Shown: positions 1 through 64,000 of the stretch, piece by piece
How the letters are laid out: the number at the start of each line of letters is the position of its first letter
Numbering within the stretch: position 1 is the stretch's first letter
Virus record (IMG/VR): IMGVR_UViG_3300033145_003233
Span: 434,001 to 498,000 of that record
DNA length: 64,000 bases
Strand: one strand, 5' to 3'
Translations under genes and position numbers: made by a program
The notes under the pieces: model-generated
Database searches by the model: none
The model's input: only the letters and a program-made list of their open reading frames with translations
What the model was told of the DNA's origin: nothing

Positions 1-1513
1 TAAAATCATAATAATTTCTTATCTCATTTACTGTCCTACTAAATTGATTGATAAAATCATGCATGTCCTCAAAAAGCATTGGTAGAATGACATAAAAATT
101 GGGTTTGATATAACCTTTATCTCCATATTTTAATTTTCCCTTTTCCCATTTCTTTCTATCATCATCGTGCAACCTACAAGCCCTTCCAAGATTCTGCAAT
201 AACTTTATTTTCTTACAATATCTAAAAAATAACACTCCAGTTAAAGCCGGAATATCTAACCCACAAGTCATGATGTCAATATGAAAAATAATAGCTCTAT
301 CCGATGATTCCAATCCCTTTATAGAATCCAGCATCCTTCCTTTACTTTTATTACTCACTTTTATATTCTCTTCTTCAGGCATGTCCACGCCCGTGAAAGA
401 GCTAATATAATATAATTTAATATCAGGATACTTTTTCCTCATTTTTTTCATCTCTTTGGAATCCCTTATCCCCTGCATCTCGGCACTGCCATTTGAAACA
501 ACTAACATCTTCGCTCCGATTTTATCAGGACAAAATGATTCTTCTTTTATCTTTTTTTCATGTTCTTCAAACGATTGAAAAATCACTTTAGTTTTTTCAT
601 CAAATTCTCTTTCCCTAATAGGGCTATTAATATCCACCCTATTTGCATTTAATATATCTCTATCAATATCATATGTTGTTAATTTAACATCTGTAGAAAC
701 AAAATGGACAAGAGGCTCTAATATAACCCCAAACTCAATCAAATCTCTTGGAGACATACGCCTACCAAAACCATTTTCATCTTTCTGCCCAAAAAGTTCA
801 TCACCATATATATCAGAATTATTCATTCCCCTACCCTTATATGTTTCTTTATCATCTACATTACCTAATTTTTCTGTGGCTGTCATAAATATCTTTTTCT
901 TGGCAATGATCTCTGTAGCAGAGAATAAGTCGTCTTTAGCCCTTTGAATACCTCGTGGGTCCTCTCTCCCAGGAAGATAATGAGCCTCATCAAAAATACA
1001 TAGGTCGAATTCTAATCCCGATTTTCTAACAACCCCATTAGAATGATATGTAGAAATGACAATAGTATTAACACCTATTCTTTTATTGTTCTCCGCAGTT
1101 TTCTTAATCAATCTAAAATCTAGAGTGCTGATTGGTTTATCCACCCCTGCCCCATTAATGCGATACAAAGCCTCTTCTATTTGATCCGTCATATTCCGAC
1201 TCATATTTTCTGAGCCAACAAAAATAAAATTGACAGGATTCGTCTGATTTTCAAAATATTTCACAAAATCAGATATCCACTGTTTATTAAGCATAAGTCT
1301 TGGAGTAAAGACTATCCCCAAAAACTGATTAAATTTATTTTCATAATTAGAAATTATTCTAAAAAAGACCTCTCTTCCAATCACCCCTTTTCCAGAACCT
1401 GTAGGAAGTATAATTTTACCCTTTTCAAAGTCATCTTTTAAAATACTTTCAACAAAAGATTCTTGGAAAGGATATAAAAAATCATTTTTACATCTATTTT
1501 TTCTTTTGGCCAC
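1..1513 (-). CDS. Superfamily 2 DEAH helicase (type III restriction Res / type ISP-like helicase), 3'-truncated by the window edge; not in the ORF track
   Basis: Manual translation from GTG at 1513 (GGGGG SD-like upstream) gives MAKRKNRCKNDFLYPFQESF...LPTGSGKG (Walker A), VFTPRLML (Ia), IFDEAH (II), MTAT (III), CGLDIP (V), QNLGRACR (VI). No stop was seen in the stretches translated, including positions 60 to 1. Confidence 0.93.
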   Translation of the reverse strand, partial: MAKRKNRCKNDFLYPFQESFVESILKDDFEKGKIILPTGSGKGVIGREVFFRIISNYENKFNQFLGIVFTPRLMLNKQWISDFVKYFENQTNPVNFIFVGSENMSRNMTDQIEEALYRINGAGVDKPISTLDFRLIKKTAENNKRIGVNTIVISTYHSNGVVRKSGLEFDLCIFDEAHYLPGREDPRGIQRAKDDLFSATEIIAKKKIFMTATEKLGNVDDKETYKGRGMNNSDIYGDELFGQKDENGFGRRMSPRDLIEFGVILEPLVHFVSTDVKLTTYDIDRDILNANRVDINSPIREREFDEKTKVIFQSFEEHEKKIKEESFCPDKIGAKMLVVSNGSAEMQGIRDSKEMKKMRKKYPDIKLYYISSFTGVDMPEEENIKVSNKSKGRMLDSIKGLESSDRAIIFHIDIMTCGLDIPALTGVLFFRYCKKIKLLQNLGRACRLHDDDRKKWEKGKLKYGDKGYIKPNFYVILPMLFEDMHDFINQFSRTVNEIRNYYDF

Positions 1514-2183
1514 TATCCCCCCTTTTTCTCAACTGATTTTTCCACGATTCGGCAAAAGAATTCCAGAAAATCCCATTGTCATCTACCCTTCTCCGGATAT
1601 CGCTTCTATTAACCTCTCTGACATCGCTCAACATATGCTCTTTTACATCATAATGAATTTTTTTACCACAATGGATAATAGTCATATTACAAGTATCTTT
1701 AATTCTATCCCTGCCATTTTTTAATTGACATTTTTCGTTAGGGTCAACTCCAAAGCCACCAGCTTCTTTACTCATCGTTGAAAGAGATCTAAAATTAGTA
1801 AGATGGTCTTTATTCGCAGTCAACTCATAGTTAGCTTGGCGATATTTAATCTGTATGGTATGTATCTTACCATTAGTCCCCAATCCAACAGAGTCCACTC
1901 CATAATCATCTTCAGAATCTATAAGTTCATAAGATTCTGGATCAATGCCAATTAACATATCCCCACCAAAGATACGAACTAACATCTCTACAAATAATTC
2001 AAAACCATCCCCCTTATACTTATTTAATATATCATCATCTATCTCTCCATCTCCCCCTGTTGCCTTCTTAATAGCTTGTTTCTCAAGTCGATAGGCAAAA
2101 GTGCTGAATTTAGAACATTCCTTTAAAAGCCCTATAGGATCAATACATCTTCTTAAAAACGGATGAGTTAGTTTAACAATCAC
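1494..2183 (-). CDS. PD-(D/E)XK (Mrr-like) restriction-endonuclease-fold protein
   Basis: GDGFELFVE helix followed by GVD-x12-IQIK, the D...(Q/E)xK catalytic pattern. GTG start with GGAG SD 7 nt upstream. Overlaps the helicase start by 20 nt. Confidence 0.7.
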   Translation of the reverse strand: MIVKLTHPFLRRCIDPIGLLKECSKFSTFAYRLEKQAIKKATGGDGEIDDDILNKYKGDGFELFVEMLVRIFGGDMLIGIDPESYELIDSEDDYGVDSVGLGTNGKIHTIQIKYRQANYELTANKDHLTNFRSLSTMSKEAGGFGVDPNEKCQLKNGRDRIKDTCNMTIIHCGKKIHYDVKEHMLSDVREVNRSDIRRRVDDNGIFWNSFAESWKNQLRKRGDSGQKKK

Positions 2184-2289
2184 TTTATTACTCCATAAAT
2201 TAAGTATTACTTACCTCAACAATATTACTACTTTAACCCTTTTTCTATATTATAGTAAAAAAGCATTTGTCTGGAAAATTATTTACTGA

Positions 2290-2318
2290 ATTATAATCTA
2301 TTTTGAGGATTTTGTCAA
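2290..2318 (-). promoter_or_regulatory. Perfect consensus sigma70 promoter driving the nuclease-helicase pair
   Basis: Minus strand TTGACA (2318-2313), 17-nt spacer, TATAAT (2295-2290), with an AT-rich UP-like tract upstream, in the intergenic gap. Confidence 0.88.
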
Positions 2319-2343
2319 GAGGAATATTGAAATAAAAAATTAA

Positions 2344-3318
2344 CTACATAAATTTTACCCTACTGCGATCAATATCCCTTAATCTCTTATTATTTTTACA
2401 TATATTTTGCGCCCAAGAAAGACTATTTTCACTATTGCTATATATATCCTTGTATGATTTTTCTATCTGTAGATTGTTGGCTACCTCTACTTGCCTTGTC
2501 CCAAATGGATAAACCCTCCCGTCAAATACAGATAAATGCGAAGCCTCGGTCTCGATATATTCTTTACTGACTATAAGTAAAATACTTTTAGGAGATAAAG
2601 GAAAATGCAATTGCAATTTTTCGCTGGCCAATCCTTGTATCAAAGAATCTCCAAAAGCATCTACCACAGGGTTATCAGAAGTGTAAAAAGGCACATCAGC
2701 ACGATTAACTCCAAAAAACCAATAATACTTCTTTGAAGAAAAATTCTTACAAAAAATATCTGCCATATCAAAAATACTATACATGTGATTAAGTTTTATA
2801 TCATCATGATCTAAATTTAAATTACATTTTTCCATCCTCTTTTTTCCAACTATCTCCTCCACTCTATCCCTCATTCCATAAATAATATCTTCAAACTTCT
2901 TTTTTGATTCCTTGCCCCTGGTCCATTGGACTCCAAGATAAAAAGATATATCTCTCTTTATATTAAATGCTTCTTCCTCTCCATAAATAGATTTTAAACA
3001 TTTGATATTTTTATCAGTAAAAATCTCATCTATTTGTTTTACCCTACAAGCCATATTGCCTTCTATTTGAGACAGTAAATCTTCTACACAAAGAGAAGAT
3101 ATTAAAGAATAATTTTTTAAAAATTGCTCTGGCATAGTATAAAAATGCTTTTCTGTTATTTTATCTGAATCTGTAGATGTTTTTTTGATAATATCTTTTT
3201 CCTTATCATAATAAAAAATATCATATTGGTTAGGATTATATCTACTTTTTTTCGCCCATCTTTTTAAATACCAATTCGGGACAAGATGCTGATTTTTATT
3301 TCTATTACTATTGCTCAT
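2344..3318 (-). CDS. DUF4238 family protein
   Basis: N-terminal NQHLVPNWYLKRW, internal FYTSDNPV and FPLSPKSILLI match the recalled family motifs QHYVPxxYL, TSDNPV and PLSP. GGGAG SD. Confidence 0.8.
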   Translation of the reverse strand: MSNSNRNKNQHLVPNWYLKRWAKKSRYNPNQYDIFYYDKEKDIIKKTSTDSDKITEKHFYTMPEQFLKNYSLISSLCVEDLLSQIEGNMACRVKQIDEIFTDKNIKCLKSIYGEEEAFNIKRDISFYLGVQWTRGKESKKKFEDIIYGMRDRVEEIVGKKRMEKCNLNLDHDDIKLNHMYSIFDMADIFCKNFSSKKYYWFFGVNRADVPFYTSDNPVVDAFGDSLIQGLASEKLQLHFPLSPKSILLIVSKEYIETEASHLSVFDGRVYPFGTRQVEVANNLQIEKSYKDIYSNSENSLSWAQNICKNNKRLRDIDRSRVKFM

Positions 3319-3366
3319 TAAGCTAACTCCCTATAAATACAACTCACTATATTATATATCGGCTTT

Positions 3367-4680
3367 TTAACCTATCTGTAATTGCAGCTTTTTAATAGAT
3401 TCTTCTTTATCTTCATTATATTTAATTCTATGAAGAACAACACTATTCTCCCTACAAAACACCCCATCTAATTTATCTTTTTTTTGTGTCCTTTTAAATA
3501 ATTTTTCTACTTTTACCCTATCCTTACAACCAAACCCTATAGGTTCAAAATGCTGTATCCCATCATATTCTACCATAACTTTAACATTATTTTTCTCCAT
3601 CCAAAAATCACAATATCTCTTATGGTTATAATCTCTATATTTATCCCATATTTTTTTATGGGAAATAATATCCCAATCTTTAAAATATTTTTCTAAAATT
3701 TCTTTTACTTTACCCTCATTTTTATATCTACAAGCAGGACAACCATCACCCCTTCCTGTTCTATTTCTAATAACGGCTTCCCATATATGCCCTTGAGAGC
3801 ATACCCACCAAGCTTTTCTTGAACTACCCCGAGTAACAGTATTAGGTGTTAAATCTTGATTTTTTTTATAATCCCATTCTTTAGCTATATCTGGAAACAA
3901 AGTTGCTAAACAATTATCTTTACAAGTCTTTTGTCCAGAACAATAAGGGCAATTAGTCCCAACGCTTCTGCTAAGCGTAGTCGCTTGCCATTCATGCCCT
4001 TTCTCACATATCCACCATACTTTCTTTTTGCTATTTCTTGCAGTTATATTTTTAGGAGTCAAACTTCCATTTTTAACAGAATGCCATTCTTTAGCAACTA
4101 TAGGATTGAGAGTAGCTAAACAATTATCTTTACAAATCTTTTGACCGGCGCAACAAGGACAATTAGTTCCGCTATGTGTTCTACTAGATATCTTAGCTTT
4201 CCACCCATGACCATAAAAACATATCCACCATACTTTCTTTCCGCTGCCATGCACCACAGTTTTAGGAGATTCTCTTTTATTTTTCTTATAATCCCATTCC
4301 TCTGCTATCCTTGGAAATCTATTTTCCAAACAATTATCGTTAGAGACCCTATGCCCAGCACAATAAGGGCAACCATTACCGCCATGAGTCACATTAGTTC
4401 GACAATTGATAGAAGCTTGCCATCTATGTTTTATATTAGAAGAACAAGTCCAGAATGCCTGTTTATGACTACCACTCGTTAATTTTTTAGGATCTAACCC
4501 TAATTTCTTATTCTTTTCACAATCCCATTCCGTTTCAATTAGTTTTTTATGTGTTTCATAAACTGATACTTTTTTAACCCCAACGTGATAAAAATACTTA
4601 GCACAACATTTATGAGAACAATATTTTTTTCTCAATTTTTCTAATTCCTTACCACACCATAAACATTTTTTATTCATCAT
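3367..4680 (-). CDS. Zinc-ribbon (treble-clef, DUF4379-type) repeat protein with C-terminal Vsr-like/EDxHD-type endonuclease domain; homing-endonuclease-like
   Basis: N-terminal CxxC...YCSxxC finger, four EW..KN...W.C..GH.W......GCP.C repeats, and C-terminal YCDFW...VEYDGIQHF...LHRIKY. The start is probably ATG 4680 (GGGGGGTG SD) rather than the track start at 4710. Confidence 0.82.
   Translation of the reverse strand: MMNKKCLWCGKELEKLRKKYCSHKCCAKYFYHVGVKKVSVYETHKKLIETEWDCEKNKKLGLDPKKLTSGSHKQAFWTCSSNIKHRWQASINCRTNVTHGGNGCPYCAGHRVSNDNCLENRFPRIAEEWDYKKNKRESPKTVVHGSGKKVWWICFYGHGWKAKISSRTHSGTNCPCCAGQKICKDNCLATLNPIVAKEWHSVKNGSLTPKNITARNSKKKVWWICEKGHEWQATTLSRSVGTNCPYCSGQKTCKDNCLATLFPDIAKEWDYKKNQDLTPNTVTRGSSRKAWWVCSQGHIWEAVIRNRTGRGDGCPACRYKNEGKVKEILEKYFKDWDIISHKKIWDKYRDYNHKRYCDFWMEKNNVKVMVEYDGIQHFEPIGFGCKDRVKVEKLFKRTQKKDKLDGVFCRENSVVLHRIKYNEDKEESIKKLQLQIG
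3722..4555 (-). repeat. Four tandem ~66-aa zinc-ribbon repeats
   Basis: Repeated DNCLATLxPxIAKEWxxxKN and W.C..GH.W...GxxCPxC blocks in the translation. Confidence 0.9.
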
Positions 4681-4858
4681 CACGATTACACCCCCCATTA
4701 TATGCCACATCTTGCACTCTATTTATATCGACATGAATATTATCATTATATAATCTTCTAATTTCTCCCAAAATTTTATGATATGCCTCATCTGGATCTC
4801 TATAACTCAAAAATAAAGAGGCTAACAGACTAATTCTATCATTATTTTCTTTTAACAT
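4670..4858 (-). CDS. Small hypothetical protein (about 62 aa), first gene of the leftward cassette
   Basis: GGAG SD about 8 nt before ATG 4858. The track start at 4891 lies inside the palindrome/promoter. The stop overlaps the start region of the zinc-ribbon gene. Confidence 0.5.
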   Translation of the reverse strand: MLKENNDRISLLASLFLSYRDPDEAYHKILGEIRRLYNDNIHVDINRVQDVAYNGGCNRDDE

Positions 4859-4882
4859 TTCCATCTCTCCATATAAATATAA

Positions 4883-4915
4883 TAGTATCATTATAATAGT
4901 ATTATAATAATACTA
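4883..4915. promoter_or_regulatory. 33-bp imperfect palindrome, candidate operator
   Basis: TAGTATCATTATAATA-G-TATTATAATAATACTA, with 15 of 16 arm positions complementary. ATAATAGTAT is also repeated at 4879 and 4893. Confidence 0.6.
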
Positions 4916-4918
4916 CAA
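4890..4918 (-). promoter_or_regulatory. Probable sigma70 promoter for the leftward cassette
   Basis: TTGTAG (4918-4913), 17-nt spacer, TATAAT (4895-4890); overlapped by the palindrome. Confidence 0.5.
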
Positions 4919-4985
4919 TATTCCTTCTTTATTTTTAAGAAAATATCAAAAAAATTACGATATAATATAAATAATAGGAGAAAAG

Positions 4986-5135
4986 ATGGCTAAAGAAAAA
5001 AAAGATAAGAATATAGTTGTAATGGTTTCTCAGTCTATGTATAAAGATTTTATAAAATCTTGCGAGAAAGATTATCTAACAATGAGCGAATATTTAAGAG
5101 CATGTATTAGAGAAAAAATAAAAGAAAAGAAATAG
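4986..5135 (+). CDS. Ribbon-helix-helix (CopG/Arc-like) DNA-binding protein, 49 aa; not in the ORF track
   Basis: AGGAG SD at 4976-4980, ATG 4986, TAG ending 5135. MAKEKKDKNIVVMVSQSMYKDFIKSCEKDYLTMSEYLRACIREKIKEKK shows a beta strand (IVVMV), helix A and helix B (MSEYLRACI), typical of RHH proteins. Confidence 0.8.
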   Translation: MAKEKKDKNIVVMVSQSMYKDFIKSCEKDYLTMSEYLRACIREKIKEKK

Positions 5136-5142
5136 ACTATTC

Positions 5143-8100
5143 TTAATTATTTGTAGCTGAAGTTATTGTGATAATGGGAGTAGTAATTGTTGTGCCAAAA
5201 TCCAAACTGTCATGAGGCAGAACCTCGGCCCGATACTGCTGACCCACAAGCACAATACTATTATCTATTGTAGATGTATGAGTTCCCAGACTGGTAGTAA
5301 TATGGCCTCTGTAATCTTCTACATTATATGTAGTTAATAAATTACCATCATGATCATTAAAAATATAAACTGGATCAGCAGGCCATTCTGTTTCTCCTGG
5401 ATTTTTTCTATACCATCTAATTTCTGTCTGGTCAAATTGTCCACTTTCATCCACGTCGCCAATAAAATTTACCTCAAAATCCAGAAAATACCATGTTAAT
5501 ATTACATCATTATGTTCATCATGAACATTGCGAATATAAGACACATTAGAAACAGTAGGAAGGGCATTTTGAACCACAACCACAGGGCTTGTAATAATAT
5601 CCCCTACAACATTACCTGTTTTTGGTATAACCTGAACAAATATAGAGTTAAGCATTCTAAGGCCATAATCCCTATAACTTTCTGTTCCCACTTCATTAGG
5701 CCAAATTTCATGAATCGGAGCTTGACCTACTCCCCTATCCTCTCCATATATTCCTCTCTTAAAGACTTCATCATTAACATACCATATAATCTCTGATTGG
5801 TTTTCTTGTCCATCAGAGAAAAATACTGTGTCTATAGGAGGATAAATAATGGCCTTTAAATCACCAGCTAACCTACTAGTGATCTGACCTTCATTATCAG
5901 ACATTACTGTTATTTGATCTAAAACAGGAGTGGATTCTACAACTTCTGCCATATTAGATTTTACCCTAGAGCTATATAATTCCCCATCGCTTACTTGTAT
6001 CTCAAAATAAATCCTATCTCCTGAATTCAGTATGGAATCAGATTGTTTTTTTATCCATGTCTCAATATCCTGGATATTAGTTAAATCGTCAGGATATGAT
6101 AAAGAAGTATTAACATAAATAGGATCCATTGGATCTGCTATGTCATTCCATTTGGTTAGATTTTCTAAATAATTTATAACGCTTCCATTAATAAACCACC
6201 GTATTCTCCTTTGAGATATATCTTCTTCTTCGAAATTAGAATCATAATACACATAAGAACTCTCAATAGTGCTAAATCTATTAGAAGTTTCATTTTCAAT
6301 AGCCACAGACTGAGCTTCAGGGGCTGCTTTGGCTAATGGTGGTAACAAATCTTTCCCAGTAGTATATAAATAACCAATACCATATATCTCTAATTCATCT
6401 AATTTAGTTTTATTGGTTAATTTCATACCTATTTTATATTCTCCCGCATTAATAATACCTATCTTATAATCTCCATCTTGATAGTCAGAAGATAATGCAT
6501 AATTTAACACTACTATCCCATCCCTAGGATATAATCTATAATAATTAGTTGGAACAACTTCATCTGATTTGTTATATAGAAGAACAGCAGAGAACGGGTC
6601 CCATGAACCGTATTCTGTTTTTAGTGTGAAGAGATCAACTTTTGCAAGAGGTTCTTGTTGAAACTCTGCTATATCTTGAGAGAATCTTATGGGAATTACT
6701 ACTTTTCCATTTTGATTTACTGCCGGTTGAGAATCAAGAGAATAATCGTTCCAGTTGTGGGAATCAGATTTAGCAACTCCGACATCAATCTGATGATCAT
6801 TAATTTCATTTGCGTCTACCGCTAAAGTTATTTGATATGGCTGAACATCTACTTCTTCTTTGTTGAGATATAAATAAGCTACCTTATAAGCATTATATGT
6901 AATTTGAACAGAAGTAAGAGCAGGAGAATCTGGAGTGGCATCAGATACATTATCATTAATACTAGTAATCAACACTATCTTAAATTTTATATATCTTGCC
7001 AATAAATTTTCAAAATCAACCGCATCTGCATAAGTGTAATTAGCATCTATAGCTGTAAAATTATAACCATCAACGCTCGTCTCAATAGCCCATGTAGCAT
7101 TAGAATCCGAAGAAGGGATAGTAAAAGATATTGCGATGTGATTTATTAACGCCTCTTCTCCCAAATCAGCTATAAATTCATATGTCCCATACCCTAGAGA
7201 TCCCACTGTCTCTCTGTAAAATATCCCTATAATATCATCTAGATAAGCTTCATCATTTACCGTAAGAGCTTGACCCCCAGTTAAAAATGATAATTTATTT
7301 ATATTTTTTGTATCAGAAGAGTTAGCCTTAACAGACAAAGTTACTGGCTCTACAATCGCCATATTAGATATCAATACAGGAACATTTTTATCTCCATCAA
7401 TGTCATTAACTTCTGTAATAGCATTATCAAGAGAAGAGATAGAAACATTAGACTCATTATCAGTAAACAAATAAATGGTCTTTCTCTTATCATCAACATC
7501 ATTGTCAGATAAAACTCTTGAAGCGACAACGATTGCATCATACATAGTTGAAGCGCCAAAAGGAGTAAAATTCTGAAGTTTATTTATCTCATCGATAATT
7601 GTTGAACTAGAGCTAGTATTGGTTCCCAAGACAGAACTAACAGATGGAACCCATTCAGAATCATTATAACAATCTATAATAATATTGCTATTTGTTCTTT
7701 TCTTTGTTTTTTGGAACAAAGAAGTTACATCATTAACTTCTTCTTCTTGAGGACTCGTTCCTCTATCAACTGTTCTATTATAAAAAGAACTTCCATTGAG
7801 AGAATAAACAGTTACCTCAATTGATAATTTATATGGACTCCTTATTACTCCTGCCTCTATTTTTATAACAACTGGTTCCTTATTAGTATCTGTAATCTGC
7901 TCATCGGTTCTAATACCTCCCTGAGAAACGATATTGATATTAGCCACAGTAGCTTCCTCTATAGATGATGTCTCTTCAAATAAATCTTCTGAACGAGGCA
8001 ATATAGTTATAACACATCTGCCACTATTTACAGGGATAGAGTCCGAAGTAAAAAGAACAGGATAAACAACGGTTTTGTCTTCCAATTGATTTAAAGTTTC

Positions 8101-8262
8101 TGTTTCTGTTGTTGAAGATTGATCTCTGAATTTTAGAAATCCCCTTACAACCACAGTTAATGGTTCTGTTACATATCTACCACCCTTTTTAATATCTATA
8201 GGTATAGAGACAGATTGTTTCCCATCTATCTTGCAACTGATTGTTTTATATTCATTTCCCAT
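5143..8262 (-). CDS. Multi-domain virion/adhesion protein: C-terminal half of a vWA domain, jelly-roll-like domain, three Ig-like (IRWxxNG-type) domains
   Basis: GASTMYDAI...IYLFTDNESN...LSFLTGG (vWA second half); RYIKFKIVL...SPALTSVQITY; RRIRWFING, IIWYVND and EIRWYRK modules. Confidence 0.65.
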   Translation of the reverse strand: MGNEYKTISCKIDGKQSVSIPIDIKKGGRYVTEPLTVVVRGFLKFRDQSSTTETETLNQLEDKTVVYPVLFTSDSIPVNSGRCVITILPRSEDLFEETSSIEEATVANINIVSQGGIRTDEQITDTNKEPVVIKIEAGVIRSPYKLSIEVTVYSLNGSSFYNRTVDRGTSPQEEEVNDVTSLFQKTKKRTNSNIIIDCYNDSEWVPSVSSVLGTNTSSSSTIIDEINKLQNFTPFGASTMYDAIVVASRVLSDNDVDDKRKTIYLFTDNESNVSISSLDNAITEVNDIDGDKNVPVLISNMAIVEPVTLSVKANSSDTKNINKLSFLTGGQALTVNDEAYLDDIIGIFYRETVGSLGYGTYEFIADLGEEALINHIAISFTIPSSDSNATWAIETSVDGYNFTAIDANYTYADAVDFENLLARYIKFKIVLITSINDNVSDATPDSPALTSVQITYNAYKVAYLYLNKEEVDVQPYQITLAVDANEINDHQIDVGVAKSDSHNWNDYSLDSQPAVNQNGKVVIPIRFSQDIAEFQQEPLAKVDLFTLKTEYGSWDPFSAVLLYNKSDEVVPTNYYRLYPRDGIVVLNYALSSDYQDGDYKIGIINAGEYKIGMKLTNKTKLDELEIYGIGYLYTTGKDLLPPLAKAAPEAQSVAIENETSNRFSTIESSYVYYDSNFEEEDISQRRIRWFINGSVINYLENLTKWNDIADPMDPIYVNTSLSYPDDLTNIQDIETWIKKQSDSILNSGDRIYFEIQVSDGELYSSRVKSNMAEVVESTPVLDQITVMSDNEGQITSRLAGDLKAIIYPPIDTVFFSDGQENQSEIIWYVNDEVFKRGIYGEDRGVGQAPIHEIWPNEVGTESYRDYGLRMLNSIFVQVIPKTGNVVGDIITSPVVVVQNALPTVSNVSYIRNVHDEHNDVILTWYFLDFEVNFIGDVDESGQFDQTEIRWYRKNPGETEWPADPVYIFNDHDGNLLTTYNVEDYRGHITTSLGTHTSTIDNSIVLVGQQYRAEVLPHDSLDFGTTITTPIITITSATNN

Positions 8263-8264
8263 TT

Positions 8265-11200
8265 TTATATATCAAATATAATATCTACAGTACTTTCCTC
8301 CCTAGCCGTAGTATATCCTCCCACCAAATAAATATAAGGAGTTCCTGTTACTCCAGAATAAACAGCACTAGCACCATGCTTTGCTTTCAATAAAGAAGCC
8401 ATGGCTAACGATGGATTATCATCGTAACTGCTTAGATAAGAAACAGTAGAACCTTGAATAGATATTTTTTCTAATATATCAAGACTTGAATCATCATCAT
8501 TAGCTCCTCCCATTATATAATAATCAGAAGTATCATATGTAGACGGATCAAGATCATATCTAACCATTGCTGATTGGAATTTAGGAATAGGAAAATCTCC
8601 GAGCAAACCACTTCCAAAATTAATCCATTCTCCTGAGGAAGGGACAGTAAAAGATTGTGCTATATTAATATAAAAATCTTCTATTGGATAAATAAACTGA
8701 TCATCAGATTCTATGGCCCCATTAAACACTATAATTTTATTATCATAAATTAAAGTTAAAGGGAATATTCTCTGATAAGTGTTTAATTCATTAGTTCTTA
8801 AAGCACCAGAATATTCCCAGCTATCATCACCTATAGAATATCTTAAAATTCTTTTATTATAATTACGTATGCTAAAATTACTTGAACTTATTACAGCATC
8901 CTGTATTCCACCTATAATATATATATAATTATTAGAGAGCACATCACAATATTGAGCAGCACCTAAAGCCACTCCTGTTTTTTCTTCCCATGCTCCTCCA
9001 TCACCAATAGATGGCATATCAGATAGCTGCTCCCAGGCCCCTGTATCAGTATGATAAACTTCAACCAGAGAGCTTACAGATATTTGACCACCCGAAGTAG
9101 AATCTGCACCTATCCCCCCTATTAAATATATATCATTATTTACAACAACAGACATACCTCCAAATCTATGAGATAACATAGGAGGACCAGTAGTCCATGT
9201 TTCTGTTAAAATATCATATATTTCATTCTTGTTAGACACATCTAAACTATTATTTTTCAACCCTCCCATAACATAAATCTTATTCCCTACCACACCAATA
9301 AATGAATCTCCTCTATTTTCCGACATACCAGGAACATGAACCCATTCATTATCAGAAATATTATATCTTGCCATAGTTGATGAAAATGGAGTTTCTTCTA
9401 TTATCTCAGCATCTTCATCAAGAACACTAGGTTCATCTACTAAATTAGGAAGAGTTACAATCTCATCTTTATAATCCAACGTAAGATTAAAAATAGCCCC
9501 GACATGCCTATCTGTTTTTTCATTTTCATCGTAAACAGAATATATTTCTAGATTCTCAGTTATACTATCTTCCTCTGGTATTTTTGTAGCGGCAACAGTC
9601 ACATCCACATAACTATATCCCTCATCTCCATCAGTTTGAGTATAATAAATACTACTGCCAGCTAAAAAGAAATTATTGCTAGAATTATTTCCCATAGCAG
9701 TATAAACAGGAGTGCCATCTGGAACAGGCTCTCCTTTCCATGATACTTGGACTCTAATATCTATATCAGAATTATGAAGCAACAAGGTATCATTATCTTC
9801 ATCTCGAAAACTATTATTACCTACCTCAGTCACAACTCCAACTAAATAATCATCATCTGGATCTCCATCAGATTCACTATAAAAATAATTAGTTACTCTT
9901 CTCCACCTCGCACTTATAGATAATGGTTCTGCCAAACAAATTGGACAAGGTGGGACTCCATTATAAAAAGTTCCTCCTCCAGATAGTACCAGCGGCTGAT
10001 CATTAACAAACAGAGTTGTTGTACCAGAAATATAAATAACCGGATTCCATTCAGGCAAATCGCAGTTCGTCAACATTCCACTATTTCGACCAAGACATAG
10101 ACAATCATTTATTTCCTTATCTCTATCACATTCCCCCTCTGGCACATATATTCTACCAGCACCAGGTACAAATTTATTAACCCTTATATAGATATAAGTG
10201 ATATCTGATTCTTCAGCATCATTTAATTCTATAAATGCGCTACCATTATCTATAAAACCATCATCGCCCACTGTCAAATAACGACTTCCTGTATATGAAT
10301 CTATTTCTTCATAAATCTCTCCATGCAATATCTCTACTTCATTGCCCCCTCCATTTATCTGCACAACCTGTCCAGAATTAAGCATTAATTCCTGCAAGTC
10401 ATCCTGAGTAGCACAGCTTCTAAAACAAGTAGCAGATGCAAAATCAGAAGAAAGAGCCACAGCTGGATTTCTACTAATTTTAATACGCTTATAATGAGAA
10501 CCATCTGCCCATAAAGGATTTTGATCGGCTATCATCCATCCACCACCACCCCATGTCTGAGTAAGCCCTGTTCCTCTCCACCCTCCATCTATCTCCATTA
10601 AAAACCTAGCTTTAAATTTATCATACTCAAGAGGATTATATCTTAATGACACAAGCTGTTTTGCACTAGCTGTCAATCCTTCATAAACTACAGTTACACT
10701 TATTTCATGAGTCTCATCCATCTCACTGTCACTTTTCGGAATAGGCCCTAGAAATACATTCCTAGCTACTCCGCTTCTGGTATAAGAATATACACCATTA
10801 GTAAGAGGGACATTATCAATAGAATAAATAGTTCTAACCTCTTGCCCTTGCAACTGAGAGATACCCCATTGAACAATAGTTTGATCAGAAGGATAAATAA
10901 TCAAAGAACGATCATAATCATTAGTCTCATAATTAGGGTAATCAGGATTAACAATAAATACTGTAGATCGTTGCTCAGACACATCTCTACCATCAACTTT
11001 AGGAACAGAAGCCTGAATATCCATTTTAAGAACACTTTGGAATAATATATATATATCTTTTATAGACGAATAACCTGCTTGAGATGCCTTTACAAACAAC
11101 CTAACTGCCTGAGGCATATCTGGAGCATACAAAGGGATATCAACATATGAAATAGGAGTTTGAACTATTGCCCCGCCATGCCCCACTTGCTCTTCAATTC

Positions 11201-14200
11201 CTTGTAAAATAGACATAACGTTGTCAGGAGGCGATACTGTTTGACTCACTTGTAACTTGTCCCCTTCAAGAGGAGAATTATTATCAGACCCTGCATTTCC
11301 ACACAAATTATCTGAAGCCGCATCCCAAACAGCTATCTGGACAGAACCAGACTCAATAGGCTCTCCTTTATATTTAACCTTCACCCTAGAAACAAAAGGA
11401 GCAGATGCTTTCATGTATATGCCATTAAAGCATTCATAATCAACACGTAACGTTTTCTCCTGTGTTACTTCATCAGTTGAATAATAATAGCATCTTTCGC
11501 ACACTGACTTATTATCTCTGTTCTCTAATTCTATTTCCCAAGGATTAGTAAAGCTTACTGTAATAGGTTTAGAATAATATTCAAATATATTGGAGCTACT
11601 AACCTCCTCAGTTTCTACCCCATCTATTTCATCTATGAGACCTTCAATAATACTAGCATATTCCTCTAATGCATTTGTTGGAGCGGCATCTGTATTAGGA
11701 GGAGTATATCCGTCCTTAGGAATAACCGCTTTCAACTGGATAGTAAAACTAGCACTTTGAATTTGAGAAATTATCCTATTATCAGAACTCATCTTCAAAG
11801 TAGCCTTCATAAAACCTTCATCTGTTCTAGTTACAAAGAAATCATAAGCATCTATATCATTAAAAGATATCAAGTTTCCTGAACCAAAAACATCATCAGC
11901 TTGAGATTCCCTAGTAATAGAAGCATTTATATACATTTTAATTAAGGTATCTTCTGATACAGGAGATCCAAATTCATCTGTAATGGAAGCATACAATAAT
12001 ATTGTTTGATCAAAATAAGCATCTATATCTTCTGGACTTTTAACAGGAGTTTTCCATCCTATGCTTATAGTGTTCTCATCAACTAACTCATAATTTAAAT
12101 TTTCAACTTCTACTAAGGGAATTGTTCCACCATTAGCCGAAGAGCTGGGAATACTAGCTGCATGTAAGAATTCCTCTACCTGCGTGCCCACAGAATTATA
12201 ATTAGAAGGTCGTCCATATTTGTCTATATTAACAATAGTATAATAAGCAGTTACATCATTAGTTAAATTTCTATGAACAAATTTTGTATCCGTAACAATC
12301 CCAGTAAAAACAAGTTGATTATCATTCCCTCCGTCCTTATCAACCACCGGATAATTAGAAGAAGAATAATAAATTTTAACCCTAGATATTCTAGAGTCTA
12401 CAGGAGAAGATTGAGACCATCTTAAATATATTTTTTTATTTCCTGGAGTTATTAATTGACCTACAGATGGCTCTTGTGGAGAAGGCAATGATGATGACAA
12501 CTCTACAAAATAATCTTCTATAATCGAAGGCGGAATTATTATTTCCAAAGACGGAGAATCAGATAGAAAACTCACATTACCTCTAGAGTTCTTAGAAAAT
12601 ATCCTATAATAATATTTTTCCCCAATTACGAAATCATCAGAATCTGAGACATAATGTTTCCCTAACAATACATTTTCTTGATATATGACCGTCCCATCTT
12701 CTTCCCAAGAAGGAACATGATTCTCATTTTTTAAAATTATAATTTCGCCATCTACATCATAATCCTGAGGCACTTCATATTCAAAAACTACTAATCTATC
12801 TCCATTATCTTCCTTAATCCCTATATCTTCAATATCTACTTCTACTCCATCATCATCAAAGATCGGATTAGAAAGAATCTGAGTTGAGATATATGTTGCG
12901 CCCCTAACAACATTATGAATACTAAGCTCTGTTATTTTTCCACGAAAATAATTATTTATACCAGATGTTAACCTATGAGCACCAATAGTAAAATAATAAT
13001 TGCCATCAGTCGCCAATGTACCTGTATCTGTCGAAGTACTTACTTGTTCTACTGCATCGATATAAAAAGTAGCAGCATTACTAAGCCCTGCCGCCTGATT
13101 CATAGCAACACAAACATGCTGCCATTTATAAAGCTCAACATTCCCAGTTGTCGTCCAATATCTCCCCTGTTGAGTCGGAGAAAAATTTCTATCTGCATAT
13201 AAGTTATTGCCTTCTACCCAAAAAGAAAAATTTTCTCTCTCTCCATTTGAAGAACTAACAATCACCATCTCATCAGTTGAATAAGGATAAATCCAAGCCA
13301 TTATGGTAAGAGTAGGTTGATCTCCATCAAAATCTCTATAGAGATTAGTTTCCCCATTAATAAAAGCATAATCATTCTCTCCATCAAAAAATAAACCAGA
13401 AGTTCCTGACGGAACGAATTGAGAAGAATACCATGTAGGATCTTCTTTATTAAAAACAGGAGTATTCCCGCCATCACTGAAATCGTATAAGTTTCTCCCC
13501 TCGCCTTCATCCATATGCCACAGAGCTATAATATTTTCATCTCTATTAACTCCGCTTCCAGTAAGAGGAATCCCCTTAGTTAAATCATCAGAATCTACAA
13601 TTGTTCTAAAAACTGATATTCCTCTTGGAACAACCCTTCCCTTAGGAACAACCTTTATTCTCACCCCTTCACTGAATCGCAAATCCTTATCATAAGTATA
13701 AACAGTATAATAATATGTTTGACCTTCTGTTAGATTCTCATCAAGAACCTTACTAATAAAACTATCTTGCACTAATTCTCCATCAACCACGGATGTTGGA
13801 TAACGACTGTTATTTCTGATAACTCTGATACCATCATAATTAGCATTATCATCCGCAAAGAACATGGCACTTAATGTATCAATATCATAAGGATTAATGC
13901 CCTCTTCTTCTATAATTCCAAAAAATAAAACATTAACAAAATTAGCCCCATATTCTACTAAATTATATGTTATATCCCCAGGATAGTTTATATCTATCTT
14001 CCTAATTAGATCTTTAGCTATTGTGTGTCTAAAACCATTACTATCATTCCATGTCATACTTCCGCTTTGATCTATAACAATTGTTACTATTCTATCTTCT
14101 AGCTCTAACTCTATACGTTCTGTCCCGTCATCTTCAGAAATAATTCTTGTATTATTTATCTTCTGATTTTCCTTATCGGAAAAAACATTAATAATCTCAG

Positions 14201-14372
14201 TTTCTGCATTTGAAGGAGGAAGGACCATCTTATTAGTATATTCATCAAAAGCATCAAAATCACTAGAGACACTAAAAGCGTGTCTTTTATCATAATTCAT
14301 ATGCCAGACATTTCTCTGTAAGGATGATTCCCCATTTAATATCTTATAATATTCTAATAAATTTAATGGCAT
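8265..14372 (-). CDS. Giant adhesin-like tail protein: N-terminal half of vWA, FN3-like domains, LamG/ConA, Ig-like domains, C-terminal Kelch propeller
   Basis: IVTIVIDQSGSM (MIDAS DxSxS); YYYTVYTYD and YYYRIFSKN FN3-type strands; ALWHMDEGEG...FDGENDY...IMAWIYP...WQHV...FRGKITEL (LamG); KIYVMGG, DIYLIGG, YIYIIGG and YIYLVGG Kelch blades at about 8290-9380. Confidence 0.75.
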   Translation of the reverse strand: MPLNLLEYYKILNGESSLQRNVWHMNYDKRHAFSVSSDFDAFDEYTNKMVLPPSNAETEIINVFSDKENQKINNTRIISEDDGTERIELELEDRIVTIVIDQSGSMTWNDSNGFRHTIAKDLIRKIDINYPGDITYNLVEYGANFVNVLFFGIIEEEGINPYDIDTLSAMFFADDNANYDGIRVIRNNSRYPTSVVDGELVQDSFISKVLDENLTEGQTYYYTVYTYDKDLRFSEGVRIKVVPKGRVVPRGISVFRTIVDSDDLTKGIPLTGSGVNRDENIIALWHMDEGEGRNLYDFSDGGNTPVFNKEDPTWYSSQFVPSGTSGLFFDGENDYAFINGETNLYRDFDGDQPTLTIMAWIYPYSTDEMVIVSSSNGERENFSFWVEGNNLYADRNFSPTQQGRYWTTTGNVELYKWQHVCVAMNQAAGLSNAATFYIDAVEQVSTSTDTGTLATDGNYYFTIGAHRLTSGINNYFRGKITELSIHNVVRGATYISTQILSNPIFDDDGVEVDIEDIGIKEDNGDRLVVFEYEVPQDYDVDGEIIILKNENHVPSWEEDGTVIYQENVLLGKHYVSDSDDFVIGEKYYYRIFSKNSRGNVSFLSDSPSLEIIIPPSIIEDYFVELSSSLPSPQEPSVGQLITPGNKKIYLRWSQSSPVDSRISRVKIYYSSSNYPVVDKDGGNDNQLVFTGIVTDTKFVHRNLTNDVTAYYTIVNIDKYGRPSNYNSVGTQVEEFLHAASIPSSSANGGTIPLVEVENLNYELVDENTISIGWKTPVKSPEDIDAYFDQTILLYASITDEFGSPVSEDTLIKMYINASITRESQADDVFGSGNLISFNDIDAYDFFVTRTDEGFMKATLKMSSDNRIISQIQSASFTIQLKAVIPKDGYTPPNTDAAPTNALEEYASIIEGLIDEIDGVETEEVSSSNIFEYYSKPITVSFTNPWEIELENRDNKSVCERCYYYSTDEVTQEKTLRVDYECFNGIYMKASAPFVSRVKVKYKGEPIESGSVQIAVWDAASDNLCGNAGSDNNSPLEGDKLQVSQTVSPPDNVMSILQGIEEQVGHGGAIVQTPISYVDIPLYAPDMPQAVRLFVKASQAGYSSIKDIYILFQSVLKMDIQASVPKVDGRDVSEQRSTVFIVNPDYPNYETNDYDRSLIIYPSDQTIVQWGISQLQGQEVRTIYSIDNVPLTNGVYSYTRSGVARNVFLGPIPKSDSEMDETHEISVTVVYEGLTASAKQLVSLRYNPLEYDKFKARFLMEIDGGWRGTGLTQTWGGGGWMIADQNPLWADGSHYKRIKISRNPAVALSSDFASATCFRSCATQDDLQELMLNSGQVVQINGGGNEVEILHGEIYEEIDSYTGSRYLTVGDDGFIDNGSAFIELNDAEESDITYIYIRVNKFVPGAGRIYVPEGECDRDKEINDCLCLGRNSGMLTNCDLPEWNPVIYISGTTTLFVNDQPLVLSGGGTFYNGVPPCPICLAEPLSISARWRRVTNYFYSESDGDPDDDYLVGVVTEVGNNSFRDEDNDTLLLHNSDIDIRVQVSWKGEPVPDGTPVYTAMGNNSSNNFFLAGSSIYYTQTDGDEGYSYVDVTVAATKIPEEDSITENLEIYSVYDENEKTDRHVGAIFNLTLDYKDEIVTLPNLVDEPSVLDEDAEIIEETPFSSTMARYNISDNEWVHVPGMSENRGDSFIGVVGNKIYVMGGLKNNSLDVSNKNEIYDILTETWTTGPPMLSHRFGGMSVVVNNDIYLIGGIGADSTSGGQISVSSLVEVYHTDTGAWEQLSDMPSIGDGGAWEEKTGVALGAAQYCDVLSNNYIYIIGGIQDAVISSSNFSIRNYNKRILRYSIGDDSWEYSGALRTNELNTYQRIFPLTLIYDNKIIVFNGAIESDDQFIYPIEDFYINIAQSFTVPSSGEWINFGSGLLGDFPIPKFQSAMVRYDLDPSTYDTSDYYIMGGANDDDSSLDILEKISIQGSTVSYLSSYDDNPSLAMASLLKAKHGASAVYSGVTGTPYIYLVGGYTTAREESTVDIIFDI

Positions 14373-14384
14373 TAATTTCTTTTC

Positions 14385-16322
14385 TTAAAATTTAATAGCT
14401 GATGGAGATATATTATATTCATCATTATCTACTAATTCCCATACTACAAAATTATCATGAGTAGATCCAGAAGAGGACATTACTAGATAATAACTCCCTT
14501 CAAAATCAGACATACTAGTATACCCATGATTATCATCTAATACCCTTATATCAAAATTATACCAATCATCTTGAACAACCTGAGTTATAGTATTTTTATA
14601 ATCATACATATAAAGAGAAGACACTGGTGCTTCTCCAGAATTATAAACTTGCATATGTATAGTTAAATAAGGACTGATAATATAATCTGGGCCTTCCCCA
14701 TAAGGAATAGTGCTATCTGCCTCTATATATAATTTATCTATAGCAGCCTCGTCCTCCTTTATTCTTATTCCCAGAACATGTTCTCTTGTGTCCGGCAGGA
14801 CTATCGTAGTATTCACCCATGCCCACTCTGGAATAGAAGGATTGTTTACAACTTGATCAATAGTTTTTGAAATCTCTCCATCTATTAAAATATCTGCTTT
14901 AAACCTCTCAGAGTTAGATGAAAGACATCTAATCCATAAATTATAAGTATCCGATTGAATAGCTCTTATCGGATAATTAATAACACTAAAATTAGAAAAA
15001 GAACTATCTTTCAATATCATATATCCGTTACCCGTAAAATCATCTAACTCATCAGAAAATATAACAATATTATCTTTAGAGGTAATAGTTAAAAAATTAG
15101 TAGCATCTATCACTGTTTTAGTTGTATTGTATATCCCCCAATAATCACTATTATTTTTTCCGACCCTTTTTAAATATACTGTTGCTTTAGATGGAAGGTA
15201 CTCTGCATTAACATCAAATTCCTGTGCCAATCTCAACCTAACAGGAGGGTCATCATATAAATATACTGCTCCAGCATTTGACGCTGCCTCATCATTATAA
15301 GCACCGCCTACAATCAAAAACCTACCCGAAATAGACACTGCATTGCCAAAATTATCTTCAGAAGAAGAATCGCCACCAGTTATTTTTTTAAGATGACCCC
15401 ATCCTCTCTTTTTATAAAAAACATCTGCAACTCCTATATTCCTAGCCGCTGGTGAACCGATGATAATATAATCACCATTTATATAAACTGACTCTCCAAA
15501 ATGATCTCCAGCAGGATTGTTTTCATCAATTCCAGATAATTTATCCACCTCATACCATGTAGTGGTATATTTATAAACATAAGCTGCCCCAGAATTAATA
15601 TCTCCAGAACTAGAATCCTTGTATCTCGCTCCAACTACAAAATAATTACCAGAAGCAGACACAGAAACTCCAAACTCGTCATTAATAGCACCATCTGATG
15701 CCAATATCGTTTGAGTTAATTCCCATAAATTAGTATCTGTATTTTTTATATATACGTATACCGCTCCTGTTTTCTGGTTGTCTCCTTTGGCCCCCACTAT
15801 AATAGAAGTGTCATTAGTAGTAACCGAACAACCAAAATAACCATTCTCTTCAGAGGCAGTAAGAGTAATAGGATTACCGGAATATGCCCCCCATATATCT
15901 GTCGCGGTTTTTTTATATATATATACAGACCCTTTATTAGAATCACTCTCGGAAGCTCCAATAATAAGATAATTCTCACTGATAGCCACCGAACCTCCAA
16001 ATCCAGGAATGCTAGCTTCTGCTTTTGTCTGTAAGGGATTATCCGCAGTAGTATTCTTATTATATATTTTAACCTCTCTCGAAACAGTATCTCCAACTAC
16101 AAGATAATCTCCATACATCGCCAAAGAATTTCCTCTCATACTTATCCCCCCAGGAATCATAGATTCCCATGTGCCGTTGATACTTCTTTTATATAAGTAT
16201 GTTTTAGTATTTGATGGCTCACCCACGGCCGCAAAATATCCATCAATCACTACAGATGTTCCGAAATTATAATCAGCACCTGATGATGGACTCATTTTCT
16301 TTTCTATTTGAGAATACGACAT
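14385..16322 (-). CDS. FG-GAP repeat beta-propeller protein with C-terminal carbohydrate-binding-like domain
   Basis: Repeated FGxSVxISGxYxIVGA...GAVYVY units. The C-terminal TYNLWIRC...WAWVN...LGIRIKEDEAAIDKLYI...GEGP resembles a CBM-like jelly roll. AGGA SD. Confidence 0.8.
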   Translation of the reverse strand: MSYSQIEKKMSPSSGADYNFGTSVVIDGYFAAVGEPSNTKTYLYKRSINGTWESMIPGGISMRGNSLAMYGDYLVVGDTVSREVKIYNKNTTADNPLQTKAEASIPGFGGSVAISENYLIIGASESDSNKGSVYIYKKTATDIWGAYSGNPITLTASEENGYFGCSVTTNDTSIIVGAKGDNQKTGAVYVYIKNTDTNLWELTQTILASDGAINDEFGVSVSASGNYFVVGARYKDSSSGDINSGAAYVYKYTTTWYEVDKLSGIDENNPAGDHFGESVYINGDYIIIGSPAARNIGVADVFYKKRGWGHLKKITGGDSSSEDNFGNAVSISGRFLIVGGAYNDEAASNAGAVYLYDDPPVRLRLAQEFDVNAEYLPSKATVYLKRVGKNNSDYWGIYNTTKTVIDATNFLTITSKDNIVIFSDELDDFTGNGYMILKDSSFSNFSVINYPIRAIQSDTYNLWIRCLSSNSERFKADILIDGEISKTIDQVVNNPSIPEWAWVNTTIVLPDTREHVLGIRIKEDEAAIDKLYIEADSTIPYGEGPDYIISPYLTIHMQVYNSGEAPVSSLYMYDYKNTITQVVQDDWYNFDIRVLDDNHGYTSMSDFEGSYYLVMSSSGSTHDNFVVWELVDNDEYNISPSAIKF

Positions 16323-16331
16323 TAAATATCC

Positions 16332-19300
16332 TTACATAGGAGCGCCCGTAGACAATTTAATAGGATAATCTAAAAAAGAAACCTTACAAGCGTCTTGACC
16401 AAAAAGCCATATATCGTCATTTATAATAATAATTTTGTGGATAGAATCCAAAGAAGTAGATTCTTTAATCTTCAACATGTCTTCTTGTATTACCCCATAA
16501 TCGCCATTGCTTACACCTATAATAATTTTATCTGTATTATTAGTAACTGTGTCATTTACAGTAGCAATAGTTGTAGAAGTTAAAAGTTCTCCCAAATCTA
16601 TCTCTTCTAATTTAGGAGATAAACTATTAAACGTACCATTATCGGAATATAATCCTTGGTTAGTTGAAATATAAGTAGTGGTATAGCCATATCTATTTAT
16701 ATTGGTTACATCTAAATCGGAACCAACTTCTGTATCAGTATAGGTAAATCCATTTGATGAGATATAGATCTTCTTATCTATGACAGAAAATAGAATGTTA
16801 GAACTATACATTACCGAGACCGGAGATGAAGAGTCCATAACTTTTTCCCAATCAATAGCATCGGAATCTGATAATTTTATATATATTCCATCCGATGCTC
16901 CTATTAAAAGATTGTTATGAAGAGATCCAATAGAATATAAATAGTTAGGCAAACCACTCCTATTATATTCCGACCAACTTACTCCATCATTTGTAGATAT
17001 AAAAATGTTCTTATCAGTCAAAATATAAATATTATCATTACTTTGAAAAATACTACGAACCATCTGATTAGCAATAGATCCAAAATTAACTTCATCTATC
17101 TCCAAAGTAGCCCTGTTAATAGAGATAACTCCTCCCCTGCCACCAACTAAAATATTATTAGTAGCTGAGATATATGCCACTGTAGATGGATAACTAATAG
17201 ATAAAGATAAATTTTCATTATATACTTCTTTTGTATAATTAATTGTGGAGTTCAAATTATCATACCACTCTTCATTTACAGGGATAATTGTATCCATCTG
17301 GAAAGGTGGGCTTAATACCGTTTGTTGACCAGGCCATTGAATTTCGCTGAATATCCCTAGCTTAACTAAATTAACTTGCTGAACTTGAGATAAATACGAA
17401 GAAGGACCGGAATAAGCGTATTCAAAACTGTCCTCTAATTCCCGATGAGAATACTCTCCAGCATTCTTAATAGTTGTATCGAGAATGTCTAATGTTAAAT
17501 TATCATATTTATCAAAAGGAAGGCCAAAAACAAACATCCCATCTACTACATTTATAGAGATAGAGTAATCAGTATTCCTTATATTATTAATAGAAGTATA
17601 AACCATGTCCTCGATTTCAGTTTCTACCCCGGAATTAGAAATACTTGTTCTCTTATTCACCAAATCTGTACTAATAGATGGCAAAATAAAATTAGAAGTA
17701 TTACCAGCCGAGTCTGTCACAACCCTAGCATCTTCATATAATTGAGAAAGAAATAATTCAAAATTAGCATAAATGTCTACAACTACATCCACTGCTTGAT
17801 TGCCTTCTATTTCTTCAATAGCTGCCAATTGATCTAAACTAGTTTGCAATTGTGCCTTATATATATCTGCCTGTGCTTCATGAGCATTATTATCAGTATA
17901 AGTCGGAATGACAACATCAATAAATTCTCCCATGTCTATTTCTATTTCATCTCTCGATTCTCCAAATTGAATATTATTCTGATAAACAACAAATTTAGCA
18001 TTATACTTATTATATACCCACCCCCCATATTCGGCTGTATATATATCATATTTATTTACAGCCTCCACAATATATTCATGGTTAACTACCTCATCAAAAC
18101 TAACGTTATGATTTGATCCGCTATTGTTATAATAATAACCTAACTTTTGCAAAACAGAATTGACATAAAAAGAAGGAACAGTAGTATTCTTCTGTTCATA
18201 TTGTAACCAGAATTTTCCGCTATCATCCAATAAATATAACTTTCTATCCATCCCTACAAAAAGATCATTATTTATTCCGTTGATAGCAGTTATTATAGCA
18301 GTATTATTATTTATATTAGCTAATGACCATATCCCCGCAAATTCAATACCAGTATCAATATAGATATTCGATGAAGTAGAAACCTTAGCCCCATTATCTG
18401 TATTAACATAAATATTACTATTAAATATTTCCATTTTTCTACTAATATTAACATCCAAATCAGCTATTTTAAGAAACACATCTGTACCAGTTTCTTCTCT
18501 ATATATCGCAGTATCTGACAACGCAAAAATATAATTATCATCTTTTATAAATTTTCTCACTTTTATTAATGATTCTAAATCAGATATATAGTTCCAGCTT
18601 CTCCCCTCATCAAGAGACTGAAGAAGACCTAATTCATTACTAACCAGAATTCTATTACTTGTTTCAATAGATCCTTCTATATAAGTTTCATCATATAATA
18701 TGGCATAGGTCTCTGAACTCCTAGGCCCAAAGAGAGAAAGTTTCTCCCACGTATCCTCTATGTAGGGAACATTTTCACTATTTAACCTAAAAACCCCCAA
18801 ATCAGTAGTAATATATAAATTACCCCTACTGTCTCCTGTGATATCTCTTATTACTTTAACATAATCCAGACCTGCCATTCTTCCCCATTGGCGAAAACTT
18901 GAACCTCCACTCTTATAAACTCCATAATTAGTAATAGCATAATAATCTCCAGCTGTCGATTTATACAATCTATGGACTGCTTCTGAAAAATCACTCACCT
19001 TATTCCAGTCATTACCATAATTATCACTCAGCCATATTCCATTACTAGTTGCAGATAATACTCTCTCTCCCTCAATAGATATAAAATCATAAAAAGTTAC
19101 AGCATCTCCCATTTCATTTCTATCAGCATCATCATAAACAGCAGCAATACTATATACAAAATTATCTAAAGTTTGCATAGGTAGACGTAGAGGCAACAAC
19201 CTCTCCCCTTTCCTACCTTCGTGATCCACAGCTGGCATCTGCGCCGAATTAAATTGACCACTTCTAAATTGAGTTGCACTAAGATCTCCTATATGAACAA

Positions 19301-22208
19301 CCGGCAAATAATTATCAACTTCAGAGACACCAAACAACTCTAAAGAAATAGTAGGAGATTGAGAATATGGGGCGACAAAAGAACCAGCAACAGAATACAA
19401 TGGCTCATTAAAAACAATCTTATTATTATCCGTATCAATCTCATACAGAACAGGAGATTCTCCAGCTTGTGCCTGTCTCAAACTAGCTACATCAACTTCA
19501 TTATTAGTCGTGAAATAATCCTCATTCAAAGTGCCAGAAATATGTAAGATATAACTAGATGCTCCTTCGATATCTTCTTCTGTAGAATAAACTTGATAAT
19601 CATTTGTAGCCCATTCTGATACATGAACATTAGAACGCAATTCTATTCTTTTATCTACTCCTTCATCATTAGTATGATGATGAACTTCTATCGCTGCATT
19701 TGTTTTGGTAGTAAGAGGATCTACAAAATTCTCCAAGTTAACCACATTAGACACATCTATACTAACAGTATTAGTACCATTACTAGTTGTGACCTTCCCA
19801 ATAAAAACAGAAGCAGATGGAGCTATTGCTGAACTAGTTACACTAATATTCGTTTCGCTTTTATATTTTCTTACTAAATAATAATAATTTTCCCCGTTCT
19901 TTAATGCGGAATCTGTATCTATATAAGTTATTTGGGAAATTGGAACATAATCTATTACAACAAAAGAATAATTATTCCCAATAGATTTTAATATTTCGTA
20001 TCCATCAAAAAATCCGCTGCTAGCATCCCAAGACAACTCCACGTCCGAATTATTACTATTTACATCAGCAGTCAAACCAGCAGGTGGAGATAGTGATAAA
20101 CCCTCAGATGGTGTGGCAGATATTAACCCAGATGGCATATAATTATCAGCTATCGGATTAACTGATTCATTCCCATAGATATCAACAGCAGTAACAAAAT
20201 ATGTATATGTTATTTCATTAGAAACAGAATAATCTGTAAAATCATTTCTAACAGAAGACATCGTTGCTAATAAAGAAAAATCTGAAGGACGTAAATAAAA
20301 CTGAAATGTTGCCCTATAGACCTTATAAAACTCTAATTCTTGTGCTTCTGACGTATCCGGATCCCACCTTAAATTAAGCTGAGTATCTCCTGTAAATAAT
20401 TCTAGCCCCCCTGGAGACGAAGGCAACAACCTTCCCTCTTCAGCAATAAATTGCTGAAAAGTCTCATACCCTTCACCAATAGACCCAAAAACATCATAAG
20501 AAACAATATTTATATTATATCTATAACTAACATTAAAAGATTCAGAAGAGATAGTAAATGTATTAGATTTATCTATCCTTAAATTTTCCACGTAAGCAGT
20601 GCCATCAATATCTTGACTACTTAAATCTACGATAGAAATAGTAATTAGATTATGAGAAAAATATGATTCTGTAGGGTTCGTCCAACTTAAAAATATACTA
20701 TTATCTGCCTTCCTCTCTATACTAAAATTTTGAACAGCAGGAACTGGTTCGCTAATAATAGTACGACTAATTCTAGTAACTACTCCATTGCTTAAATTAC
20801 CATCTTCATCTTCTGTCTGAATAAGAATCAGATAAGGAGTATATTGTTTAATTGATTCATATTGCAAATCATCATTAACAATGTACGGAATATATTTAAT
20901 ATGAGAACTATAACATATACCATCCCCATCATTATCATCAGGACATCCATATAATCTAGAAATAGATTCTAATATCTCGATAGGTTCAGAAAATCTTGAA
21001 CCAGACTCTATAAATGTAATAATAAATTTATAAGCATAAGAGAGATAAGGATCTGATTGATCATACCTCCAAACAATATCCGTTTCTATCCCAACATTTT
21101 CAAAAGAACTTATGCTAAATTCCACATCTATATTATTAATTTCTCCTGCACCAGGATTATATGATAGAAAAGTTCTAACAGATATCCCCTCTGAAAAAAC
21201 ACTAGAGATACTTACAGAATAAACAGTAACTTCATAATTTCTGTTATTTTCCATATTCTCGAAAATAATATAGGTTGAACCAAAATCTGAATCCGAAGAT
21301 TCAGATACATCCGCTACAGTAGGATTCCCTACAGATACATAATTATCATCTTGCAACTGAACTGATACCCTATATGCTAAAATATTATCACTAGCAGAGT
21401 TATCCCATATCACTTCTAATGTCTGATCACTAGGAAATGCCTGCACAAAAATAGGGGGCATAGGAATTCTATCATCTATAGCGGTAGAGATGTCTATATC
21501 TGATGAATCACTTTCATTCCCGCTTAAATCTACAGTTATAACTTGGTAAGAATATTCTCGATTCTGCTCTAATTCGATATCCACATAAATAGTTTCTGTA
21601 GTAGTCCCTAATATAGTTATATCACTACCATCAATACGGATTACTTTATAATGACTAAAATCAGGTTCACTATTAGCACTCCAGCTAAAAGCTATTTCCT
21701 TATACGATAACAACTCTACACTTGCGTCCTCTTCCCCTCTCCCCATTAACCTTCTCAAATAAGTGAGAAAATCAGCATCATAAGAACTCAAAGAAGATAA
21801 ATAGTTAGAGATGCTACTTTCCTGTTGCAAACCAGATGGAGATGATGGGGCTATCGAATCTATTCCTTCCACATTAGCCATATTAGAATTACCGCTAGTT
21901 CCCCCTACTTCTCCTTCTTTAGCCAACATATAAATATAATGAATAGCATTGCTAGATAGACTAATTTCAAAACCACCGAAAGACTGAATAACTCTTCTGT
22001 CTATTAAGCCCATGCCAGGAGATATAGATACAGTCCCATCCTCATTATTAGAAATATCCCATCCTGTAATAATACCATCTCCAACCATGTCAGATAAAAA
22101 CGCTAATTGATTATCGATGATAGTGAATCTTCTCTCATCTGACCTAGAGGAGTAAATTTCGCCCCATTTAAAGGCTTCTAAATTATAATGTTTCGTATAA
22201 AAAGGCAT
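16332..22208 (-). CDS. Large tail fibre/adhesin: N-terminal anchor-like domain, six FN3 domains, His-motif/fibre repeat, two Asp-box (BNR) propellers
   Basis: Six P-x-x-P...W...Y...V.AVD.GNES-type FN3 units; Asp-boxes LSDNYGNDW, QSLDEGRSW and ISTNDGVSW; N-terminus paralogous to 41614..44850. Confidence 0.72.
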   Translation of the reverse strand: MPFYTKHYNLEAFKWGEIYSSRSDERRFTIIDNQLAFLSDMVGDGIITGWDISNNEDGTVSISPGMGLIDRRVIQSFGGFEISLSSNAIHYIYMLAKEGEVGGTSGNSNMANVEGIDSIAPSSPSGLQQESSISNYLSSLSSYDADFLTYLRRLMGRGEEDASVELLSYKEIAFSWSANSEPDFSHYKVIRIDGSDITILGTTTETIYVDIELEQNREYSYQVITVDLSGNESDSSDIDISTAIDDRIPMPPIFVQAFPSDQTLEVIWDNSASDNILAYRVSVQLQDDNYVSVGNPTVADVSESSDSDFGSTYIIFENMENNRNYEVTVYSVSISSVFSEGISVRTFLSYNPGAGEINNIDVEFSISSFENVGIETDIVWRYDQSDPYLSYAYKFIITFIESGSRFSEPIEILESISRLYGCPDDNDGDGICYSSHIKYIPYIVNDDLQYESIKQYTPYLILIQTEDEDGNLSNGVVTRISRTIISEPVPAVQNFSIERKADNSIFLSWTNPTESYFSHNLITISIVDLSSQDIDGTAYVENLRIDKSNTFTISSESFNVSYRYNINIVSYDVFGSIGEGYETFQQFIAEEGRLLPSSPGGLELFTGDTQLNLRWDPDTSEAQELEFYKVYRATFQFYLRPSDFSLLATMSSVRNDFTDYSVSNEITYTYFVTAVDIYGNESVNPIADNYMPSGLISATPSEGLSLSPPAGLTADVNSNNSDVELSWDASSGFFDGYEILKSIGNNYSFVVIDYVPISQITYIDTDSALKNGENYYYLVRKYKSETNISVTSSAIAPSASVFIGKVTTSNGTNTVSIDVSNVVNLENFVDPLTTKTNAAIEVHHHTNDEGVDKRIELRSNVHVSEWATNDYQVYSTEEDIEGASSYILHISGTLNEDYFTTNNEVDVASLRQAQAGESPVLYEIDTDNNKIVFNEPLYSVAGSFVAPYSQSPTISLELFGVSEVDNYLPVVHIGDLSATQFRSGQFNSAQMPAVDHEGRKGERLLPLRLPMQTLDNFVYSIAAVYDDADRNEMGDAVTFYDFISIEGERVLSATSNGIWLSDNYGNDWNKVSDFSEAVHRLYKSTAGDYYAITNYGVYKSGGSSFRQWGRMAGLDYVKVIRDITGDSRGNLYITTDLGVFRLNSENVPYIEDTWEKLSLFGPRSSETYAILYDETYIEGSIETSNRILVSNELGLLQSLDEGRSWNYISDLESLIKVRKFIKDDNYIFALSDTAIYREETGTDVFLKIADLDVNISRKMEIFNSNIYVNTDNGAKVSTSSNIYIDTGIEFAGIWSLANINNNTAIITAINGINNDLFVGMDRKLYLLDDSGKFWLQYEQKNTTVPSFYVNSVLQKLGYYYNNSGSNHNVSFDEVVNHEYIVEAVNKYDIYTAEYGGWVYNKYNAKFVVYQNNIQFGESRDEIEIDMGEFIDVVIPTYTDNNAHEAQADIYKAQLQTSLDQLAAIEEIEGNQAVDVVVDIYANFELFLSQLYEDARVVTDSAGNTSNFILPSISTDLVNKRTSISNSGVETEIEDMVYTSINNIRNTDYSISINVVDGMFVFGLPFDKYDNLTLDILDTTIKNAGEYSHRELEDSFEYAYSGPSSYLSQVQQVNLVKLGIFSEIQWPGQQTVLSPPFQMDTIIPVNEEWYDNLNSTINYTKEVYNENLSLSISYPSTVAYISATNNILVGGRGGVISINRATLEIDEVNFGSIANQMVRSIFQSNDNIYILTDKNIFISTNDGVSWSEYNRSGLPNYLYSIGSLHNNLLIGASDGIYIKLSDSDAIDWEKVMDSSSPVSVMYSSNILFSVIDKKIYISSNGFTYTDTEVGSDLDVTNINRYGYTTTYISTNQGLYSDNGTFNSLSPKLEEIDLGELLTSTTIATVNDTVTNNTDKIIIGVSNGDYGVIQEDMLKIKESTSLDSIHKIIIINDDIWLFGQDACKVSFLDYPIKLSTGAPM

Positions 22209-22209
22209 G

Positions 22210-25200
22210 TTAAATATTTAAAGTTACAAATTCGTTATTATCTAATTCTACCATAATGCCAAAATTATTTACGATAGGAACATCCTCATAACCACCGCAA
22301 GACTCCGTACTCTGAATATCTCTTACCTGGAAAGTATATGAATTAGAAGCAAAGACATAATCCCCTCCATCATGAGCTTCTATAGTAAGATAATATATTG
22401 TCCCCACAGTGAAATCTGTAGGAGTAGGCCTATATACTACATTTACTGATTCTCCAGCAGAAACCGAAGAACCATCTTCTGGAATCTGGACATCCTCCAC
22501 AAACCAGCCACTTCTATCGTTACCACTGAAAACAGTCAAATATTCGCTAGTTCTCTCCAAATCTTGATAAAACTTTATTCTAAAATGATAATAATTAGAT
22601 GTACCTTCATTATTGGTAAAATTAAAATCTACAGTATCAATAAATGAAGCAGTGCAACTAGCAATGAATGAATCATCATTAGAAAGAACTACAAATTCTG
22701 AATCATAAATATACTCTATTTTCACAAAATAATATGTATTACAAACTATGTTAGCAAATCCAGGCACAGCAAATAACATATCCTCTGCTGCCCCATGCCC
22801 TATCACAACTCCCTCCTCAGGTATAGCAATACTATTTACGCTAAAACCTTCTGAACTATCAAGAGAATATGCAGAAAATACCGGATTCAATAAGGCAGCA
22901 TCCTCATAAAGAGTAATCCTAAAATGATAACTATTAGTAGTACCAGTATTATTCTCAAGAGAAAAATCAATAGTATTAACAAATAAATTAGAATTATATG
23001 GCCCATATTCATCAAATTCTACTGGCTCAATTAATGAGCGATTTGGACTAATTAATTTAATACCTACCCTTAAATTAGTTCCCGTTTGAGTTACATTGAA
23101 TATTCTATTCTCGTCCACTGGCTGATATTCTGTCCAATCAATGGAATTAGTAGTATTTATCCCAAAAACGATATCAGCAGAAACGGGGATTACCTTACGA
23201 CTGGTAATAATTCCCCTTTCAATTCTGCTAGGCATTGTAAAATTAGTAGTAAAGAAATGAATGGATTCACTAGTTATAGCTCTAATACTTGCCCTATGGA
23301 AAGAAGGAGTTATTCCCTTTTCTGTACTAATTAAAACAACTTTAAATTGGATAAATTGTCCAACCAAATGACTTATATCTACCCCTGATGATTGATAGTT
23401 ATAAAATGGCCCAACCCAATCCGCTATTAAAATATCATTTTGAGAAGTGGAGCTTCTAATATATACTATCGCCTGAGTATTAAATAATTCCGTTGCCTGC
23501 CATGAAATAGTTTCCCATTTAACCAAATCATTTGTTCCATCAAAAATTTCACTAAGATATTCTCCTCTTTCCTCATCAATTTTATCCGCAGAATAAAATT
23601 TATTATCACCAGTTAAAGTATAAGACGTATTGCCAAGTTCATCTAACTCTAATATTTTATTTTCATTCACGAAATCAACAAGGTCCGAGATAGATATACT
23701 ATCTATAAACTTGTTAGTTACAGTTAAATCAGAACCTAGAATAGTCTCATTTCCTGCCCTATCTATAAGCTTTAAATAAATAGTTTTATTCTGTAACAAG
23801 GGATCAAGCTTAGTGATTCCAGTATCAGAGATAACATATAACGTATTTTTATTTTGAGAATCATTAAAAGCTATATCAATTATATCTTCATTATGAGTAT
23901 ATTTCCAAGTCCAAGAACCAGCTTCTGACAAATAATAAAGAGTATTACCAACCGCCGCATACACTGATGAGTAACTAGAAATAGTTGTTCCAGAAACAAC
24001 CACTGGGAATACTTTAATAGAATTTATACTTGCCGGTGCGGTTCTAAAAGATATATCATAAGTATTATTCCCAGCTACTGACCTACGAACCGTGCCATTT
24101 ATCAACCCACCTACAAAAACGTTACCTTCTCTATCAAGATAAGAAATAGATGTCAATGATTCAGTAGAATTATACACTATAAAAGCGGCTTCATTCTCAA
24201 TATCAATTTCATATATATATCCTTCTGGCCCAGTTGCCGCCAATAAATTAGAGCTACCAGCAACACTAGTTAAAGAATAAACATTCTCATCTATCTCTTC
24301 AACTACTTTACTTAAACTAGGATCAATATTTTGAGCCGTCCCATCATTAAATAAATAAACTGCCCCTGTCTGACCTGCCCCTTCTGCATATTCATTGCCA
24401 CTTCCTATTCCTGAACCGATATAAAACTTACCATCTAATTCATGAAAACAATATGCTCTTGATTCAAAAACAGTTAGCATATCAAATTCAACCAACTCTG
24501 TTCCTAAATAATTATAGATATAAATTTTAGCTGGTTCTATATCGTGACCAATACTTACAAGTAACTTATCATTGTATTTAGCTATAAAATCAACAAGCCC
24601 ATCATCATCATAAGTGAAGAGACTTTCCCATGCTTCCGTAACCCAGTTATATTTATATACTATTGCCGGATTAGAAGTAGCTCCATATAATTCATTCTCA
24701 GGAGAAATATAAGTAACTACAGTCCCCATGCCTCGAGGAAAAGTAATTTCTTTAGTAATGGATTCTAAAGAAATACCCAGATCATGATTAAGAGAAGTCG
24801 AAAATGGAACTGACGATTGAGAAGTGACCCCATCAGTTGTAAAATTATCATAATTCGAAACAATCATTCTATCTATGCCAGAACCTTCAACTAAAATATC
24901 ACCAGTAGAAACATCCCCATCTAGGACATTATCAGTAGCACCATTAATAAGAACCTTTACAATACTTCTATCAACTTGCCTATCTATTGTTATACCATCA
25001 ACATCAGTTGGAAAGGAAGGAGGAAGAGTATCTAGATGAATTTTATCAAATGGCAATACACTAGAGCTATCATTAACCTTAACTTCATTATCATTTCCTG
25101 TTGTGGCGACATAGATATCCGAACCATCAAATTCTATATCTGTTATTCTTATTAAATTACCGCCCATATTCTCTTTCTCTATTTGAGTTTGAGCGAAACT

Positions 25201-28125
25201 TGCTATTTCTTCCAAATCTGATCTAACGACAGCTTCTACTACATCATCATTGTTAAGAGGCATTCTAAATTTAATTAATTTAGCTACATCATCATTATAA
25301 CTAAGATTATAACCATAATTAATTCTATTCCCATTAATATAAACTTCAACGATAGAGTCATTAGAAATAGATACCCCTTCGTCCAGAACATAGTAAACAC
25401 TAAAGTCATCACCATCAGCAGTTATAGAAGAAGGCCTATAAAAAAGAGTTGAATAAGTATCTTCATCATCATTAACAATTATCTGATTTATAGCGGACAT
25501 ACTACCAGCAAAAAGAATATTAGGGTCCTTCCATACTATACTTTTTACATTGTTATTCCAGATAGTATCATCTTTAGAAGAAATAGTATTATCAAAATTA
25601 AACCCAACCATTTTATTAATCCCGCTAGAAGTAGCTATATATCTAATTGCCGTATTCCTAATAGCTATATCATTTATTATATTAGAAGATAAACCATTTG
25701 TAGTAGTAACCTGTATAAAGTTATCTTTATAAAATCTATATAAGCCATTCTCTTTTGTTCCAATCCATACACAATTATTCTCATCTACTCTTAAACATGT
25801 AATATATTCCCCATTACAAGCAGGATTAGTATATGTAGTAGAAATAGCAATAATCCCTAATGCAGGTGGGATAGTTCCAACAACATCCTCTACCACAACA
25901 TTATCATAAATATACAACCCAGAATCAGTACCAACAAACATTTTATTATCTTTATCAAAGACAATAGAAGTAACAACTTCTGATGATATTCCTGGCAAAA
26001 CTAAACTTTTAAAACCATTAATATGGTCGGTGCCATATCTTACAACGCCCTCTCTCCCACCTATATACATATTATTATTCTTATCAAAAGCTATAGCTCT
26101 TAATTTTTGCAACCCTTCCTCATCATCAGCTTGTTGATCTCCGCTCGCATTTACAAAACCAGGTAAATCATGACCCTCTCCAACAGAAACAAGTCTATTT
26201 TGCCTATTGATATAATAAAACATCCCGCAAGGACCGAGCAACCATACATCTCCATAATTATTAACTATAGCATCATGAGCAGATAAGGAATTAACATCAA
26301 GGGTATTAACTCCCAATTCTTTAATGGCATAAGGCTCTACAGCATCATTCAAATAATATTTTATTTCTTTAAAAACATAATGAGCATTTAACACATCAGA
26401 AAAATCGCCAAATCTTATCTCTTTTGTAAAAATACTTTTATTTAATGTATAATCGCGATCCCTATTTCCGAAAGAAGGAGAATTAGGATCTACACCTATA
26501 TCTACACCATAATTGATAGATATAGTAGAACTATCTCGAGATAAATTATAAAAAGCACACTTAGCTTTTAAGAGTCTATCCTGAGAAAATACAAACTTAT
26601 TTTCGCTCGTCAAATAAGATTCGTACACGATAGGTAATTCCCCATTAAAAAATGTCGGAATCCCAGGAGAATATGCATTTCTATCATCATTAAAAACCAA
26701 CATAACACTAGAATTAAAAGAATCATTCTCATAAACAGCCACAAAAAGAGCAGAACTAGATGGCCTATTTTCTTGAAGAGTTGTATCAAAATAGGGATCT
26801 GATGGATTAGTAACTAAATTGAACTCCCGGTAATCCCCAGTCTTAAAATCTTGCCAAACTATATATATATTTCCAGTTGAAAGTTGTTCAGAAAGGACAG
26901 GGTACATAGCCCCTCCACGACCATCAATGGTAGTAGAACCACCTGAAATCATATCTAGAGAAGGAGTCAAGATAGCAGTAAAAATTTGATATTCCCCATA
27001 AGCATTATCATGCCACACTACAAAAATCTTACCCTCCACGTTAGCCAATATACTAGAATGATCTGCTTTCCCTAATATATTCTCTTGATTATACGAATCT
27101 GATACGATAACTGGAGAAACTTTAACTGCGCTAATAGCATTATATTTAATTACTTCTATATATGAACTATTATTTTGCTTTTTAGCAGTCCATGATATAA
27201 ATAAATCGTCCATATAAGAAGCTATAGAAGGACGAAAAGAACCATATGTATTTGTAGATATCTCTTCTTCTCCTCTCCATTTATTTTCATTGATTATAAA
27301 AATATCTATATATGTTTCCGGATGAGTTTGTCTGCTATCTTCCCAAACAACACAAATATTAGATTGACTATCAAAAATAGGTTTAGGATACTTGCAATAT
27401 CCTATATCTTGACCAGTATAATAAGGATCACTCCATCCTATATCATTTTTATATACTATCCCTATTACGCTACCTTCTGTTTGTTTTGACTCAAAAACTA
27501 CATATATATTCTCATTACTGTCCGCCATAATAGAAGGAAACTGAATACCATTATCTGACACAACAATTACTTCTGGTTCAGACCATACTGTTCCGTTAAA
27601 TTTAGAATAGAATAAAGAACCAACATTATTACCATCATCCCACCATGAAGCATGTAAATTACCACTAACGTCTTCAAAAATAACTGGATTCAGAGCATTG
27701 CCACTTACCGTTGCCTTTTCAGAAAAATTAGCATTAAGCAACTCTGAATAAGATGAAGAATCAGACGATTTAGCATATAATTTTAAATTATCTCCTTTGC
27801 CAATAATGCGATAATCATTTTCAGCAGTAGCATCATAAATAACTGACTGATTAGCATTGGATAAAATTATTTCTTGAGTTAAAAAGTTAATTGTTTCTTG
27901 TCGAGTTCCATCATTAACATATAATCCTATTCCATTCCCCTTCTTATTTTCATCAGCAAACCATTCACTATTCTGCACATCAGACACCCTTAAATTAAGA
28001 TCAATAGTCCACCCTTTTTTATTATCCGCATTATTGAACCACTCTGTCCCAAATCTATTTTGAGTATAATAGCACACCCCTCCTTTTTGTGCCCCATATT
28101 CGTCTATTATACTTGGATTAGCCAT
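22210..28125 (-). CDS. Large multi-propeller tail/adhesion protein with interrupted ConA-like and Ig-like domains and two C-terminal HFRxxFYxD domains
   Basis: LHASWWD, IYVVFE, ICVVWED and IYIVWQD blades; Reg_prop-like CVWIGTKENGLYRF...GLSSNIINDI; DTLPP...KTIYLKLIDRAGN; GEYLSEIFD...FIQFKVVL...TPSF; two YHFRI domains. Confidence 0.68.
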   Translation of the reverse strand: MANPSIIDEYGAQKGGVCYYTQNRFGTEWFNNADNKKGWTIDLNLRVSDVQNSEWFADENKKGNGIGLYVNDGTRQETINFLTQEIILSNANQSVIYDATAENDYRIIGKGDNLKLYAKSSDSSSYSELLNANFSEKATVSGNALNPVIFEDVSGNLHASWWDDGNNVGSLFYSKFNGTVWSEPEVIVVSDNGIQFPSIMADSNENIYVVFESKQTEGSVIGIVYKNDIGWSDPYYTGQDIGYCKYPKPIFDSQSNICVVWEDSRQTHPETYIDIFIINENKWRGEEEISTNTYGSFRPSIASYMDDLFISWTAKKQNNSSYIEVIKYNAISAVKVSPVIVSDSYNQENILGKADHSSILANVEGKIFVVWHDNAYGEYQIFTAILTPSLDMISGGSTTIDGRGGAMYPVLSEQLSTGNIYIVWQDFKTGDYREFNLVTNPSDPYFDTTLQENRPSSSALFVAVYENDSFNSSVMLVFNDDRNAYSPGIPTFFNGELPIVYESYLTSENKFVFSQDRLLKAKCAFYNLSRDSSTISINYGVDIGVDPNSPSFGNRDRDYTLNKSIFTKEIRFGDFSDVLNAHYVFKEIKYYLNDAVEPYAIKELGVNTLDVNSLSAHDAIVNNYGDVWLLGPCGMFYYINRQNRLVSVGEGHDLPGFVNASGDQQADDEEGLQKLRAIAFDKNNNMYIGGREGVVRYGTDHINGFKSLVLPGISSEVVTSIVFDKDNKMFVGTDSGLYIYDNVVVEDVVGTIPPALGIIAISTTYTNPACNGEYITCLRVDENNCVWIGTKENGLYRFYKDNFIQVTTTNGLSSNIINDIAIRNTAIRYIATSSGINKMVGFNFDNTISSKDDTIWNNNVKSIVWKDPNILFAGSMSAINQIIVNDDEDTYSTLFYRPSSITADGDDFSVYYVLDEGVSISNDSIVEVYINGNRINYGYNLSYNDDVAKLIKFRMPLNNDDVVEAVVRSDLEEIASFAQTQIEKENMGGNLIRITDIEFDGSDIYVATTGNDNEVKVNDSSSVLPFDKIHLDTLPPSFPTDVDGITIDRQVDRSIVKVLINGATDNVLDGDVSTGDILVEGSGIDRMIVSNYDNFTTDGVTSQSSVPFSTSLNHDLGISLESITKEITFPRGMGTVVTYISPENELYGATSNPAIVYKYNWVTEAWESLFTYDDDGLVDFIAKYNDKLLVSIGHDIEPAKIYIYNYLGTELVEFDMLTVFESRAYCFHELDGKFYIGSGIGSGNEYAEGAGQTGAVYLFNDGTAQNIDPSLSKVVEEIDENVYSLTSVAGSSNLLAATGPEGYIYEIDIENEAAFIVYNSTESLTSISYLDREGNVFVGGLINGTVRRSVAGNNTYDISFRTAPASINSIKVFPVVVSGTTISSYSSVYAAVGNTLYYLSEAGSWTWKYTHNEDIIDIAFNDSQNKNTLYVISDTGITKLDPLLQNKTIYLKLIDRAGNETILGSDLTVTNKFIDSISISDLVDFVNENKILELDELGNTSYTLTGDNKFYSADKIDEERGEYLSEIFDGTNDLVKWETISWQATELFNTQAIVYIRSSTSQNDILIADWVGPFYNYQSSGVDISHLVGQFIQFKVVLISTEKGITPSFHRASIRAITSESIHFFTTNFTMPSRIERGIITSRKVIPVSADIVFGINTTNSIDWTEYQPVDENRIFNVTQTGTNLRVGIKLISPNRSLIEPVEFDEYGPYNSNLFVNTIDFSLENNTGTTNSYHFRITLYEDAALLNPVFSAYSLDSSEGFSVNSIAIPEEGVVIGHGAAEDMLFAVPGFANIVCNTYYFVKIEYIYDSEFVVLSNDDSFIASCTASFIDTVDFNFTNNEGTSNYYHFRIKFYQDLERTSEYLTVFSGNDRSGWFVEDVQIPEDGSSVSAGESVNVVYRPTPTDFTVGTIYYLTIEAHDGGDYVFASNSYTFQVRDIQSTESCGGYEDVPIVNNFGIMVELDNNEFVTLNI

Positions 28126-28141
28126 ATTTCCCCTGCCTTAT

Positions 28142-30247
28142 TTAACTTAAAGTATTTATATTAAAACCATCATCATCAAAATAAATTGGATCAAAATCAA
28201 CATTCTTAACTATCTCCCAATTCTGACTAGTTGGGAGAGTGGAGTCACGATCTCCATTTTCATCTATAAAAATTAACTCATGATTAAATTGATTTATCAA
28301 ATAACCAGTTATAATAGTTACCCCCTTAGCATGAGCACAAACAACCATCTTTTCATCAGGAGATTTATTAATTTTATTGATCGGGAAAAAAGTTCTTGGA
28401 ACAGTACTTCTCATTGCTGGATTTCCAGATCCTATAGCTAGAATAGTGCTACTTTCATTCGTATTATCCGGATTTAACCCGAACATATATTTACCGTTAA
28501 CATATCCCCTTAATGATACAATTTCATTGTCCCCAAATTCCATAAAATCATGAAATTGCATATTAGCATATTCGCTAGAAACCCCCGGCAAGAAATAACC
28601 AGAAACAGTATAAGATAAATATTTGTAATGAATAGCAAAAGCATTAGCAGCATATGATGCCATTTCTAACTTCTTTATACTAGATTCTTGTGTAAAGATT
28701 CCTGCTCCGTCAATCACTAACTCTCTATTTAAATATATCTTTATATCATTATTCTTGCCAGCTGCTGTTAATACGCTAGCAACTGTAGTAGTAACTTCAT
28801 AATCTATCTGAGAACCAGAAATTAATCTTATCTTGCCATTATATAATCTTATCTCCGCAAATCTATCTCCATCATTAATCCTAATAACATGATAATCAGT
28901 TACATTCCCACTTTGATCATCGTTATTGCTATTAGTAGATGGAACTAGAAACAATGTCTCTAATGTCCACCCAGTAGAGTTAGAAACCCCTTCCTCCCAT
29001 CTACTTCCAGTAGTTCTAAAATGTATAGATGAATATTTATCAAAAGACTGGATATCGCTTACAGCAACAGATATATAATAATCCCTTCCTCTTTGCAACA
29101 AATTAGGAGGTATTGTAAATGAGTCCCTATTATAATTAATAACAGTAGAATAGACATTATCTGATTCATAAAATGTGCCTATCTTTATAGATACATAATT
29201 AATCTCTTTGCCATCAGGAACGTATGACTTCCATTTAACTAGTGGAGTAATAGACGATATTTTTAATGGATTTTGACCCCCATCTACAACCATATTAAAA
29301 ACAATAAAATCGCTAGCTACTATAGTTTCTATTTCTGAAGAGGTATAAGAACCACCATCTTCATGTTTTACTTCAAATCTAATTGTGTCTCCCACAATTA
29401 TATCTGGTCTAATATATTGTTGATTATTTAAACTTACAATAAGCAAATCATTAATATACCAACGTATTAAAACATTTTCTTGTTCTATTTCATTACTAGC
29501 AAGATAATCGGCCTTTAAAAAATCATTAGGATTAGGATTCTTTGGTAAAATTTTAAGATTAGAAACAGTAACAGCAGTTTTGCTAACTTTAACATGTGGA
29601 GAAGTAACTCTAGAACCGCATTCATAACCATCTGAAGGATAAATATCTACATTCCATAAATCTCCATTCTGTAAAAAATATGACTGAATAGCAACGGCAT
29701 TGTCAAATTGCCTTTGATATACACCATTTTTAAACCATCTTATTATAGTTCCGCTTTCGATATCCCCATCATCATCATTAAATACATAATTTAACTCTAA
29801 ATCATCTGTAGCAGAAGGAGTTGAAGGAACAATACTAGCATTCGTAACATATGGTAATGAATTATATACAAAAGAGAACGTTACCCATCCACTAGTTTTA
29901 TTAGTTTCATCAGTTACTTGAATTTGACCATAATAAGCTTCTCCTCTTTCTATCGGAACCCCAGAATACTCCCAGAAATGCTCTTGGCTAGTCACCTCTC
30001 CAGTTTGAACTCTATTCCCGACAAAAGAATCTCTTCCTATATTGATACTAGATGCCGATATCCTAATCTCATAAGTTTCTTGAGGATATTCCCCGATAGT
30101 AGTGATAATACCATCATCATCAACTAAAACCTTGTCCACTAACTCAAAGTCCCAACTTAAAGTTGGATATTCCTCCGCAATCTTAACAGGTGTTTCATAA
30201 CTAGTAATAGATTGATTACTTACTTTTAATGATAAATCTATAGCCAT
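28142..30247 (-). CDS. Virion structural protein: FN3-like, two IRWxxNG Ig-like domains, ConA-like domain
   Basis: NSLPYVTNASIVP...DDDGDIESGTIIRWFKNG...GDLWNVDIYPSDG; GWTLE...INDGDR ConA-like block shared with 22210..28125. Confidence 0.62.
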   Translation of the reverse strand: MAIDLSLKVSNQSITSYETPVKIAEEYPTLSWDFELVDKVLVDDDGIITTIGEYPQETYEIRISASSINIGRDSFVGNRVQTGEVTSQEHFWEYSGVPIERGEAYYGQIQVTDETNKTSGWVTFSFVYNSLPYVTNASIVPSTPSATDDLELNYVFNDDDGDIESGTIIRWFKNGVYQRQFDNAVAIQSYFLQNGDLWNVDIYPSDGYECGSRVTSPHVKVSKTAVTVSNLKILPKNPNPNDFLKADYLASNEIEQENVLIRWYINDLLIVSLNNQQYIRPDIIVGDTIRFEVKHEDGGSYTSSEIETIVASDFIVFNMVVDGGQNPLKISSITPLVKWKSYVPDGKEINYVSIKIGTFYESDNVYSTVINYNRDSFTIPPNLLQRGRDYYISVAVSDIQSFDKYSSIHFRTTGSRWEEGVSNSTGWTLETLFLVPSTNSNNDDQSGNVTDYHVIRINDGDRFAEIRLYNGKIRLISGSQIDYEVTTTVASVLTAAGKNNDIKIYLNRELVIDGAGIFTQESSIKKLEMASYAANAFAIHYKYLSYTVSGYFLPGVSSEYANMQFHDFMEFGDNEIVSLRGYVNGKYMFGLNPDNTNESSTILAIGSGNPAMRSTVPRTFFPINKINKSPDEKMVVCAHAKGVTIITGYLINQFNHELIFIDENGDRDSTLPTSQNWEIVKNVDFDPIYFDDDGFNINTLS

Positions 30248-30248
30248 T

Positions 30249-31226
30249 TTATAACCTTATAGTTTTATTCCTAAGCTCTAAAAATCCGTTTTCGATAGAA
30301 CTGTCCCCTACCGACAAGTCCAATACATCTTCTTCATTAGGATCAGAAAAAATTCTTCTATTCTCCCATAATAAAGGAGACCCTCTCAATATTTTTCCAT
30401 CATTTCTCCCCAAATAAACATAACTCATATCATCTATAGATGTAGTAACAGTTATAGTATCAGGATTGTTAAAATATATGCTAAATTTTTCTATGTACGT
30501 GTCGGTATATGTATCATTCACTACATATATTATACCATCATTAATTGCTCTTTGTATATCTGCCTCATTCCTATCAGTTACATTAAGAACAAATATATCT
30601 GAGATATAGCCATAATTTTTTGCCACATTATAAGCATAGCCGTCCAAACTATGATTTATATATAAGTCTAGAGAAGAACCATTTATAGTTGCTGGTAACG
30701 ATCCAGATACTCTCTGAAGAATTTGAAGCTTCCCATCAATATAAATATACAAAGCACTTCCATTATAAGTAATCCAGAAATAATGCCACATACCAGGAGC
30801 ATAATCCTCGGACGATCCCGAATAAACCTCATTATTAAACAACACTGTAAGATAATTGTATCCATCTGAAGTCGTAGTTTCTGTTAGTTTTATAATAGAT
30901 ACATTAGCACTACTTGTGTCATTAAAATTAAGCAATGGCATAGTAACAGAAAAAGGATCTCCCGTATCCTCATGAGGAACTAGTCCAGGATTAACTGGGT
31001 ACAGCCAAAAACCTAATGTAAAAGCATTACTTATATCCATAGGATAACCCGCAAGGGCAAGACCTTCGCCTAATAAATATTGGTCGTCCCTCATTGCATA
31101 CCCACCGCCATCTAATATTTGTGCAGAAATATTTGTGCCCTGTGGGGCCATATATGTCTGACTTACCTCCTCATAAAATGACGAAGTTTGAAATCTTAAT
31201 AATAATTTAGCAGAATCTATAAACAT
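30249..31226 (-). CDS. LamG/concanavalin A-like domain protein
   Basis: FTLGFWLYP...MWHYFWITYNGSALYIYIDGK...GYISDIFV. The likely start is ATG 31226 (TAA-A-ATG junction); the track starts at GTG 31235. Confidence 0.72.
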   Translation of the reverse strand: MFIDSAKLLLRFQTSSFYEEVSQTYMAPQGTNISAQILDGGGYAMRDDQYLLGEGLALAGYPMDISNAFTLGFWLYPVNPGLVPHEDTGDPFSVTMPLLNFNDTSSANVSIIKLTETTTSDGYNYLTVLFNNEVYSGSSEDYAPGMWHYFWITYNGSALYIYIDGKLQILQRVSGSLPATINGSSLDLYINHSLDGYAYNVAKNYGYISDIFVLNVTDRNEADIQRAINDGIIYVVNDTYTDTYIEKFSIYFNNPDTITVTTSIDDMSYVYLGRNDGKILRGSPLLWENRRIFSDPNEEDVLDLSVGDSSIENGFLELRNKTIRL

Positions 31227-31227
31227 T

Positions 31228-32232
31228 TTACTCACTCACGCTATATTTAATATCCAATGTAATATCATCAATATTAAAAGCTTCAGCCCCTTTTTCCAAA
31301 GTTCTTTCAAGCCATATATAAACTACATCATTAACACCCAAATCACTAACAACAGGAAAACTACCCTCAGAAGCGAATCTAACTGGGGATGTCTCAGTTG
31401 GAGAACTAAACGGCAAAACATCATTACCAGTAGTAATTGGAGAAACAGTCCCAGTTTTAATCCTTTGAGCAGGAGCAGAATAAACCTCATAAGACACATT
31501 AGTAGTATAATCATAACTAGCAGATAAAGAGCTATAAAAAGTAAAAGTTCCAGTTACATTATCAAAACTACTAATTATTTTTCCCTGACCTGTTGCTCCT
31601 CCACTCAATATTTTTAAATAAGCTTCTTGAAAATAATTATCCGAATACAACCCTATAAGAGAAGTATCTATTACTTGCATCGTGCTCCAACTTGTAGATG
31701 TGCTTAACAAATACTGATTTGACGGTCTTTCCAATGCTATTTTAATATTAGCATCAGGACCCCTACTATTCTGTTTTAAATATATTGAAATATTATAAGC
31801 AGTTCTCTCCCAAGACGGATCAGAAGATGAAACATTTTTAGCAACAAGACATCTATATTGCTTATGATCATCATTAAAAACGTTGTTAAATATTTCTTTT
31901 GCAGATGAAGCCATAACTAAATCATTTTCTATATGCATATTAATTATGCCATTATATCCTCTTTCAACTACTGAAACAGAACCATTAGAAATAGGAGAAA
32001 CCCTAATAACCTCATTCCCTATATTGATATATTCTATATTTTGCCACTCTATCCAGTTCCCAGAAGATGGAGTAGATAAATTTATAGAAGTATCATATAA
32101 ACCTATAGTAGAAGCTAATTCGGTTTCTGGATACAACAAAGAATCGCTAGCATATCCTCCGATGGATTGAGAATAAATCGTCTGAGACATATTAGGCTCC
32201 AAACTAGTCAAATATAATTTAATAGTTGCCAT
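31228..32232 (-). CDS. Phage tail-associated structural protein (SxGG...FxxV...YRC...IWxxR type) with two inserted small modules
   Basis: QSIGGYAS...IFNNVFNDDHKQYRCLVAKN...VYIWLERTL resembles a recurring phage tail-protein family. The inserts IGNEVIRV...ERGYNG...H and DTSL...LKILSGGATGQGKIISSF are modules often seen in phage tail proteins. Confidence 0.5.
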   Translation of the reverse strand: MATIKLYLTSLEPNMSQTIYSQSIGGYASDSLLYPETELASTIGLYDTSINLSTPSSGNWIEWQNIEYINIGNEVIRVSPISNGSVSVVERGYNGIINMHIENDLVMASSAKEIFNNVFNDDHKQYRCLVAKNVSSSDPSWERTAYNISIYLKQNSRGPDANIKIALERPSNQYLLSTSTSWSTMQVIDTSLIGLYSDNYFQEAYLKILSGGATGQGKIISSFDNVTGTFTFYSSLSASYDYTTNVSYEVYSAPAQRIKTGTVSPITTGNDVLPFSSPTETSPVRFASEGSFPVVSDLGVNDVVYIWLERTLEKGAEAFNIDDITLDIKYSVSE

Positions 32233-32233
32233 T

Positions 32234-33778
32234 TTAATTTCCCGTATCTATCATAGTAAAAGTATAATTGCTACTAGCATCTTTGTCCATAACCATAATT
32301 TCAGATGAATTACTAAAGAATATATATAGAACATTTCCATCAGTTTTTATCTTATAAATATTTCTAGCATTCAAATATGAGCTATGTTCTGTAGAAATAG
32401 TAGATCCACCAAAGCTCAATAATATACCATTTTCTAAACCTAGAAATAACTTATTATCAAATACTTCCATAGAGTTAATAACAGAATCCGAAAAATATAA
32501 TGAATTTAAAGTAGCATTATCGGCATCTAAATATTGACTATCATTATCCGCTACCGATTCTACTTCCGAGACATTAAATCTCTGCAAGATACCTTTATTA
32601 TCACTATCTTTTATCGCTATATATAACATACTATTATAAAATTTTAATGAAGTAGCATCTCCATCTAAAGTAGATAATAATGTTAAATTTTTATACAATT
32701 GAGCATTAGCAGTAGAACTCAAAGCAAACGCCATATATAAATCACCATCAATATTATCATACAACAAAGATGTTACTTCTCTATCTCCTAAATTTTTATA
32801 AGTTCTAAAATAATTAGCATTAGGATCATTATAAATCATATTCCCGGCATAATCTTTAAATCTTACTTTAATCAATTTAACTCCATCATCTCCAGAGACA
32901 TCCCATGTAGACCACGAAGTTACATCCGCAAAGTCACCAGACTCTGGCTGCTCCTCTACCCCTACATCTTCTTGTTCAATTCTAAATTCCTTAACCGCGC
33001 TTGTTTTATCATAAAAATTCAAATTAACGATAAGATTTCTTTCCTTAATATATTCAGTATTGTCTGATATTTTAATAGTTCCTTTAGGTGGGGTAGTATC
33101 AATAAGAAAATAATTTATATTATTAATAATCAAATCACTTATAAAAACAGGAGATGACACATTTATATCATCTACCAACTCTATCTTTAGAGAATAGTCA
33201 GAAGCCGTAGAAAAACCGCTAACATCTAAATCAAATGGATCTGAACCAACCATAATATTGCTACGAAGCAAGGTCCAGTCTATGCCTAGACTTTCTGAAC
33301 TATAGTAAATTTGATAAAAAGATCTCTGAGAACATCTGCCCAGAATAGAACTATGATCAAATACAATAGGGATATACGAATAATAAGTAGCTCTCTGTTG
33401 AGGCTCAACCATAGATGGAGATGGCAATTCTTTATTAATAATGGCAAAATCAGCAGCAGAAAAAGATACTTTACTCCTCAATCCCTCATGATTAACCGCC
33501 CTGATACCAACTCGACACTGATTACCCTTAAGATTTTTATGTATGTTATAGGAATAAGAGGAATTTCCATATGGAATAGTAGCTATATGTAATAACTCCG
33601 GTTTTTTGTCGGCATCGTAAAAATCTGTAATAAATATTTCGTACCATAACATTTCCGAAGAAGGGACATTAGACGGTTCTATCCATTGAATACTTGCAAC
33701 TCCATCTGCCAATATCTCTCCACCATTAGGATATATAATCGTAGGAGCATCAGTTAATATGTTAAAAAGAACAGCCAT
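32234..33778 (-). CDS. Ig-like domain structural protein with C-terminal propeller blades
   Basis: PTIIYPNGGE...IQW; DTTPPKGTIKI...GDDGVKLIKVRFKDYAGN. AAGGTGA SD. Confidence 0.6.
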   Translation of the reverse strand: MAVLFNILTDAPTIIYPNGGEILADGVASIQWIEPSNVPSSEMLWYEIFITDFYDADKKPELLHIATIPYGNSSYSYNIHKNLKGNQCRVGIRAVNHEGLRSKVSFSAADFAIINKELPSPSMVEPQQRATYYSYIPIVFDHSSILGRCSQRSFYQIYYSSESLGIDWTLLRSNIMVGSDPFDLDVSGFSTASDYSLKIELVDDINVSSPVFISDLIINNINYFLIDTTPPKGTIKISDNTEYIKERNLIVNLNFYDKTSAVKEFRIEQEDVGVEEQPESGDFADVTSWSTWDVSGDDGVKLIKVRFKDYAGNMIYNDPNANYFRTYKNLGDREVTSLLYDNIDGDLYMAFALSSTANAQLYKNLTLLSTLDGDATSLKFYNSMLYIAIKDSDNKGILQRFNVSEVESVADNDSQYLDADNATLNSLYFSDSVINSMEVFDNKLFLGLENGILLSFGGSTISTEHSSYLNARNIYKIKTDGNVLYIFFSNSSEIMVMDKDASSNYTFTMIDTGN

Positions 33779-33788
33779 TCATATCACC

Positions 33789-36488
33789 TTATAAATTTTT
33801 AAAATATAATGGATTCCCAAATTTAAAATTATTATCATCCTGATCATAATATTGTTTAAATCCATCTATATTTAATACCTTAGATATTCTAGAAGTTTTA
33901 TATTTTTCATAAATCTCCTCAGGAGTCAAATCCTTGTTAGTAGCTATCTCACTATCACTAACCATCAAATTATAAAGATCAGAAGAATCGGGAAGACAAC
34001 CTTCCTGCCTAAGAGAATCTGGAAAAATAAGATCCACAAAAGCAGTTCCATCTTTATTAAATACTCCATCTTCTTCCGAGATAGTAAAAGAACCTGTAAA
34101 TGTTTTATGGTCTCCACTATTAATAAGAGTTTCTCCCCATTTATCATTGATACCCTGTTGCACAACATTAAATTTAATTGGATTAGTATCGCTATATGGA
34201 ATATGAGGAGTAACACTTTCATTATAATAAATAGGTTCGCTAAATATAACTTCAAACTCTATTGTAGATATAATAGTATTATCACTATCTCTTTTCAAAG
34301 ATAACACATATTGCCCATTATACATAGGAAATTCATATCTTTCAGAACCTATGCTATAATAAAATCTAAACACATGCTGAACAATATCAAAATTAACAAA
34401 AATTTCTAAACAGAAAGTATTAGTAATACCATACATCGTTAATACTTGACAACATATTCTTCTTATACCATTAACCTTATCTATCTTCCAAGGAACAATA
34501 AATCTAGAATTATCTATCCTATATGCATCATATAATATATCTTCATCCGTGATGTCATCTGTAACATCAGTAGGAGTATTGGGATTATAATATAAATTAT
34601 TATCAATATTAATCCACCCTCCCCAATTCTGATCATTAATATTCCTTAATCTAATAGCATAAGCCCCCTGAATGCCATCTATATCTAATCTTATCGACTG
34701 TTTAACTACAACAGGAACCACTTTATCATCATTAATTACTAATGATTTATCTACATCTTCTTCATATACTCTTACCTTGATTGTGTCATAAGAACTATCC
34801 AGATAAGTAATTAAGCCAGGATTGCATAAGCTCTCAAACGAAGCTGTTGGGCTATCAGTTGTTACCACTCCCTCCAAACTAATCGGTAAAGGACAAGCAT
34901 TGTACAATATTCGGTCTATTACGCTCCCCGCAATATAAAAGTTATTAGACTGATCGGTAATTACAATAGGATTATTAACAGAACTATTGTCCTTAATATA
35001 TAATTTGTCATACATCCCTTGGCCTGAAGAATATAACAAATCCTGAGAAGAGTCCCACATCGATCCATATATGCCTCCAACGCTGTTTCTTCTGCTCTGC
35101 CATATTATTTGAAAAATACCGAATATATTAGAAGATACATCCGAGAAAACAGATTGATCAGAACTATCAGTAACTTTTAAATCAGCCTTACCCTGACCAC
35201 TACTCAACCAATTATTAGCATCTTTATTATAACTCCATGAATATAAATCAACATCCTCACAATCTAAAATAAGAGAAATCGTCTCTAAAAAATTAAGATT
35301 TTGTTCTACAACATCATAAATTTCTACATCTATATAATATTGATTACCACAAATCAAAGGTGTCTCAAATATATCACTATTATTTATACGATGTGTCTTT
35401 TGAATTTCCGTAAATTGATGAGGTAATATTTCTGGATCATAAACAATATTCATTGTTGTTCCAGTATCAATCGTAACTCCGCTAGGAGGTATCTGTACAA
35501 AACTGCCATTATCATAAAACCATCTCTTATTATCAAGTAACGATGATGCCGAATATATTAAATCATTTTTAGAAGAATCAGAATAAAAATTAGCTCTAAA
35601 ATGAAAAAGAGTGCTAGACGAAGAATTACTACAACCAAACGAAACAATATTATCTTGATATGTCTCAGACGGACAATAGAACAAGGAGACATTGGCCGTT
35701 TCATAAGCTGGGATAGGTTCAAAAACGACAGTTACAGCCCTGTCTATAGACATATTAACAGTTAACAATACTCCGTGTTCTGAAATCCCGCTATCTAAAT
35801 CATATTGCCATTCTTTAAAATAATATCCATTAGCAGGAATAGGATTCAAATTCAAAATAAAATAATCACAATATTCTCCAGATGGTGGAGACACCGATCC
35901 CTTACCAACTATATTAACAACAAGATCATTAGTTGTACAAGGTCCAGTTGGTGTAAAATTAACTACAATTCTTCTTGATGAATATCCTATTAATGTAAAA
36001 TCTACATAAGCAGCAGTCGTCCCTAAATCAACTCCATCTAATTCCCAACTATCTATCTCCCATTCATCCGATGGTGTAGCAGAAACCCTAACCTGAGTAG
36101 CAACTAATAAAATACTGCCGCCTGCACAATTCACTGTGTAACCAGTAGGACTTGACAATTCTATACAACCATTACCGCTACCCACTTCTAATATTAAGTT
36201 AACATCCGGATGTTTAAATGAAACTGTCACATCTACATCTTGAGAAGGCATTAATATGGTTACAACATCTTGACCAGCAGTAGGTGTTGTGAAAACACCA
36301 TCAACAGTGCTATCCCAATCATCTACTTCCCATCCACTATCAGGCTGTGCTTTTAATTCAATAAAAACACCTTCTGTATAATTTGTAGCACATGATTCGC
36401 CTGGGGCCTTCCATGCATAACTACACCCAGGTTGCTGAATAGATCCCAGCCCCTCATCCACACTAGTTATTAAACAATATTCTGCCAT
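33789..36488 (-). CDS. Structural protein with three InlB-B/Flg_new-type repeats, an HFRxxFYxD domain and propeller blades
   Basis: LKAQPDSGWEVDDW...DVTVSF, VSATPSDEWEIDSW and PIPANGYYFKEW...AVTVVF; FHFRANFYSD. AAGGA SD. Confidence 0.65.
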   Translation of the reverse strand: MAEYCLITSVDEGLGSIQQPGCSYAWKAPGESCATNYTEGVFIELKAQPDSGWEVDDWDSTVDGVFTTPTAGQDVVTILMPSQDVDVTVSFKHPDVNLILEVGSGNGCIELSSPTGYTVNCAGGSILLVATQVRVSATPSDEWEIDSWELDGVDLGTTAAYVDFTLIGYSSRRIVVNFTPTGPCTTNDLVVNIVGKGSVSPPSGEYCDYFILNLNPIPANGYYFKEWQYDLDSGISEHGVLLTVNMSIDRAVTVVFEPIPAYETANVSLFYCPSETYQDNIVSFGCSNSSSSTLFHFRANFYSDSSKNDLIYSASSLLDNKRWFYDNGSFVQIPPSGVTIDTGTTMNIVYDPEILPHQFTEIQKTHRINNSDIFETPLICGNQYYIDVEIYDVVEQNLNFLETISLILDCEDVDLYSWSYNKDANNWLSSGQGKADLKVTDSSDQSVFSDVSSNIFGIFQIIWQSRRNSVGGIYGSMWDSSQDLLYSSGQGMYDKLYIKDNSSVNNPIVITDQSNNFYIAGSVIDRILYNACPLPISLEGVVTTDSPTASFESLCNPGLITYLDSSYDTIKVRVYEEDVDKSLVINDDKVVPVVVKQSIRLDIDGIQGAYAIRLRNINDQNWGGWINIDNNLYYNPNTPTDVTDDITDEDILYDAYRIDNSRFIVPWKIDKVNGIRRICCQVLTMYGITNTFCLEIFVNFDIVQHVFRFYYSIGSERYEFPMYNGQYVLSLKRDSDNTIISTIEFEVIFSEPIYYNESVTPHIPYSDTNPIKFNVVQQGINDKWGETLINSGDHKTFTGSFTISEEDGVFNKDGTAFVDLIFPDSLRQEGCLPDSSDLYNLMVSDSEIATNKDLTPEEIYEKYKTSRISKVLNIDGFKQYYDQDDNNFKFGNPLYFKNL

Positions 36489-36498
36489 TAACTATCCT

Positions 36499-39400
36499 TT
36501 AAGTAACCGAATATAATAATTTAGCATAAAGAACCATATCAAAAATCTCATCATCTTTATGCGGCCTATAAGAAATAGACACAGTGTCCCCATTATTTAA
36601 AACCACCCCTAGAAGATTATCATCTGCATCATATGATAAACTCATAGAATCACCGTTAAGAAACCACCTATTTTCTGCTCCCTCAATTGATATAGTCTTA
36701 TACAAATTAGTAAGAGAGCTATCATGATAAAATTCTATTGAAAAGTTATAAGCACCACTCAAATCTACTTCAAATTCAAACGACACAAGACATTCAACAA
36801 TATAATCTTTAAATGCATCCAGCATCTTTCTTTCGCATTTATCCTCATCGCATGAGTAGCCACTTAAAGAACGAGCAGCATAAATATTATAATTTCCATC
36901 TCGATCATCATGCCATGTTATCATTCTAGAACCATTCCTATTTACCGAAACAGATGGTCTCAAACTATTACTCTCAGTGTTAGTTATCTTAGTGTCATAT
37001 CTAAACGGAGAAAGCTTATCAACAGAATTAGTATAAAATATATTCCAATATCTGTCCCTATTAGATTGCCAAGATAGATGAAGATCATTACATGTCCCCC
37101 CACTTACATCAACCGATTGATTAATACCCTCTATAGTAATAGGCACTTGCAGAAAACCATTATTAGAATATATTTTCTTAAAGTAAACAATGAAAGACCA
37201 GCTGCTATCATCTCCTCCAGATTCAACAGTCACGCTAATAATATCATATGATATTATATCTACATCAAAATTAAACCCCTGAGAAACAACCGGAGTAGAT
37301 ATAAACCCAGTATCATATAGAACAGTGCTACCAGCAGCTATAATTATTCTATCAGCTATGCTCGCCGCATCAAATTCTACACTAATTTTATCTATATCTT
37401 CGACATCATAAACAGAGTAAAAATTATTTCCAGCTAAGTCATACGATGACGCATAAGAAACAATATCCTCTTCTGCTCTAAAATTCAAACTTAACAGATT
37501 ATTAGATGGATTATAACGAGTTGTATTATCGGGGAGATTAATAGATGACTCATCGATTACTCTTAATTCCGTACTGTCCTGAACAGAAACAGGCAAATTG
37601 ATAATAGCACTATTATGAGCGAAAGTAGGAGAAGTAATCCGAACATCATTAATCTCCAAATTCATAGAGACGTTTTCAAAAACACCAAATTTGCTCGGAG
37701 ACATCTTATCGGCAACATAATAACCGCCATACGGAACCCCAAATCCCAAATCAAAATAATTATAATCATCAGACAATGTAGAAATAAAAGATTGAGAAAA
37801 CTTAGGAGCATCATCTATCAACAAAGTAATCGTGCCTATAAATTTATTATTATAAGTTCTGTCATAAGTATCTAAAACATTAGCAACCTCGTCTGAACCT
37901 ATACTTTTATAATTAAGAATAATAGTATAAGATGATAACTCATTAATTTCTAATATCTCTGGAAATTCTCTTACTATGATATAATCAGATCTCTCATCAC
38001 TTATATCTTCTGTTTTTATAAGGACCACTAATTTTGCCCTACCAGTAAAAATAACTTCTGTTTCTTCTGGAGTATAAGGATCTCCGTAACCACGGTCATA
38101 ATAAGCAGAAGGTGTTTCTATATTAGTAGCTCTAAAATATGATTTCTCAAAAAGCAATCCTAAAGAAAAATCTTTAAGATTATTATCACTCTTTAAAATT
38201 TCTATCCTAAATCTCTCTGTAGACGGATCTGGAGTATCTTTATATGACCCGATTATAGGAATAATCCTATCAAAGATATTATCGCTTTTACCTATTACAA
38301 ATTTATTATTATTTTTCACATATACCGGCTGATTATCTACATTCTCATCAATAGAAACTGTAAAACCATCCTTCCATGAATCAAATAATTTATCTATTTC
38401 TTTCTCTTCAATAATTATTCCATTATAGTCATCATCAGAGACTATAGAATTTGATTGATTAACAGTTGCCGCTAGTTTAAAAGACATCTGATAATTAAAT
38501 TGAGAATATGGAAAAACACCGAGAACACTAGGGTTATCAACAGAAGTTACTATCTCAAGCGGAAGAAAGGCCATCGCCTCTTCATCCACAGGATTAACCG
38601 TAATTAAAAGATCATTTAAATCTCCCGAAGAAGATCTTTCTGTAACGCTACCTATTGTATCTTCCTCAATCGCCCAGGCAACGGGAACTAAATCACTCGT
38701 CTCATATTCAGGTATAGGATTAGAACCACTCCCAACTACCCTTTCCATGGACGGGATATCGATAGAACTAAATGATTTAGTATCAGTAGATGAAAATTCT
38801 GCATATTTATCCACATAAGAAGAAACAGAAGATGAGACCAAAGATGGAGAAGAAGGGCCTATAACTCCATAATATATTTGACATATATCTCCCCTATTAC
38901 TTTCCCAAACAATATGCAAGTTATTAATAGAATCTGTATATGCCCGTGGATTTTTATTATTCCCGGTATCTGTTAATTGTTCCCATCCATAATTTTCACT
39001 ATCAAATAAAGATGTTCTCCCAGCAGAAAAAGAATAGAAAAATAATTGACTCTTAGTTTCTGCAACAGCTTCAGCTATCAGATAAACATATGTTTCTTCT
39101 TCTAATCCCACATATTTACTATTAGAAGCAACGCTAATATTTATAGTTTGAAGGTAATTGCCGCTACCGTCCCTGATATAAGGAATAGTTATACCATCCA
39201 AATACAAAGATGGATATATCGAAGAGCGATAAAAAACAGCATTAACGCAAAATAACCAATTGCTTATTTTAACATTAGTATTACCAACTTCTCCGGTAAG
39301 AGTCCTGACCCCAGTATATTCATCTGTCGTTCTTTCTACAATCTTAATACGTTGAAATCCTATCATCGCATTAAACAAAACAACATAAATATCTGAAACC

Positions 39401-40494
39401 GACGGACTATCTATAATTTGTAAAGCATTCCATATATCATCAGACACATGAATTTGAAAATCCTCATATGGCTCTTTGGGAGCTATTACAACATCTTTAT
39501 TAGCTACAATGTAATTATCCAAAACCGTTTTTTGAGTAGCAACAAACACCTTATTTATATTAAACCTAGGATCTCCAGCATCCTCATAATTTTTATCTGG
39601 AGAAGTATAAGCATGTAACGCCATACCATTATTTAATAATGTTACAGAATTATGGAATATTTTACAAATCTTATCTGCATCCCCACCCAAACTAACAGAT
39701 GCTGTACTACCTTCAGCACAACGCATCGGCAAACCAACAGATGGAACCGATATTCCAATATCTATCTCTTCTGGAGCAACTGGGGCCTCAATACAATCCC
39801 CAGGTATACTCCATGCACCAGGGACCACATATGCTGGATCGGCTGGATTACACCTAGGGTCAATCGCCGCATGCATAGCTAGAGTTTGAGGTAAAACATT
39901 AAGATACAAATTAGTAAATTTTTTATTAGTATAATTATCTTCTTCGGAATATAAGTAAACAGGCATTTGCCTTACTGCACTTAGCTCATTACTGCCTACG
40001 ACATCTCTACCTTTAAAATTAATTGACCCTGTACCATTTTTATTAATAATAATTCTAAATAATTTGTCATTTATAGAAATAGTACTCTTACTATTTGGCT
40101 TACCCACGATATGAATAGAACATAATCCATCCATCCCAATAAAAGATGGAGTTATAGAAATTTTCTCACTAAATTCACTCGCCTCATCCTTTATGCTAAA
40201 AATGGAAGGACAAATTTGAGCAGTTTTGTAAGAACCATCTGATTGCTTTTCTTCTATATGGGCAAAAATAGAAATAGCAGCTTGAGACGAATGTTCTGGA
40301 ATATTAAGATTCATTACCCCCATACAGGATTTGTTATCCATACGCTGAAATGATCCAATATCAACCTTAACCCCATGCGTAGCATTTTCCATATTAATGC
40401 GAAATTGTTTTGCCCCAATTTCAGAAATCTCAAATTTCAAAGATTTAGCATCTTCTAATATTCCAGATGGAGGATATAATATAAGATTAGCCAT
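36499..40494 (-). CDS. Large structural protein with dispersed propeller blades and a C-terminal HFR-like domain
   Basis: LHIVWESNRG, LHLSWQSNRD and MITWHDDRDGNYNIY blades; FDAASIADRII...YDTGFIS module; YNFSIEFYHD. The start overlaps the glycosyltransferase stop by 8 nt. Confidence 0.55.
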   Translation of the reverse strand: MANLILYPPSGILEDAKSLKFEISEIGAKQFRINMENATHGVKVDIGSFQRMDNKSCMGVMNLNIPEHSSQAAISIFAHIEEKQSDGSYKTAQICPSIFSIKDEASEFSEKISITPSFIGMDGLCSIHIVGKPNSKSTISINDKLFRIIINKNGTGSINFKGRDVVGSNELSAVRQMPVYLYSEEDNYTNKKFTNLYLNVLPQTLAMHAAIDPRCNPADPAYVVPGAWSIPGDCIEAPVAPEEIDIGISVPSVGLPMRCAEGSTASVSLGGDADKICKIFHNSVTLLNNGMALHAYTSPDKNYEDAGDPRFNINKVFVATQKTVLDNYIVANKDVVIAPKEPYEDFQIHVSDDIWNALQIIDSPSVSDIYVVLFNAMIGFQRIKIVERTTDEYTGVRTLTGEVGNTNVKISNWLFCVNAVFYRSSIYPSLYLDGITIPYIRDGSGNYLQTINISVASNSKYVGLEEETYVYLIAEAVAETKSQLFFYSFSAGRTSLFDSENYGWEQLTDTGNNKNPRAYTDSINNLHIVWESNRGDICQIYYGVIGPSSPSLVSSSVSSYVDKYAEFSSTDTKSFSSIDIPSMERVVGSGSNPIPEYETSDLVPVAWAIEEDTIGSVTERSSSGDLNDLLITVNPVDEEAMAFLPLEIVTSVDNPSVLGVFPYSQFNYQMSFKLAATVNQSNSIVSDDDYNGIIIEEKEIDKLFDSWKDGFTVSIDENVDNQPVYVKNNNKFVIGKSDNIFDRIIPIIGSYKDTPDPSTERFRIEILKSDNNLKDFSLGLLFEKSYFRATNIETPSAYYDRGYGDPYTPEETEVIFTGRAKLVVLIKTEDISDERSDYIIVREFPEILEINELSSYTIILNYKSIGSDEVANVLDTYDRTYNNKFIGTITLLIDDAPKFSQSFISTLSDDYNYFDLGFGVPYGGYYVADKMSPSKFGVFENVSMNLEINDVRITSPTFAHNSAIINLPVSVQDSTELRVIDESSINLPDNTTRYNPSNNLLSLNFRAEEDIVSYASSYDLAGNNFYSVYDVEDIDKISVEFDAASIADRIIIAAGSTVLYDTGFISTPVVSQGFNFDVDIISYDIISVTVESGGDDSSWSFIVYFKKIYSNNGFLQVPITIEGINQSVDVSGGTCNDLHLSWQSNRDRYWNIFYTNSVDKLSPFRYDTKITNTESNSLRPSVSVNRNGSRMITWHDDRDGNYNIYAARSLSGYSCDEDKCERKMLDAFKDYIVECLVSFEFEVDLSGAYNFSIEFYHDSSLTNLYKTISIEGAENRWFLNGDSMSLSYDADDNLLGVVLNNGDTVSISYRPHKDDEIFDMVLYAKLLYSVT

Positions 40495-41587
40495 ATAACT
40501 CTTTCACCATCCCCATAAACATATTGCTAATTTTTGAATAATTAAATCTTTCCCTCACATAAGAATATGCTCTATCAGTTTTAATTTTTATATAATCTTT
40601 GTGATTAATTACATATCTCATAGCTTTTTGTATTTTGTTTACCTCTATAAATGCCCATTTTTTATTTCTAAATTGTGGAATATTATCCATGTTATTATGA
40701 AGAATAAATCCGCTTGGCTCAATTAGAACGGCTGTATCTTCGTTAGCATAATCTTTACACCCAGCATAATTTGTTATAATAACAGGAATCCCCAATGCCA
40801 TACATTGAAGACCAGGATACCCGAATCCTTCTCCCATAGTAGGAGAGATCAAACAATCTACAGATTTTATAAAATTTGGCAAAACCTTTTCATTAAACAC
40901 TTTATTTTCAAAAATTATAGGGGCAAATCCTTTGTTTATTCCCAATTGACCCCTAAGCTTATTAAAATATTGCTCTGCCTTTTTAGGCTTGTCAGTTTTT
41001 ACTAATAATTGGACTCCATCAGTATCTTTAAATTCCCTACCCCATGCTTCCAACAATTGTTTATATCCCTTTCTTTCTTTCCAAATACCTATGAATAAAA
41101 AAGTATATTTATCAAAATTATCTAAAGGAACGATATCTCTATGATAAGTTTCAATATCTATACAATGTGGGATATAATAAAGCGGCTTTTTAATCGTCAT
41201 ATGTGAGAAAATCTTATAATTAAATTGAGAAGGAACTATGATAGCATCGTTTTCATTAAGGATATCCACCCAATGATCGGGAGGCTGAAATGTTTCAAAA
41301 GTAGCAAAACCTATACTTCTATGATGTTTCTTTTTTACCCTTTTTTGGATATTTGGGATACAATGATATATTAAAATTCTTTCAGGATTATCCTTCTTTT
41401 TTGCCATCCTCATAAAAAATTCATATTTTTCATCACTAATAGCTGGTTTAGATGGCCTACCCCCAAAAGTAGTAATTTTGATATCAAAATAACCAGTTTT
41501 TTCTAAAGAAAAAATATAATTTTGAGCTGCTTGGGAATAACCTGACTGATTTAGGAAACATATCCAATTAAGCTTGATTTTTTCCAT
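40487..41587 (-). CDS. Glycosyltransferase, GT-B fold, family 4-like
   Basis: SGYSQAA N-terminal loop, TFETFQPP.HW...DAIIVPSQFN, YYIPHCID, FLFIGIWKERKGY, SPTMGEGFGYPGLQCMALGIPVI. Confidence 0.9.
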   Translation of the reverse strand: MEKIKLNWICFLNQSGYSQAAQNYIFSLEKTGYFDIKITTFGGRPSKPAISDEKYEFFMRMAKKKDNPERILIYHCIPNIQKRVKKKHHRSIGFATFETFQPPDHWVDILNENDAIIVPSQFNYKIFSHMTIKKPLYYIPHCIDIETYHRDIVPLDNFDKYTFLFIGIWKERKGYKQLLEAWGREFKDTDGVQLLVKTDKPKKAEQYFNKLRGQLGINKGFAPIIFENKVFNEKVLPNFIKSVDCLISPTMGEGFGYPGLQCMALGIPVIITNYAGCKDYANEDTAVLIEPSGFILHNNMDNIPQFRNKKWAFIEVNKIQKAMRYVINHKDYIKIKTDRAYSYVRERFNYSKISNMFMGMVKELYG

Positions 41588-41613
41588 TTTCTTTCTTCTA
41601 ATAAATACATCTC

Positions 41614-44600
41614 TTATACGCTTACTATTAAACTATCGTCATTTAGCACCTTTGTATCATTAATTATATTAAATGTTCCGCTTCCATAATTCCAAGTTAT
41701 ATTCCCATAGCTATCTAATCTTATAAGGCGACCAGAAGCATCTGCGAAACTTGATTCTGAAATAATCATATCTCCATTACTATATCCGTCCACATCAGAA
41801 GGATACAGCCCATCAGGAGAAACATATAATACTTGTGTTTTATTATTAATTTTATCCAAAATAACCACTTTACCAATATAATTCTTTAAAGCATCAATAG
41901 CAGATGCCCTAAATAAAACTCCAGCAGGAGCACTAGCTGCTCCTCCATACTCACCAATCAGATCAGAACCACTAATACCAGTTAAAGTAGAAGTAGATTG
42001 TTCTATCCCAGAGATTATAAATCTACCATCTTCATATTCATAGATACCACCTAATGAATAATCTGAAAATTTAATATCACTAGACGAAATCTTGCTGTCT
42101 GTGTCCGCTGAATCAGTTGGATCAATTTCTATAACATCAGGAACATTAGCAGTTTCGCTATTGCTATCAACTACATAATGAACAGAAGAATTAGCAATAA
42201 TCCAATTATCCTCACTAGTCTCATTAATAAAAATAGGATGACTTATATTATCTATATAAGTGAAATCTCCAATAAAGCATGTTATCCCTCTTAAAGCACT
42301 AAAAATACTATTTCCTATAGTAGTCATGCCCGCGCTTATCGTAATATCTTCTGTAAATGCTCCGGCATCAAAATTAACTGACAAATCACTTGTAATCCCC
42401 ACAAGTCTCACTGAAGTATCATCATCTAGTTGAATTTCTAATACTTTATTTCCCGCCTTATTGCTATTAATAACCGTGTCATCCACTGTAAGAGAAAGTT
42501 TAGAAGAACCGATATAAAAAGCTATTTTAGTAATATCAGATACTACTGCTGATTTTGTAAAAACTAATGCCAGAACTTTTGTAACATTATTATATACAGC
42601 AGAGAGAGGATAAAAAGTACTATCGGTAGAATAGGTAGAACCAAAACCCCTTACTAAATTACCGATACTATCTACTTCCAATACCCTATTATTATTTGTG
42701 TCAGCCACTAAAAAATTATTATTAAACTTTCTTATAACTGAAGAAACTCTAGAAAAACCACGACTAGAATAAGCAGACCACTCCCTTGCTTGATTGGGAG
42801 AAACTGGCATTAAATTACCACTAAATCCATAAACACCTATATTATTATCATTCATCTCACTGACAGAGCCACCTTTGGCGAAATATCTTCCCCCAACATT
42901 AATAGGTGTTGAAATAGTTAAATGAGATTTTCCAGCCTCAACAGAATCCTCAACGCTAATATTGCTAGGAGTTCCCCTATCCCATTCTACTTCTGTATCA
43001 ATAACAAATCCTGTGAAGTCAGCACTAACCAGTATTCTTAGTTCTAAACTATTCAATGTAGGAGATAAAGCTCTACCATCATCACTAGTCATAACTATTT
43101 CTATTTCTGTATTAGTTCCAGTAGAAGCTATAACCCCACCAGAACTAAGAGGAAATGAATATGCCGACCTTGATAACAAGTCAGAAGAACTAGCCGTTTT
43201 AACCCTTACTGATAAAGAAGTTCCATCAGGCACATCAGCATTATAAAAAATAGAATGAAAAACAACACTTGCCTCTGTGCTATATCTAAATCTAATTGTT
43301 CCGCTTTCAGCAAGTAAATTAGTTTTTCTAACTTCTATATCGTCAATATCAAAAATAAAATCATCATCAGTATAAATCGCAATCTGGGTAACTTCAGTTA
43401 ACCCTAAATTAGAAATATCAAAAGACTTTTCTTCAAATGATGACATGCTTTCATCTTGTGCTAATAAAGTCCAAGAAGTGCTAGGTTTTTTTGTTCCCTC
43501 TATATCTCCAACTTCGATACTACCAAACTGACCATCACTATTAACATTAGAACCATTCACAACATACATATAAACAGGTCTATGTATCTCTTCGCTTGTC
43601 TTTACTTTAATAACTAATTCATCATATGTTCCATCCCAATTTTTTGCTTCTGTAAGATTTTTTCTATAAAAATAATTAAAAGTAGCTCCCCCGCCTAATC
43701 TACCTATCCTATTCCCCTCTTCTACCGTTACTGCTGCCTGAGTACTGTCATCTATGATAAGAGTCTCAGGAGTAAATCCTATAATATTATCGCTAAAATC
43801 TGCTATAGACTCTGTTATTTCAGAAGATCTATCTAAACTAACTGAATCATTCTCTATCAAAACATTATTAGTGAGATTAGCAGTATTAAATGAATATGTA
43901 TTATTCCAGTATACTGATGTAAAGATACCAGATTGAGCAGGCACTCCGCTTATACACTGATCGGGCAAACTAATATTAGCAGTACTAGCAGCAAAATCTA
44001 TAAAACTGTCAGGAGATACCCCAGGAATTAAAGCCAGCTCATTAATAAAATATTGATCTACATTAGCATAATTATATTTCCAGAATATGATCGACCTTAA
44101 TAAATTAACACTAGTAATCTCCCCTAGTAACTCTTTGTTATTTTGAGACATAGTTCTAACAAAAGAATCTAAAGCTGCATGTGTTAATAACCCATTATTC
44201 TCTAAATTATTATGATCTATTAATGGAATTCTATCTATATCAAATTGCCCAGTTACCACCTTAGAAGCATCTATCCCCTCTATCCTGGCCCCAGGTAATT
44301 GATTCTTAACTTCTTCCTCTAAATCTATCTTAGAAGGAGTTCCCCTATGTTGATGAGAATTAATCGCATCATCAATAATTTGTTCAAACCCTATCAAATC
44401 TCTTACAGTATTATCTATATATAGAATATCGCTAGCTCCTGTTGAAACTCTCGCTAGCCTAATGGAGTCGTTGCCAGATAATGTTATTGTAGAATAAATA
44501 AAATTAATAATTCTATCTAAGGAAGTTGTTCCTGATAAAGTAGCATAAATATCAATAATACTATTAGGTGGCAACCCATAAACAGAACCAGGCAAGGCTG

Positions 44601-44850
44601 TTTCAGATGCCATATAATTAATAACGCCGATTCCCTCAGCAATAGATATGGAAATTCCAAGACCCTCTTGAAAACCAGCATCACGAACTGTCCATCCCTC
44701 TATTACTCCATTCCCAAATACACTATAAAGACCATATAACTGTTTATCTATTACAACAAACCTATCTATCTCTTTTTGAACATTTATCCTAGTATCTAGT
44801 CTGTCCCCAAAATCAAAAAAAGCTAAATTATAATATCTAGTTTGTCCCAT
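41614..44850 (-). CDS. Tail fibre-like protein: anchor-like N-terminal domain, HxH and fibre repeat, jelly-roll domains, NHL-like propeller
   Basis: YYNLAFFDFG...RFVVIDKQL...GNGVIEGW; HQH...KIDL; IDASKVVTGQFDIDRIP (phage fibre ASKITSGxLxxARIP-like); FLVADTNNNRVLEV. GGGAG SD. Confidence 0.68.
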   Translation of the reverse strand: MGQTRYYNLAFFDFGDRLDTRINVQKEIDRFVVIDKQLYGLYSVFGNGVIEGWTVRDAGFQEGLGISISIAEGIGVINYMASETALPGSVYGLPPNSIIDIYATLSGTTSLDRIINFIYSTITLSGNDSIRLARVSTGASDILYIDNTVRDLIGFEQIIDDAINSHQHRGTPSKIDLEEEVKNQLPGARIEGIDASKVVTGQFDIDRIPLIDHNNLENNGLLTHAALDSFVRTMSQNNKELLGEITSVNLLRSIIFWKYNYANVDQYFINELALIPGVSPDSFIDFAASTANISLPDQCISGVPAQSGIFTSVYWNNTYSFNTANLTNNVLIENDSVSLDRSSEITESIADFSDNIIGFTPETLIIDDSTQAAVTVEEGNRIGRLGGGATFNYFYRKNLTEAKNWDGTYDELVIKVKTSEEIHRPVYMYVVNGSNVNSDGQFGSIEVGDIEGTKKPSTSWTLLAQDESMSSFEEKSFDISNLGLTEVTQIAIYTDDDFIFDIDDIEVRKTNLLAESGTIRFRYSTEASVVFHSIFYNADVPDGTSLSVRVKTASSSDLLSRSAYSFPLSSGGVIASTGTNTEIEIVMTSDDGRALSPTLNSLELRILVSADFTGFVIDTEVEWDRGTPSNISVEDSVEAGKSHLTISTPINVGGRYFAKGGSVSEMNDNNIGVYGFSGNLMPVSPNQAREWSAYSSRGFSRVSSVIRKFNNNFLVADTNNNRVLEVDSIGNLVRGFGSTYSTDSTFYPLSAVYNNVTKVLALVFTKSAVVSDITKIAFYIGSSKLSLTVDDTVINSNKAGNKVLEIQLDDDTSVRLVGITSDLSVNFDAGAFTEDITISAGMTTIGNSIFSALRGITCFIGDFTYIDNISHPIFINETSEDNWIIANSSVHYVVDSNSETANVPDVIEIDPTDSADTDSKISSSDIKFSDYSLGGIYEYEDGRFIISGIEQSTSTLTGISGSDLIGEYGGAASAPAGVLFRASAIDALKNYIGKVVILDKINNKTQVLYVSPDGLYPSDVDGYSNGDMIISESSFADASGRLIRLDSYGNITWNYGSGTFNIINDTKVLNDDSLIVSV

Positions 44851-44861
44851 TGTTAACTCCC

Positions 44862-45095
44862 TTATGCACCAACAACAGGAGAAGTCGTAGTAAATCCTAC
44901 TATGGCGAAATTACCCTCTCCTGTCAAATTTAGCATTTGTCTTGCTCCGAAATCTAGCATCCCGCCTCTTCTATATTTTGTATCTCTATGAGAGGGGGTT
45001 CCCAAACGATTTATTTCCTGATTAATATAATCTCTATTAACATTAAACATTTTTCTAACTGTATTATCTAAATCGTCATTATATGTTTGTCTCAT
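44862..45095 (-). CDS. Small hypothetical virion protein (77 aa)
   Basis: Strong GAGGAG SD; fills the gap between the hub-like and fibre-like genes. Confidence 0.6.
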   Translation of the reverse strand: MRQTYNDDLDNTVRKMFNVNRDYINQEINRLGTPSHRDTKYRRGGMLDFGARQMLNLTGEGNFAIVGFTTTSPVVGA

Positions 45096-45116
45096 AAAAA
45101 ACTCCTCTCAAATCGT

Positions 45117-48100
45117 TTAAAGAACAGTAGTAGCTGCCTGAATAGGCTGATATCTCATACATTCTACATTCATCCACCATTCATTTTTTTCAGCATTAAT
45201 GCTATGAGTTACTTTTACCACCCTACAATCTTCATTATTAATTCTTATAATATCATTGGCCCTTAAAGGCAGACCATACGTTTCAAATTTTATATTTACT
45301 TTAGGTCTAAATGCAACCGAATATTTTCTTACTGTAGCGTTAACTGCCTCAATAGAACCAAACATCCCTTCTTGTTGGTACATCGTTTTTAAATAACCTA
45401 GAAAACCTTCTGTCTCTGGATTTTCCATGGCGCTCCAATTTAATTCATCCCTAATTAACAAATGCATATCCGGAGTATTGCTCATTATCTTAATATGATT
45501 ATATACACCAGAAACTTCATAGTTCCTCTCTACTTTATTAAAAACTAATTGTCCTGGATATTTTTCAGGATTAATAGTAAAATAGTACAAAGGAGCTAAA
45601 GGAACAAGACCTAGATAATCTTGTTCTATAATATCTTGGAAATCTTCATAATGAGCTATGCCAAATTGATCAAAAAAGAATACCTTAGCTGCTCTCTTAG
45701 CTATTTTAGATATCGCGTCCATATAGACATCGCCATCATCGAACTTAAAACTTGGCTGTTCTAATCTGTTATATCCGCTAGGAAGAGCATAAGGTTCCAT
45801 TTTAAATAATCTACCATCGAAGTGATGATAAAACACACCTGGACTCAAAGCATTGGCAGATGCGGATAAATTTCTTATCAAAGAACCTGGATCATATTTA
45901 TTTTCATCTCGGAAACCAGCTATTTGCATAATTTCATAAATAGCATTAATGTCCTTAACACCGTCAAACCACGGAGAGTTAAAAAACCTCGTTCCTTTCA
46001 ATACTGCTGTATAATCTTCTATTTTACAACTCATTATATTCTTACCATATTCATAGTCTATTTTTCCACCATGACACAGCCCTGTAAATAATTTATAAAA
46101 CCCAGTGACTCTAGAATATGCACAATTTTGATACCCCACCCATATCTCTACATAAAAAGTCTTATTTTGCAATGCTAATAAAAAATCGGTAACATTATTT
46201 TCTACCGGCATTTCTCTATTAAGATAAAAATGCAAAGTACCCGTATGTTCTATTTCTGAAAAACCACTTGATGACCAAGTATCTCCATAAGTTAAAACAT
46301 GTTCAGTAGCATCTACAAAATAAGGACTTTGAGCAACAAATGGATTAGGAGTTACCCCCTCAGCAGAAGATGTGTTGTCGTCCCATCTAGGAAGAGAACT
46401 GTGATCAGCTATAAGTCTCATAGATGTCAAAACAGGAGTTTTACAATCAGGTAAAAACCATTCGTCATCTGACAAAGTATCCAAAGTATTTTGATCTGTT
46501 CTCTCACTAACAACAGACGGTCTTTCTGCCGCTCCCACCTTAAATATATGATCTCCGGTCATCATGCCTAATATAACATCAAAAGCCTGATGCCTAGTCT
46601 TATCATCATTTCTATATCTGTACTTTCTAACTACAATATTAGAAGTTTTATAAATAGTATCATTACCCCCAACATCTGGAAATTCTTTAAGAGTCTCATC
46701 ATAAAAGAAACCCCCATAACGATAATTAGAATTTATCATGTTATTATTAGATTCATGATATTCTTTATAAAACTGAGAGTCCTGTACAAATAAAGGCTGA
46801 TTTAACAAAGGTTCTCCAACAGGAGCAACATGAGACCCTAAATCTTGCAAATAAATATCTGCTGATGAGAATAATATGTGATGATTACCCTGATACGGTA
46901 AAAAAAATGGCTGGCTGCTAAATGCCCCCTGCGACTCAGAGGAAGATATCGCCTCTGGCCTACCTTCTCTAAATGCCATTTCCATAGACTCATCTGCCAT
47001 CAGAGGACGAGGAGGATATACAAAAGAGATATATCTTTCTTGATACTGCAAAGGCCCAAATACGAAACCTGCCCTTAAATTCCCCCCCCACAAATGCATA
47101 GGGCCTCTAGGAACAAATAAGGTTCTCAATTTCTCTTTCAAAATTGGCTGTCTTGTATTAGGGTCCCAATCATACTCCCAATCCAATCTTTTAACTACCC
47201 ATGGAGGAACATCTATACCAGGACCACTAAATTGTATTACTAACGATCCTAGATGATTTCTAACTGTTATATCAAAATAATCTGCATTTATTAACTTACT
47301 TCCAACTGTTCCCTCAAAAGTAGAAAATTTCTTAGAAACAAATCCATCTTTTCCAGGCACTACATTAACAAATATAGGATTAGCTCTTTCAGTTATAATA
47401 ATAAAATAATGATCAGTTAAACCTGCTCCCAATTCTATAATATAATATCCTTGAGAACTAAAATCAAAACTTTTAAAATCTGGCGTTTGATTACCCACTG
47501 TAGGAGGCCTAACAGCATAATTAGTAGGAAGCTTAAAATCGCTATTATTAACCATTAAAACATCTTGATTAGCTGTTATATCTAAATAACTATATTTATT
47601 ATTATTAAAAGATGGAATATATTTTTCACTAGATTTAATTGTTGTTTTTTTTGCCTGTTTATAAAATCTTATAAAGAAATCCTCTCCCCTATAAAGAAAT
47701 GTCCTTTTCCCTAATCTCCAGTGATTGCCCTCACCTCTATCTCCGTGTACTTTTTTCTGAAGAGGCATCTGAACATGATAAGGCAATATAACAGGCACTT
47801 TCCCTGCTATTAGTCTCCCCTCATCATCTAAACTATTGTCGTATTCTTCATAAGTACTCTTGATATAATCATATGACAAATCAGAATATGTAACCTCGGA
47901 TTCAGAAACAGTTTGATCTAAATATGTCCATTCAGCAGATGTGCATTCATCAATACCTTCTAAGGTTGAATTATCATCGAAAACACTAGGCATTATAAAC
48001 CAGGACTGCTCTGCTTTATATCTTGTTTTATCAGCATTAGGAACAGGAGCAGTAACTCCTCCTCCATTCTGAGTTATCTCTTTAAAATAAGTTTCAAAAT

Positions 48101-48476
48101 TATCCCCAAAAAGAGATGGATCAGTAATCGGGGTATTACCATCCTGAGGTACGTATTTATAAATATAATTATTCCTAAACACATATTTCGGCTTAAAATG
48201 TATCCCATCAGTATTAGGAGTAACTGTTAAAACATTTTTATGACTATCGGGCAACCATGGTTTAATTCGTTCAAAAGTTCTATCATTAAAAACCAAACCA
48301 TCTTCTTTAACAGGAGACCCATAAAACGGACAAGTATTATTAATAAAACATCTCATCTCTACAGAACCAGAATACTGAGCTGGATCTCCGGAGCAAGGAT
48401 CTTTAAGAGGATACCCTCCCCACCTGTCTATAATTTCTAATACATTCTCTCTATATAATGACGGAACATCAGCCAA
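45117..48476 (-). CDS. Putative baseplate hub / tail-tip protein (gp27/Tal-like C-terminal half)
   Basis: VEIWVGY...LFTG...MSCKIEDY...DAISKIAK...FFFDQFG...YNHIKI...LRANDII.IN...VVKVTHSI...WWMNVEC resembles the hub fold pattern. It is the second gene after the tape-measure-like gene. TTG start with AGGAG SD overlapping the upstream TAG. Confidence 0.55.
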   Translation of the reverse strand: MADVPSLYRENVLEIIDRWGGYPLKDPCSGDPAQYSGSVEMRCFINNTCPFYGSPVKEDGLVFNDRTFERIKPWLPDSHKNVLTVTPNTDGIHFKPKYVFRNNYIYKYVPQDGNTPITDPSLFGDNFETYFKEITQNGGGVTAPVPNADKTRYKAEQSWFIMPSVFDDNSTLEGIDECTSAEWTYLDQTVSESEVTYSDLSYDYIKSTYEEYDNSLDDEGRLIAGKVPVILPYHVQMPLQKKVHGDRGEGNHWRLGKRTFLYRGEDFFIRFYKQAKKTTIKSSEKYIPSFNNNKYSYLDITANQDVLMVNNSDFKLPTNYAVRPPTVGNQTPDFKSFDFSSQGYYIIELGAGLTDHYFIIITERANPIFVNVVPGKDGFVSKKFSTFEGTVGSKLINADYFDITVRNHLGSLVIQFSGPGIDVPPWVVKRLDWEYDWDPNTRQPILKEKLRTLFVPRGPMHLWGGNLRAGFVFGPLQYQERYISFVYPPRPLMADESMEMAFREGRPEAISSSESQGAFSSQPFFLPYQGNHHILFSSADIYLQDLGSHVAPVGEPLLNQPLFVQDSQFYKEYHESNNNMINSNYRYGGFFYDETLKEFPDVGGNDTIYKTSNIVVRKYRYRNDDKTRHQAFDVILGMMTGDHIFKVGAAERPSVVSERTDQNTLDTLSDDEWFLPDCKTPVLTSMRLIADHSSLPRWDDNTSSAEGVTPNPFVAQSPYFVDATEHVLTYGDTWSSSGFSEIEHTGTLHFYLNREMPVENNVTDFLLALQNKTFYVEIWVGYQNCAYSRVTGFYKLFTGLCHGGKIDYEYGKNIMSCKIEDYTAVLKGTRFFNSPWFDGVKDINAIYEIMQIAGFRDENKYDPGSLIRNLSASANALSPGVFYHHFDGRLFKMEPYALPSGYNRLEQPSFKFDDGDVYMDAISKIAKRAAKVFFFDQFGIAHYEDFQDIIEQDYLGLVPLAPLYYFTINPEKYPGQLVFNKVERNYEVSGVYNHIKIMSNTPDMHLLIRDELNWSAMENPETEGFLGYLKTMYQQEGMFGSIEAVNATVRKYSVAFRPKVNIKFETYGLPLRANDIIRINNEDCRVVKVTHSINAEKNEWWMNVECMRYQPIQAATTVL

Positions 48477-48486
48477 TGTTCTTCTC

Positions 48487-51400
48487 CTATAATATATTCA
48501 TAACTTCTAAGGTAAGATTATCCAAACCATCTATTATTATTCCATTCAAATTGCCAAAACTATCTTTGTAAAATACTCTTATTAAACCATTCACAGTAGT
48601 ATAAGCATAAACCTGTGTGTCAGAATCTACTTCAAACCTCTCATCAAATCTTTCTAACATTTCTTTATCATATGGGAAACGAATAAATAGTGAAGAGTCA
48701 GAATCATTTATTCCATCATCTATTTCCCCAATTTTTACTCCCTTTATATTATCGGGGATTTTGCCAACTAAAAATATAGGTCTATGTACAGTATCTTCTG
48801 TAATCTTAAGATGTTCTCTCATCTGATCATCATATTTATTCCCGCTTGAATCATAATAAGGGAATAACAGATCAGAATAAAAATGCCGTATAAACAGCAT
48901 CCCATAATGAAAATATAATACTGATACTAAATTAGTATTATAATCGTTTCTAACTATTTGTATGTTCTGTATTTCTTCTGATAAACCTCTATTTAACTCA
49001 TCGTCAAGATAAGTCTTATGAATCACTTGTTCTTCTATATCATAGCTCCAAGTAAAATAATTATCACTTCTTTTAACAGATAATTTGCCTTCTTTTAACA
49101 TGAATAAACGAAGAATGCCTTCTCCATCTAAATAAACCGCGTACGGATTACCCTCAAAATCACCCTTCATCTCATTTGTATTTCCAGAAAATTCAAAACG
49201 AGGAATTTGTTTTTTATCAGTATCAAAAGTAGCAGGATTAGGTGGATCTTCATTATATATATTAATATTATCTCTAATCTCTATTTGATCCTTAAAATAC
49301 TCATCATCAAAATATCCATCAATAAAATAACTTGGAAAACGCCTAAGAGAAAGACCCTCCGTAGAATAATTCCCCCAATAAGCTCTCTCTGGATCATCTA
49401 GAGACTGGTCGTAATCCCCCACATCATAAGAAGAAGGAACTGCATATTCTACAAAAGCATCCTCTTCAACTAGTAAATTAGTATTAATCCTTTTATACAT
49501 CAAAAAAGAACCATTAAGAGTGTAAAAAAGATGAATATAATCAGAATTAACATCTTTGATAACAAAAGGCATACCAGCAAATTCTCCCTCAACCAGCCTA
49601 ATTAAATCCCTGTGAATTAACCATTCTTCTCCATCATTAAGAGAAGTAGCAACATCAATATTACCAGAAGTTGTATTCGCATAAAAAACTAACAACTCTC
49701 CCATCCCATCATATACAACTGCACTTTGACCAGATTTTATCTTATAACTGTCCAAATCAAGTTGCAGAGTACTATTGGGATTACTTACCCCTACAAATCT
49801 TCCATCTATTTTTGTTATATCTATTTTCTTCCAAAAAGCACCTAAGAATTGGACAGGACCACCATAATAATAATTAAAATCAACAATCATTTTGGTTGTT
49901 CCATCGATAGTAGCTCCAGACTTAAAAACCCTAAAATTACTTACAGAACTTTCTGTTTGCTCAAAATAAAAAGAAATATATTTTTCTTTCTCCGTCAATG
50001 TCTCATAATTAGCATAAGAAAATTCTATTTCCAATCTCTTAACATACCAATCAGATGGAATAATTAACTTAGGAGGATCATCATCAAAATCAAGATTAAA
50101 AGCAGAACCAGTTCCATCATACAATTCTTCTGTCCACCAAAAATCTCCCTCTTCTATATCCTCCATTCTACAAATATTAATAATATCATCTGCAACAGGA
50201 GAACCGTGGCTATAACTAGGTCTATCCCCCAATATTCTATTTTGACCTACTATTAAACTGCCATCATGATTATAGGCATCTTTTACATGACTTTTAGAAG
50301 TATCGATATGCAATGCTTGCAACTGACCCTCAAAAAAGTCATCATTTAATTTATGATATGACAAACCATAATTAACATTTTCATCATTAAATGCTAAAGT
50401 AGATGCCCCTATATAATTATTAGTATCTAAAGATATGTTATGGGGAACAAATGGCTGTGTATCAACATATATCCAGCTATAATTATCTAAAGAATTCCCT
50501 GCCATTTTTTCAATATATACCCTCGTTCTTCTTGTAAAATTTCCACAAAAATAAGGAGTTTCAGCTTTCCAGTAACTTTCTATTGAAGCCCCACTAGGTC
50601 TCCATTCAAAAACTTCATTCTCTATATGATCCACATCATACCAAGCCCCTGGACCTTCACTTTGAGCATCATAGTTTTGAGACCAATAATTATAAGAATG
50701 TATATGAAATGGCTCTTCACAAGAATAAGATTTTAATGGTTGGGCATTAGCTGTTTCAAAATCTATGAAAGATAAATCATAATATTTAAGATCTATAGAA
50801 GAACTCAAAGACATAATATCTAAATGGGAAATCCCGACCCCAGAAGTATCAGAATCATCACTATATGTGCTAACATTTTTCAAGGCTTCAGCAAATGGCC
50901 TATAATAGGGAATTTTTTCTCTATCGAATAACAAACTATTAGCAACTTCAGATATGTCAAATAAATACCCAGGCTCTCTATCTAAATCTATTCTGTTTTC
51001 TATGGATATATTTAAATCAGATGGCAGATAAGATCCATCAGTTCCTGAAGGATAAGTAAAATCTAAACCTTCCAAATAATCTGTAAACCAATCCTGATCT
51101 CTTATCTCAGATCGTGGAAGCATTACTGTGATATCTCCATCATCATATAATAATACTCCTCGATAATCCGCCGCCCAGAATTTCTTTACACTAGTAGAAA
51201 TAGATTCTGATAATCTCCATCCCTCTATTTCATCTGCCACATCAGTAAGATTAAAATCGTCTTCTTCTCTTTCTCTTCTTTTTATTGTAAAATAATTAGA
51301 TGAAGCAAGAACGTAATCGCTATCAGAAGAATAATAATCTTCTAATAAATCTATATTATATATAGTTAACCCAGTTGGTAATTTAGGAACTTTCCATGTC

Positions 51401-52449
51401 TTTATTTGATAATTCCAAGCATCTACATCACTAGCTATGGCCCCTATAAATCCTGAGATACCAATAGTATTGCCCTGACCTATCTTGCCCAGATGAGATA
51501 AGTTCTGCCTAAGATGCCTATTAGAGGCAACTGAATAAGTAATATAAATAGTTTCCCCTATAACTAAATCAGAAACATCTATTCTAATTTGTTTATCTGT
51601 AGCATCTATACCAGCTACTCCGCTCAATTTATAAGGATATGCTTTACCTCCAGAGGCATCATAATTATCTCCGCGAAACTTTAATTTTCTTTCATCTCTC
51701 ACTACCTTTATAAATAGCTGTTCTTGATCCTCATATTTAACATCTTCAAATTTTACCTCTTCATCTCCAGCTCCTCCGAACAACCCATCACTATCTGTAG
51801 CCCCATCTATCCTTTTTCTCCTTGACCCCCTCCATGTTCCATCACTATATTTTCCCAATATATCTAATTGCTCAGGAGTGAAAGGAAGACCAACCACCCT
51901 ATCAACATTATTTTCATCTTCTTCTTCTGTAATTATATGCCTCTTTACTATACCGAAGACAGAAAGGGGATAACTATTTAAAGAAATGATTCCAGTATCT
52001 AATATTTGTTGATTGACTTTGATTGGATAATTTATTTTAGTTTCTGCATCAAGTAAGTGTAAGGTTATATATGTCAACCCAGATGTTACCCCCCCAAATC
52101 CCATAGATGGTAATGCAAAATTACCTATCAAACCCATCATAGGAATAAAAGAAAGAGCACCAGGAGATATGGGATTCCGAACTGCGCTTTTCATTACCTT
52201 ACTAAAATCTATTTCAACTTTTATTTTACTGGCCGGTAATAATTTCTTTCTTTCTACTACTTTGATAATATTACCATCTTCATCCCTATCAACTATATAA
52301 ACAGTTCCTTTAGGAGGATTTTTTAATCTGTTAATATTGAATGTATCAACAGGAACATATTCTTTATTGATAGATGTTTTTATATAGCCATCTCTAATTA
52401 AATCGCTATTATCATAACAAAGATATGTTCTTCTATTATTAAAAGCCAT
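48487..52449 (-). CDS. Large virion protein immediately downstream of the tape-measure-like gene (distal-tail position), with Asp-box/propeller-like C-terminal part
   Basis: Gene position; VATSLNDGEEW Asp-box; IHLFYT, LRLFML and IRVFYKD blade-like strands. No family recognised. Confidence 0.45.
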   Translation of the reverse strand: MAFNNRRTYLCYDNSDLIRDGYIKTSINKEYVPVDTFNINRLKNPPKGTVYIVDRDEDGNIIKVVERKKLLPASKIKVEIDFSKVMKSAVRNPISPGALSFIPMMGLIGNFALPSMGFGGVTSGLTYITLHLLDAETKINYPIKVNQQILDTGIISLNSYPLSVFGIVKRHIITEEEDENNVDRVVGLPFTPEQLDILGKYSDGTWRGSRRKRIDGATDSDGLFGGAGDEEVKFEDVKYEDQEQLFIKVVRDERKLKFRGDNYDASGGKAYPYKLSGVAGIDATDKQIRIDVSDLVIGETIYITYSVASNRHLRQNLSHLGKIGQGNTIGISGFIGAIASDVDAWNYQIKTWKVPKLPTGLTIYNIDLLEDYYSSDSDYVLASSNYFTIKRREREEDDFNLTDVADEIEGWRLSESISTSVKKFWAADYRGVLLYDDGDITVMLPRSEIRDQDWFTDYLEGLDFTYPSGTDGSYLPSDLNISIENRIDLDREPGYLFDISEVANSLLFDREKIPYYRPFAEALKNVSTYSDDSDTSGVGISHLDIMSLSSSIDLKYYDLSFIDFETANAQPLKSYSCEEPFHIHSYNYWSQNYDAQSEGPGAWYDVDHIENEVFEWRPSGASIESYWKAETPYFCGNFTRRTRVYIEKMAGNSLDNYSWIYVDTQPFVPHNISLDTNNYIGASTLAFNDENVNYGLSYHKLNDDFFEGQLQALHIDTSKSHVKDAYNHDGSLIVGQNRILGDRPSYSHGSPVADDIINICRMEDIEEGDFWWTEELYDGTGSAFNLDFDDDPPKLIIPSDWYVKRLEIEFSYANYETLTEKEKYISFYFEQTESSVSNFRVFKSGATIDGTTKMIVDFNYYYGGPVQFLGAFWKKIDITKIDGRFVGVSNPNSTLQLDLDSYKIKSGQSAVVYDGMGELLVFYANTTSGNIDVATSLNDGEEWLIHRDLIRLVEGEFAGMPFVIKDVNSDYIHLFYTLNGSFLMYKRINTNLLVEEDAFVEYAVPSSYDVGDYDQSLDDPERAYWGNYSTEGLSLRRFPSYFIDGYFDDEYFKDQIEIRDNINIYNEDPPNPATFDTDKKQIPRFEFSGNTNEMKGDFEGNPYAVYLDGEGILRLFMLKEGKLSVKRSDNYFTWSYDIEEQVIHKTYLDDELNRGLSEEIQNIQIVRNDYNTNLVSVLYFHYGMLFIRHFYSDLLFPYYDSSGNKYDDQMREHLKITEDTVHRPIFLVGKIPDNIKGVKIGEIDDGINDSDSSLFIRFPYDKEMLERFDERFEVDSDTQVYAYTTVNGLIRVFYKDSFGNLNGIIIDGLDNLTLEVMNIL

Positions 52450-52467
52450 AAGAATATATTTTCATAA

Positions 52468-55400
52468 TTAGGCAGAATATGTACCTAGGGTCTCACTCAT
52501 CATACCAGGAACTGCTTCATGCAAAGCAGTATTTATTCCCTTTGCCACCTTAGTAGAAAGGTCATTTAAACCAGATATATTTATATCAAATCGTGCATTC
52601 TCTAAAACAACAGTAACAGTATTAGCTGAAGTAGGAGCAGATATTAACCCCTTCTCTGCTTCTGAGAAAACAGGTTTTGTGGGATCAGTACCATAAACAC
52701 TTTCTGTAGGTATTAATAATTGTTGACCTCTTGCCGAAACCTCAGAAGTTACCCCTTCCCTACCAGGACGACCAACTAAATCAGCCCCCACTTTAACTTC
52801 TTGAAGAGCTTCTCTCTCAATAGCTACCTTAACTTCTTGAGGAGCTTCTCTCCCAACAGCTACCTTAACTTCTTGAGGAGCTTCTCTCCCAACAGCTACC
52901 TTAACTTCTTGAGGAGCTTCTCTCCCAACAGCTACCTTAACTTCTTGAGGAGCTTCTCTCTCTCCTGGCATTGCCTCACCTGATCTGAGTAAGCCAAACA
53001 TTTTAGGGGGCATTAATTGCTCCCATCTCCCAAACTCCTCCTCTTCTCCTATTCTTGGAGGCATCCTGCGTGTCGGCCTTATTGTTCTCCCACCACCTCT
53101 TCTACCATCGTCCCTACTTAAGCGATGTTCCATTCTTCTTTCAGAACGACTAGGACGAGGTTGATATTCTCTCCCCATCATAATATCTAACCTAGTACGT
53201 CTGCCCTCCCCTGCTTCCCTGCCTCTTGCTCCCCTACGGCGAGAAACTTTAGGCCCGACTCCTCTTTTGGCAACAATCTTTTCTTGTTCCCTTTCCCTTC
53301 TTTTCTCCCAATCAACATATCCTTCTACTTCTCTAACTGCTCCTGGAGCAGCAGGAGCCTCTGGAGGTACAACAGCAATCCTTGCAGTGTCCTCAGATGG
53401 AACTATAATCGTCTGGGGAGCAGGCATGGTGGCCACTTCTGTTCTTCCAATTTTCTCTTGCTCTATCTGAAGACGCGAACGTTGAGCAAATAGTCCCTCA
53501 CGCTCACTGTAAACAGTTTCTAATTTTCTTTTTGTATCATCACGACCTGCTTCAGCGGCCTGAGCATATTGAAATGGTGGCTGATCTTTTAACCCCTCAA
53601 TTTTACTATCATAAACTCTCCTATTCTTTTCCCACTGTTCCCTATTCGCTGCCGCATCTGCTATTAATTCATCCGAGAGATTTTTAATTATGTCCCCAGA
53701 GGCCTCTCCCTCTTTAATAGTCTTTGCATGAACCTCTCTAGACCATTCCTTACCAACTCCAACCCCCGTTTCTCTTTCCATCCTAACCAATACCCCTTCA
53801 TCTTCATCTGATCCAGATTCCTCATACTGCTTAAATGCTTGAAGATACATATATGATGGAGTCTTCTTCTCTCGTTGTGTTTTTATCTTCTTTCTTCTGA
53901 TAGCCTTTAAACTAGGCGCTCCAATAGTAAACCCTGGAGGCACACCTTCATATTTTTCTATTTCTTTTTCTTCTCTAGGCTCCTCTCGTATCATTAATGC
54001 CACTTTATCAGCTTGCTCCCTGAGTGTCTGTATCTGTGCGGCAATTTTTGCTCCTTCATCGCGAACTTTTTGTCTAGCCGCTTCGCTCTTACCAGTTAAA
54101 TCTAATTTTCCCTCTAAGGTTATAATTCCAGTATCAGGAGCATAAAGAATATTTTCAAGATGTGTCATTTCTCTATTCTTAGTCTCTATAACTTTATCTA
54201 CATCTTGAATTTCCCTAGTTTTACGCTCATATGGAGCCTGTATCTCCTTAGCTTTATCAAGATATTCAGTTGATAATCCAGAAGCAACTAAACCAGGTTT
54301 ACCACCCTCTGCAATTATCTCTTCCTCCCTACCCATAGCAAATTTACGACCAGCACTCTTACTTACTTCTTGCTCTAACTGAACCGAGGCCAATGCCATA
54401 ACACTACCCTTCTGTTCACTAGCAGATTTTTTATATTGACTAAGGAATCTGGAAATTATATTACCAAGCTCATCATCAAAATCTTCTTGAGCTATTCCTA
54501 AATCTTTTTGAGCTTTTGCGACTACCCCATGGGCAACACGAATCTCTTTTATACTCATACTGCCACTACCCTTTAATCCATCATAAACATTTTTCATATC
54601 TGAAACATTATTGGTAGCTTCCTGAACTGTCTTCCCGAATTCTCCTAATCTATCAATAGCTCCATTCATTTGATCAAAATCAAAATCTGGAGAAGTATAA
54701 ATGCCTTCCCTAATTCTATTAATTTCCTCTTTCGATAAAATCCCATCAATAGACAACTCCTGTAAAAAACTAGATGTTTTTTCTGCCTTATTTATAAAAG
54801 CCTGGGTATTAGCTACTATATCTCTTGTTGAGCTATAGACATTCCCGAAATTAACCAGCAAATCTTTGAACCTAACATCCTTTGTTTCTATTTCCATAGC
54901 ATCAACAATTGATTTTAGCTCATTATAAATTCTATCATAATTCTTTTTCCCTATATCTAAAGTAATAACAGGAACCTTACCAACTCCCTCTACAATCTCT
55001 TCTGCACTAGTTGCAGTCCCTATAATGCTCTCTAAGAAATTAGAAATCGACACTCCTGTTTCTTCAGAAAAATCATTAACACTCCTATAAAATTCAGAAA
55101 AATATTTAACAAATTGTTGCTTGTCAAGATTTAAAGCTCTAGTAGCTTCATTAATTTCTACCTCAATATTGGGGAATAACCTTGCTAGCTTATCCATAGG
55201 CAATCCTATATCTATACTCTCTACTCCCTCAGGAATATGAATAGCCGACAACATCTTCTGAGGAGATCTAATATATGTCTCGAAATCTTGATGAAACTTA
55301 ATAAGACTGCTCATCAAGACTCCTTTATCAATCTTATCGGGATCAATAATTTCCTCAAAATCCACTCTTAATTCACTAATAGTTTCATTTATTAACTTAT

Positions 55401-58400
55401 CTACTTCAGAAAAGTTTAATATATATTTTGCTGTTTTGCCAATAACTCCTATATTCTCGGCATTAATTCCCAGCAAGGTTTTCTCAACTAAATCCAAAAC
55501 CCTGTTCTTGTATTCATCAATACGAGTCTCAACAAGCCCAAGTTTACCAACTGGTTCATAAATAGCCTGACTAATAGAATCAAAAATATCCTTTATAGAA
55601 GATGTGTTAATTTCTGTTCCAGCCTCATACTCTAAATATTTTTCTACATCTTTCAGAACTATCTCTGCCCTCTCTGGTCTATTTTTAACATCAACAGCAG
55701 CAGTAAATAAATGAGGCATTTCTTTAATTATCACTGTAACTATATCAGGAGGTAAACCATCTTGTATTTGCCCACTAATGCTTGATAATATTTTACTTGC
55801 AGAAAAAACCATTTGTTCTTTAAAATCATCAAATTTTTCTCTAGGGAGTTTTATATCAGCAAAAGAATCTTTAACAATTTTACCAAAATCGACATTTAGC
55901 TCAGGGGCCTTCTCTCCAGCAAATTTATTATATAAATCAGCTATATCGGAAATTGATATACCCATTTTAAGAGACATATTACTAGCGGCCGTATTTAATT
56001 CATCAAAACTATTTACAAATTTAGCCTTGTCTGAAGCATCAACAATCATCATAGATTCGGCAAGAGAATCTAATAAATCAGTCATTTCTCCAACTGGAGT
56101 CTGAACATCAGGTTGGACATAAGACTTAGCTATATTCTGAAGAATAATAGTTGGAGTATCTGTTATTTCTATATCCACTTCTTTAATTTTTTCATAAAAT
56201 TTTTGCAAATTACCCAGTACAGCAGTAGCTTTTTCTGCTGGCACATTCATCTTATCCATATTAAACAAAACAGCCAACTCCGGAGGTTCACCAATCGTCA
56301 CATCTTCTTTTCGATATAGCAATTTTATAGCTTCTACATATGCTTTGACTCCCTTCCAATCTAATTCTCTATCATCAATAGGAACCAATATAGCATCTGA
56401 CAATTCCTCAACCTCAAACTCCACCCTAGGAATACGCTTAGTAACACCCTGCATCGTAACTTCTTCAGGCATTCCTTGAAGTAAAATATCATATCTATAT
56501 TTTTTATCAAACTCATCTTTTGCTGTTAATTCTATAAATTCAGGAACATTCTTTGCTATTAACTCAAGAGCAGAAACATTATTGGGTAATGTTATATCTG
56601 CAAGGCCCTCAAATTTGGTTTTAAGGACATTAGAAATACGCTGTGCAGAATCAACTGCCGCCTCTTTTATTTTTATAATTTGAGTATCATCTAATCCCCA
56701 ACTCTTACCCACTCTTTTTAATCTATCATCTAGGGAACTACTAAATCTAATAGCTCTAGCTAATACATCATCAAATGGCTGGCTAGTAGCTAATGAAATA
56801 TCTGTTATCTTTCTATTTAAACCACCAAAATCCGTAAGAAGTTTAGTTGTGCTTATATTCATACTAGTAGCCATCATATTTAATTCTTTTGTAAGATCTG
56901 GAGTTGGTAATTCCACTTCAAAAACCTTATCAACATTAGTTATAAGAACACTAGGCCTCCTATCAGTTCCCTCTACATCTCCGACAACATGATATGCTTC
57001 TTCTGTTAAATCCAAAATAGTAGAAACATCAACTTCTTGAGGCAACTGAGCATTTAATAATATAGAATCAAGAACCTGAGGTAATTTAAAAACAACTTCA
57101 GTAGGAAGCTTAGACCAGTCAGCTAAAATACTAAACTCAGTAACCAAATTCTTAACATACGCCTCTGCTTCTAATCCTCTTAAATTCTGCTTATCAAGAT
57201 CAAGAGCTACTTCTCTAGGAACTTGACTTAAAATTGCCGTGACAGTAGGCACATCTATAGCTCTTAATCCTATTTTTTCAGGAGCATCCTCTACTACAGT
57301 TTTTACTTTTCTCTCTATGTTTTCAGGATCTCCATATAACTCTAAAACTTCTGGTATTGATTTTATAATTATCTGCCTATCTTCTGAGGATATATCATCA
57401 AATGTTTTCTCAAAAACTTTATCAACAACTTTATTTAACTGAGGATTTATCTCATTTATAGCCATAATATTATGACTAAACGCCTTCCCCAAAGAAATAT
57501 AAATGTCCTCCATCTTTATTTCAGATGCTCTTTTTATTTTATCAATTCTACGTTCATCAATATTGAAATCGGAAAAAATATTATCTATCTTATTAGGCCA
57601 AGATTTCATAGCATCAAATATTTCATCAACAGAACGACCCGTTGCCATAGACATCTCTTTGATACTATTAAATACTGGAGAAAAATCTGATTCAAACTCT
57701 ATTTCACTATCATATCCCAAATTCCTGGCCACAACAGGAAGCATATCAGGAATTCGGATATCAGCAGTAACTTTATAAACATCTTCAAGACTCTTAATAA
57801 TCACATGAGCCTCTTCTGGCTTCTCAATCACCTTAGTTTTTAAAAGAACTTTCTCTATTTTATCCGGAAATCTCAAAACAGCAGCAGAAGGCTCTCCCCT
57901 AACCTTAGTAGGCATTGCCACAATAAGCTCTGCTACATCATAATATGCCTCTGCTTCTATATCTCTTAAATTACCATCTTTAACAGGGACCTTTATAGTT
58001 TTCGCTATTTCTGTTAATGCAAATACTGCATCAGGCATTTTTTCTAATCTACCTTCTATTGTCCCAGGTAGCTTAGAAATATCCAAATCTACTATTTGCT
58101 CTGGCTTACTCTCTGCCAGCATAGAAACAACACTTGGCAGAGCCTCATATAAAACATCTATCTCTAGATTATTTAACCCTTGGATCTGTTTTTCTATAGA
58201 TCCGAAAATAGCAGTAGATTGTTTAAAAAGAGTAGCTTGAACTTTTTTAATACTATCAGGATCTACATCCCTTATCTCAATAGAAGAAATTGCTGTATCC
58301 AACTTATTGAATAAGTTATATACATCATCATCTGAAAATTGAAGGATAGGTATCCTAATATCTCCTTCTACTTTAGCAGGTATTTTTATAACTTCTTGTA

Positions 58401-61400
58401 ATAATTTATAATATGCTGTTACTTCTAAACCTCTCATCTCCCCTTCAACAATCGGAATTCTAACTGTCTCAGCAATATCGGTTAACGCTGTTTTAACAGG
58501 AGGAACCTCTGCTAGTTCAACAGGTAACTCTCCAGGAAATGAAGAAATATCTAATAATATTGGATCAGTAAGAGGAGTTTTAGCTGTCATCGCTATAGTA
58601 TGAGGCAAAGCCCTAAAAAGAACCTCTACATCACTGTCGTCCAGCGTCTCAATCTGATCTTTTATTGATTTAAAAATAATAGATGACTGTTCTTTAATCG
58701 TCTCTTGAATATTTTTAACTTCTTCTAGATTTACTTTAGGCACATAAGTAGAGGCGATAACATAATTTAATCTTTCAAAAATTCTCATCACATCTTCTTC
58801 TGGAAATCTCAATACAGTAGGATCAACTTGCCCCTGCACAACAACAGGCATATCTACAACCTGTTCAGCTATATTATAAAATGCCTCTATTTCTAAATCA
58901 GAGAAATTCTGTCTAGCAGGAATTTGGATAGATTTAGCTATCCCCTCTAATTTAACCATAGGTTCTTCTATCTTTTCTAATTTAGCCCTCACTTCATCTG
59001 GAAAATTAGAAATATCTAACTCCACAGGTTTAGTAGGATCTTCGCTTTTAGCCATCATAGAAATAATAGTAGGTAATGCCTCAAATATTACCTTAACATC
59101 CGTATCTTTTAATCCATCAATTTCCTCATGTAATGATTCAAATATAGCTGAAGAGTGCTTTTTAAAAGTATCTTGAACCTTCGCTAAATGTGCTGGATCT
59201 ACTTTAGGAACGTATACGGAAGTAATAAGAGTATTCAATCTATTAAATAAAGCCACTACATCATCTTCTGGAAATTGCAAAACAGATGGCTTTATGTCTC
59301 CCTCTATCTGAGTAGGTAATTTTATAATCTGTTCAGCTATATCATAATATGCCTTAACCTCCACACCACTTAAATCTCCCTCCTCAACAGGAACCCTGAT
59401 AATTCTTGCTATCTCTGTTAACTTTATTTCTGCCCTTGGTATATCTTGCAAGTCAGCAGCAATACCGTCAGGAAACGAAGAAATGTCCAGCTTAACTAGT
59501 GGAGTCGGTTCGCTTTCTACCATCATAGAAACTACTTCTGGCAAAGCCTTAAAAATTACTCTTACTTGCTCATCGTTTAACCCTTCTATTTGTTGCTCTA
59601 TAGATCTAAATATCTCAGCAGATTGCTTTCTAAGAGTATCTTCAATTGCTCTTATCCTTTGAGGATCTACTTTTGGAACATACACAGAAGTAATAAGATT
59701 ATTTAACTCTGTGAAAAGATTATATACATCTTGCTCTGGGAATTGTAAGATAGAAGGCTTAACCTCTCCCTCTACTATAGTTGGTATTTTTACAAATTGC
59801 TCTGCCACCTCATAATATGCTACTACTTCCAGCCCGCTGATATCCCCCTGTTTCACAGGAACCTTAATAGTTTCCGCTATCCCTGTCAACAGGATCTCTG
59901 CATCTGGTATCCCGAGAAGCTTAGCCTTTATTTCATCAGGGAATTTAGAAATATCCAAATCAACATCTTTTTCAGGCTCACTCTTAGCCAGCATAGATAC
60001 AACATCAGGCAAAGCATCGAATATAACCTGAATATCAACATTATCCAATGCCTCTATCTGTTTATTTATAGATTCAAAAATAGCTGATGATTGTCGAATA
60101 AGAGTAGCTTGCACCTTTTTAATACTACCAGCATCAACATCGGGAATACCAACAGATAAAATAATGTCATTTAATTGCCTAAAAGTATCAAAAACACTGT
60201 CGATAGATACATCAGCGCTATCAGAAATGTCCTCTATTATCTTATAGATAGGAGAATAATCCATTACAAATTGATCACTTCTAATCCCTAAATTACTAGC
60301 AGCAGCATTAATAGATTGTTGCAATCTAATAGCCACATCTGTAGTTGCCTCCTCAACTCGAGAAAATACCTTTACTAACACATCAAATGGATTCTCTTCT
60401 ATCTCTAATTCGCTCTTAAGAATATCTCTCCATCCTGTAAAAATTAAAGCAGATTTTTCTGGCGGAATATTTTCCTCAACAATTTTACTAACAAACTGAT
60501 CCCTCCATCCTGATAATTTCATTGCAACTTCTTCTGGAGGTAATATACCATATTTAACAAATTGATTGAAAGAATCAATAGCATCATATATCTTTGTGTG
60601 AAGATAAATAGGCGGAGCTTCTTTATATACAGCTTCCTGCCTAAATGAAGAAACATAATTTTCCACAAAAGTTTCAACTCTTTCTGGAGGAAGATCTTGA
60701 TATTGCACAGTTGATCTGAATTCTTTAATTATTTCCTGAATATAAGCAGGAATATTTTCAGGAGGAATTTCATCATAATAGATATGCTGAACAAATGATT
60801 TAATATAATCGCTAATAAGGCCAGGAACTTCTTCCTCAGGTAACTTAAGGTATGTGGCTCTTTGTGCGAAAGCTTCTATAGATCCGTCTAGAAATATTTG
60901 TGCTTCTTTAGGAAGATCAGGGTACATAGCATATTGGGTAAACGATTCTTTCAGCCGTCTTAATATAACCTCAAACCTAGTTTTTGGGACATCTTCGTAA
61001 GTAGCATATTGAGTCAAGTCCTCCATAACATTTCTTATCGAAGCTGGAATATTACGTGGAGGAACTTCCCTATAATCTACTACTTGCCTTAACGCCGACA
61101 TCGAATCCTTAATTATCCCTTTAATTATCTCTGGTGGGAAATCCTCGTATGTAACACGTTGCACGAATGCCGCTTTTGAACCTCTAATAAATGCCTGAAC
61201 TTCTTTAGGAACATCTTCCTGATAAATTGCCCATTGGTCAAATGCCGTTTCAAAATTATGCATCACACCGACTACACTACGAGGAGGCAATTCCCTATAA
61301 ATAACTGACTGTCTTAAATATTTTAAATATTGTTTTACAAACCCAGGAATCTGACTGTCAGGCAACTCGCTATATAAAATATTCTGAACAAAAGATTTTT

Positions 61401-64000
61401 GAGCGCCCGTTAGTATAGCGTCCATAGTCTCTGGTATTGCATCTTTATATTCTATTGACTGAGTGAACTCATCAATAGCCCCCTCTAAGAACAAACTTAC
61501 CTCTCTAGGAAGAGTTCTATAATCACCATATTGAGTAAACGAATCTATAACCTTCCTAACTACAACATCTATTTTATTCTCTGGTATATCTGCATAAGAA
61601 AAATATTGCTCGAATTGTGTAATAACTTCTTTGATAGAAGCTGGGATTATCTTGTCAGGAAGCTCAGTGTATCTAAGATGTTGATTATATAACTCAATCG
61701 CCCCCTGTATAAAAGCAGGGACTCTATATTTGGGAAGCTGCTCATATTTCATGTGCTGAACAAAACTTGATTTAGCATCTCTAACAAAAGTTAATATTTC
61801 TTCTGGAATATCTTGGATATATACAGCTTCTTGCTTGGTGAATTTTTTAACATTCTCTACAGCCATCGTTATTTTATCAGATATCTCCGTCTGATAATCA
61901 GCATGTTGTATCATAGATGAAATAACATCGCTAATAAAGAAATCAACTTCTATTGGGAAGTCTTTATATCTGGACTCCTGCTTATATTCTTGTATCACTC
62001 CTTTTATCGTAGCAGACACATCTTCAGGAGGTATCTCTTTATATTTAACCAATTGATTTATATCATTTATGAATCCGCTAATAAAAGAAGGTATATTTTC
62101 TTCTGGCAAATCAGAATAAACTAGTCTCTGCTGATAAAATCTTAGCGTGTCTTTAACAAAAGTGCGTATTTTCTCAGATGGCATCAACGGATAAACTGCT
62201 CTTTGAGTTATAGATTCCATCAAATCAGTTACAAAGAGTTGGACTTCATCTGACACAGGCTTGTATTCAGCCTTCTGTTTGAAATCTCTTATAATATTAA
62301 TTATTTCTGCATGAACCTTCTCATGTGGGAATTGCTCATCGTCATATTCAACATACTGTTTTAATCTATCTATTGCCCCACTCATATACCCAGGAATTTC
62401 TTCTGGAGGAACCTCTCCGTAAACTACCTTCTGATTCCAAGAATTAATAATATTAGTTAACCATGCATTAGCCTTAGCCGGAGGCTTAATAGGATAATAA
62501 GCAGTTTGGGTAAAATCTGCCATAACATCCCTCACAAAGAATTGAACCTCTTGAGAAATTTTTTCTGGATATTGAGCCTCCTGTCTATAAGATTCTATAA
62601 ATTTATCAACCTCCATATTGACTTTCTCTGGAGGGATAACAGTATAAGAAGCATATTGTTTTATATTATTAATAAAATCTGTGACATACGTTGGGATCTG
62701 AGCAGGTGGTAAATCTTTATATTCCATAGATTGAGCATAAGAAGTTATAGCTCTTTTTATAAAAGCAGGTATCTTTTCAGATGGCAAGGTAGTATAAGAA
62801 ACATATTGTAAAATAGATTCTTTTACCCCCTGCACCTCTCCACTTATTTGCTTAGGAATTTCATCTCCATAAAGAGTATATTGTATAAATGAGTCCTTAA
62901 TACCCCTAAGCATAACAGGGATTTTAGAAGGCGGAATATTAACATGCTCTAGATGTGGTCTAAACTTATTGATAATATTATCATACTGAACCTCTACCTC
63001 TTCCGGCATTTTTGTAACTTCTACAATATTCCTTGTAATCCTATCTTTAGCAGCAGTTTCTCCGCTATATGCCAAAAATAAATCATCCGTATTTAATCCG
63101 AATTCAATTACTTCTCTTTTTACAGCATCTACCCCAGATGTAATCCCCTCATAATTAATCAATAACTCTTCTAGAGACAATCCCTTATCGGTGGCATACC
63201 TTTGCAAAACTTTTGTATAACCCACAATAATCTCTTCAACCCTTTTAGGAGGTTGCTCTGTTAGTTCTGCCACCCTATATATTTCAGAAACAAATCCAGA
63301 AAATATCTCTGGAACCTTCTTAGAAGGTAAACCAACTTCATCAGCAAATCTTTTAATTTCTCTAGTAAAACCAGAATAACGAGTAATAACTTCCAGTGGA
63401 GGAAGATTTTGCTCTTTAGCCACTCTCATTATCTCTTTTGTGAAACCAGTATAATAAGTCAGAACCTTTTCTGGCGGTAAATTATATTCCTTAGAAATCC
63501 TAATAATTTCTTTAGTAATATTCTGATAATAGATTTTTAACGGATCTTTTACTATTTTTTCTTCTACTGCTCCCTCAATGCCATCCATTGATACTGCCAT
63601 GCCCTGAAATAATACTCTCATAAATCTAGCTTGCTGTTTAACTTCGTCTGTAATGTTCTTTTTAAATTGAGCTTCTTTTCTTTGCGAAGAAGAAATATCT
63701 CCCTGAATTTCTCTCTGACCAGCAAGTTGAGATTGTGCTAAAAATAATGCCTTTTTTCTATGAGCCACAATCTCTGTTTCAAGTTCAACTGCCTTAGATC
63801 TCCATTTGAAAGAATCTGCACCAGCTGTCCCTAATACTCTCATGCGCTCATTTAGAGTAGTTAACATGCCCTCTTTTAATGTTGCCGCTTTCAACTCATC
63901 GTATGCCATTATCTCTCTGGTTCGAGATATTAATTCTTGCATACGAACTTGATCGATAACTTCTACGCCAATCTTTTGAATAGCTTTAAAATATTTCTCC
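52468..64000 (-). CDS. Giant repeat-rich protein, tape-measure-like, 5'-truncated (>3843 aa)
   Basis: The frame stays open from track ATG 63942 to the window edge (EKYFKAIQKIGVEVIDQVR-MQEL). It is largely helical with coiled-coil stretches, has a TMP-like C-terminal tail (TVTVVLENARFDINISG...), and lies directly upstream of the tail-tip-like genes. Confidence 0.6.
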   Translation of the reverse strand, partial: EKYFKAIQKIGVEVIDQVRMQELISRTREIMAYDELKAATLKEGMLTTLNERMRVLGTAGADSFKWRSKAVELETEIVAHRKKALFLAQSQLAGQREIQGDISSSQRKEAQFKKNITDEVKQQARFMRVLFQGMAVSMDGIEGAVEEKIVKDPLKIYYQNITKEIIRISKEYNLPPEKVLTYYTGFTKEIMRVAKEQNLPPLEVITRYSGFTREIKRFADEVGLPSKKVPEIFSGFVSEIYRVAELTEQPPKRVEEIIVGYTKVLQRYATDKGLSLEELLINYEGITSGVDAVKREVIEFGLNTDDLFLAYSGETAAKDRITRNIVEVTKMPEEVEVQYDNIINKFRPHLEHVNIPPSKIPVMLRGIKDSFIQYTLYGDEIPKQISGEVQGVKESILQYVSYTTLPSEKIPAFIKRAITSYAQSMEYKDLPPAQIPTYVTDFINNIKQYASYTVIPPEKVNMEVDKFIESYRQEAQYPEKISQEVQFFVRDVMADFTQTAYYPIKPPAKANAWLTNIINSWNQKVVYGEVPPEEIPGYMSGAIDRLKQYVEYDDEQFPHEKVHAEIINIIRDFKQKAEYKPVSDEVQLFVTDLMESITQRAVYPLMPSEKIRTFVKDTLRFYQQRLVYSDLPEENIPSFISGFINDINQLVKYKEIPPEDVSATIKGVIQEYKQESRYKDFPIEVDFFISDVISSMIQHADYQTEISDKITMAVENVKKFTKQEAVYIQDIPEEILTFVRDAKSSFVQHMKYEQLPKYRVPAFIQGAIELYNQHLRYTELPDKIIPASIKEVITQFEQYFSYADIPENKIDVVVRKVIDSFTQYGDYRTLPREVSLFLEGAIDEFTQSIEYKDAIPETMDAILTGAQKSFVQNILYSELPDSQIPGFVKQYLKYLRQSVIYRELPPRSVVGVMHNFETAFDQWAIYQEDVPKEVQAFIRGSKAAFVQRVTYEDFPPEIIKGIIKDSMSALRQVVDYREVPPRNIPASIRNVMEDLTQYATYEDVPKTRFEVILRRLKESFTQYAMYPDLPKEAQIFLDGSIEAFAQRATYLKLPEEEVPGLISDYIKSFVQHIYYDEIPPENIPAYIQEIIKEFRSTVQYQDLPPERVETFVENYVSSFRQEAVYKEAPPIYLHTKIYDAIDSFNQFVKYGILPPEEVAMKLSGWRDQFVSKIVEENIPPEKSALIFTGWRDILKSELEIEENPFDVLVKVFSRVEEATTDVAIRLQQSINAAASNLGIRSDQFVMDYSPIYKIIEDISDSADVSIDSVFDTFRQLNDIILSVGIPDVDAGSIKKVQATLIRQSSAIFESINKQIEALDNVDIQVIFDALPDVVSMLAKSEPEKDVDLDISKFPDEIKAKLLGIPDAEILLTGIAETIKVPVKQGDISGLEVVAYYEVAEQFVKIPTIVEGEVKPSILQFPEQDVYNLFTELNNLITSVYVPKVDPQRIRAIEDTLRKQSAEIFRSIEQQIEGLNDEQVRVIFKALPEVVSMMVESEPTPLVKLDISSFPDGIAADLQDIPRAEIKLTEIARIIRVPVEEGDLSGVEVKAYYDIAEQIIKLPTQIEGDIKPSVLQFPEDDVVALFNRLNTLITSVYVPKVDPAHLAKVQDTFKKHSSAIFESLHEEIDGLKDTDVKVIFEALPTIISMMAKSEDPTKPVELDISNFPDEVRAKLEKIEEPMVKLEGIAKSIQIPARQNFSDLEIEAFYNIAEQVVDMPVVVQGQVDPTVLRFPEEDVMRIFERLNYVIASTYVPKVNLEEVKNIQETIKEQSSIIFKSIKDQIETLDDSDVEVLFRALPHTIAMTAKTPLTDPILLDISSFPGELPVELAEVPPVKTALTDIAETVRIPIVEGEMRGLEVTAYYKLLQEVIKIPAKVEGDIRIPILQFSDDDVYNLFNKLDTAISSIEIRDVDPDSIKKVQATLFKQSTAIFGSIEKQIQGLNNLEIDVLYEALPSVVSMLAESKPEQIVDLDISKLPGTIEGRLEKMPDAVFALTEIAKTIKVPVKDGNLRDIEAEAYYDVAELIVAMPTKVRGEPSAAVLRFPDKIEKVLLKTKVIEKPEEAHVIIKSLEDVYKVTADIRIPDMLPVVARNLGYDSEIEFESDFSPVFNSIKEMSMATGRSVDEIFDAMKSWPNKIDNIFSDFNIDERRIDKIKRASEIKMEDIYISLGKAFSHNIMAINEINPQLNKVVDKVFEKTFDDISSEDRQIIIKSIPEVLELYGDPENIERKVKTVVEDAPEKIGLRAIDVPTVTAILSQVPREVALDLDKQNLRGLEAEAYVKNLVTEFSILADWSKLPTEVVFKLPQVLDSILLNAQLPQEVDVSTILDLTEEAYHVVGDVEGTDRRPSVLITNVDKVFEVELPTPDLTKELNMMATSMNISTTKLLTDFGGLNRKITDISLATSQPFDDVLARAIRFSSSLDDRLKRVGKSWGLDDTQIIKIKEAAVDSAQRISNVLKTKFEGLADITLPNNVSALELIAKNVPEFIELTAKDEFDKKYRYDILLQGMPEEVTMQGVTKRIPRVEFEVEELSDAILVPIDDRELDWKGVKAYVEAIKLLYRKEDVTIGEPPELAVLFNMDKMNVPAEKATAVLGNLQKFYEKIKEVDIEITDTPTIILQNIAKSYVQPDVQTPVGEMTDLLDSLAESMMIVDASDKAKFVNSFDELNTAASNMSLKMGISISDIADLYNKFAGEKAPELNVDFGKIVKDSFADIKLPREKFDDFKEQMVFSASKILSSISGQIQDGLPPDIVTVIIKEMPHLFTAAVDVKNRPERAEIVLKDVEKYLEYEAGTEINTSSIKDIFDSISQAIYEPVGKLGLVETRIDEYKNRVLDLVEKTLLGINAENIGVIGKTAKYILNFSEVDKLINETISELRVDFEEIIDPDKIDKGVLMSSLIKFHQDFETYIRSPQKMLSAIHIPEGVESIDIGLPMDKLARLFPNIEVEINEATRALNLDKQQFVKYFSEFYRSVNDFSEETGVSISNFLESIIGTATSAEEIVEGVGKVPVITLDIGKKNYDRIYNELKSIVDAMEIETKDVRFKDLLVNFGNVYSSTRDIVANTQAFINKAEKTSSFLQELSIDGILSKEEINRIREGIYTSPDFDFDQMNGAIDRLGEFGKTVQEATNNVSDMKNVYDGLKGSGSMSIKEIRVAHGVVAKAQKDLGIAQEDFDDELGNIISRFLSQYKKSASEQKGSVMALASVQLEQEVSKSAGRKFAMGREEEIIAEGGKPGLVASGLSTEYLDKAKEIQAPYERKTREIQDVDKVIETKNREMTHLENILYAPDTGIITLEGKLDLTGKSEAARQKVRDEGAKIAAQIQTLREQADKVALMIREEPREEKEIEKYEGVPPGFTIGAPSLKAIRRKKIKTQREKKTPSYMYLQAFKQYEESGSDEDEGVLVRMERETGVGVGKEWSREVHAKTIKEGEASGDIIKNLSDELIADAAANREQWEKNRRVYDSKIEGLKDQPPFQYAQAAEAGRDDTKRKLETVYSEREGLFAQRSRLQIEQEKIGRTEVATMPAPQTIIVPSEDTARIAVVPPEAPAAPGAVREVEGYVDWEKRREREQEKIVAKRGVGPKVSRRRGARGREAGEGRRTRLDIMMGREYQPRPSRSERRMEHRLSRDDGRRGGGRTIRPTRRMPPRIGEEEEFGRWEQLMPPKMFGLLRSGEAMPGEREAPQEVKVAVGREAPQEVKVAVGREAPQEVKVAVGREAPQEVKVAIEREALQEVKVGADLVGRPGREGVTSEVSARGQQLLIPTESVYGTDPTKPVFSEAEKGLISAPTSANTVTVVLENARFDINISGLNDLSTKVAKGINTALHEAVPGMMSETLGTYSA
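52793..52960 (-). repeat. 36-bp in-frame tandem repeat, 4.7 copies, encoding (REAPQEVKVAVG)n
   Basis: Unit TTAACTTCTTGAGGAGCTTCTCTCCCAACAGCTACC starts at 52793, 52829, 52865, 52901 and 52937. The three central copies are identical. Confidence 0.97.
57856..60195 (-). repeat. Five tandem ~156-aa (468-bp) repeats in the giant protein
   Basis: Units run from VxxLFxxLN...S.YVPKVDP to ...GLEVxAYY...VLQFPEDD. The span is 2340 bp, equal to 5 x 468. Confidence 0.92.
60420..63528 (-). repeat. About 40 tandem 25-aa repeats in the giant protein
   Basis: Consensus QxxxYxxLPPExIPxFIxxxIxxFx, about 32 copies from 62883 downward. It is preceded by about 8 YxGFxxEIxRxxxExxLPxxxV copies with roughly the same period. 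Confidence 0.9.

What the first reader, a model, noticed from the sequence alone, without database searches (positions are those of the whole stretch)
1..5135. Candidate phage-borne defence or competition island at the end of the tail operon
Seen: RHH, small ORF, zinc-ribbon endonuclease, DUF4238, and nuclease plus helicase are clustered, with host-type promoters and Lys-rich composition unlike the structural block. Established: a single-gene DUF4238 anti-phage system was described from P2/P4 hotspots (Rst_DUF4238), and nuclease-helicase combinations are common in defence systems. Inference: a hotspot used to exclude competing phages or degrade host DNA.
Basis: partly seen in the sequence, partly recalled or inferred. 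Interest (0 to 1): 0.62.

Follow-up and report, generated by a model that had tools for sequence, protein, structure and literature searches.

The report
Accessory-gene hotspot in a huge phage
Beside the giant fibre-like genes of a 548-kb phage lies a swap-prone stretch holding a selfish homing-endonuclease cassette, a lone DUF4238 gene from a family known to block phages, and a LlaGI-type restriction-modification enzyme split into four genes; these look like tools for competing with other phages, not virion parts.

Summary
The Lys-rich composition holds, and one perfect sigma-70 promoter is present. The window belongs to a 547,943-bp virus record.

Comparison with six related metagenomic contigs splits the region into three units.

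1. RHH, small ORF and zinc-finger endonuclease (window 3367-5135) form a homing-endonuclease cassette. It occurs three times in this genome. One relative has it at the same site in the opposite orientation, one has only a remnant, and a collinear relative lacks it.

2. DUF4238 (2344-3318) is single-copy cargo. Its only close homologue (45% identity) sits in a neighbouring hotspot of another huge phage. It matches Pfam DUF4238 strongly but misses PADLOC's defence model. Its confident predicted fold has no solved relative.

3. The nuclease and helicase (1-2183) are the first half of a conserved four-gene operon that runs past the window edge. Both find the Type ISP enzymes LlaBIII/LlaGI as their best solved relatives. 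Two complementary half-degenerate adenine-methyltransferase genes follow.

The hotspot reading is supported. Defence or competition is inferred, not shown. The four-piece Type ISP-like system with a two-part methyltransferase is the new element.

The parts
1..1513 (-). SF2 helicase-like ATPase, 587 aa, cut by the window edge (whole gene is L001 14750-16513). Second gene of the four-gene operon.
   Evidence: Pfam ResIII 6e-14, DEAD and Helicase_C. Invariant motifs PTGxGK, DEAH, TAT and QxxGRxxR across 38 homologues. The family profile's best solved relatives are LlaGI (1.3e-26) and LlaBIII (1.5e-26, chain 172-412); the next is XPB at 1e-16. PADLOC REase_MTase_IIG 2e-11 at model positions 185-596.
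1494..2183 (-). Mrr-like PD-(D/E)xK nuclease, 229 aa. First gene of the operon; overlaps the helicase start by 20 nt.
   Evidence: Invariant E62, E66, D93, GVD97, T109, Q111, K113 in 7 orthologues down to 29% identity. AF2 model pLDDT 85.9. Best of 48,161 chains is the LlaBIII nuclease domain, residues 12-169: Z 9.5, rmsd 3.2 A, 132 residues aligned; next are AspBHI and MspJI. Foldseek hits are all PD-(D/E)xK nucleases. phrog_7683 2e-19.
2249..2318 (-). Tandem promoter-like region ahead of the nuclease gene: a perfect TTGACA-17-TATAAT (2318-2290), then TTTCCAGACA...TATAAT (2277-2249).
   Evidence: One of only 10 perfect sites in 548 kb. Matches of 11/12 at the same place in L005, L006 and L007. 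The TCCAGACA element also occurs in L003 and L006.
2344..3318 (-). DUF4238 protein, 324 aa. Single-copy cargo gene.
   Evidence: Pfam DUF4238 5.8e-29 over residues 9-297. Single copy in the genome. Only close homologue is P0041, 45% identity, in another huge-phage contig at a different hotspot. 618 distant homologues; 12 invariant residues are all retained. AF2 pLDDT 93.8. No solved fold relative. Only BFVD match is a Stenotrophomonas phage Smp131 protein.
3367..4710 (-). Homing-endonuclease-like protein: an N-terminal Cys4 ribbon, four DUF4379 treble-clef zinc fingers and a C-terminal Vsr/DUF559-like nuclease domain. Likely start is M11 or M12 (4680/4677).
   Evidence: DUF4379 1.1e-66 in 4 stretches. 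phrog_559, phrog_9084 and phrog_7140 are homing or intron-encoded endonucleases. Invariant CDFW...VEYDGxQHF...KDKLD. The third paralogue's C-terminus hits DUF2726 at 5e-4 and DUF559 at 0.17. Three paralogues in the genome. The same architecture is described as a new HEG family in PMC12350094.
4670..4891 (-). Small acidic ORF (73 aa as listed, about 62 aa from the MLKEN start). Its stop overlaps the endonuclease start codons.
   Evidence: Paralogue with 48% identity next to the second endonuclease copy. Sequence reading. No family match.
4872..4936 (.). Divergent control region of the cassette: imperfect palindromes (23-nt arms, 4876-4922; core TAGTATTAT-A-ATAATACTA) and the cassette-specific motif TCCTTCTTTATTTT (4922-4935).
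   Evidence: The motif occurs exactly only three times in 548 kb, each time beside an endonuclease copy, and again in the L007 cassette. Each cassette has its own palindrome.
4986..5135 (+). Ribbon-helix-helix protein, 49 aa, transcribed divergently from the small ORF and endonuclease. Candidate repressor of the cassette.
   Evidence: NikA-like 0.002. Paralogues at 44-51% identity. The second copy hits RHH_1 at 0.009; the 95-aa ORF before the third endonuclease hits CopG_antitoxin at 0.022.
5143..8262 (-). Conserved flank: 1039-aa acidic giant protein, the last gene of the fibre-like block and the left border of the hotspot.
   Evidence: 45-54% identical homologues in L005, L007 and L018, each followed by different genes.

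Best explanation
Window 1-5135 is the right-hand part of an accessory-gene hotspot in a huge tailed phage. It lies between the last giant fibre-like gene and a conserved glycosyltransferase gene, and it holds three independent units.

Unit A, a free-standing homing-endonuclease cassette (3367-5135). Four zinc fingers would read a long DNA site and a Vsr/DUF559-type domain would cut it. On co-infection with a related phage that lacks the cassette, the cut would be repaired from the cassette-bearing genome. This would copy the cassette and neighbouring DNA across. The divergent RHH protein would repress the cassette's promoter through the cassette-specific palindrome. The small acidic ORF is translationally coupled to the endonuclease; its role is open.

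Unit B, a lone DUF4238 gene (2344-3318). It lies directly downstream of the endonuclease and is probably co-transcribed with it. It would act as a single-protein anti-phage effector like the P2-hotspot DUF4238. Its biochemistry is unknown.

Unit C, a Type ISP-like restriction-modification machine encoded as four genes: Mrr-like nuclease, SF2 translocase, and two methyltransferase-like proteins. MT398 carries the NPPY catalytic half and a target-recognition region but lacks the SAM-binding loop. MT194 is a stand-alone SAM-binding half. The operon would be read early from sigma-70-type promoters. The methyltransferase pair would mark the phage's own DNA. The translocase and nuclease would destroy unmarked DNA, whether the host chromosome or rival phages.

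Shown here: gene identities, fold and profile relationships, copy numbers, presence or absence among relatives, and promoter positions. Inferred: every activity, the targets, the pairing of MT398 with MT194, and the repressor role of RHH.
For: Hotspot:
- L005 is collinear with the window (2035-aa gene 50% identical, 1039-aa gene 54%). There the nuclease gene follows after a 210-nt spacer, with no cassette and no DUF4238.
- L007 has, at the same site, the endonuclease (55% identical) in the opposite orientation, other small ORFs and two extra methyltransferase half-genes.
- L006 has an RHH gene and a 25-residue remnant of the endonuclease C-terminus just ahead of the operon.
- L018 keeps the backbone but carries DUF4238 in the next hotspot and lacks the operon in that stretch.

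Cassette:
- Three copies in the genome. The first two share RHH, small ORF and endonuclease.
- A 14-15-nt motif occurs exactly only beside the three copies and in the L007 cassette.
- Each cassette has its own palindrome.
- The domain architecture matches a published HEG family.

DUF4238:
- Pfam E 5.8e-29.
- A family member from a P2 hotspot protects strongly against T7.
- The only BFVD fold match is a protein of Stenotrophomonas phage Smp131, which I recall as P2-like.

Operon:
- The four genes are separate and of the same sizes in seven loci: the window, L003, L005, L006, L007 (fourth gene cut by the contig end), L020 and L021.
- The nuclease model's best match among 48,161 chains is LlaBIII residues 12-169, Z 9.5.
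- The helicase profile's best PDB hits are LlaGI and LlaBIII at 1e-26, in the adjoining chain region 172-412.
- MT398 and MT194 match adjoining, non-overlapping parts of the same PADLOC methyltransferase models; for mad2, positions 266-353 and 354-441.
- hhalign shows that the MT398 class is a canonical Eco57I-type enzyme with a 7-residue gap at the DPxxGxG loop. MT194 is an intact N-terminal half (E 2.3e-17).
- Genes encoding only the catalytic half, followed by an N-half gene, occur in L007 and L022.
- Sigma-70-type promoters of 11/12 or better stand before the operon in four phages.
Against: - No activity was measured.
- The window's DUF4238 protein fails PADLOC's DUF4238-Pers model (E above 0.1), whereas 48 of 80 homologues pass. 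It is only 23-33% identical to most of the family.
- The operon is present in all five closer relatives examined for it, so within that group it behaves as a stable module rather than as cargo.
- Distant kin of the helicase (24% identity) are stand-alone helicases of T4-like cyanophages.
- The MT398 profile finds no solved relative, and the MT194 profile finds M.BseCI rather than LlaGI. The methyltransferase part is therefore not of Type ISP descent.
- The complex prediction for MT398 with MT194 gave no verdict.
- Without its glycine loop, MT398 may simply be an inactive DNA-binding subunit.
- GC content gives no sign of recent foreign origin.
- The Lys-rich composition is what intracellular DNA enzymes show in any case.
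- The palindromes lie in 25-30% GC DNA, where such repeats arise easily.
- Only a 21-kb stretch of L018 was seen.
Confidence: 0.55

Rival explanations
1. Selfish DNA only. The homing-endonuclease cassettes spread for their own sake and create the presence/absence pattern. DUF4238 is a hitch-hiker with some other role or none. Nothing in 2184-5142 excludes other phages except through the marker exclusion that homing itself causes.
For: Three cassette copies, an orientation flip in L007 and a decayed remnant in L006 all fit the gain-and-loss cycle of homing endonuclease genes. DUF4238 fails the PADLOC defence model. No homologue was detected by tblastn in 50,697 phage records.
Against: DUF4238 keeps all 12 family-invariant residues and folds with pLDDT 93.8, so it is not decaying. 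A 45% identical copy is kept in another huge phage without any cassette beside it. Both points argue for selection on the gene itself. A family member has a demonstrated anti-T7 phenotype.
Confidence: 0.2
2. Housekeeping DNA metabolism. The nuclease and helicase act in recombination, repair or host-DNA recycling. The methyltransferase proteins only shield phage DNA from host restriction. On this reading the operon is a core replication or anti-restriction module, not a weapon.
For: The operon is conserved in gene order in seven loci. Distant helicase kin are stand-alone helicases of cyanomyoviruses, in P-SSM4 next to dam. Early sigma-70 promoters also suit replication genes.
Against: The best solved relatives of both the nuclease and the helicase are Type ISP restriction enzymes, by ten orders of magnitude for the helicase. 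UvsW scores only 2e-6. The operon is absent from the syntenic stretch of L018, and no helicase homologue in the search list lies on a 460,978-bp contig. A second ResIII helicase belongs to the conserved backbone and could fill the housekeeping role. In L020 the operon sits among TnpB, IS200 and resolvase genes.
Confidence: 0.15
3. Addiction module. RHH, the small acidic ORF and the endonuclease form a toxin-antitoxin-like unit, with nuclease as toxin and RHH or the acidic protein as antitoxin. The unit would stabilise the neighbouring DNA or trigger abortive infection.
For: An RHH gene accompanies all four endonuclease copies seen (window, second and third copies, L007). The 95-aa ORF before the third copy weakly matches CopG_antitoxin. 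The small ORF is acidic and the endonuclease basic, pI 4.7 against 9.5.
Against: Four sequence-reading zinc fingers plus a Vsr/EDxHD-type domain are the hallmark of site-specific homing enzymes. The small ORF is missing from the third copy and from L007. Insertion between conserved genes in either orientation is homing-like.
Confidence: 0.08

Closest known systems
[quoted passage not shown]
   Same: The order of functions is the same: Mrr-family nuclease, SF2 helicase-like ATPase, adenine methyltransferase, then a recognition region (PMC4666363 abstract). The nuclease model's best structural match is LlaBIII 12-169. The helicase profile's best sequence matches are LlaGI and LlaBIII in the adjoining region.
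   Different: Here there are four separate genes instead of one chain of about 1,570 aa. The methyltransferase part is not LlaGI-like and is itself divided into two complementary half-degenerate proteins. The system is carried by huge phages rather than a bacterial plasmid. No coupler domain was identified.
Rst_DUF4238 (PADLOC 'DUF4238-Pers'), the single-gene anti-phage system from the P2 hotspot (Rousset et al. 2022, PMC9122126)
   Same: A single protein made of one DUF4238 domain, carried in a variable hotspot of a phage genome.
   Different: The window protein does not reach PADLOC's model. It is carried by a huge, apparently lytic-type phage rather than a temperate P2-like prophage. No phenotype is known for it.
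Homing endonucleases with CapR/DUF4379/DUF723-like repeats and an EDxHD/Vsr-like nuclease domain (Nucleic Acids Res 2025, PMC12350094)
   Same: Three to five DNA-binding repeats of about 60 aa, followed by a Vsr-like endonuclease domain of about 100 aa.
   Different: Those were found inside phage group II introns. Here the gene is free-standing and intergenic, and it travels with an RHH gene, a small acidic ORF and a conserved 14-15-nt motif.
Free-standing homing endonuclease genes of T4-like phages (seg and mob genes); from my own knowledge, not tested here
   Same: Intergenic insertion between conserved genes, presence/absence among relatives, and several paralogues per genome.
   Different: Different nuclease families (GIY-YIG, HNH). 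Those genes have no dedicated RHH regulator.
Natural two-subunit DNA methyltransferases M.EcoHK31I and M.AquI (named in PMC2836561 and PMC3404938)
   Same: The methyltransferase fold is divided between two polypeptides.
   Different: Those are cytosine-5 enzymes. Here it is an Eco57I/TaqI-type adenine enzyme. One partner keeps a crippled copy of the half that the other supplies. In some phages several catalytic-half genes precede a single SAM-binding-half gene.

Membership tests
Type ISP restriction-modification | All functions in one polypeptide | tested here: not met
   Four ORFs of conserved sizes (217-232, 560-786, 395-404 and 181-203 aa) in seven loci.
Type ISP restriction-modification | N-terminal Mrr-family PD-(D/E)xK nuclease | tested here: met
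   Invariant D...QxK motif. Best structural match is LlaBIII 12-169, Z 9.5.
Type ISP restriction-modification | SF2 helicase-like ATPase following the nuclease | tested here: met
   Profile hits to LlaGI and LlaBIII at 1e-26. Helicase motifs are invariant. The gene lies directly downstream of the nuclease gene.
Type ISP restriction-modification | Gamma-class N6-adenine methyltransferase with a SAM-binding motif and NPPY in one domain, followed by a recognition domain | tested here: not met
   NPPY is in MT398, whose motif I loop is deleted. The intact motif I is in the separate MT194. No PDB match to the LlaGI methyltransferase.
Type ISP restriction-modification | ATP-driven translocation and cleavage of unmodified DNA | not testable with these tools
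   Needs biochemistry.
Rst_DUF4238 / DUF4238-Pers anti-phage system | Pfam DUF4238 domain spanning the protein | tested here: met
   E 5.8e-29, residues 9-297 of 324.
Rst_DUF4238 / DUF4238-Pers anti-phage system | Match to the defence-system HMM (PADLOC PDLC03000) | tested here: not met
   No hit at E up to 0.1, although 48 of 80 homologues hit it.
Rst_DUF4238 / DUF4238-Pers anti-phage system | Acts as a single gene, with no conserved partner | tested here: met
   The neighbours differ completely between the window and L018.
Rst_DUF4238 / DUF4238-Pers anti-phage system | Protects against phage infection | not testable with these tools
   Needs cloning and a phage challenge.
Homing endonuclease (DUF4379-repeat plus EDxHD/Vsr type) | Repeated DNA-binding modules plus a C-terminal Vsr-like nuclease domain | tested here: met
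   Four DUF4379 repeats. Conserved D...ExDGxxH...D/K motif. Weak DUF2726 and DUF559 hits for a paralogue. PHROG homing-endonuclease families.
Homing endonuclease (DUF4379-repeat plus EDxHD/Vsr type) | Presence/absence at a fixed site between conserved genes in related genomes | tested here: met
   Absent in L005, inverted in L007, a remnant in L006.
Homing endonuclease (DUF4379-repeat plus EDxHD/Vsr type) | Cuts the cassette-free allele and is copied into it | not testable with these tools
   Needs a cleavage assay or mixed infection.
Ribbon-helix-helix repressors | N-terminal strand and two helices matching RHH profiles | tested here: inconclusive
   All matches are below the curated cut-offs: NikA-like 0.002, RHH_1 0.009 for the paralogue, RHH_9 0.13 for L006. 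The sequence pattern fits by eye.

The most novel reading that the evidence does not exclude
The operon is a previously undescribed, taken-apart form of a Type ISP restriction-modification enzyme. Its adenine methyltransferase works only as a pair. MT398, or in other phages one of several NPPY-plus-recognition 'catalytic half' proteins, must borrow the SAM-binding half from a single shared small subunit, MT194. A phage could then change or multiply its methylation and restriction specificity by adding catalytic-half genes, as in L007 and L022. It would use the system early in infection against host DNA and rival phages.
Probability: 0.3. Interest if true: 0.75.

Novelty: new variant of a known kind. 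Interest (0 to 1): 0.6.

Why it matters
Hotspots that collect defence genes are known from temperate P2/P4-type elements. This case shows the same organisation in a huge (548-kb), apparently virulent-type aquatic phage, with a homing-endonuclease cassette as a plausible vehicle for moving cargo.

It places a divergent DUF4238 gene, whose mechanism is still unknown, in a new setting. It also supplies a confident model with no solved relative, which is a good target for structural and biochemical work.

It uncovers a widespread phage module in which a Type ISP-like nuclease and translocase is paired with a two-part adenine methyltransferase. If the pairing is real, it is a natural split adenine methyltransferase with exchangeable specificity subunits. 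That would interest restriction-modification biology and could be useful for engineering targeted methylation.

Tried and rejected
- Complex prediction of MT398 with MT194: no verdict, score 0.00, controls not run. It counts neither for nor against binding.
- Direct phmmer of the helicase, MT398 and DUF4238 against PDB sequences: nothing useful. The endonuclease matched only a DUF4379 protein and its C-terminal domain alone matched nothing. Only the helicase family profile worked. The MT398 and MT194 profiles gave nothing or one weak M.BseCI hit.
- DUF4238 fold searches: Foldseek against PDB gave a best E of 0.29. The exhaustive VIA search gave a best Z of 3.9, which is noise. No mechanism could be read from the structure.
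- blastn of window 1-5200 and tblastn of DUF4238 against 50,697 phage records: no match. MT398 matched one unannotated uncultured phage.
- IMG/VR scans with the helicase and with the endonuclease alignment: only distant loci. The useful relatives came from exact-protein look-ups instead.
- Frameshifted pseudogene of a single-chain enzyme: rejected, because the four ORFs recur with the same sizes in seven loci.
- Giant virus of eukaryotes: considered because one distant helicase hit lies in a GVMAG record. No NCLDV capsid match (but the control genomes did not ring). Tight gene packing, IF3, tRNAs and PHROG tail hits favour a tailed phage.
- Seven Pfam capsid, terminase and sheath probes were all negative.
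- Whole-record search of the L018 and L005 contigs: not possible.
- Sequencing-run search: one sediment metagenome with a 0.06 word share, not informative.
- The cassette motif as a general phage promoter: rejected, because its three exact copies all lie beside endonuclease genes.

Full report
**Setting.** The window is bases 434,001-498,000 of a single 547,943-bp contig that the tools class as an IMG/VR virus record, with CheckV completeness 100. GC content is 33.6%. There are 29 tRNA genes and no SSU rRNA. Almost all genes in the window lie on the minus strand. Positions 5143-64000 encode a run of giant acidic proteins of 1039, 2035, 1958 and 1971 aa and more. The last frame continues outside the window to about 5,140 aa. 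These proteins carry Kelch, Laminin_G_3, fn3, FG-GAP and Ig-like domains and match no PHROG tail family. Genes just upstream on the same strand do match PHROG minor tail protein (8.8e-15), tail assembly protein and virion structural protein. 'End of the tail operon' is therefore plausible but unproven. Seven Pfam probes for capsid, terminase and sheath found nothing.

**The observation.**
- The helicase is cut by the window edge. The whole gene encodes 587 aa (L001 14750-16513).
- Island proteins are Lys-rich (10-14% K, pI 6.2-9.5), apart from the acidic small ORF (2.7% K, pI 4.7) and the RHH (22% K). The giant block is Lys-poor (2.4-7.5% K, pI 4.2-5.2). The one exception inside the giant block is a glycosyltransferase.
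- GC content does not differ, so the contrast reflects intracellular DNA enzymes against surface proteins, not foreign origin.
- Promoter-like sites as a whole are at the chance level. However, a perfect TTGACA-17-TATAAT lies at 2318-2290 in the 160-nt gap before the nuclease gene.
- Only ten perfect sites exist in the 548 kb. Matches of 11/12 stand at the equivalent place in L005, L006 and L007.

**What lies beyond the window edge.** Downstream of the helicase come two more genes in the same orientation.
- MT398 (398 aa) matches Eco57I and carries an NPPY motif.
- MT194 (194 aa) matches N6_Mtase and carries motif X (EVFTP) and motif I (DPACGNGNFL), but no NPPY.
- A GT2 glycosyltransferase gene follows.

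**Relatives.** A word-index search with the helicase found 48-63% identical proteins on long metagenomic contigs. Their loci are L003 (351 kb), L005 (141 kb), L006 (79 kb) and L007/L008 (63 kb). In all of them the four genes recur as separate ORFs of the same sizes, in the order nuclease, helicase, MT398-like, MT194-like. The same four-gene set also occurs in two less related contigs, L020 (183 kb, beside TnpB, IS200 and resolvase genes) and L021 (253 kb). The split into four genes is therefore conserved, not a sequencing or decay artefact.

**The hotspot.**
- L005 is collinear with the window. Its 2035-aa and 1039-aa homologues (50% and 54% identical) are followed, after a 210-nt spacer, directly by the nuclease gene. 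Everything in window 2184-5142 is missing there.
- L007 has, at this same junction, a 55% identical endonuclease in the opposite orientation, other small ORFs, and two extra genes homologous to residues 116-398 of MT398.
- L006 has a different upstream context. Just before the operon it still carries an RHH-like gene and a 25-residue remnant of the endonuclease C-terminus.
- The only close homologue of the DUF4238 protein (P0041, 45% identical) lies on a 461-kb contig (L018). That contig keeps the backbone: 1994-aa and 1013-aa genes, GT2, GT1, GT2, a second helicase and IF3. There DUF4238 lies between GT2 and GT1, and neither the four-gene operon nor any endonuclease is present in that stretch.
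- Two adjacent hotspots therefore flank the GT2 gene, and their content differs in every genome seen.

**Unit A, the cassette.**
- tblastn within the genome shows the trio RHH, small ORF and endonuclease a second time, 10 kb away, at 44-50% identity. A third endonuclease copy lies at 388-389 kb, preceded by a 95-aa ORF with a weak CopG-type match.
- The endonuclease has an N-terminal Cys4 ribbon and four DUF4379 zinc fingers. It also has a C-terminal domain of about 110 aa that is nearly invariant among four homologues: CDFW...VEYDGxQHF...KDKLD. I read this as the Vsr/DUF559 signature, and weak DUF2726 and DUF559 hits agree.
- PHROG families for homing and intron-encoded endonucleases match it.
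- A 2025 paper describes exactly this build as a new homing-endonuclease family: three to five CapR/DUF4379/DUF723-like repeats plus an EDxHD/Vsr-like domain (PMC12350094).
- The 127-nt control region between the small ORF and RHH holds cassette-specific palindromes.
- It also holds the motif TCCTTCTTT(T)ATTTT. Exact copies of this motif occur only three times in 548 kb, once beside each endonuclease copy, and again in the L007 cassette.
- The stop of the small ORF overlaps the likely endonuclease start (ATGATGAATAA), which suggests translational coupling.

**Unit B, DUF4238.**
- The protein is a clear member of Pfam DUF4238 and is single-copy in the genome.
- An exhaustive HMMER search found 618 relatives, mostly 23-33% identical. 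In an 80-sequence alignment, 12 positions are invariant: H11, L18, K39, F59, Q131, R134, W200, S214, D215, P217, P240 and N281.
- The AlphaFold model is confident, with pLDDT 93.8 and pTM 0.91. It has no solved structural relative.
- The single significant match among predicted viral structures is a protein of Stenotrophomonas phage Smp131, E 2.9e-12. I recall Smp131 as a P2-like phage.
- Rousset et al. showed that a single DUF4238 protein from the P2 hotspot protects strongly against T7 by an unknown mechanism (PMC9122126).
- PADLOC holds a model for that system (DUF4238-Pers). 48 of the 80 homologues match it, but the window protein does not.
- I therefore file the protein under the Pfam family, not under the defence subfamily.

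**Unit C, the operon.**
- The nuclease keeps an Mrr-type E...D...QxK signature in seven orthologues.
- Its model (pLDDT 85.9) was aligned to 48,161 representative chains. The best match is the N-terminal nuclease domain of the Type ISP enzyme LlaBIII, residues 12-169, with Z 9.5, rmsd 3.2 A and 132 residues aligned. Next come the Mrr-like domains of AspBHI and MspJI.
- A profile of 38 helicase homologues finds LlaGI and LlaBIII as the best PDB sequences at 1e-26, in the chain region that directly follows that nuclease domain. The next hit is XPB at 1e-16, and T4 UvsW scores only 2e-6.
- Two independent methods thus point to the same enzyme family and the same domain order.
- The methyltransferase part differs. 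MT398 and MT194 match adjoining, non-overlapping segments of several PADLOC methyltransferase models.
- Profile-profile alignment shows that the MT398 class is a canonical Eco57I-like enzyme with a 7-residue gap exactly at the DPxxGxG SAM-binding loop. MT194 is a stand-alone, intact copy of that N-terminal half, E 2.3e-17.
- The MT398 family is large, with 1,641 hits. It contains canonical forms, loop-less forms, and forms of about 285 aa that begin at FDVVIGNPPY.
- In eight of eight loci, counting the window itself, the NPPY-bearing gene or genes are followed by an N-half gene. These include L022, a small unrelated phage with two catalytic-half genes.
- This complementary pattern suggests a two-part methyltransferase. 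The one direct test available, a complex prediction, gave no verdict.

**Judgement.** The structural and comparative claims are well supported. They are a hotspot, a mobile homing-endonuclease cassette, DUF4238 as cargo, and a four-gene Type ISP-like operon extending beyond the window. The functional claims are inference from family membership and context. They are exclusion of rival phages, degradation of host DNA, self-methylation and RHH autoregulation. However, it merges three different units, misses the methyltransferase half of the operon, and treats a selfish element as defence.

Noticed in passing
window 52468-64000 and L027 1-3887: The last open frame of the window runs on beyond its end. 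Together the two pieces form one frame of about 5,140 codons. A GC peak of 0.446 lies at window 53-54 kb inside it.
   Followed up: no
window 40487-41587: A Lys-rich glycosyltransferase gene (phrog_2170, 7e-32) sits inside the block of acidic giant proteins. It may glycosylate them.
   Followed up: no
L001 9089-12181; L006 16914-20231; L005 17595-20878: The second hotspot (between GT2 and GT1) holds small ORFs on the opposite strand. One 106-aa family is tandemly amplified in L006. In L005 eleven other small ORFs take its place.
   Followed up: partly
L019 3581-3766 and 6635-6805 (genome 382581-382766, 385635-385805): Two further RHH-like genes, paralogues of the cassette's RHH. Each lies directly upstream of an uncharacterised ORF (193 and 271 aa) and may form a regulator-effector or toxin-antitoxin pair.
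   Followed up: no
L028 5361-6377 (genome 523361-524377): A LAGLIDADG homing endonuclease gene (phrog_11023, 4e-20). A second kind of homing endonuclease is therefore present in the genome.
   Followed up: no
window 2249-2277; L003 about 9240-9275; L006 about 8915-8950: A conserved TCCAGACA element followed about 17 nt later by a TATAAT-like box. It lies between the sigma-70 promoter and the nuclease start and is shared by phages only about 50% identical in protein. It may be a second promoter or an operator.
   Followed up: partly
L007 7474-8334 and 8316-9185; L022 8001-9742: Methyltransferase-like genes that begin directly at motif IV (FDVVIGNPPY) and lack any SAM-binding half. They occur in tandem and are followed by a separate N-half gene.
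   Followed up: partly
L001 11-520 and genome 65-183 kb: The phage encodes translation initiation factor IF-3 (IF3_N 5e-26) and 29 tRNAs, mostly in one cluster.
   Followed up: no
whole 548-kb record: Pfam models for HK97 and NCLDV capsids, four terminase domains and tail sheath find nothing. The head and packaging genes must be very divergent.
   Followed up: partly
L020 1-1505 and 9738-10826: In a 183-kb contig the four-gene operon is flanked by IS200-type Y1 transposase, two TnpB (Cas12f1-like) genes and a resolvase. The operon can therefore sit in mobile surroundings.
   Followed up: no

What the first reader, a model, noticed from the sequence alone, without database searches (positions are those of the whole stretch)
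4670..5135. Hidden RHH regulator facing a palindromic operator over the cassette promoter
Seen: a 49-aa RHH gene with a good SD is the only credible plus-strand gene in 64 kb. It is divergent from the nuclease cassette, and between them a 33-bp palindrome (4883-4915) covers the spacer and -10 of a TTGTAG-N17-TATAAT promoter. Established: RHH dimers and tetramers repress by binding inverted or direct repeats over promoters. Inference: a compact switch that controls potentially toxic nuclease or defence genes.
Basis: partly seen in the sequence, partly recalled or inferred. Interest (0 to 1): 0.62.

Follow-up and report, generated by a model that had tools for sequence, protein, structure and literature searches.

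The report
RHH repressor guarding a phage homing-nuclease cassette
A real 49-residue DNA-binding protein gene in a 548-kb phage faces a conserved palindrome in front of a selfish nuclease gene, and is one of a family of small regulators that accompany mobile nucleases, a kind of control recently shown for bacterial transposons.

Summary
The window lies in a 547,943-bp virus record. The 49-aa ORF (4986-5135, +) is a real gene. It has orthologues at 71-89% identity in the same layout, is under strong purifying selection, matches RHH structures by profile, and models as an RHH-type homodimer. The palindrome (4883-4915) is one of two of its quality in 548 kb. Its core (4892-4906, TATAAT-N3-ATTATA) is the best-conserved 15 nt of the intergenic alignment. 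The outer arms are specific to this genome. The TTGTAG-N17-TATAAT promoter is present but no better than chance.

What the RHH faces is not a defence cassette. It is a two-gene insert: a conserved 62-aa ORF and a 437-aa nuclease with four zinc-ribbon repeats and a PD-(D/E)xK domain. A related 461-kb phage lacks this insert at the same site.

All five RHH paralogues in this genome sit beside homing-endonuclease-like genes. Relatives elsewhere sit directly upstream of HNH, DUF4379, LAGLIDADG and TnpB-like nuclease genes. Each RHH subtype has its own palindrome.

Best reading: an Arc-like repressor of a selfish nuclease operon. Binding and repression are untested. This parallels Arc of IS605 (2026 preprint), so it is a new variant of a known kind.

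The parts
4986..5135 (+). 49-aa ribbon-helix-helix (Arc/CopG-like) gene; the strand is about residues 9-14 and two helices follow
   Evidence: Five orthologues at 71-89% identity in the same layout. pN 0.05-0.16 against pS 0.44-0.75. The profile hits PDB ORF56 of pRN1 (E 3.7e-4) and the NikR RHH domain (E 0.008). Pfam NikA-like E 0.002, below the cut-off. Homodimer model ipSAE 0.60 against a best control of 0.01.
4976..4980 (+). Shine-Dalgarno AGGAG of the RHH gene, 5 nt before the ATG
   Evidence: Read directly; conserved in all orthologous loci.
4955..4966 (+). TTACGATATAAT box upstream of the RHH gene; CGATA is invariant in orthologues. Candidate -10 region of the RHH's own promoter (inferred).
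   Evidence: Invariant CGATA columns in alignment A1. The same 12-mer lies upstream of paralogue P5. CGATA-type boxes lie upstream of RHH genes in L030, L042, L044 and L045.
4883..4915 (.). 33-bp palindrome (16-nt arms, centre G4899, one mismatch); proposed RHH operator
   Evidence: An imperfect extension reaches 4876-4922 (23-nt arms, 87% complementary).
4892..4906 (.). Conserved operator core, TATAAT-AGT-ATTATA
   Evidence: Highest-scoring 15-nt window of the 199-column alignment of six loci (mean pairwise identity 0.889). L025 carries a mirrored change at the third position of each arm; L036 keeps both arms with a different 3-nt centre.
4917..4936 (-). A-rich AAAGAAGGAAT motif, read on the minus strand towards the nuclease operon, just upstream of the palindrome
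   Evidence: Related AAAGAAGGAtT or AAATAAAGGAtT motifs stand upstream of the palindrome, pointing towards the nuclease operon, at P2, P3, P4, L020-L025, L028, L030, L031, L041-L046. Function unknown.
4890..4918 (-).
   Evidence: Present but not listed by the scan, with hits at chance level. Weak against the genome's own consensus.
4670..4858 (-). Conserved 62-aa ORF, first gene of the nuclease operon; its end overlaps the nuclease start by 11 nt. Function unknown.
   Evidence: Orthologues in L020, L022, L023, L025, L031, L035 and L036, and a paralogue at P3. Three-helix model, pLDDT 81. No Pfam, Atlas or Foldseek match.
3367..4680 (-). 437-aa homing-endonuclease-like nuclease: four DUF4379 treble-clef zinc-ribbon repeats plus a C-terminal PD-(D/E)xK domain (3370-3720)
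   Evidence: Pfam DUF4379 E 1.1e-66, 4 stretches. PHROGs annotated as HNH, homing and intron-encoded endonucleases. C-terminal model pLDDT 88. Foldseek matches: Bax1 nuclease E 3.7e-4, then at weaker E-values the R2 enzyme, McrC, Hjc and I-Bth0305I.
5143..8262 (-). 1039-aa backbone gene that marks one edge of the insert; convergent with the RHH gene, with a 7-nt gap
   Evidence: 46% identical homologue in the 461-kb phage G001, where the RHH/62-aa/nuclease trio is absent.
2344..3318 (-). DUF4238 backbone gene that marks the other edge of the insert
   Evidence: Pfam DUF4238 E 5.8e-29. Its homologue follows the structural gene in G001 without the cassette.

Best explanation
The 49-aa protein is an Arc/CopG-type ribbon-helix-helix dimer carried by a free-standing homing-endonuclease-like cassette that sits in a huge phage's structural-gene region. 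I infer three steps. First, it binds the palindromic operator (core TATAAT-N3-ATTATA at 4892-4906, with genome-specific mirrored flanks out to 4883-4915). This operator lies 25-57 nt upstream of the start codon of the 62-aa ORF. Second, by binding there it represses transcription of the two-gene operon (62-aa protein plus DUF4379/PD-(D/E)xK nuclease). Third, this keeps a potentially harmful selfish nuclease at a low level. It belongs to a family of small RHH regulators that travel with mobile nucleases, either divergent from them as here or as the first gene of an RHH-nuclease operon.

Shown: the gene is real, it has an RHH fold signature, the dimer model passes its controls, the palindrome is rare, its core is conserved, the RHH is linked to nuclease genes, and the cassette is an indel.

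Inferred: binding, repression and the position of the promoter.
For: Gene and fold.

Palindrome beyond chance, with the core as the best-conserved intergenic element.

Symmetry is kept when the sequence changes. L025 carries a mirrored change in both arms. L036 has the same arms with a different centre. L043 has a flipped centre base..

Subtype-specific palindromes:
- NIVVMV strand with TATAAT-N3-ATTATA, at 8 loci.
- K(I/L)(I/V)NFA strand with TATAAGAAA and TTTCT(T/C)ATA half-sites, at P3 and L031.
- EEIRVMV strand with TTCTGTAaTACAGAA at P2, P4, L028, L041, L043 and L046, whatever nuclease follows.

Each palindrome occurs in the genome only at its own RHH locus.

Linkage to nuclease genes:
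- All 5 paralogues in this genome lie beside HEG-like genes.
- The same holds in G001 and G002.
- On metagenome contigs the RHH lies next to HNH, DUF4379, LAGLIDADG_3 and TnpB-like genes.

The cassette is absent between the same flanking genes in G001.

Precedent: Arc RHH proteins bind and repress the tnpB/tnpA promoter of IS605 elements, and are noted next to homing endonucleases (bioRxiv 10.64898/2026.09.24.754181). T4 intron endonucleases are kept low by operator binding over their promoters (PMC2988022).
Against: - There are no binding, transcript or expression data; no sequencing run was listed.
- The proposed promoter is no better than chance, and its -35 is not conserved.
- The conserved arms are themselves TATAAT hexamers on both strands, so conservation could reflect promoter -10 boxes rather than a protein site.
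- The outer arms of the 33-bp palindrome are not conserved.
- Palindromes at P3 and at P2/P4 are only marginal on their own (43 and 73 of 1000 shuffles). None stands out at P5.
- One homologue (LR756511.1) has no recognisable nuclease neighbour.
- Two HNH genes of this genome have no RHH.
Confidence: 0.6

Rival explanations
1. The conserved palindrome is not a protein operator. It is two back-to-back -10 hexamers (TATAAT on each strand) of divergent promoters. The RHH binds elsewhere or regulates something else.
For: The conserved arms are exactly TATAAT and ATTATA with a variable 3-nt centre. TATAAT is the -10 used by this genome's own promoters.
Against: No TTGA(A/C)A-type -35 stands at 16-17 nt from either hexamer. 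The other RHH subtypes have non-TATAAT palindromes (TTCTGTAaTACAGAA; TATAAGAAA half-sites) at the equivalent place. The W-specific mirrored extension to 16-nt arms is hard to explain by -10 boxes. An operator that overlaps a -10 would look the same, so the two readings are not exclusive.
Confidence: 0.15
2. The RHH serves homing rather than repression. It marks or protects the nuclease's recognition site in the phage's own DNA (self-immunity), or it supplies target specificity to the nuclease.
For: Tight physical linkage to nucleases of several classes. In I-TevI, operator and homing site resemble each other (PMC2988022).
Against: Each palindrome occurs only once, beside its own RHH gene, not at other genome sites. 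The nucleases carry their own DNA-binding repeats (DUF4379 x4). The same RHH-plus-operator block precedes unrelated nucleases, including RNA-guided TnpB, which needs no protein specificity factor.
Confidence: 0.1
3. The RHH is an antitoxin-like protein that neutralises the nuclease or the 62-aa protein by direct binding, as in type II toxin-antitoxin pairs.
For: RHH-first operons with overlapping stop and start codons at P2, P4, P5, L030, L041-L046 resemble TA gene order. The 94-aa (95-codon) ORF upstream of the third DUF4379 nuclease has a weak Pfam CopG_antitoxin hit (E 0.021).
Against: The 49-aa protein is a bare RHH domain with no C-terminal extension that could wrap a toxin. Here it is on the opposite strand with its own Shine-Dalgarno.
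Confidence: 0.07
4. The adjacency is incidental. The RHH is a general phage regulator, for example of the convergent giant structural operon by transcriptional interference, and is unrelated to the nuclease.
For: It is convergent with the 1039-aa gene with only a 7-nt gap, and no terminator was found. A homologue in LR756511.1 has no nuclease neighbour.
Against: All 5 paralogues, and most relatives, lie beside mobile nucleases in different genomic contexts. The RHH, the 62-aa ORF and the nuclease are present or absent together relative to G001.
Confidence: 0.05

Closest known systems
Arc RHH repressors of IS605-family transposons (Moon et al., bioRxiv 10.64898/2026.09.24.754181)
   Same: A roughly 50-aa RHH protein encoded inside a compact mobile element. 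It is often divergent from the nuclease gene across an intergenic promoter region, which it binds and represses. The authors note Arc homologues next to homing endonucleases. A relative of this RHH (L046) sits directly upstream of a TnpB-like gene.
   Different: Here the element is a free-standing homing-endonuclease-like cassette in a 548-kb phage, with no TnpA or TnpB. The protein nuclease is DUF4379 plus PD-(D/E)xK. An extra conserved 62-aa gene is present. Homology to the tested Arc proteins was not checked, and nothing has been tested experimentally.
Controller (C) proteins and C-boxes of restriction-modification systems
   Same: A small dimeric regulator gene immediately upstream of, or overlapping, an endonuclease gene, with a palindromic operator in front. 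Thought to limit or time nuclease expression (established knowledge; the RHH-first operons have this layout).
   Different: C proteins are helix-turn-helix proteins, not RHH. There is no methyltransferase partner here. The window's copy is divergent, not co-directional.
Autorepression of T4 intron homing endonucleases (I-TevI)
   Same: Expression of a phage homing endonuclease is held down by protein binding to an operator that overlaps its promoter (PMC2988022).
   Different: In T4 the endonuclease itself is the repressor. Here a separate RHH gene is proposed to do it.
ORF56 of Sulfolobus plasmid pRN1 and CopG plasmid copy-control RHH proteins
   Same: Closest solved sequence relative by profile (2k9i/3ft7, E 3.7e-4). 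A minimal RHH of about 50 aa.
   Different: Those regulate plasmid replication genes. The similarity is at fold and superfamily level only (NCBIfam ORF56 E 0.039, far below the cut-off).

Membership tests
Ribbon-helix-helix (Arc/MetJ/CopG) superfamily | A domain of about 45 aa with an N-terminal beta-strand followed by two helices, detectable by sequence profile | tested here: met
   The profile of 10 family members hits ORF56 (E 3.7e-4), the NikR RHH domain (E 0.008), ParG and AvtR. Paralogues hit Arc-like and CopG-like PHROGs.
Ribbon-helix-helix (Arc/MetJ/CopG) superfamily | Intertwined homodimer whose two strands pair antiparallel to form the DNA-reading ribbon | tested here: met
   Model only. 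ipSAE 0.60 in three runs against a best control of 0.01. The mark was reached by 20 of 30 solved homodimers and 1 of 23 single chains. Runs agree in at least 87% of contacts; pLDDT is at least 78. The closest contacts are residues 10-13 of one copy with 9-14 of the other, and helix 2 with helix 2. A pass may reflect likeness to solved RHH dimers.
Ribbon-helix-helix (Arc/MetJ/CopG) superfamily | Score above a curated family threshold (Pfam or NCBIfam) | tested here: not met
   Best Pfam hit is NikA-like at 18.7 bits against a cut-off of 27. NCBIfam ORF56 scores 14 bits against 50. It is a superfamily member by profile and fold, but belongs to no curated family.
Ribbon-helix-helix (Arc/MetJ/CopG) superfamily | Sequence-specific binding to inverted or tandem repeats | not testable with these tools
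   Only indirect: a rare palindrome with a conserved core, and palindromes that differ by RHH subtype.
Arc of IS605-family transposons | Encoded within an IS605 element beside tnpA and/or tnpB | tested here: not met
   The window's neighbours are a 62-aa ORF and a DUF4379/PD-(D/E)xK nuclease. A relative (L046) does precede a TnpB-like gene. The window's RHH works like Arc but is not an IS605 component.
Free-standing homing endonuclease cassette | Nuclease catalytic domain joined to modular DNA-binding repeats | tested here: met
   DUF4379 x4. The C-terminal domain has a PD-(D/E)xK fold. It hits PHROGs annotated as homing and intron-encoded endonucleases.
Free-standing homing endonuclease cassette | Presence/absence polymorphism between the same flanking genes in related genomes | tested here: met
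   G001 has the structural-gene and DUF4238 homologues without the trio. G002 and L020 have the trio at that place. A paralogous trio lies in a different context at genome 426-428 kb.
Free-standing homing endonuclease cassette | Site-specific cleavage of the cassette-free allele, and homing | not testable with these tools
Type II toxin-antitoxin RHH antitoxin | C-terminal extension that binds and neutralises the toxin; co-directional operon | tested here: not met
   The protein is 49 aa and ends with the second helix. The gene is on the opposite strand.
R-M controller (C) protein | Helix-turn-helix fold; partner methyltransferase | tested here: not met
   The fold signature is RHH. No methyltransferase lies in the cassette.

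The most novel reading that the evidence does not exclude
A portable control unit (A-rich AAGGAtt motif, palindromic operator and small RHH gene) has been joined repeatedly to at least five unrelated classes of selfish nuclease: HNH, DUF4379/PD-(D/E)xK, DUF4379/HNH, LAGLIDADG and TnpB-like. The RHH strand and its palindrome have diversified into separate specificities, so several cassettes can coexist in one 548-kb phage genome without cross-talk. That would make these RHH proteins a general governor of mobile nucleases in huge phages, not a one-off regulator.
Probability: 0.35. Interest if true: 0.65.

Novelty: new variant of a known kind. Interest (0 to 1): 0.48.

Why it matters
Homing-endonuclease genes are common in phage genomes and shape recombination between phages, yet little is known about how free-standing ones are kept from harming their carrier. 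If these RHH-operator pairs are repressors, three things follow.
- The principle just shown for IS605 transposons (a tiny RHH keeps the element's nuclease quiet) would extend to protein-only homing endonucleases in huge phages.
- It would explain a class of unannotated micro-genes of about 50 aa.
- It would give a set of natural, probably orthogonal repressor-operator pairs of minimal size that can be tested directly by gel shift and reporter assays.

Tried and rejected
- blastn of 3300-8300 against the phage collection found no match.
- For public sequencing runs, none was listed, so expression and transcript ends could not be examined and read laying was not used.
- The 62-aa ORF has no Pfam or NCBIfam family, no Atlas hit and no Foldseek match with E <= 0.001. 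Its function is left open.
- The nuclease C-terminus gave nothing against PDB by sequence. Only the fold search worked.
- A 94-aa (95-codon) ORF upstream of the third DUF4379 nuclease (genome 389320-389607) looked RHH-like by eye. It gave only a weak CopG_antitoxin hit (E 0.021) and no profile-profile match to the RHH family. It is not counted.
- A third genome copy of TTACGATATAAT lies inside a coding region and is taken as chance.
- The idea that AAGAAn at -35 defines a phage-specific promoter is not enriched genome-wide and was dropped.
- A genome-wide search for the AAGGAtt motif found only scattered, Shine-Dalgarno-like copies on the coding strand.
- A terminator reading of the palindrome was rejected. 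No terminator-like site was found, and the conserved part is a pure A/T stem of 6-7 bp.
- The viral-contig scan with the RHH profile gave a single locus.
- The homologue in LR756511.1 has no recognisable nuclease beside it.
Full report
CONTEXT. The window is bases 434001-498000 of a single 547,943-bp virus record with 33% G+C. Reading TAG or TGA as sense was not needed: under table 11 the window reads as one unbroken run of very large minus-strand ORFs. Those ORFs reach 1039, 2035, 1958, 1971 and more than 3824 aa. From about 100 kb onward almost all long ORFs of the genome are on the minus strand.

THE OBSERVATION.
- The 49-codon ORF (4986-5135, +) has AGGAG five nt before its ATG.
- It is the only + strand ORF of 30 aa or more in the 64 kb that is not buried under a long minus-strand ORF.
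- The palindrome has 16-nt arms (4883-4898 and 4900-4915) around G4899, with one mismatched pair.
- Only two palindromes of that quality exist in the whole genome.
- None of 1000 dinucleotide shuffles of the 17%-GC intergenic region reached its score.
- TTGTAG-N17-TATAAT is there on the minus strand and lies under the palindrome. The -35 matches the consensus at 3 of 6 positions, so the scan did not list it.
- Promoter-like hits in the region are at shuffle level.
- This genome's own non-coding regions show a clear TTGA(A/C)A-N16/17-TATAAT signal, and against that TTGTAG is weak.

IS THE ORF A GENE, AND IS IT AN RHH?
- The word search found five proteins at 71-89% identity.
- Their contigs have the same layout. 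A long minus-strand gene converges on the RHH, and the RHH is divergent from a roughly 60-aa ORF followed by a DUF4379 protein.
- Against these orthologues pN is 0.05-0.16 and pS is 0.44-0.75, so the frame is under purifying selection.
- Curated families do not reach threshold: Pfam NikA-like scores 18.7 bits against 27 and NCBIfam ORF56 scores 14 against 50.
- A profile of ten family members hits solved RHH proteins: ORF56 of pRN1 (E 3.7e-4), the NikR RHH domain (E 0.008), ParG and AvtR.
- A two-copy model scored ipSAE 0.60 in three runs against a best control of 0.01. The mark was reached by 20 of 30 solved homodimers and 1 of 23 single chains. The runs agree in at least 87% of contacts and pLDDT is at least 78.
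- The tightest contacts pair residues 10-13 of one copy with 9-14 of the other, and helix 2 with helix 2. That is the RHH arrangement. The pass may partly reflect memory of solved RHH dimers.

WHAT IT FACES.
- The mechanical 73-aa ORF most likely starts at ATG 4858 (62 aa), six nt after GGAGAG, as in all orthologues.
- Its end overlaps the start of the nuclease gene (3367-4680) by 11 nt.
- The 62-aa protein is conserved (47-58% identity) and models as three helices. It matches nothing known.
- The nuclease has four DUF4379 treble-clef repeats.
- Its C-terminal domain folds with pLDDT 88. The best Foldseek match is the Bax1 nuclease (E 3.7e-4). Weaker matches include the R2 retrotransposon enzyme, McrC, Holliday-junction resolvases and the catalytic domain of I-Bth0305I. 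The domain is therefore PD-(D/E)xK-type.
- In the 461-kb phage G001, the homologue of the 1039-aa gene is followed by two other ORFs and then the DUF4238 homologue. There is no RHH, 62-aa ORF or nuclease.
- The trio is therefore a discrete insert. The DUF4238 gene belongs to the backbone. The Mrr-like and helicase genes further on were not traced in G001 and show no link to the RHH.
- Nothing indicates a defence system.

CONSERVATION OF THE PALINDROME. I aligned six orthologous intergenic regions.
- The most conserved 15-nt window is 4892-4906, TATAAT-AGT-ATTATA. Its mean pairwise identity is 0.889, above the start-codon regions.
- The outer arms are not conserved. In this genome they arise from a local 14-nt repeat.
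- Changes keep the symmetry. L025 carries a mirrored change at the third position of each arm. L036 keeps both arms with a different 3-nt centre.
- A further TATAAT-like unit just before AATCC is also conserved.
- Because the arms are TATAAT on both strands, a reading as two -10 boxes cannot be excluded. I keep it as the main rival.

THE WIDER PATTERN. The genome holds four paralogues of the RHH.
- All five copies lie beside homing-endonuclease-like genes.
- P3 (genome 427867-428037) repeats the whole divergent trio. Its nuclease is 50% identical and it has its own palindrome of TATAAGAAAA-type arms at the equivalent place.
- P2, P4 and P5 are the first gene of an operon whose second gene hits PHROGs annotated as HNH endonucleases.
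- Two other HNH genes in this genome have no RHH.
- In G001, an RHH overlaps a zinc-ribbon HNH gene.
- In G002, one RHH precedes a frameshifted HNH gene. Another, of P3 type, is divergent from a 59-aa ORF plus a DUF4379-HNH protein.
- Metagenome contigs add RHH genes directly upstream of an HNH gene (L041), DUF4379 nucleases (L042, L045), a LAGLIDADG_3 protein (L043; 34.5 bits) and a TnpB-like protein (L046; Cas12f1-like TNB, 56 bits).
- Six loci carry RHH proteins with the EEIRVMV strand. All six carry AAATAAAGGAtTTTG followed by the 15-nt palindrome TTCTGTAaTACAGAA upstream of the RHH gene, whichever nuclease follows.
- Each palindrome occurs in this genome only at its own locus.
- The counter-example is LR756511.1, a 595-kb uncultured phage. 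Its homologue has no recognisable nuclease neighbour.

MECHANISM. The simplest account is that each RHH dimer, or a pair of dimers, binds its own palindrome at the head of the nuclease operon and represses it. In the co-directional operons it would also autoregulate.
- The aligned central strand residue differs between subtypes: V, N or R. That this residue sets specificity is my inference only.
- The bare 49-aa size argues against an antitoxin-like protein-binding role.
- The single-copy palindromes, and the presence of the same unit in front of an RNA-guided nuclease, argue against a role in target choice.

COMPARISON WITH WHAT IS KNOWN.
- A 2026 preprint shows that Arc RHH proteins of IS605 elements bind the intergenic promoter and repress tnpB. 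It notes Arc homologues next to homing endonucleases.
- T4 intron endonucleases are held down by operator binding over their own promoters.
- R-M controller proteins have the same gene order but a helix-turn-helix fold.
- This locus works like these systems. It is not an IS605 component, a C protein or a TA antitoxin (see the membership table).
- I rate it a new variant of a known kind: RHH control attached to free-standing homing-endonuclease cassettes in a huge phage, with several subtypes in one genome.

LIMITS.
- No expression or binding data exist.
- The host is unknown.
- The promoter is not located.
- The survey of relatives used word- and pattern-based searches and is not exhaustive.

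Noticed in passing
window 3370-3720 (-) compared with L020:1379-1729, L021 and L031:1930-3150: Cassettes at the orthologous place carry the same DUF4379 repeat array but different catalytic domains. This genome has PD-(D/E)xK; L020, L021 and L031 have HNH. This looks like a catalytic-domain swap within one homing-endonuclease lineage.
   Followed up: partly
genome 375683-376712 (outside the window; locus L005) and L028:3146-3726: Two RHH-linked HNH genes are split into two overlapping frames. The N-terminal zinc-ribbon part and the C-terminal HNH part are in different frames. This could be decay or a programmed frameshift.
   Followed up: no
genome 343802-343833 (outside the window): This is the only other palindrome in the 548-kb genome with 16-nt arms and at most one mismatch. 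Its context was not examined.
   Followed up: no
whole genome, non-coding segments: TATAAT is preceded at 16-17 nt by TTGAAA (17 times) or TTGACA (9 times), often with a C before it. The phage therefore carries a set of canonical sigma-70-type promoters. Strong AGGAG-type ribosome sites are also used.
   Followed up: partly
L021:1500-1848: In this relative the 62-aa ORF is reduced to its last 20 or so codons behind a stop. The DUF4379-HNH gene and the RHH remain.
   Followed up: no
window 4917-4936 and the equivalent places in P2, P3, P4, L020-L046: An A-rich motif ending in AAGGA(A/T)T always lies just upstream of the palindrome and points towards the nuclease operon. It is not a frequent genome-wide motif. 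Its role is unknown; a promoter element or a cassette end are possibilities.
   Followed up: partly
window 5143-63999 (-): An uninterrupted run of very large minus-strand ORFs (1039, 2035, 645, 1958, 1971, 701, 899, 1331, 1078, 1119, 1320 and more than 3824 aa) with almost no intergenic space. Only the first was examined; it gave a weak VWA_2 hit.
   Followed up: no
genome 431185-431388 (-), outside the window: A 67-aa ORF resembles the C-terminal part of the 237-aa ORF that follows the structural gene in G001 at the cassette-free site. This suggests rearrangement of the region around the two cassettes.
   Followed up: no
window 1494-2183 (-) and 2-1513 (-): An Mrr_cat_2-like protein (weak, E 0.033; PHROG 7683 E 2.3e-19) and a ResIII/DEAD helicase lie downstream of the DUF4238 gene. 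They might form a unit of their own, unrelated to the RHH.
   Followed up: no

What the first reader, a model, noticed from the sequence alone, without database searches (positions are those of the whole stretch)
7219..14096. A vWA/MIDAS domain apparently split between two adjacent genes
Seen: the 2035-aa protein carries only the first elements of a vWA fold (residues ~93-142, 13947-14096: beta1 IVTIVIDQSGSM with MIDAS DxSxS, helix 1, beta2 YNLVEYG) and then turns into FN3, LamG and Kelch modules. The next gene (1039 aa, starting 2 nt after the stop) carries what looks like the missing remainder (residues ~204-348, 7219-7653: IIDEINKL..PFGASTMYDAI with the MIDAS Thr, KTIYLFTDNESN with the MIDAS Asp, and LSFLTGGQAL). 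I found no DxSxS in the 1039-aa protein and no vWA C-half in the 2035-aa protein. Established: MIDAS needs DxSxS...T...D in one fold, and vWA domains mediate metal-dependent adhesion or assembly. Inference: the two polypeptides complement in trans to build one metal-binding vWA that clips the two virion proteins together, a naturally split domain used as an assembly latch or adhesion switch.
Basis: partly seen in the sequence, partly recalled or inferred. Interest (0 to 1): 0.85.

Follow-up and report, generated by a model that had tools for sequence, protein, structure and literature searches.

The report
Two-gene vWA domain in huge phage
Two adjacent giant genes of a 548-kb phage each carry one complementary piece of a single metal-binding vWA domain; in related phages both pieces sit about 2,000 residues apart in one protein, so this is an old interrupted domain that a later gene split spread over two proteins.

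Summary
Gene A (8265..14372, minus strand, 2035 aa) holds only the first third of a vWA fold: beta1 with DQSGS, alpha1, beta2. Gene B (5143..8262, minus strand, 1039 aa) holds only the rest. Pfam VWA_2 matches profile positions 2-50 in A and 52-106 in B.

The window has exactly one copy of each half. Neither protein models as a complete vWA alone.

Comparative data change the interpretation. Across the family, 237 proteins carry the N-half. It lies 1,407-2,855 residues upstream of the C-half in one polypeptide (89 proteins), or in the gene just upstream. The halves are never contiguous and, wherever neighbouring sequence was available, never apart.

Deep branches of the family tree are fused proteins of about 3,000-3,400 aa. 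The window's clade is split at a linker after the Kelch propeller, and other lineages are split before it.

All five MIDAS ligand positions are invariant or nearly so in 121 paired sequences.

The best reading is an ancient discontinuous vWA with a giant multi-domain insert, spread over two chains by gene fission and most likely rebuilt in trans. Co-folding could not be tested. The virion role and the "latch" function are not shown.

The parts
8265..14372 (-). Gene A, 2035 aa: N-terminal region, vWA N-half, FN3-like, LamG, long beta-rich region, C-terminal Kelch propeller
   Evidence: ORF list, translation, Pfam, homologues
13857..14096 (-). vWA N-half (A residues 93-172): beta1 94-101, MIDAS loop 1, alpha1 114-129, beta2 134-141, then a segment (145-157) that stays disordered in the single-chain model, and a helix at 164-172
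   Evidence: Pfam VWA_2 positions 2-50; AF2 model; family profile hit at A 81-185, E 2e-47; weak PDB hits, mostly to vWA proteins; translation
14058..14072 (-). MIDAS motif DQSGS (A residues 101-105), part of the invariant D-x-S-G-S-M-T-W-N-D block
13638..13835 (-). FN3-like domain directly after the N-half (A about 180-245). This is the first module of the insert.
   Evidence: AF2 strands 181-241 and Foldseek FN3 hits
12888..13319 (-). Laminin_G_3 / concanavalin-like domain (A 352-495), inside the insert
   Evidence: Pfam E 6.9e-16
8283..9395 (-). Kelch beta-propeller (A about 1660-2030), the last module before the gene boundary
   Evidence: Pfam Kelch_6 E 6.8e-25 and related families
8260..8267 (-). 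Gene junction: TAA stop of A (8265-8267), 2-nt spacer, ATG of B (8260-8262), with B in the -1 frame. It corresponds to a continuous linker in the fused homologues P0104 and P0116.
5143..8262 (-). Gene B, 1039 aa: N-terminal beta-sandwich, vWA C-half, CBM32/discoidin-like sandwich, further beta-rich domains
7207..7707 (-). vWA C-half (B residues 186-352): strand 194-200, alpha2 219-229, alpha3 240-251, beta4 263-267, alpha4 278-289, beta5 296-301, alpha5 309-327, beta6 331-335, last helix 338-352
   Evidence: Pfam VWA_2 positions 52-106; AF2; Foldseek hits to vWA 4fx5 and integrin beta-I; family profile E 2e-76; translation
7459..7551 (-). The segment holding the two MIDAS ligands contributed by B: Ser238 (7549-7551, in the position of the MIDAS Thr) and Asp268 (7459-7461)
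   Evidence: invariant in the alignments; translation
6883..7200 (-). CBM32 / F5-8 type C-like beta-sandwich directly after the C-half (B about 355-460)
   Evidence: AF2; Foldseek CBM32 hits

Best explanation
Genes A and B are the two chains of what is, in most related huge phages, one multi-domain protein of about 3,000-3,400 residues.

The hallmark of this family is a discontinuous vWA/MIDAS domain. The first part (beta1 with DxSGS, alpha1, beta2, beta3) lies near the N-terminus. The rest (alpha2 to beta6 and the last helix, carrying the Ser and Asp that complete the MIDAS) lies 1,400-2,900 residues downstream. The stretch between is a string of FN3, LamG, beta-rich and Kelch-propeller domains, placed at the beta3-to-alpha2 crossover of the fold.

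Inferred: the two segments pack side by side (beta1 next to beta4) into one alpha/beta domain with one metal site. In single-chain relatives this would close the polypeptide into a large loop.

In the window's clade a gene fission in the linker after the Kelch propeller left the N-half on A and the C-half on B. If the domain forms, it must form between two polypeptides and so hold A and B together 1:1. The tight gene junction, with spacers of 2-10 nt, would favour coupled synthesis.

The intact MIDAS most likely binds a divalent cation and an acidic group of a ligand or partner.

Shown: complementarity, obligate co-occurrence, invariance of the five MIDAS positions, fused ancestry, repeated fission, and incompleteness of each half alone.

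Inferred: physical co-folding, metal binding, and the adhesive or structural role.
For: - Complementary Pfam halves, 2-50 and 52-106 of 107.
- In fused relatives the same profile passes threshold: P0127 46.9 bits in two stretches, P0104 27.6 bits.
- One N-half and one C-half only in the window.
- AF2 of A 1-285 gives beta1-alpha1-beta2, then a disordered stretch, then FN3. It has no vWA match by Foldseek.
- AF2 of B 1-487 gives a four-stranded alpha/beta half that matches vWA 4fx5 and integrin beta-I domains, but lacks beta1, alpha1, beta2 and the DxSxS loop.
- B aligns to P0104 residues 2020-3047 at 45% identity, and to the C-terminal third of P0127.
- Loci L008-L017 have single ORFs of 3,236-3,969 aa. 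Loci L001-L007 are split.
- All 89 proteins with both halves keep them 1,407-2,855 residues apart, median 1,973.
- A second fission site exists. In L018 (1261|1474 aa) and L019 (1772|1071 aa) the N-half is in one gene and the C-half in the next.
- In the tree, split forms make one clade (support 96) with two fused members nested inside. All deeper branches are fused.
- MIDAS positions D101, S103, S105 (A) and S238, D268 (B) are invariant or nearly so in 121 pairs, Neff 109.
Against: - No direct test of co-folding.
- Covariation between the halves was inconclusive. An alpha1/last-helix signal seen with 69 pairs disappeared with 121. The MIDAS-proximal block was only borderline, P about 0.05.
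- B has an extra conserved strand (194-200, followed by invariant W204 and near-invariant P206). In the B-alone model this strand joins the sheet, and it might stand in for beta1.
- Each Pfam hit in A and B is individually below threshold, and PDB sequence hits are marginal, E 0.02-0.05.
- A domain that must wait for about 2,000 residues of translation before it can fold is unusual.
Confidence: 0.6

Rival explanations
1. The halves do pair, but between different copies, in a domain swap. The N-half of one unit completes the C-half of a neighbouring unit. The vWA then acts as a head-to-tail polymerisation or ring-closing joint, rather than an intramolecular clasp or a simple A:B heterodimer.
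For: Gene fission at two different sites is tolerated, so covalent continuity is not needed for pairing. An N-half that emerges about 2,000 residues before its partner could as easily meet another chain's C-half. This rival uses the same conservation evidence as the main explanation.
Against: Nothing here distinguishes cis from swapped pairing. In the split clade A has only an N-half and B only a C-half, so a simple A:B pair satisfies both, and a polymer would need further interfaces.
Confidence: 0.15
2. The two segments are independent modules that do not form one fold. The N-half would be a small beta-alpha-beta unit packing on its own neighbours. B's region would be a reduced four-stranded Rossmann-like domain in which strand 194-200 replaces beta1. 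The resemblance to complementary vWA parts would then be a relic of an ancestral domain.
For: The B-alone model gives a compact alpha/beta unit with strand 194-200 in the sheet at pLDDT about 75-90. Covariation between halves is not significant. The hits to vWA are weak.
Against: It gives no reason for all five MIDAS ligand positions, three on one piece and two on the other, to stay invariant over 121 sequences that are otherwise only about 22-60% identical. It does not explain why the two pieces are always co-inherited. The segment after beta2 in A stays disordered when modelled alone.
Confidence: 0.17
3. A and B are made as one polypeptide in this phage too, by programmed frameshifting or readthrough at the junction. 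On this view the split exists only at the DNA level.
For: B lies in the -1 frame, 2 nt after the stop. Fused relatives exist.
Against: Among split loci the spacer varies from 2 to 10 nt. B is in the -1 frame in four loci (L001, L002, L004, L006) and in the +1 frame in two (L005, L007). In L018 and L019 the junctions are TAA-ATG and TAATG. No conserved slippery site or frame relation exists. B starts with a Met in the split forms. TAA, TAG and TGA all end ORFs in these loci, so no stop codon is reassigned.
Confidence: 0.04
4. The split is an assembly or sequencing artefact, a false frameshift in a gene that is really fused.
For: A single indel could create it.
Against: 62 B-type proteins of about 1,010-1,060 aa (plus two truncated ones) and more than 50 A-type proteins of about 1,900-2,100 aa come from independent samples and assemblers. 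They form one clade, and their junctions differ.
Confidence: 0.02

Closest known systems
Canonical vWA / integrin I-type domains with a MIDAS (Pfam PF00092, PF13519)
   Same: The order of secondary-structure elements is the same. The DxSxS, Ser/Thr and Asp metal-ligand triad of motifs is present, along with the TGG motif near beta6. Foldseek matches B's half to vWA 4fx5 and to integrin beta-I domains.
   Different: Known vWA domains are contiguous, about 180-250 residues on one chain. Here the fold is interrupted after beta3 by 1,400-2,900 residues, and in this window it is divided between two gene products. The MIDAS Thr position is Ser.
Nested or inserted-domain adhesins built around vWA folds: the integrin beta subunit (beta-I inserted in the hybrid domain) and Gram-positive pilus tip adhesins such as GBS104 (PDB 3tvy/3tw0) and RrgA (own knowledge for RrgA)
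   Same: These are large adhesive proteins in which a vWA-type domain takes part in domain-in-domain architecture. The only sequence hits of B's C-half in the PDB are 3tvy and 3tw0. Integrin beta headpieces are among the fold hits.
   Different: In those proteins the vWA is the guest, or carries short inserted arms of tens of residues. Here the vWA is the host of a multi-domain insert of about 2,000 residues. No known member is encoded by two genes.
Naturally split proteins that are rebuilt in trans, for example split DnaE inteins and donor-strand complementation in chaperone-usher pili (own knowledge)
   Same: One fold is completed by segments from two polypeptides, and the complementation doubles as an assembly joint.
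   Different: There is no splicing chemistry. The break arose by fission inside an insert, not by cutting the domain. Trans assembly is inferred here, not demonstrated.
Phage two-gene fusions made by programmed frameshift (lambda G/GT type; own knowledge)
   Same: These are adjacent phage genes in different frames with almost no spacer.
   Different: The frame relation and spacer are not conserved among homologues, so frameshift fusion is not supported.

Membership tests
vWA / MIDAS domain (PF13519, PF00092) | DxSxS motif at the end of beta1 | tested here: met
   A101-105 reads DQSGS. D, S and S are invariant or near-invariant in 121 sequences.
vWA / MIDAS domain (PF13519, PF00092) | Thr (or Ser) in the alpha2-alpha3 loop and Asp at the end of beta4, which complete the MIDAS | tested here: met
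   B S238 is S in 120/121 and T in 1. B D268 is D in 121/121. Both lie on the other gene product.
vWA / MIDAS domain (PF13519, PF00092) | Profile match above the curated Pfam threshold | tested here: inconclusive
   A scores 18.7 bits and B 17.3 bits against a cut-off of 27. Fused relatives pass: P0127 46.9 bits in two stretches and P0104 27.6 bits.
vWA / MIDAS domain (PF13519, PF00092) | One compact six-stranded alpha/beta fold | not testable with these tools
   Each half models as a partial fold: A gives beta1-alpha1-beta2, and B gives four strands plus helices. No two-chain prediction was available.
vWA / MIDAS domain (PF13519, PF00092) | Domain contiguous in sequence on one chain | tested here: not met
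   The halves are 1,407-2,855 residues apart in all 89 single-chain members, and on two chains here.
Naturally split (two-chain) domain | The parts of one fold are encoded by separate genes, and neither part is complete alone | tested here: met
Naturally split (two-chain) domain | The parts associate physically to rebuild the fold | not testable with these tools
   Only indirect support: obligate co-occurrence and joint invariance of the MIDAS residues.
Programmed-frameshift fusion of adjacent phage genes | Conserved frame relation and slippery site at the junction | tested here: not met
   Both -1 and +1 frames occur, with spacers of 2-10 nt, and TAATG or TAA-ATG junctions in other lineages.
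Phage virion (tail fibre / baseplate) protein | Homology to known structural proteins, or location in a structural module | tested here: inconclusive
   There is only a weak PHROG 'virion structural protein' hit on the Kelch part, E 1.3e-4. No PHROG hits were found for B or for the neighbouring giant ORFs. Downstream genes are an HNH endonuclease, a helicase, an exonuclease and a methylase. The contig is classed as viral by IMG/VR.

The most novel reading that the evidence does not exclude
This would be the first natural two-chain vWA/MIDAS domain. Two giant huge-phage proteins would be joined because one supplies beta1-alpha1-beta2(-beta3) with DxSxS and the other supplies the rest of the fold with the Ser and Asp ligands. 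The metal site would then exist only in the complex, and could make the A-B joint (or ligand binding) depend on a divalent cation. In single-chain relatives the same domain would clasp the ends of a loop of about 2,000 residues, one of the largest insertions known in a small domain.
Probability: 0.45. Interest if true: 0.75.

Novelty: new variant of a known kind. Interest (0 to 1): 0.6.

Why it matters
If the halves do co-fold, this family shows that a small Rossmann-like adhesion domain can tolerate a multi-domain insert of 1,400-2,900 residues at its crossover. It would also show that evolution can then cut the gene at different places without losing the domain. That would be a natural experiment in protein fragment complementation.

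It would add a way of joining giant phage proteins: a shared metal-binding domain as the joint. It would also offer a natural template for split-vWA tools.

For annotation, it explains why these proteins escape vWA detection, since each half scores below threshold. It also warns that 'half domains' in neighbouring genes of huge phages may be real.

Tried and rejected
- tblastn of B against 50,697 deposited phage genomes found no match.
- PHROGs gave nothing for B or for the neighbouring giant ORFs.
- PDB sequence searches with profiles of each half gave only marginal hits, E 0.02-0.05. The best N-half hits (PTMP1, CLCA1, CobT) and both C-half hits (GBS104 adhesin) are vWA proteins.
- hhalign of each half-profile against the single complete vWA found inside P0127 was uninformative, because the template was a single sequence.
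- Covariation (MI with APC) between halves:
  - With 69 pairs, 5 of the top 25 inter-half pairs linked alpha1 to the last helix.
  - With 121 pairs this vanished, 1 observed against 0.98 expected.
  - An a-priori MIDAS-proximal block reached only P about 0.05. I treat this as inconclusive.
- One search was an empty script.
- Programmed frameshift and an assembly artefact were considered and rejected on junction diversity.
- A search for contiguous relatives with the N-half profile, across 1.84 billion representatives, found 238 clusters. Those examined are giant proteins or short sequences taken to be fragments, none with the halves closer than 1,407 residues.
- A literature search for split, bipartite or discontinuous VWA returned nothing. 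Two huge-phage surveys mention only unrelated vWA proteins.
- A fold search against viral models gave only generic vWFA and carbohydrate-binding tail-protein hits.
Full report
**Observation**

The window is AT-rich (about 33% GC). All its large ORFs lie on the minus strand. Gene A (8265..14372) encodes 2035 aa and gene B (5143..8262) encodes 1039 aa. The junction is TAA, two bases, then ATG in another frame.

A residues 93-172 read DRIVTIVIDQSGSMTWND...ITYNLVEYG.... B residues 186-352 contain FGASTMYDA, IYLFTDNES and LTGGQ.

VWA_2 (107 positions) matches A 97-146 to profile positions 2-50, and B 212-269 to positions 52-106. Both hits are below threshold (18.7 and 17.3 bits, cut-off 27) but exactly complementary. 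LamG and Kelch in A are confirmed. FN3 directly after the N-half is confirmed by fold.

Profiles built from each half find exactly one N-half and one C-half in all six frames of the window. A has no C-half and B has no N-half. The only DxSxS in either protein is at A101.

**Each half alone**

AlphaFold2 was run with family alignments of 114 and 99 sequences.

For A 1-285 it gave beta1 (94-101), alpha1 (114-129) and beta2 (134-141). Next came a stretch with pLDDT below 50 (145-157), a short helix, and an FN3 domain. Foldseek found only FN3 matches and no vWA.

For B 1-487 it gave an N-terminal beta-sandwich. Then came an alpha/beta unit with four strands (194-200, 263-267, 296-301, 331-335) and the expected helices, followed by a CBM32/discoidin-like sandwich. 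Foldseek matched the vWA protein 4fx5 (E 9e-5), integrin beta-I domains and CBM32 modules.

So neither protein models as a complete vWA by itself.

**Relatives**

The contig is IMG/VR UViG_3300033145_003233, 547,943 bp, a huge phage.

B has 62 full-length homologues of about 1,010-1,060 aa, plus two truncated ones. A has close homologues of about 1,900-2,100 aa. But P0104 (3047 aa), P0116 (3060 aa) and essentially all distant homologues (2,900-3,450 aa) are longer.

B aligns end to end with P0104 residues 2020-3047 at 45% identity, and with the C-terminal third of P0127.

In 17 IMG/VR loci, seven (L001-L007) have two genes. The other ten (L008-L017) have one ORF of 3,236-3,969 aa.

Every single-chain member carries the N-half near its start and the C-half far downstream. 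An exhaustive profile search of 1.84 billion representative proteins with the N-half found only 238 clusters. Those examined are giant proteins or short sequences taken to be fragments.

In the 89 proteins with both halves, the gap between them is 1,407-2,855 residues, median 1,973. No member has the halves contiguous. The discontinuity is the ancestral, universal state.

**Gene fission**

A maximum-likelihood tree of the B-equivalent region puts all split forms in one clade (SH-aLRT 96). The fused P0104 and P0116 are nested inside it, and all deeper branches are fused. At least two changes of state are required.

The fission point in the window corresponds to a short linker between the last Kelch blade and B's first beta-sandwich.

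Junctions differ among split loci. Spacers range from 2 to 10 nt, and B is in the -1 frame in four loci and the +1 frame in two. This argues against programmed frameshifting and against an assembly artefact.

A second, independent fission site exists in more distant lineages. In L018 (1261|1474 aa) and L019 (1772|1071 aa) the break lies before the Kelch propeller. The N-half is in the first gene and the C-half in the next (E 1e-33 and 1e-27).

The polypeptide can therefore be cut at different places. The two halves are always kept, in order, in the same or adjacent genes.

**Do the halves form one domain?**

The strongest argument is conservation. In 121 paired sequences (Neff 109) whose overall identity falls to about 22-30%, the five canonical MIDAS positions are D 121/121, S 120/121 (one T), S 121/121, S 120/121 (one T) and D 121/121. 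Three of them are on the N-half and two on the C-half. They are among only 13 invariant columns of 274.

The break falls between beta3 and alpha2. That is the crossover of the doubly wound fold, where the sheet divides into beta3-beta2-beta1 and beta4-beta5-beta6. Such a crossover is a natural site for insertions (established knowledge of the fold).

The segment after beta2 in A is disordered when modelled alone, as expected for an element waiting for a partner.

Some evidence weighs against this reading, or at least does not support it:
- Covariation between the halves was inconclusive.
- B has a conserved extra strand (194-200, followed by invariant W204 and near-invariant P206) that might substitute for beta1.
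- No two-chain prediction could be run.

I therefore give about 0.6 to the statement that the halves build one vWA, in trans in this phage.

**Function**

The proteins are strings of adhesion-type modules: FN3, LamG, Kelch and CBM32-like. Neighbouring giant ORFs carry FG-GAP, fn3, Ig and InlB B-repeat hits, and a glycosyltransferase is embedded among them.

This fits a surface, adhesive or fibre-like role. No structural-protein homology was found, and the genes downstream of B are DNA-metabolism genes. 'Virion protein' and 'latch or switch' remain inference.

**Comparison and novelty**

The closest known entities are:
- ordinary vWA/MIDAS domains;
- the nested-domain adhesins built around vWA folds, namely integrin beta subunits and pilus tip adhesins such as GBS104, which is the only PDB sequence hit of the C-half.

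In those proteins the vWA is contiguous, or carries only short arms. I found no description of a split or discontinuous vWA in the searchable literature.

This is a new variant of a known kind: a known domain in an unprecedented discontinuous form that is, in this clade, encoded by two genes.

Noticed in passing
P0127 residues 2104-2290 (also P0181); no counterpart in the window: Some fused relatives carry an additional, complete and contiguous vWA (PF00092; DASTS...GSN...SDG) inserted about 80 residues upstream of the conserved C-half. One protein then holds one whole vWA plus the two separated halves.
   Followed up: partly
window 3367-4710 (-): An HNH / DUF4379 homing-endonuclease-like gene lies downstream of gene B, after a roughly 430-nt gap. 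ORFs of that size are not at this position in most related loci, which suggests a mobile insertion.
   Followed up: no
L001:16969-18513 versus L008:18480-21401: The DNA helicase gene downstream in the window's own contig is about half the length (514 aa) of its counterpart in a related phage (973 aa). It may be split or interrupted.
   Followed up: no
window 14385-63942 (-): An unbroken run of 13 ORFs of 328-3824 aa on one strand, seven of them over 1,000 aa, with near-zero spacers and a GC skew of about -0.25. They carry FG-GAP, fn3, propeller, Ig, LamG and InlB B-repeat hits. One GT4 glycosyltransferase (40487-41587) sits in the middle. None matches a PHROG structural family.
   Followed up: partly
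window 52001-54000: A local GC rise to 0.405 (background about 0.33) inside the 3' part of the 3824-aa ORF.
   Followed up: no
P0081 (2432 aa), a homologue of gene A: This A-type protein also carries FG-GAP repeats (PF14312), the domain of the separate gene just upstream of A in the window (14385-16322). That suggests further fusion and fission among the neighbouring giant genes.
   Followed up: no
L003:10001-10310: In one split locus the B-type ORF is open only from about 10187, although the protein match starts at 10001. This may be a frameshift or sequencing error at the 5' end of that copy.
   Followed up: no

What the first reader, a model, noticed from the sequence alone, without database searches (positions are those of the whole stretch)
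5143..52449. About 47 kb tail-tip/adhesion system built from a shared toolkit of modules
Seen: 16 co-oriented genes encode about 15,700 aa downstream of the tape-measure-like gene, eight of them over 1000 aa. They carry many propellers (Kelch, FG-GAP, Asp-box, Reg_prop, NHL-like), FN3, LamG, InlB-B and several private modules reused across genes. Established: typical phage tail-tip and fibre modules are much smaller. Inference: the virion has an unusually elaborate multi-branched adsorption apparatus, possibly for thick glycan or S-layer envelopes, or a broad host range. This may be an undescribed virion architecture.
Basis: partly seen in the sequence, partly recalled or inferred. Interest (0 to 1): 0.75.

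Follow-up and report, generated by a model that had tools for sequence, protein, structure and literature searches.

The report
Giant tail-tip module of a megaphage
This 47-kb run of 16 genes is the tail-end (host-attachment) gene set of an uncultivated 548-kb bacteriophage that appears to have a very long non-contractile tail; the gene set is far larger than in any studied phage and is conserved across a widespread, undescribed group of huge phages.

Summary
There are 16 co-oriented, tightly packed genes on the minus strand (15,715 aa), eight over 1000 aa, carrying Kelch, FG-GAP, Reg_prop, NHL and sialidase-like propellers plus FN3, LamG, InlB-B and VWA domains.

The window lies in a 547,943-bp virus record with portal, large terminase, prohead protease and one tail-tube gene. 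No sheath was found. Upstream of the block lie:
- a tail tube gene;
- a G/GT-type chaperone with a conserved -1 slippery heptamer;
- a 5139-aa tape measure expanded by tandem repeats.

The second gene of the block (1119 aa) folds as a gp27/Mu gp44-type tail hub (Z 21) with a lectin-like insert. So the block is the distal-tail module of a siphovirus-like megaphage.

The "shared toolkit" reading is mostly wrong. Only two ~100-aa modules are shared between genes. Every gene tested in relatives (14 of the 16) has a collinear ortholog in them: 14 genes at 31-69% identity in closer contigs, a reduced six-gene core at 24-49% in distant ones. The gene order is fixed, not a shuffled cassette set. No GenBank phage has homologs of four of the five block proteins searched; the fifth (2035 aa) matched only in its Kelch domain. 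The hub family has 243 clusters at 50% identity in metagenomes.

Verdict: a new, greatly enlarged variant of a known kind. Virion incorporation, tail length and host are untested.

The parts
52468..64000 (-). Tape measure protein. This is the C-terminal 3843 codons; the full gene is genome 486468-501887 (5139 aa) and starts 3887 nt beyond the window end.
   Evidence: Lies right after a G/GT chaperone with a -1 slippery site and a tail tube gene. The N-terminal ~1100 aa is homologous to the shorter gene at the same position in relatives. Tandem repeats of 25/50 aa and 156 aa. Nearest language-model clusters are tape measure proteins, score 0.95. No Pfam or PHROG match.
48487..52449 (-). 1320-aa protein at the distal-tail-protein (Dit) position. 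N-terminal beta-rich region of about 460 aa, then a C-terminal sialidase/GH43-like beta-propeller (aa ~670-1197).
   Evidence: AlphaFold2 model of aa 1-1200, pLDDT 83.5. Propeller matches at Z 13.5. Sixty-one homologs plus the query itself, all unnamed. Orthologs in relatives are 1208-1452 aa, and 1430-2660 aa in distant ones. A Dit fold was not demonstrated.
45117..48476 (-). 1119-aa tail hub (gp27 / Mu gp44 / gpD fold; Tal-like) with a large internal lectin/GH16-like jelly-roll insert (aa ~95-690).
   Evidence: AlphaFold2 model, pLDDT 83.7. VIA-align Z 21.1 to 9g8s_q, 20.6 to 3d37, 19.8 to Mu gp44 1wru, spanning model residues 41-1111. Lectin-like hits at Z 9-10.6. Foldseek E 1e-12 to baseplate hubs. 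243 family clusters at E<=1e-30.
44862..45095 (-). 77-aa conserved small protein between the hub and the next large protein; function unknown.
   Evidence: ORF. A 75-78-aa ORF sits at the same place in relatives. Identity is 27-55%.
41614..44850 (-). 1078-aa protein: N-terminal ~100-aa docking module shared with the 1958-aa protein, a central region, and a C-terminal NHL-repeat beta-propeller.
   Evidence: Family profile hits the NHL repeat of 6d69 at 1.4e-10. N-terminal module shared with the 1958-aa family, hhalign 95%. Orthologs at 39-69% identity; distant relatives keep only a 535-546-aa version.
40487..41587 (-). 366-aa GT4-family glycosyltransferase embedded in the module.
   Evidence: Glyco_trans_1_4 at 1.1e-15 and Glycos_transf_1. 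phrog_2170 at 7e-32. Present at the same place in closer relatives at 43-68% identity, absent from the distant relatives sampled.
36499..40494 (-). 1331-aa protein with W-x-D/S-N-R...I-Y repeats near the C-terminus (propeller-like) and a C-terminal ~100-aa module shared with the 1971-aa protein.
   Evidence: No Pfam, PHROG or PDB sequence hit. C-terminal module hhalign 94% to the 1971-aa family. Orthologs at 28-49% identity.
33789..36488 (-). 899-aa protein with a divergent InlB B-repeat (Flg_new_2) near the N-terminus.
   Evidence: PF18998 at 6.4e-18. Orthologs carry the same Pfam hit. Shares a ~70-aa stretch with the 1971-aa C-terminus.
32234..33778 (-). 514-aa protein, no recognisable domain.
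   Evidence: No Pfam or PHROG hit. The fetched loci of relatives did not cover this gene.
31228..32232 (-). 334-aa protein, weak tail-fibre-like signal only.
   Evidence: phrog_11439 'tail fiber protein' at E 0.0037, weak. Orthologs at 33-59% identity.
30249..31235 (-). 328-aa protein with a LamG/ConA-like domain just below the Pfam cut-off.
   Evidence: Laminin_G_3 at 1.1e-5, 26.1 bits against a cut-off of 27.6. Orthologs at 29-56% identity.
28142..30247 (-). 701-aa protein with an N-terminal Ig-like domain (Rha78A-N type).
   Evidence: PF25788 at 1.7e-11. Orthologs at 38-58% identity.
22210..28125 (-). 1971-aa protein with Reg_prop-type and other propeller repeats, and a duplicated C-terminal module.
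   Evidence: Reg_prop at 9.4e-10, 38 bits against a cut-off of 20.4. Direct repeat at 22561/22900. Orthologs of 1923-2459 aa at 36-57% identity.
16332..22208 (-). 1958-aa protein: N-terminal docking module, tandem FN3 domains, then Asp-box/Ycf48-like propeller regions. Part of the six-gene core kept in distant relatives.
   Evidence: fn3 at 6.3e-16. Family profile hits titin and RPTP FN3 arrays at 2e-15, with a weak Ycf48-like hit. Asp-box motifs. Full-length orthologs at 28-58% identity in both closer and distant relatives.
14385..16322 (-). 645-aa FG-GAP beta-propeller protein.
   Evidence: FG-GAP_2 at 6.4e-55, 5 stretches. The C-terminal ~280 aa is conserved even in distant relatives.
8265..14372 (-). 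2035-aa protein: N-terminal VWA domain with an invariant DxSGSM (MIDAS-type) motif, a LamG domain, and a C-terminal Kelch propeller.
   Evidence: Kelch_6 at 6.8e-25 and Laminin_G_3 at 6.9e-16. Invariant D101-S103-G104-S105-M106 in the family alignment. Profile hits Kelch structures at 3e-56. Orthologs of 1917-2974 aa at 29-54% identity.
5143..8262 (-). 1039-aa last gene of the block; only a weak VWA-like signal.
   Evidence: VWA_2 at 0.0077, below cut-off. Orthologs at 40-61% identity at the same terminal position. A 432-nt gap follows, then unrelated genes: DUF4379, DUF4238 and a helicase.

Best explanation
The block is the distal-tail (tail-tip, baseplate and fibre) gene module of an uncultivated 548-kb phage with a long, probably non-contractile tail.

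Shown:
- The gene order is tail tube, then a G/GT chaperone made by a -1 frameshift, then a small gene, then a 5139-aa tape measure, then the 16 genes of the block.
- The second block gene encodes a gp27/Mu gp44-type hub.
- The other large genes encode soluble multidomain proteins with no signal peptide. They are rich in beta-propellers, lectin-like jelly rolls, FN3/Ig spacers and a VWA domain.
- Fourteen of the 16 genes have collinear orthologs in a widespread clade of large viral contigs.

Inferred:
- The 1320-aa protein forms the ring under the last tube disc (Dit role).
- The hub trimer closes the tube around the tape-measure C-termini.
- The 1078-aa and 1958-aa proteins dock through their shared N-terminal module as fibre-like or arm-like appendages, and the remaining giants build on them.
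- The result would be a multi-megadalton apparatus (1.7 MDa per single set of chains) that binds, and perhaps cuts, surface polysaccharide through many low-affinity propeller and lectin sites before the tape measure and DNA exit.
- The embedded GT4 enzyme most likely glycosylates a virion or host-surface component and is not itself a structural part.
- From the rule of about 0.15 nm of tail per tape-measure residue (recalled from lambda work, not tested here), tails in this clade would range from about 150 nm to about 770 nm in this phage.
For: The host record is a virus: a 547,943-bp IMG/VR record rated 100% complete by CheckV, with no 16S gene. It has portal (phrog_16240, 2e-43), large terminase (phrog_2, 3.5e-24, with tblastn hits to annotated terminases) and a prohead protease domain.

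Tail context: a single tail tube gene (PF18906, 7e-14; tblastn to siphophage 'major tail protein'). The G-like ORF ends with the slippery G_GGA_AAC two codons before its stop. The -1 frame extension of 78 aa is conserved at protein level in six relatives, each with a canonical heptamer.

Tape measure: the gene is length-variable among relatives, 1004 to 5139 aa, with tandem repeats. Its nearest language-model clusters are tape measure proteins.

Hub fold: Z 21, covering about 297 of 311 residues of solved hubs.

Block proteins: propeller, lectin, FN3 and VWA domains. No signal peptides or transmembrane segments. Collinear orthologs in at least 20 independent contigs of up to 488 kb. GC content and strand are uniform with the rest of the genome.
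Against: - There is no proteomic or imaging evidence that any of these proteins is in the virion.
- PHROGs and Pfam give no tail annotation for the large proteins.
- The Dit fold of the 1320-aa protein could not be shown.
- Absence of a sheath rests on two Pfam models and on gene order only.
- The major capsid protein was not identified.
- One gene is an enzyme, and some of the others could be non-structural.
- Catalytic activity of the sialidase/GH-like propellers was not examined.
- The host is unknown.
Confidence: 0.8

Rival explanations
1. The block is the baseplate and fibre set of a contractile (myovirus-like) megaphage whose sheath is too divergent to recognise.
For: The best structural matches of the hub are mostly hubs of contractile systems such as Mu gp44, phiCD508, R-type pyocin and diffocin. 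The only cultured megaphage, phage G, has a contractile tail (PMC12484599). A module of this size is closer to T4-type baseplates than to known siphophage tips.
Against: Phage_sheath_1 and Phage_sheath_1C give no match anywhere in the genome. The gene directly upstream of the tube gene is only 144 aa, here and in two relatives (L017, L022), so there is no room for a sheath at its usual place. The tube protein's only tblastn relatives are siphophage major tail proteins. No Baseplate_J/gp6- or gp25-type wedge domains appeared in the Pfam scans of the block. The gp27 fold is shared by siphophage Tal proteins, for example 80alpha, T5 pb3 and Bxb1.
Confidence: 0.1
2. Only the first few genes (1320-aa protein, hub, 77-aa protein, 1078-aa protein) are tail-tip parts. 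The distal giants (1971, 1958, 645, 2035 and 1039 aa) are not tail components but head or neck fibres, decoration proteins, or non-virion proteins that act on the host surface or on biofilm during infection.
For: None of the distal giants has a tail-specific family hit. Other fibre-like genes (collagen-repeat and LamG proteins) and glycan-modifying enzymes lie elsewhere in the structural region, so surface decoration is not confined to this block. A glycosyltransferase sits inside the block.
Against: In distant relatives the 1958-, 645- and 2035-like genes follow the hub and the short 1078-like gene directly, with nothing between. That is the classic place for tail fibres and receptor-binding proteins. 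The 1958-aa protein shares its N-terminal docking module with the 1078-aa protein next to the hub. All genes form one tightly packed co-directional unit. None has an export signal.
Confidence: 0.08
3. The block is a cellular surface-adhesin island or an assembly chimera wrongly joined to phage sequence.
For: Kelch, FG-GAP, VWA, FN3 and LamG domains are typical of cellular adhesins. Two relatives were binned into Patescibacteria/WWE3 metagenome-assembled genomes.
Against: The same gene order, with tube, chaperones and tape measure attached, recurs on many independent viral contigs. There are no signal peptides. GC content, skew and strand match the rest of the 548-kb record. The one hit among species-representative genomes is a 13-kb contig, typical of mis-binning.
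Confidence: 0.02

Closest known systems
Siphophage tail-tip complexes built on tape measure - Dit - Tal/hub (T5 pb2-pb9-pb3-pb4-pb1, SPP1 gp19.1/gp21, staphylococcal 80alpha, mycobacteriophage Bxb1/Douge, lactococcal TP901-1/p2 baseplates)
   Same: The gene order is the same: tube, frameshifted chaperone, tape measure, then distal tail genes. The hub has the gp27-like fold. Matches include 80alpha (Z 17.3), Douge (14.4), Bxb1 (11.3), T5 pb3 (10.4) and p2 (8.9), all. Carbohydrate-binding domains are inserted into core tip proteins, as in 'evolved' Dit and Tal proteins (recalled from the literature, not tested).
   Different: This module has about 3-10 times more protein, 15.7 thousand aa in 16 genes. 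The hub insert is about 600 aa. The Dit-position protein is 1320 aa and ends in a propeller. There are at least seven propeller-bearing proteins. There is no sequence homology to any GenBank phage tip protein. The genome is 548 kb, which by my recollection is more than twice the size of any cultured non-contractile-tailed phage.
gp27 / Mu gp44 / P2 gpD / VgrG-N baseplate hub family
   Same: The four-domain hub fold is matched over nearly the whole length of solved hubs: Z 19.8-21.1, rmsd 3.3-4.3 A, about 300 aligned residues.
   Different: No Pfam Phage_GPD or other sequence-family hit. The fold is split by a lectin/GH16-like insert of about 600 aa. There is no C-terminal spike or lysin extension, since the fold ends at the C-terminus.
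Bacillus phage G, the only cultured megaphage (499 kb)
   Same: Comparable genome size. It also has a frameshifted chaperone and a long tape measure (PMC12484599). Phage G gp424, gp425 and gp427 are the top, though weak, viral structural matches to the 1320-aa protein.
   Different: Phage G has a contractile sheath and P2/T4-like baseplate wedge proteins (PMC12484599). Here no sheath or wedge domains were found, and there is no sequence homology.
Huge phages of Al-Shayeb et al. 2020 (PMC7162821)
   Same: Uncultivated genomes of several hundred kb from metagenomes. That paper notes proteins of up to 7,694 aa 'tentatively annotated as structural'. The nearest terminase in GenBank belongs to one of these, LR745208 (26% identity).
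   Different: That paper does not analyse tail modules. LR745208 and all other GenBank phages lack the hub and tip genes found here.

Membership tests
gp27 / Mu gp44 / gpD-type tail hub (N-terminal domain of Tal) | Four-domain hub fold matching solved hubs over their whole length | tested here: met
   Model pLDDT 83.7. Z 21.1 (9g8s_q), 20.6 (3d37), 20.4 (3cdd), 19.8 (1wru), about 300 of 311-328 residues aligned.
gp27 / Mu gp44 / gpD-type tail hub (N-terminal domain of Tal) | Gene lies just downstream of the tape measure, one gene after it | tested here: met
   Order is tape measure, 1320-aa gene, 1119-aa gene, here and in all relatives.
gp27 / Mu gp44 / gpD-type tail hub (N-terminal domain of Tal) | Sequence-family membership (Pfam Phage_GPD or related, or a PHROG hub family) | tested here: not met
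   No Pfam or PHROG hit for the 1119-aa protein. Similarity is structural only.
gp27 / Mu gp44 / gpD-type tail hub (N-terminal domain of Tal) | Forms a trimer that closes the tail tube | not testable with these tools
   Three copies of 1119 aa exceed the complex-prediction size limit. Needs cryo-EM or a larger multimer prediction.
Tape measure protein | Lies directly downstream of a tail-assembly chaperone pair made by a programmed -1 frameshift, and upstream of the tip genes | tested here: met
   Slippery G_GGA_AAC with a conserved 78-aa -1 extension. Canonical heptamers are found in six relatives. One 139-aa gene intervenes.
Tape measure protein | Length varies between relatives through internal tandem repeats | tested here: met
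   1004-5139 aa across relatives. Repeats of 25/50 aa and 156 aa, with copies 45-63% identical.
Tape measure protein | Match to a curated tape-measure family (Pfam TMP_2/TMP_3/PhageMin_Tail or a PHROG) | tested here: not met
   No hit. Only language-model neighbours are tape measure clusters, score 0.95.
Tape measure protein | Protein length sets tail length | not testable with these tools
   Needs electron microscopy of particles from relatives with different gene lengths.
Distal tail protein (Dit) | First gene after the tape measure | tested here: met
   The 1320-aa gene starts 18 nt after the tape measure stop. The position is conserved in relatives.
Distal tail protein (Dit) | N-terminal tube-like ring-forming fold | tested here: inconclusive
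   The N-terminal ~460 aa is beta-rich with long hairpins, but propeller matches swamp every fold search. hhalign against the tube family was negative.
Non-contractile (siphovirus-type) long tail | Tail tube protein present and sheath absent | tested here: met
   One Phage_tube_2 gene. No Phage_sheath_1 or Phage_sheath_1C match. A 144-aa gene lies directly upstream of the tube gene. The absence of a sheath is negative evidence only.
Non-contractile (siphovirus-type) long tail | Flexible non-contractile tail seen in particles | not testable with these tools
   No isolate or images exist.
Receptor-binding proteins diversified by a diversity-generating retroelement | Reverse transcriptase with a template/variable repeat pair in a tail gene | tested here: not met
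   No RVT_1 match in the genome. No such repeat pair in the window.
   Bits against cut-off: Kelch_6 86.6 vs 25.3; FG-GAP_2 183.6 vs 23; Reg_prop 38 vs 20.4; fn3 58.8 vs 25; Laminin_G_3 59.2 vs 27.6; Flg_new_2 65 vs 23.6. NHL at 1.4e-10 by family profile. Asp-box rests on motifs and a sialidase-like fold only.

The most novel reading that the evidence does not exclude
A widespread, never-imaged lineage of huge phages has non-contractile tails whose length varies about five-fold between relatives (roughly 0.15 to 0.8 micrometres). The tails end in a conserved multi-megadalton organelle studded with propellers and lectin domains. This would be a fixed machine for finding and crossing a thick polysaccharide or sheath layer, rather than a set of swappable receptor binders. 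It would be a virion architecture without precedent among studied phages, and the first megaphage group with siphovirus-type tails.
Probability: 0.35. Interest if true: 0.75.

Novelty: new variant of a known kind. Interest (0 to 1): 0.55.

Why it matters
Huge phages are known almost only from sequence. Their virion architecture and hosts are open questions, and the only cultured example has a contractile tail.

This locus gives a concrete, testable picture for one widespread lineage:
- a siphovirus-like gene order;
- a tape measure whose length changes five-fold between relatives, a natural experiment on tail-length control;
- a conserved hub, which could serve as a marker gene for the clade (243 clusters at 50% identity);
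- a distal-tail gene set larger than the whole T4 baseplate-plus-fibre set as I recall it (about 9-10 thousand aa).

The module also shows that giant propeller and lectin proteins in huge phages can be conserved structural parts rather than fast-changing host-range cassettes. If the proteins are confirmed in particles, they are a rich source of new glycan-binding and possibly glycan-cutting domains.

Tried and rejected
Annotation and homology searches that gave nothing:
- PHROGs annotation of the large proteins: essentially blank.
- tblastn of the 1320-aa protein, hub, 1078-aa and 1958-aa proteins against 50,697 GenBank phage records: no match. The 2035-aa protein matched only through its Kelch domain.
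- Profile searches of PDB sequences with the 1320-aa, tube, 1331-aa and 1971-aa families: nothing useful.
- Cluster names for ten NCBI-sourced hub homologs: none recorded.

Virion genes in the own genome:
- Pfam models for sheath (2 models), Terminase_6N, Terminase_6C and HK97-type capsid: no match.
- Terminase and portal were then found with PHROGs. The major capsid protein was never identified.

Attempts to show a Dit fold in the 1320-aa protein all failed or were swamped by its propeller:
- PDB Foldseek and VIA-align;
- BFVD;
- ESM Atlas by features and by shape;
- hhalign against the tube family.

Other checks:
- All-against-all BLAST and phmmer for reused modules: almost empty. Only hhalign of family profiles showed two small shared modules.
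- The first self-BLAST of the tape measure showed no repeats. A windowed search and lag analysis did.
- Host clue: the scan of species-representative genomes gave only a 13-kb contig in a Patescibacteria bin. I judged this mis-binning.
- Diversity-generating retroelement idea: rejected, no reverse transcriptase.
- Terminator after the last gene: none found.
- Literature searches found no description of this clade's tail.

Complex prediction was not used. The relevant chains exceed its size limit, and no binding claim in this report depends on it.

Full report
**1. What is in the sequence**

All ORFs of the window lie on the minus strand. Between 5143 and 52449 there are 15 ORFs of at least 150 aa. 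From the 52449 end to the 5143 end their lengths are 1320, 1119, 1078, 366, 1331, 899, 514, 334, 328, 701, 1971, 1958, 645, 2035 and 1039 aa. A conserved 77-aa ORF lies at 44862-45095. Genes abut or overlap with gaps of 1-26 nt, so this is one long co-directional unit. GC content (0.31-0.36) and skew match the flanks and the whole genome.

**2. The genome is a phage**

The window is positions 434,001-498,000 of a single 547,943-bp contig. The genome tool reports it as an IMG/VR virus record, 100% complete by CheckV, with no 16S rRNA gene. It has 29 tRNA genes, and almost all genes over about 440 kb are on one strand.

Virion genes are present:
- portal: genome 18958-21243, phrog_16240, 2e-43;
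- large terminase: genome 33639-35537, phrog_2, 3.5e-24;
- a prohead-protease domain at the start of an 1868-aa protein.

The terminase hits annotated terminases by tblastn. The best hit is an uncultured 485-kb phage, LR745208, at only 26% identity. If the linear record is joined into a circle, the minus-strand order is head genes, then connector region, then tail genes, then the block. None of the 15 block proteins of 150 aa or more has a signal-peptide-like N-terminus or a transmembrane segment (the 77-aa ORF was not scanned).

**3. Context immediately upstream**

Two genes before the giant ORF lies a 368-aa protein. It matches Pfam Phage_tube_2 (7e-14, above cut-off) and phrog_290, and by tblastn only 'major tail protein' genes of Gordonia and Rhodococcus siphophages. 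It is the only tube gene in the genome.

The next ORF (144 aa) ends ...CTG GGA AAC TAA. The heptamer G_GGA_AAC is a canonical X_XXY_YYZ slippery site two codons before the stop. The -1 frame stays open for 78 codons. Six relatives carry GGGAAAC, GGGAAAA, AAAAAAC or AAAAAAA at the same place, and their -1 extensions are similar in protein sequence. This is the G/GT-type programmed frameshift that marks the tail-assembly chaperone of long-tailed phages (established knowledge, recalled).

A 139-aa gene follows, and then the giant ORF. In full this ORF is 5139 aa (genome 486468-501887). Its features:
- one Cys (0.02% of residues) and little Trp (0.4%);
- a Gly-rich hydrophobic stretch near residue 500;
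- no Pfam or PHROG hit;
- an N-terminal 1295 aa whose nearest protein-language-model clusters are nearly all tape measure proteins, score 0.95;
- an N-terminal ~1100 aa, and part of the C-terminus, homologous to the gene at the same position in relatives.

That gene is 1004, 1068, 1085, 1095, 1125, 1188, 1314, 1725, 1787, at least 2085, and 3414 aa in different relatives. The extra length here consists of tandem repeats: a 25/50-aa period over residues ~1200-2450, a 156-aa period over ~2400-3350 with copies 45-63% identical, and five 12-aa repeats near the C-terminus. I am therefore confident it is the tape measure.

No sheath was found with two Pfam models. The gene directly upstream of the tube gene is only 144 aa. 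The tail is therefore most likely non-contractile.

**4. The block itself**

*Hub (gene 2, 1119 aa).* This protein has 83 homologs in the word-indexed search (84 rows including the query itself; most align over nearly its full length), all unnamed, on contigs of up to 473 kb. An AlphaFold2 model from 42 sequences has pLDDT 83.7. It matches solved tail and baseplate hubs over their whole length:
- phiCD508 needle hub, Z 21.1;
- Neisseria and MuSo2 prophage gpD-like proteins, Z 20.6 and 20.4;
- Mu gp44, Z 19.8;
- siphophage hubs 80alpha (17.3), Douge (14.4), Bxb1 (11.3) and T5 pb3 (10.4).

The match spans model residues 41-1111, so the hub fold is interrupted by a large insert at about residues 95-690. 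That insert matches legume-lectin, GH16 and galectin-type jelly rolls at Z 9-10.6.

*Gene 1 (1320 aa, Dit position).* The model of residues 1-1200 has pLDDT 83.5. Its C-terminal half is a sialidase/GH43/Kelch-like propeller (Z 13.5). The N-terminal ~460 aa is beta-rich with long hairpins. I could not show that it has a Dit or tube-like fold.

*The other genes:*
- 1078 aa: NHL propeller (family profile, 1.4e-10).
- 366 aa: GT4 glycosyltransferase.
- 899 aa: divergent InlB B-repeat.
- 701 aa: Ig-like Rha78A-N domain.
- 1971 aa: Reg_prop-type repeats.
- 1958 aa: tandem FN3 domains plus Asp-box/Ycf48-like regions.
- 645 aa: FG-GAP propeller (6e-55).
- 2035 aa: VWA domain with an invariant DxSGSM motif, LamG, and a Kelch propeller.
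- 328 aa: a near-threshold LamG domain.
- 1331, 514, 334, 1039 and 77 aa: no assigned domain.

**5. A conserved set, not a shuffled toolkit**

Within the genome, BLAST and phmmer find almost no similarity between block genes. Profile-profile comparison confirms only two shared modules:
- the first ~100 aa of the 1078-aa and 1958-aa families (95% probability);
- the last ~100 aa of the 1331-aa and 1971-aa families (94%), also seen in the 899-aa protein by BLAST.

The N-terminal module also occurs at the start of otherwise different proteins on three further viral contigs (L034, L036, L037). This is the behaviour expected of a fibre-docking domain.

Relatives tell the opposite story from a toolkit. 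IMG/VR and other assemblies gave about 25 loci.

In the closer relatives the whole order is kept: tube, chaperones, tape measure, ~1300, hub, ~77, ~1080, (optional small gene), glycosyltransferase, ~1330, ~900..., 334, 328, 701, 1971, 1958, 645, 2035, 1039. Orthologs are full-length or near-full-length at 31-69% identity. The 899-aa gene was covered only partly and the 514-aa gene not at all.

More distant relatives have a reduced core: a 1430-2660-aa first protein, the hub, a ~540-aa version of the 1078-aa protein, then full-length orthologs of the 1958-aa protein (28-30% identity), the C-terminal part of the 645-aa protein, and the 2035-aa protein (2350-2970 aa). Pairwise identity across this core runs from 24% to 49%.

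Against the best-covered close relative, identities are rather even: 41-46% for the 899-, 1331- and 645-aa proteins, and 51-67% for the rest. No gene stands out as a hypervariable receptor binder. There is no reverse transcriptase in the genome.

An exhaustive profile search with the hub family found 493 representative proteins (E<=1e-3), 243 at E<=1e-30, among 1.84 billion clusters at 50% identity. The clade is large and diverse. None of 50,697 GenBank phage records has a homolog of the 1320-aa protein, the hub, the 1078-aa or the 1958-aa protein.

**6. How it most likely works**

Shown: the gene order, the frameshift signal, the hub fold, the domain content, the conservation, and the lack of export signals.

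Inferred:
- The 1320-aa protein caps the last tube ring.
- The hub trimer closes the tube over the tape-measure C-termini.
- The 1078-aa and 1958-aa proteins attach through their common N-terminal module.
- The remaining giants extend this into a large peripheral structure.

One copy of each chain is already 1.7 MDa. With the three-fold or six-fold copy numbers usual for tail tips, the assembly would be 5-10 MDa. Seven or more propeller-bearing proteins, several lectin-like jelly rolls, FN3/Ig spacers and a metal-site VWA domain point to multivalent binding of surface polysaccharide or glycoprotein. The sialidase/GH43-like and GH16-like folds leave room for glycan cleavage, but I did not examine catalytic residues. 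The conserved GT4 enzyme probably modifies a virion or host-surface component.

With about 0.15 nm of tail per tape-measure residue (the lambda rule, recalled), the tail would be about 770 nm here, against about 150-270 nm in most relatives.

The host is unknown. Two relatives sit in Patescibacteria/WWE3 bins. I regard that as mis-binning of short low-GC contigs.

**7. Rivals**

- A contractile tail with an unrecognised sheath is possible, but gene order, the two sheath models and the tube's relatives speak against it.
- The distal giants might be non-tail decoration or non-virion proteins. Against this, they sit directly after the hub in the reduced core of distant relatives, and the docking module is shared.
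- A cellular island or chimera is excluded by the repeated synteny.

**8. Comparison with what is known, and novelty**

Functionally and in gene order this is a siphophage tail-tip module (tape measure, Dit position, Tal/hub, fibres), so it is of a known kind. It differs in four ways:
- scale, several times any studied siphophage tip, and more protein than the whole T4 baseplate with fibres as I recall it;
- the split hub;
- a complete lack of sequence relatives among cultured phages;
- its setting in a 0.55-Mb genome.

The paper that defined huge phages only remarks that some proteins reach 7,694 aa and are 'tentatively' structural (PMC7162821). The one cultured megaphage has a sheath and P2/T4-like baseplate (PMC12484599).

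I rate this a new variant of a known kind, with moderate-to-good interest. The claim of a new virion architecture is plausible but rests on inference until particles are seen.

Noticed in passing
L001:9137-10162 (genome 507137-508162, minus strand; outside the window): A 341-aa protein matches Pfam Volactin, an archaeal actin-like family, at 4.4e-59 over its full length. It sits among the head-tail connector genes of this phage. A phage-encoded actin homolog in a megaphage may relate to intracellular organisation.
   Followed up: no
window 52468-64000 and beyond (genome 486468-501887): The tape measure is 5139 aa, against 1004-3414 aa in relatives. It was expanded by tandem repeats of 25/50 aa and 156 aa. 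It also has five near-identical 36-nt repeats at window 52754-52969. The predicted tail is about 0.77 micrometres long.
   Followed up: partly
genome 503118-502457 (L001 about 4457-5118, minus strand): A canonical -1 frameshift signal, G_GGA_AAC, lies two codons before the stop of the 144-aa chaperone-like ORF. The 78-aa extension is conserved in relatives. A further conserved 139-aa gene lies between it and the tape measure.
   Followed up: yes
window 3367-4710: A 447-aa protein made of four DUF4379 treble-clef zinc-finger repeats (1.1e-66), encoded by 210-nt DNA repeats. It lies directly after the block and is followed by a DUF4238 protein (2344-3318) and a ResIII/DEAD helicase (2-1513).
   Followed up: no
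genome 525-548 kb and 1-18 kb (L002, L003, L004): More surface-type genes lie outside the block: two collagen-repeat fibre-like proteins (416 and 1188 aa), two LamG_3 proteins (582 and 560 aa), a GT9-like protein (773 aa), a methyltransferase-glycosyltransferase fusion (1126 aa) and a sulfotransferase-like protein. The virion may carry further fibres and glycan modifications.
   Followed up: partly
genome 18958-21243 (L040:958-3243): The 761-aa portal protein carries a C-terminal HNH-endonuclease-like region (phrog_559, aa 604-726). LAGLIDADG homing endonuclease genes also lie in the structural region (genome 523361-524377 and 9782-10549).
   Followed up: no
genome 12200-17806 (L004): An 1868-aa protein has a prohead-protease-like domain only in its first ~200 aa. 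The rest is unassigned. It may be a giant scaffold/protease fusion.
   Followed up: no
L006:17120-18277; L007:17229-18089; L008:17144-18046: Relatives carry different small insertions between the 1078-like gene and the glycosyltransferase: an IS605 TnpB/Cas12f-like gene, an R2K ATP-grasp gene, and a CapR-like gene. This junction seems to tolerate insertions.
   Followed up: no
L038 (JAIPJN010000018.1) and protein P0084: Fragments of related phages are filed in public Patescibacteria and WWE3 metagenome-assembled genomes. This is probably mis-binning of short low-GC phage contigs.
   Followed up: partly
genome 171,686-183,550: 27 of the 29 tRNA genes are packed into about 12 kb on the minus strand. 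Nearly all genes from about 100 kb to the end of the record are on the minus strand, with a strongly negative GC skew.
   Followed up: no
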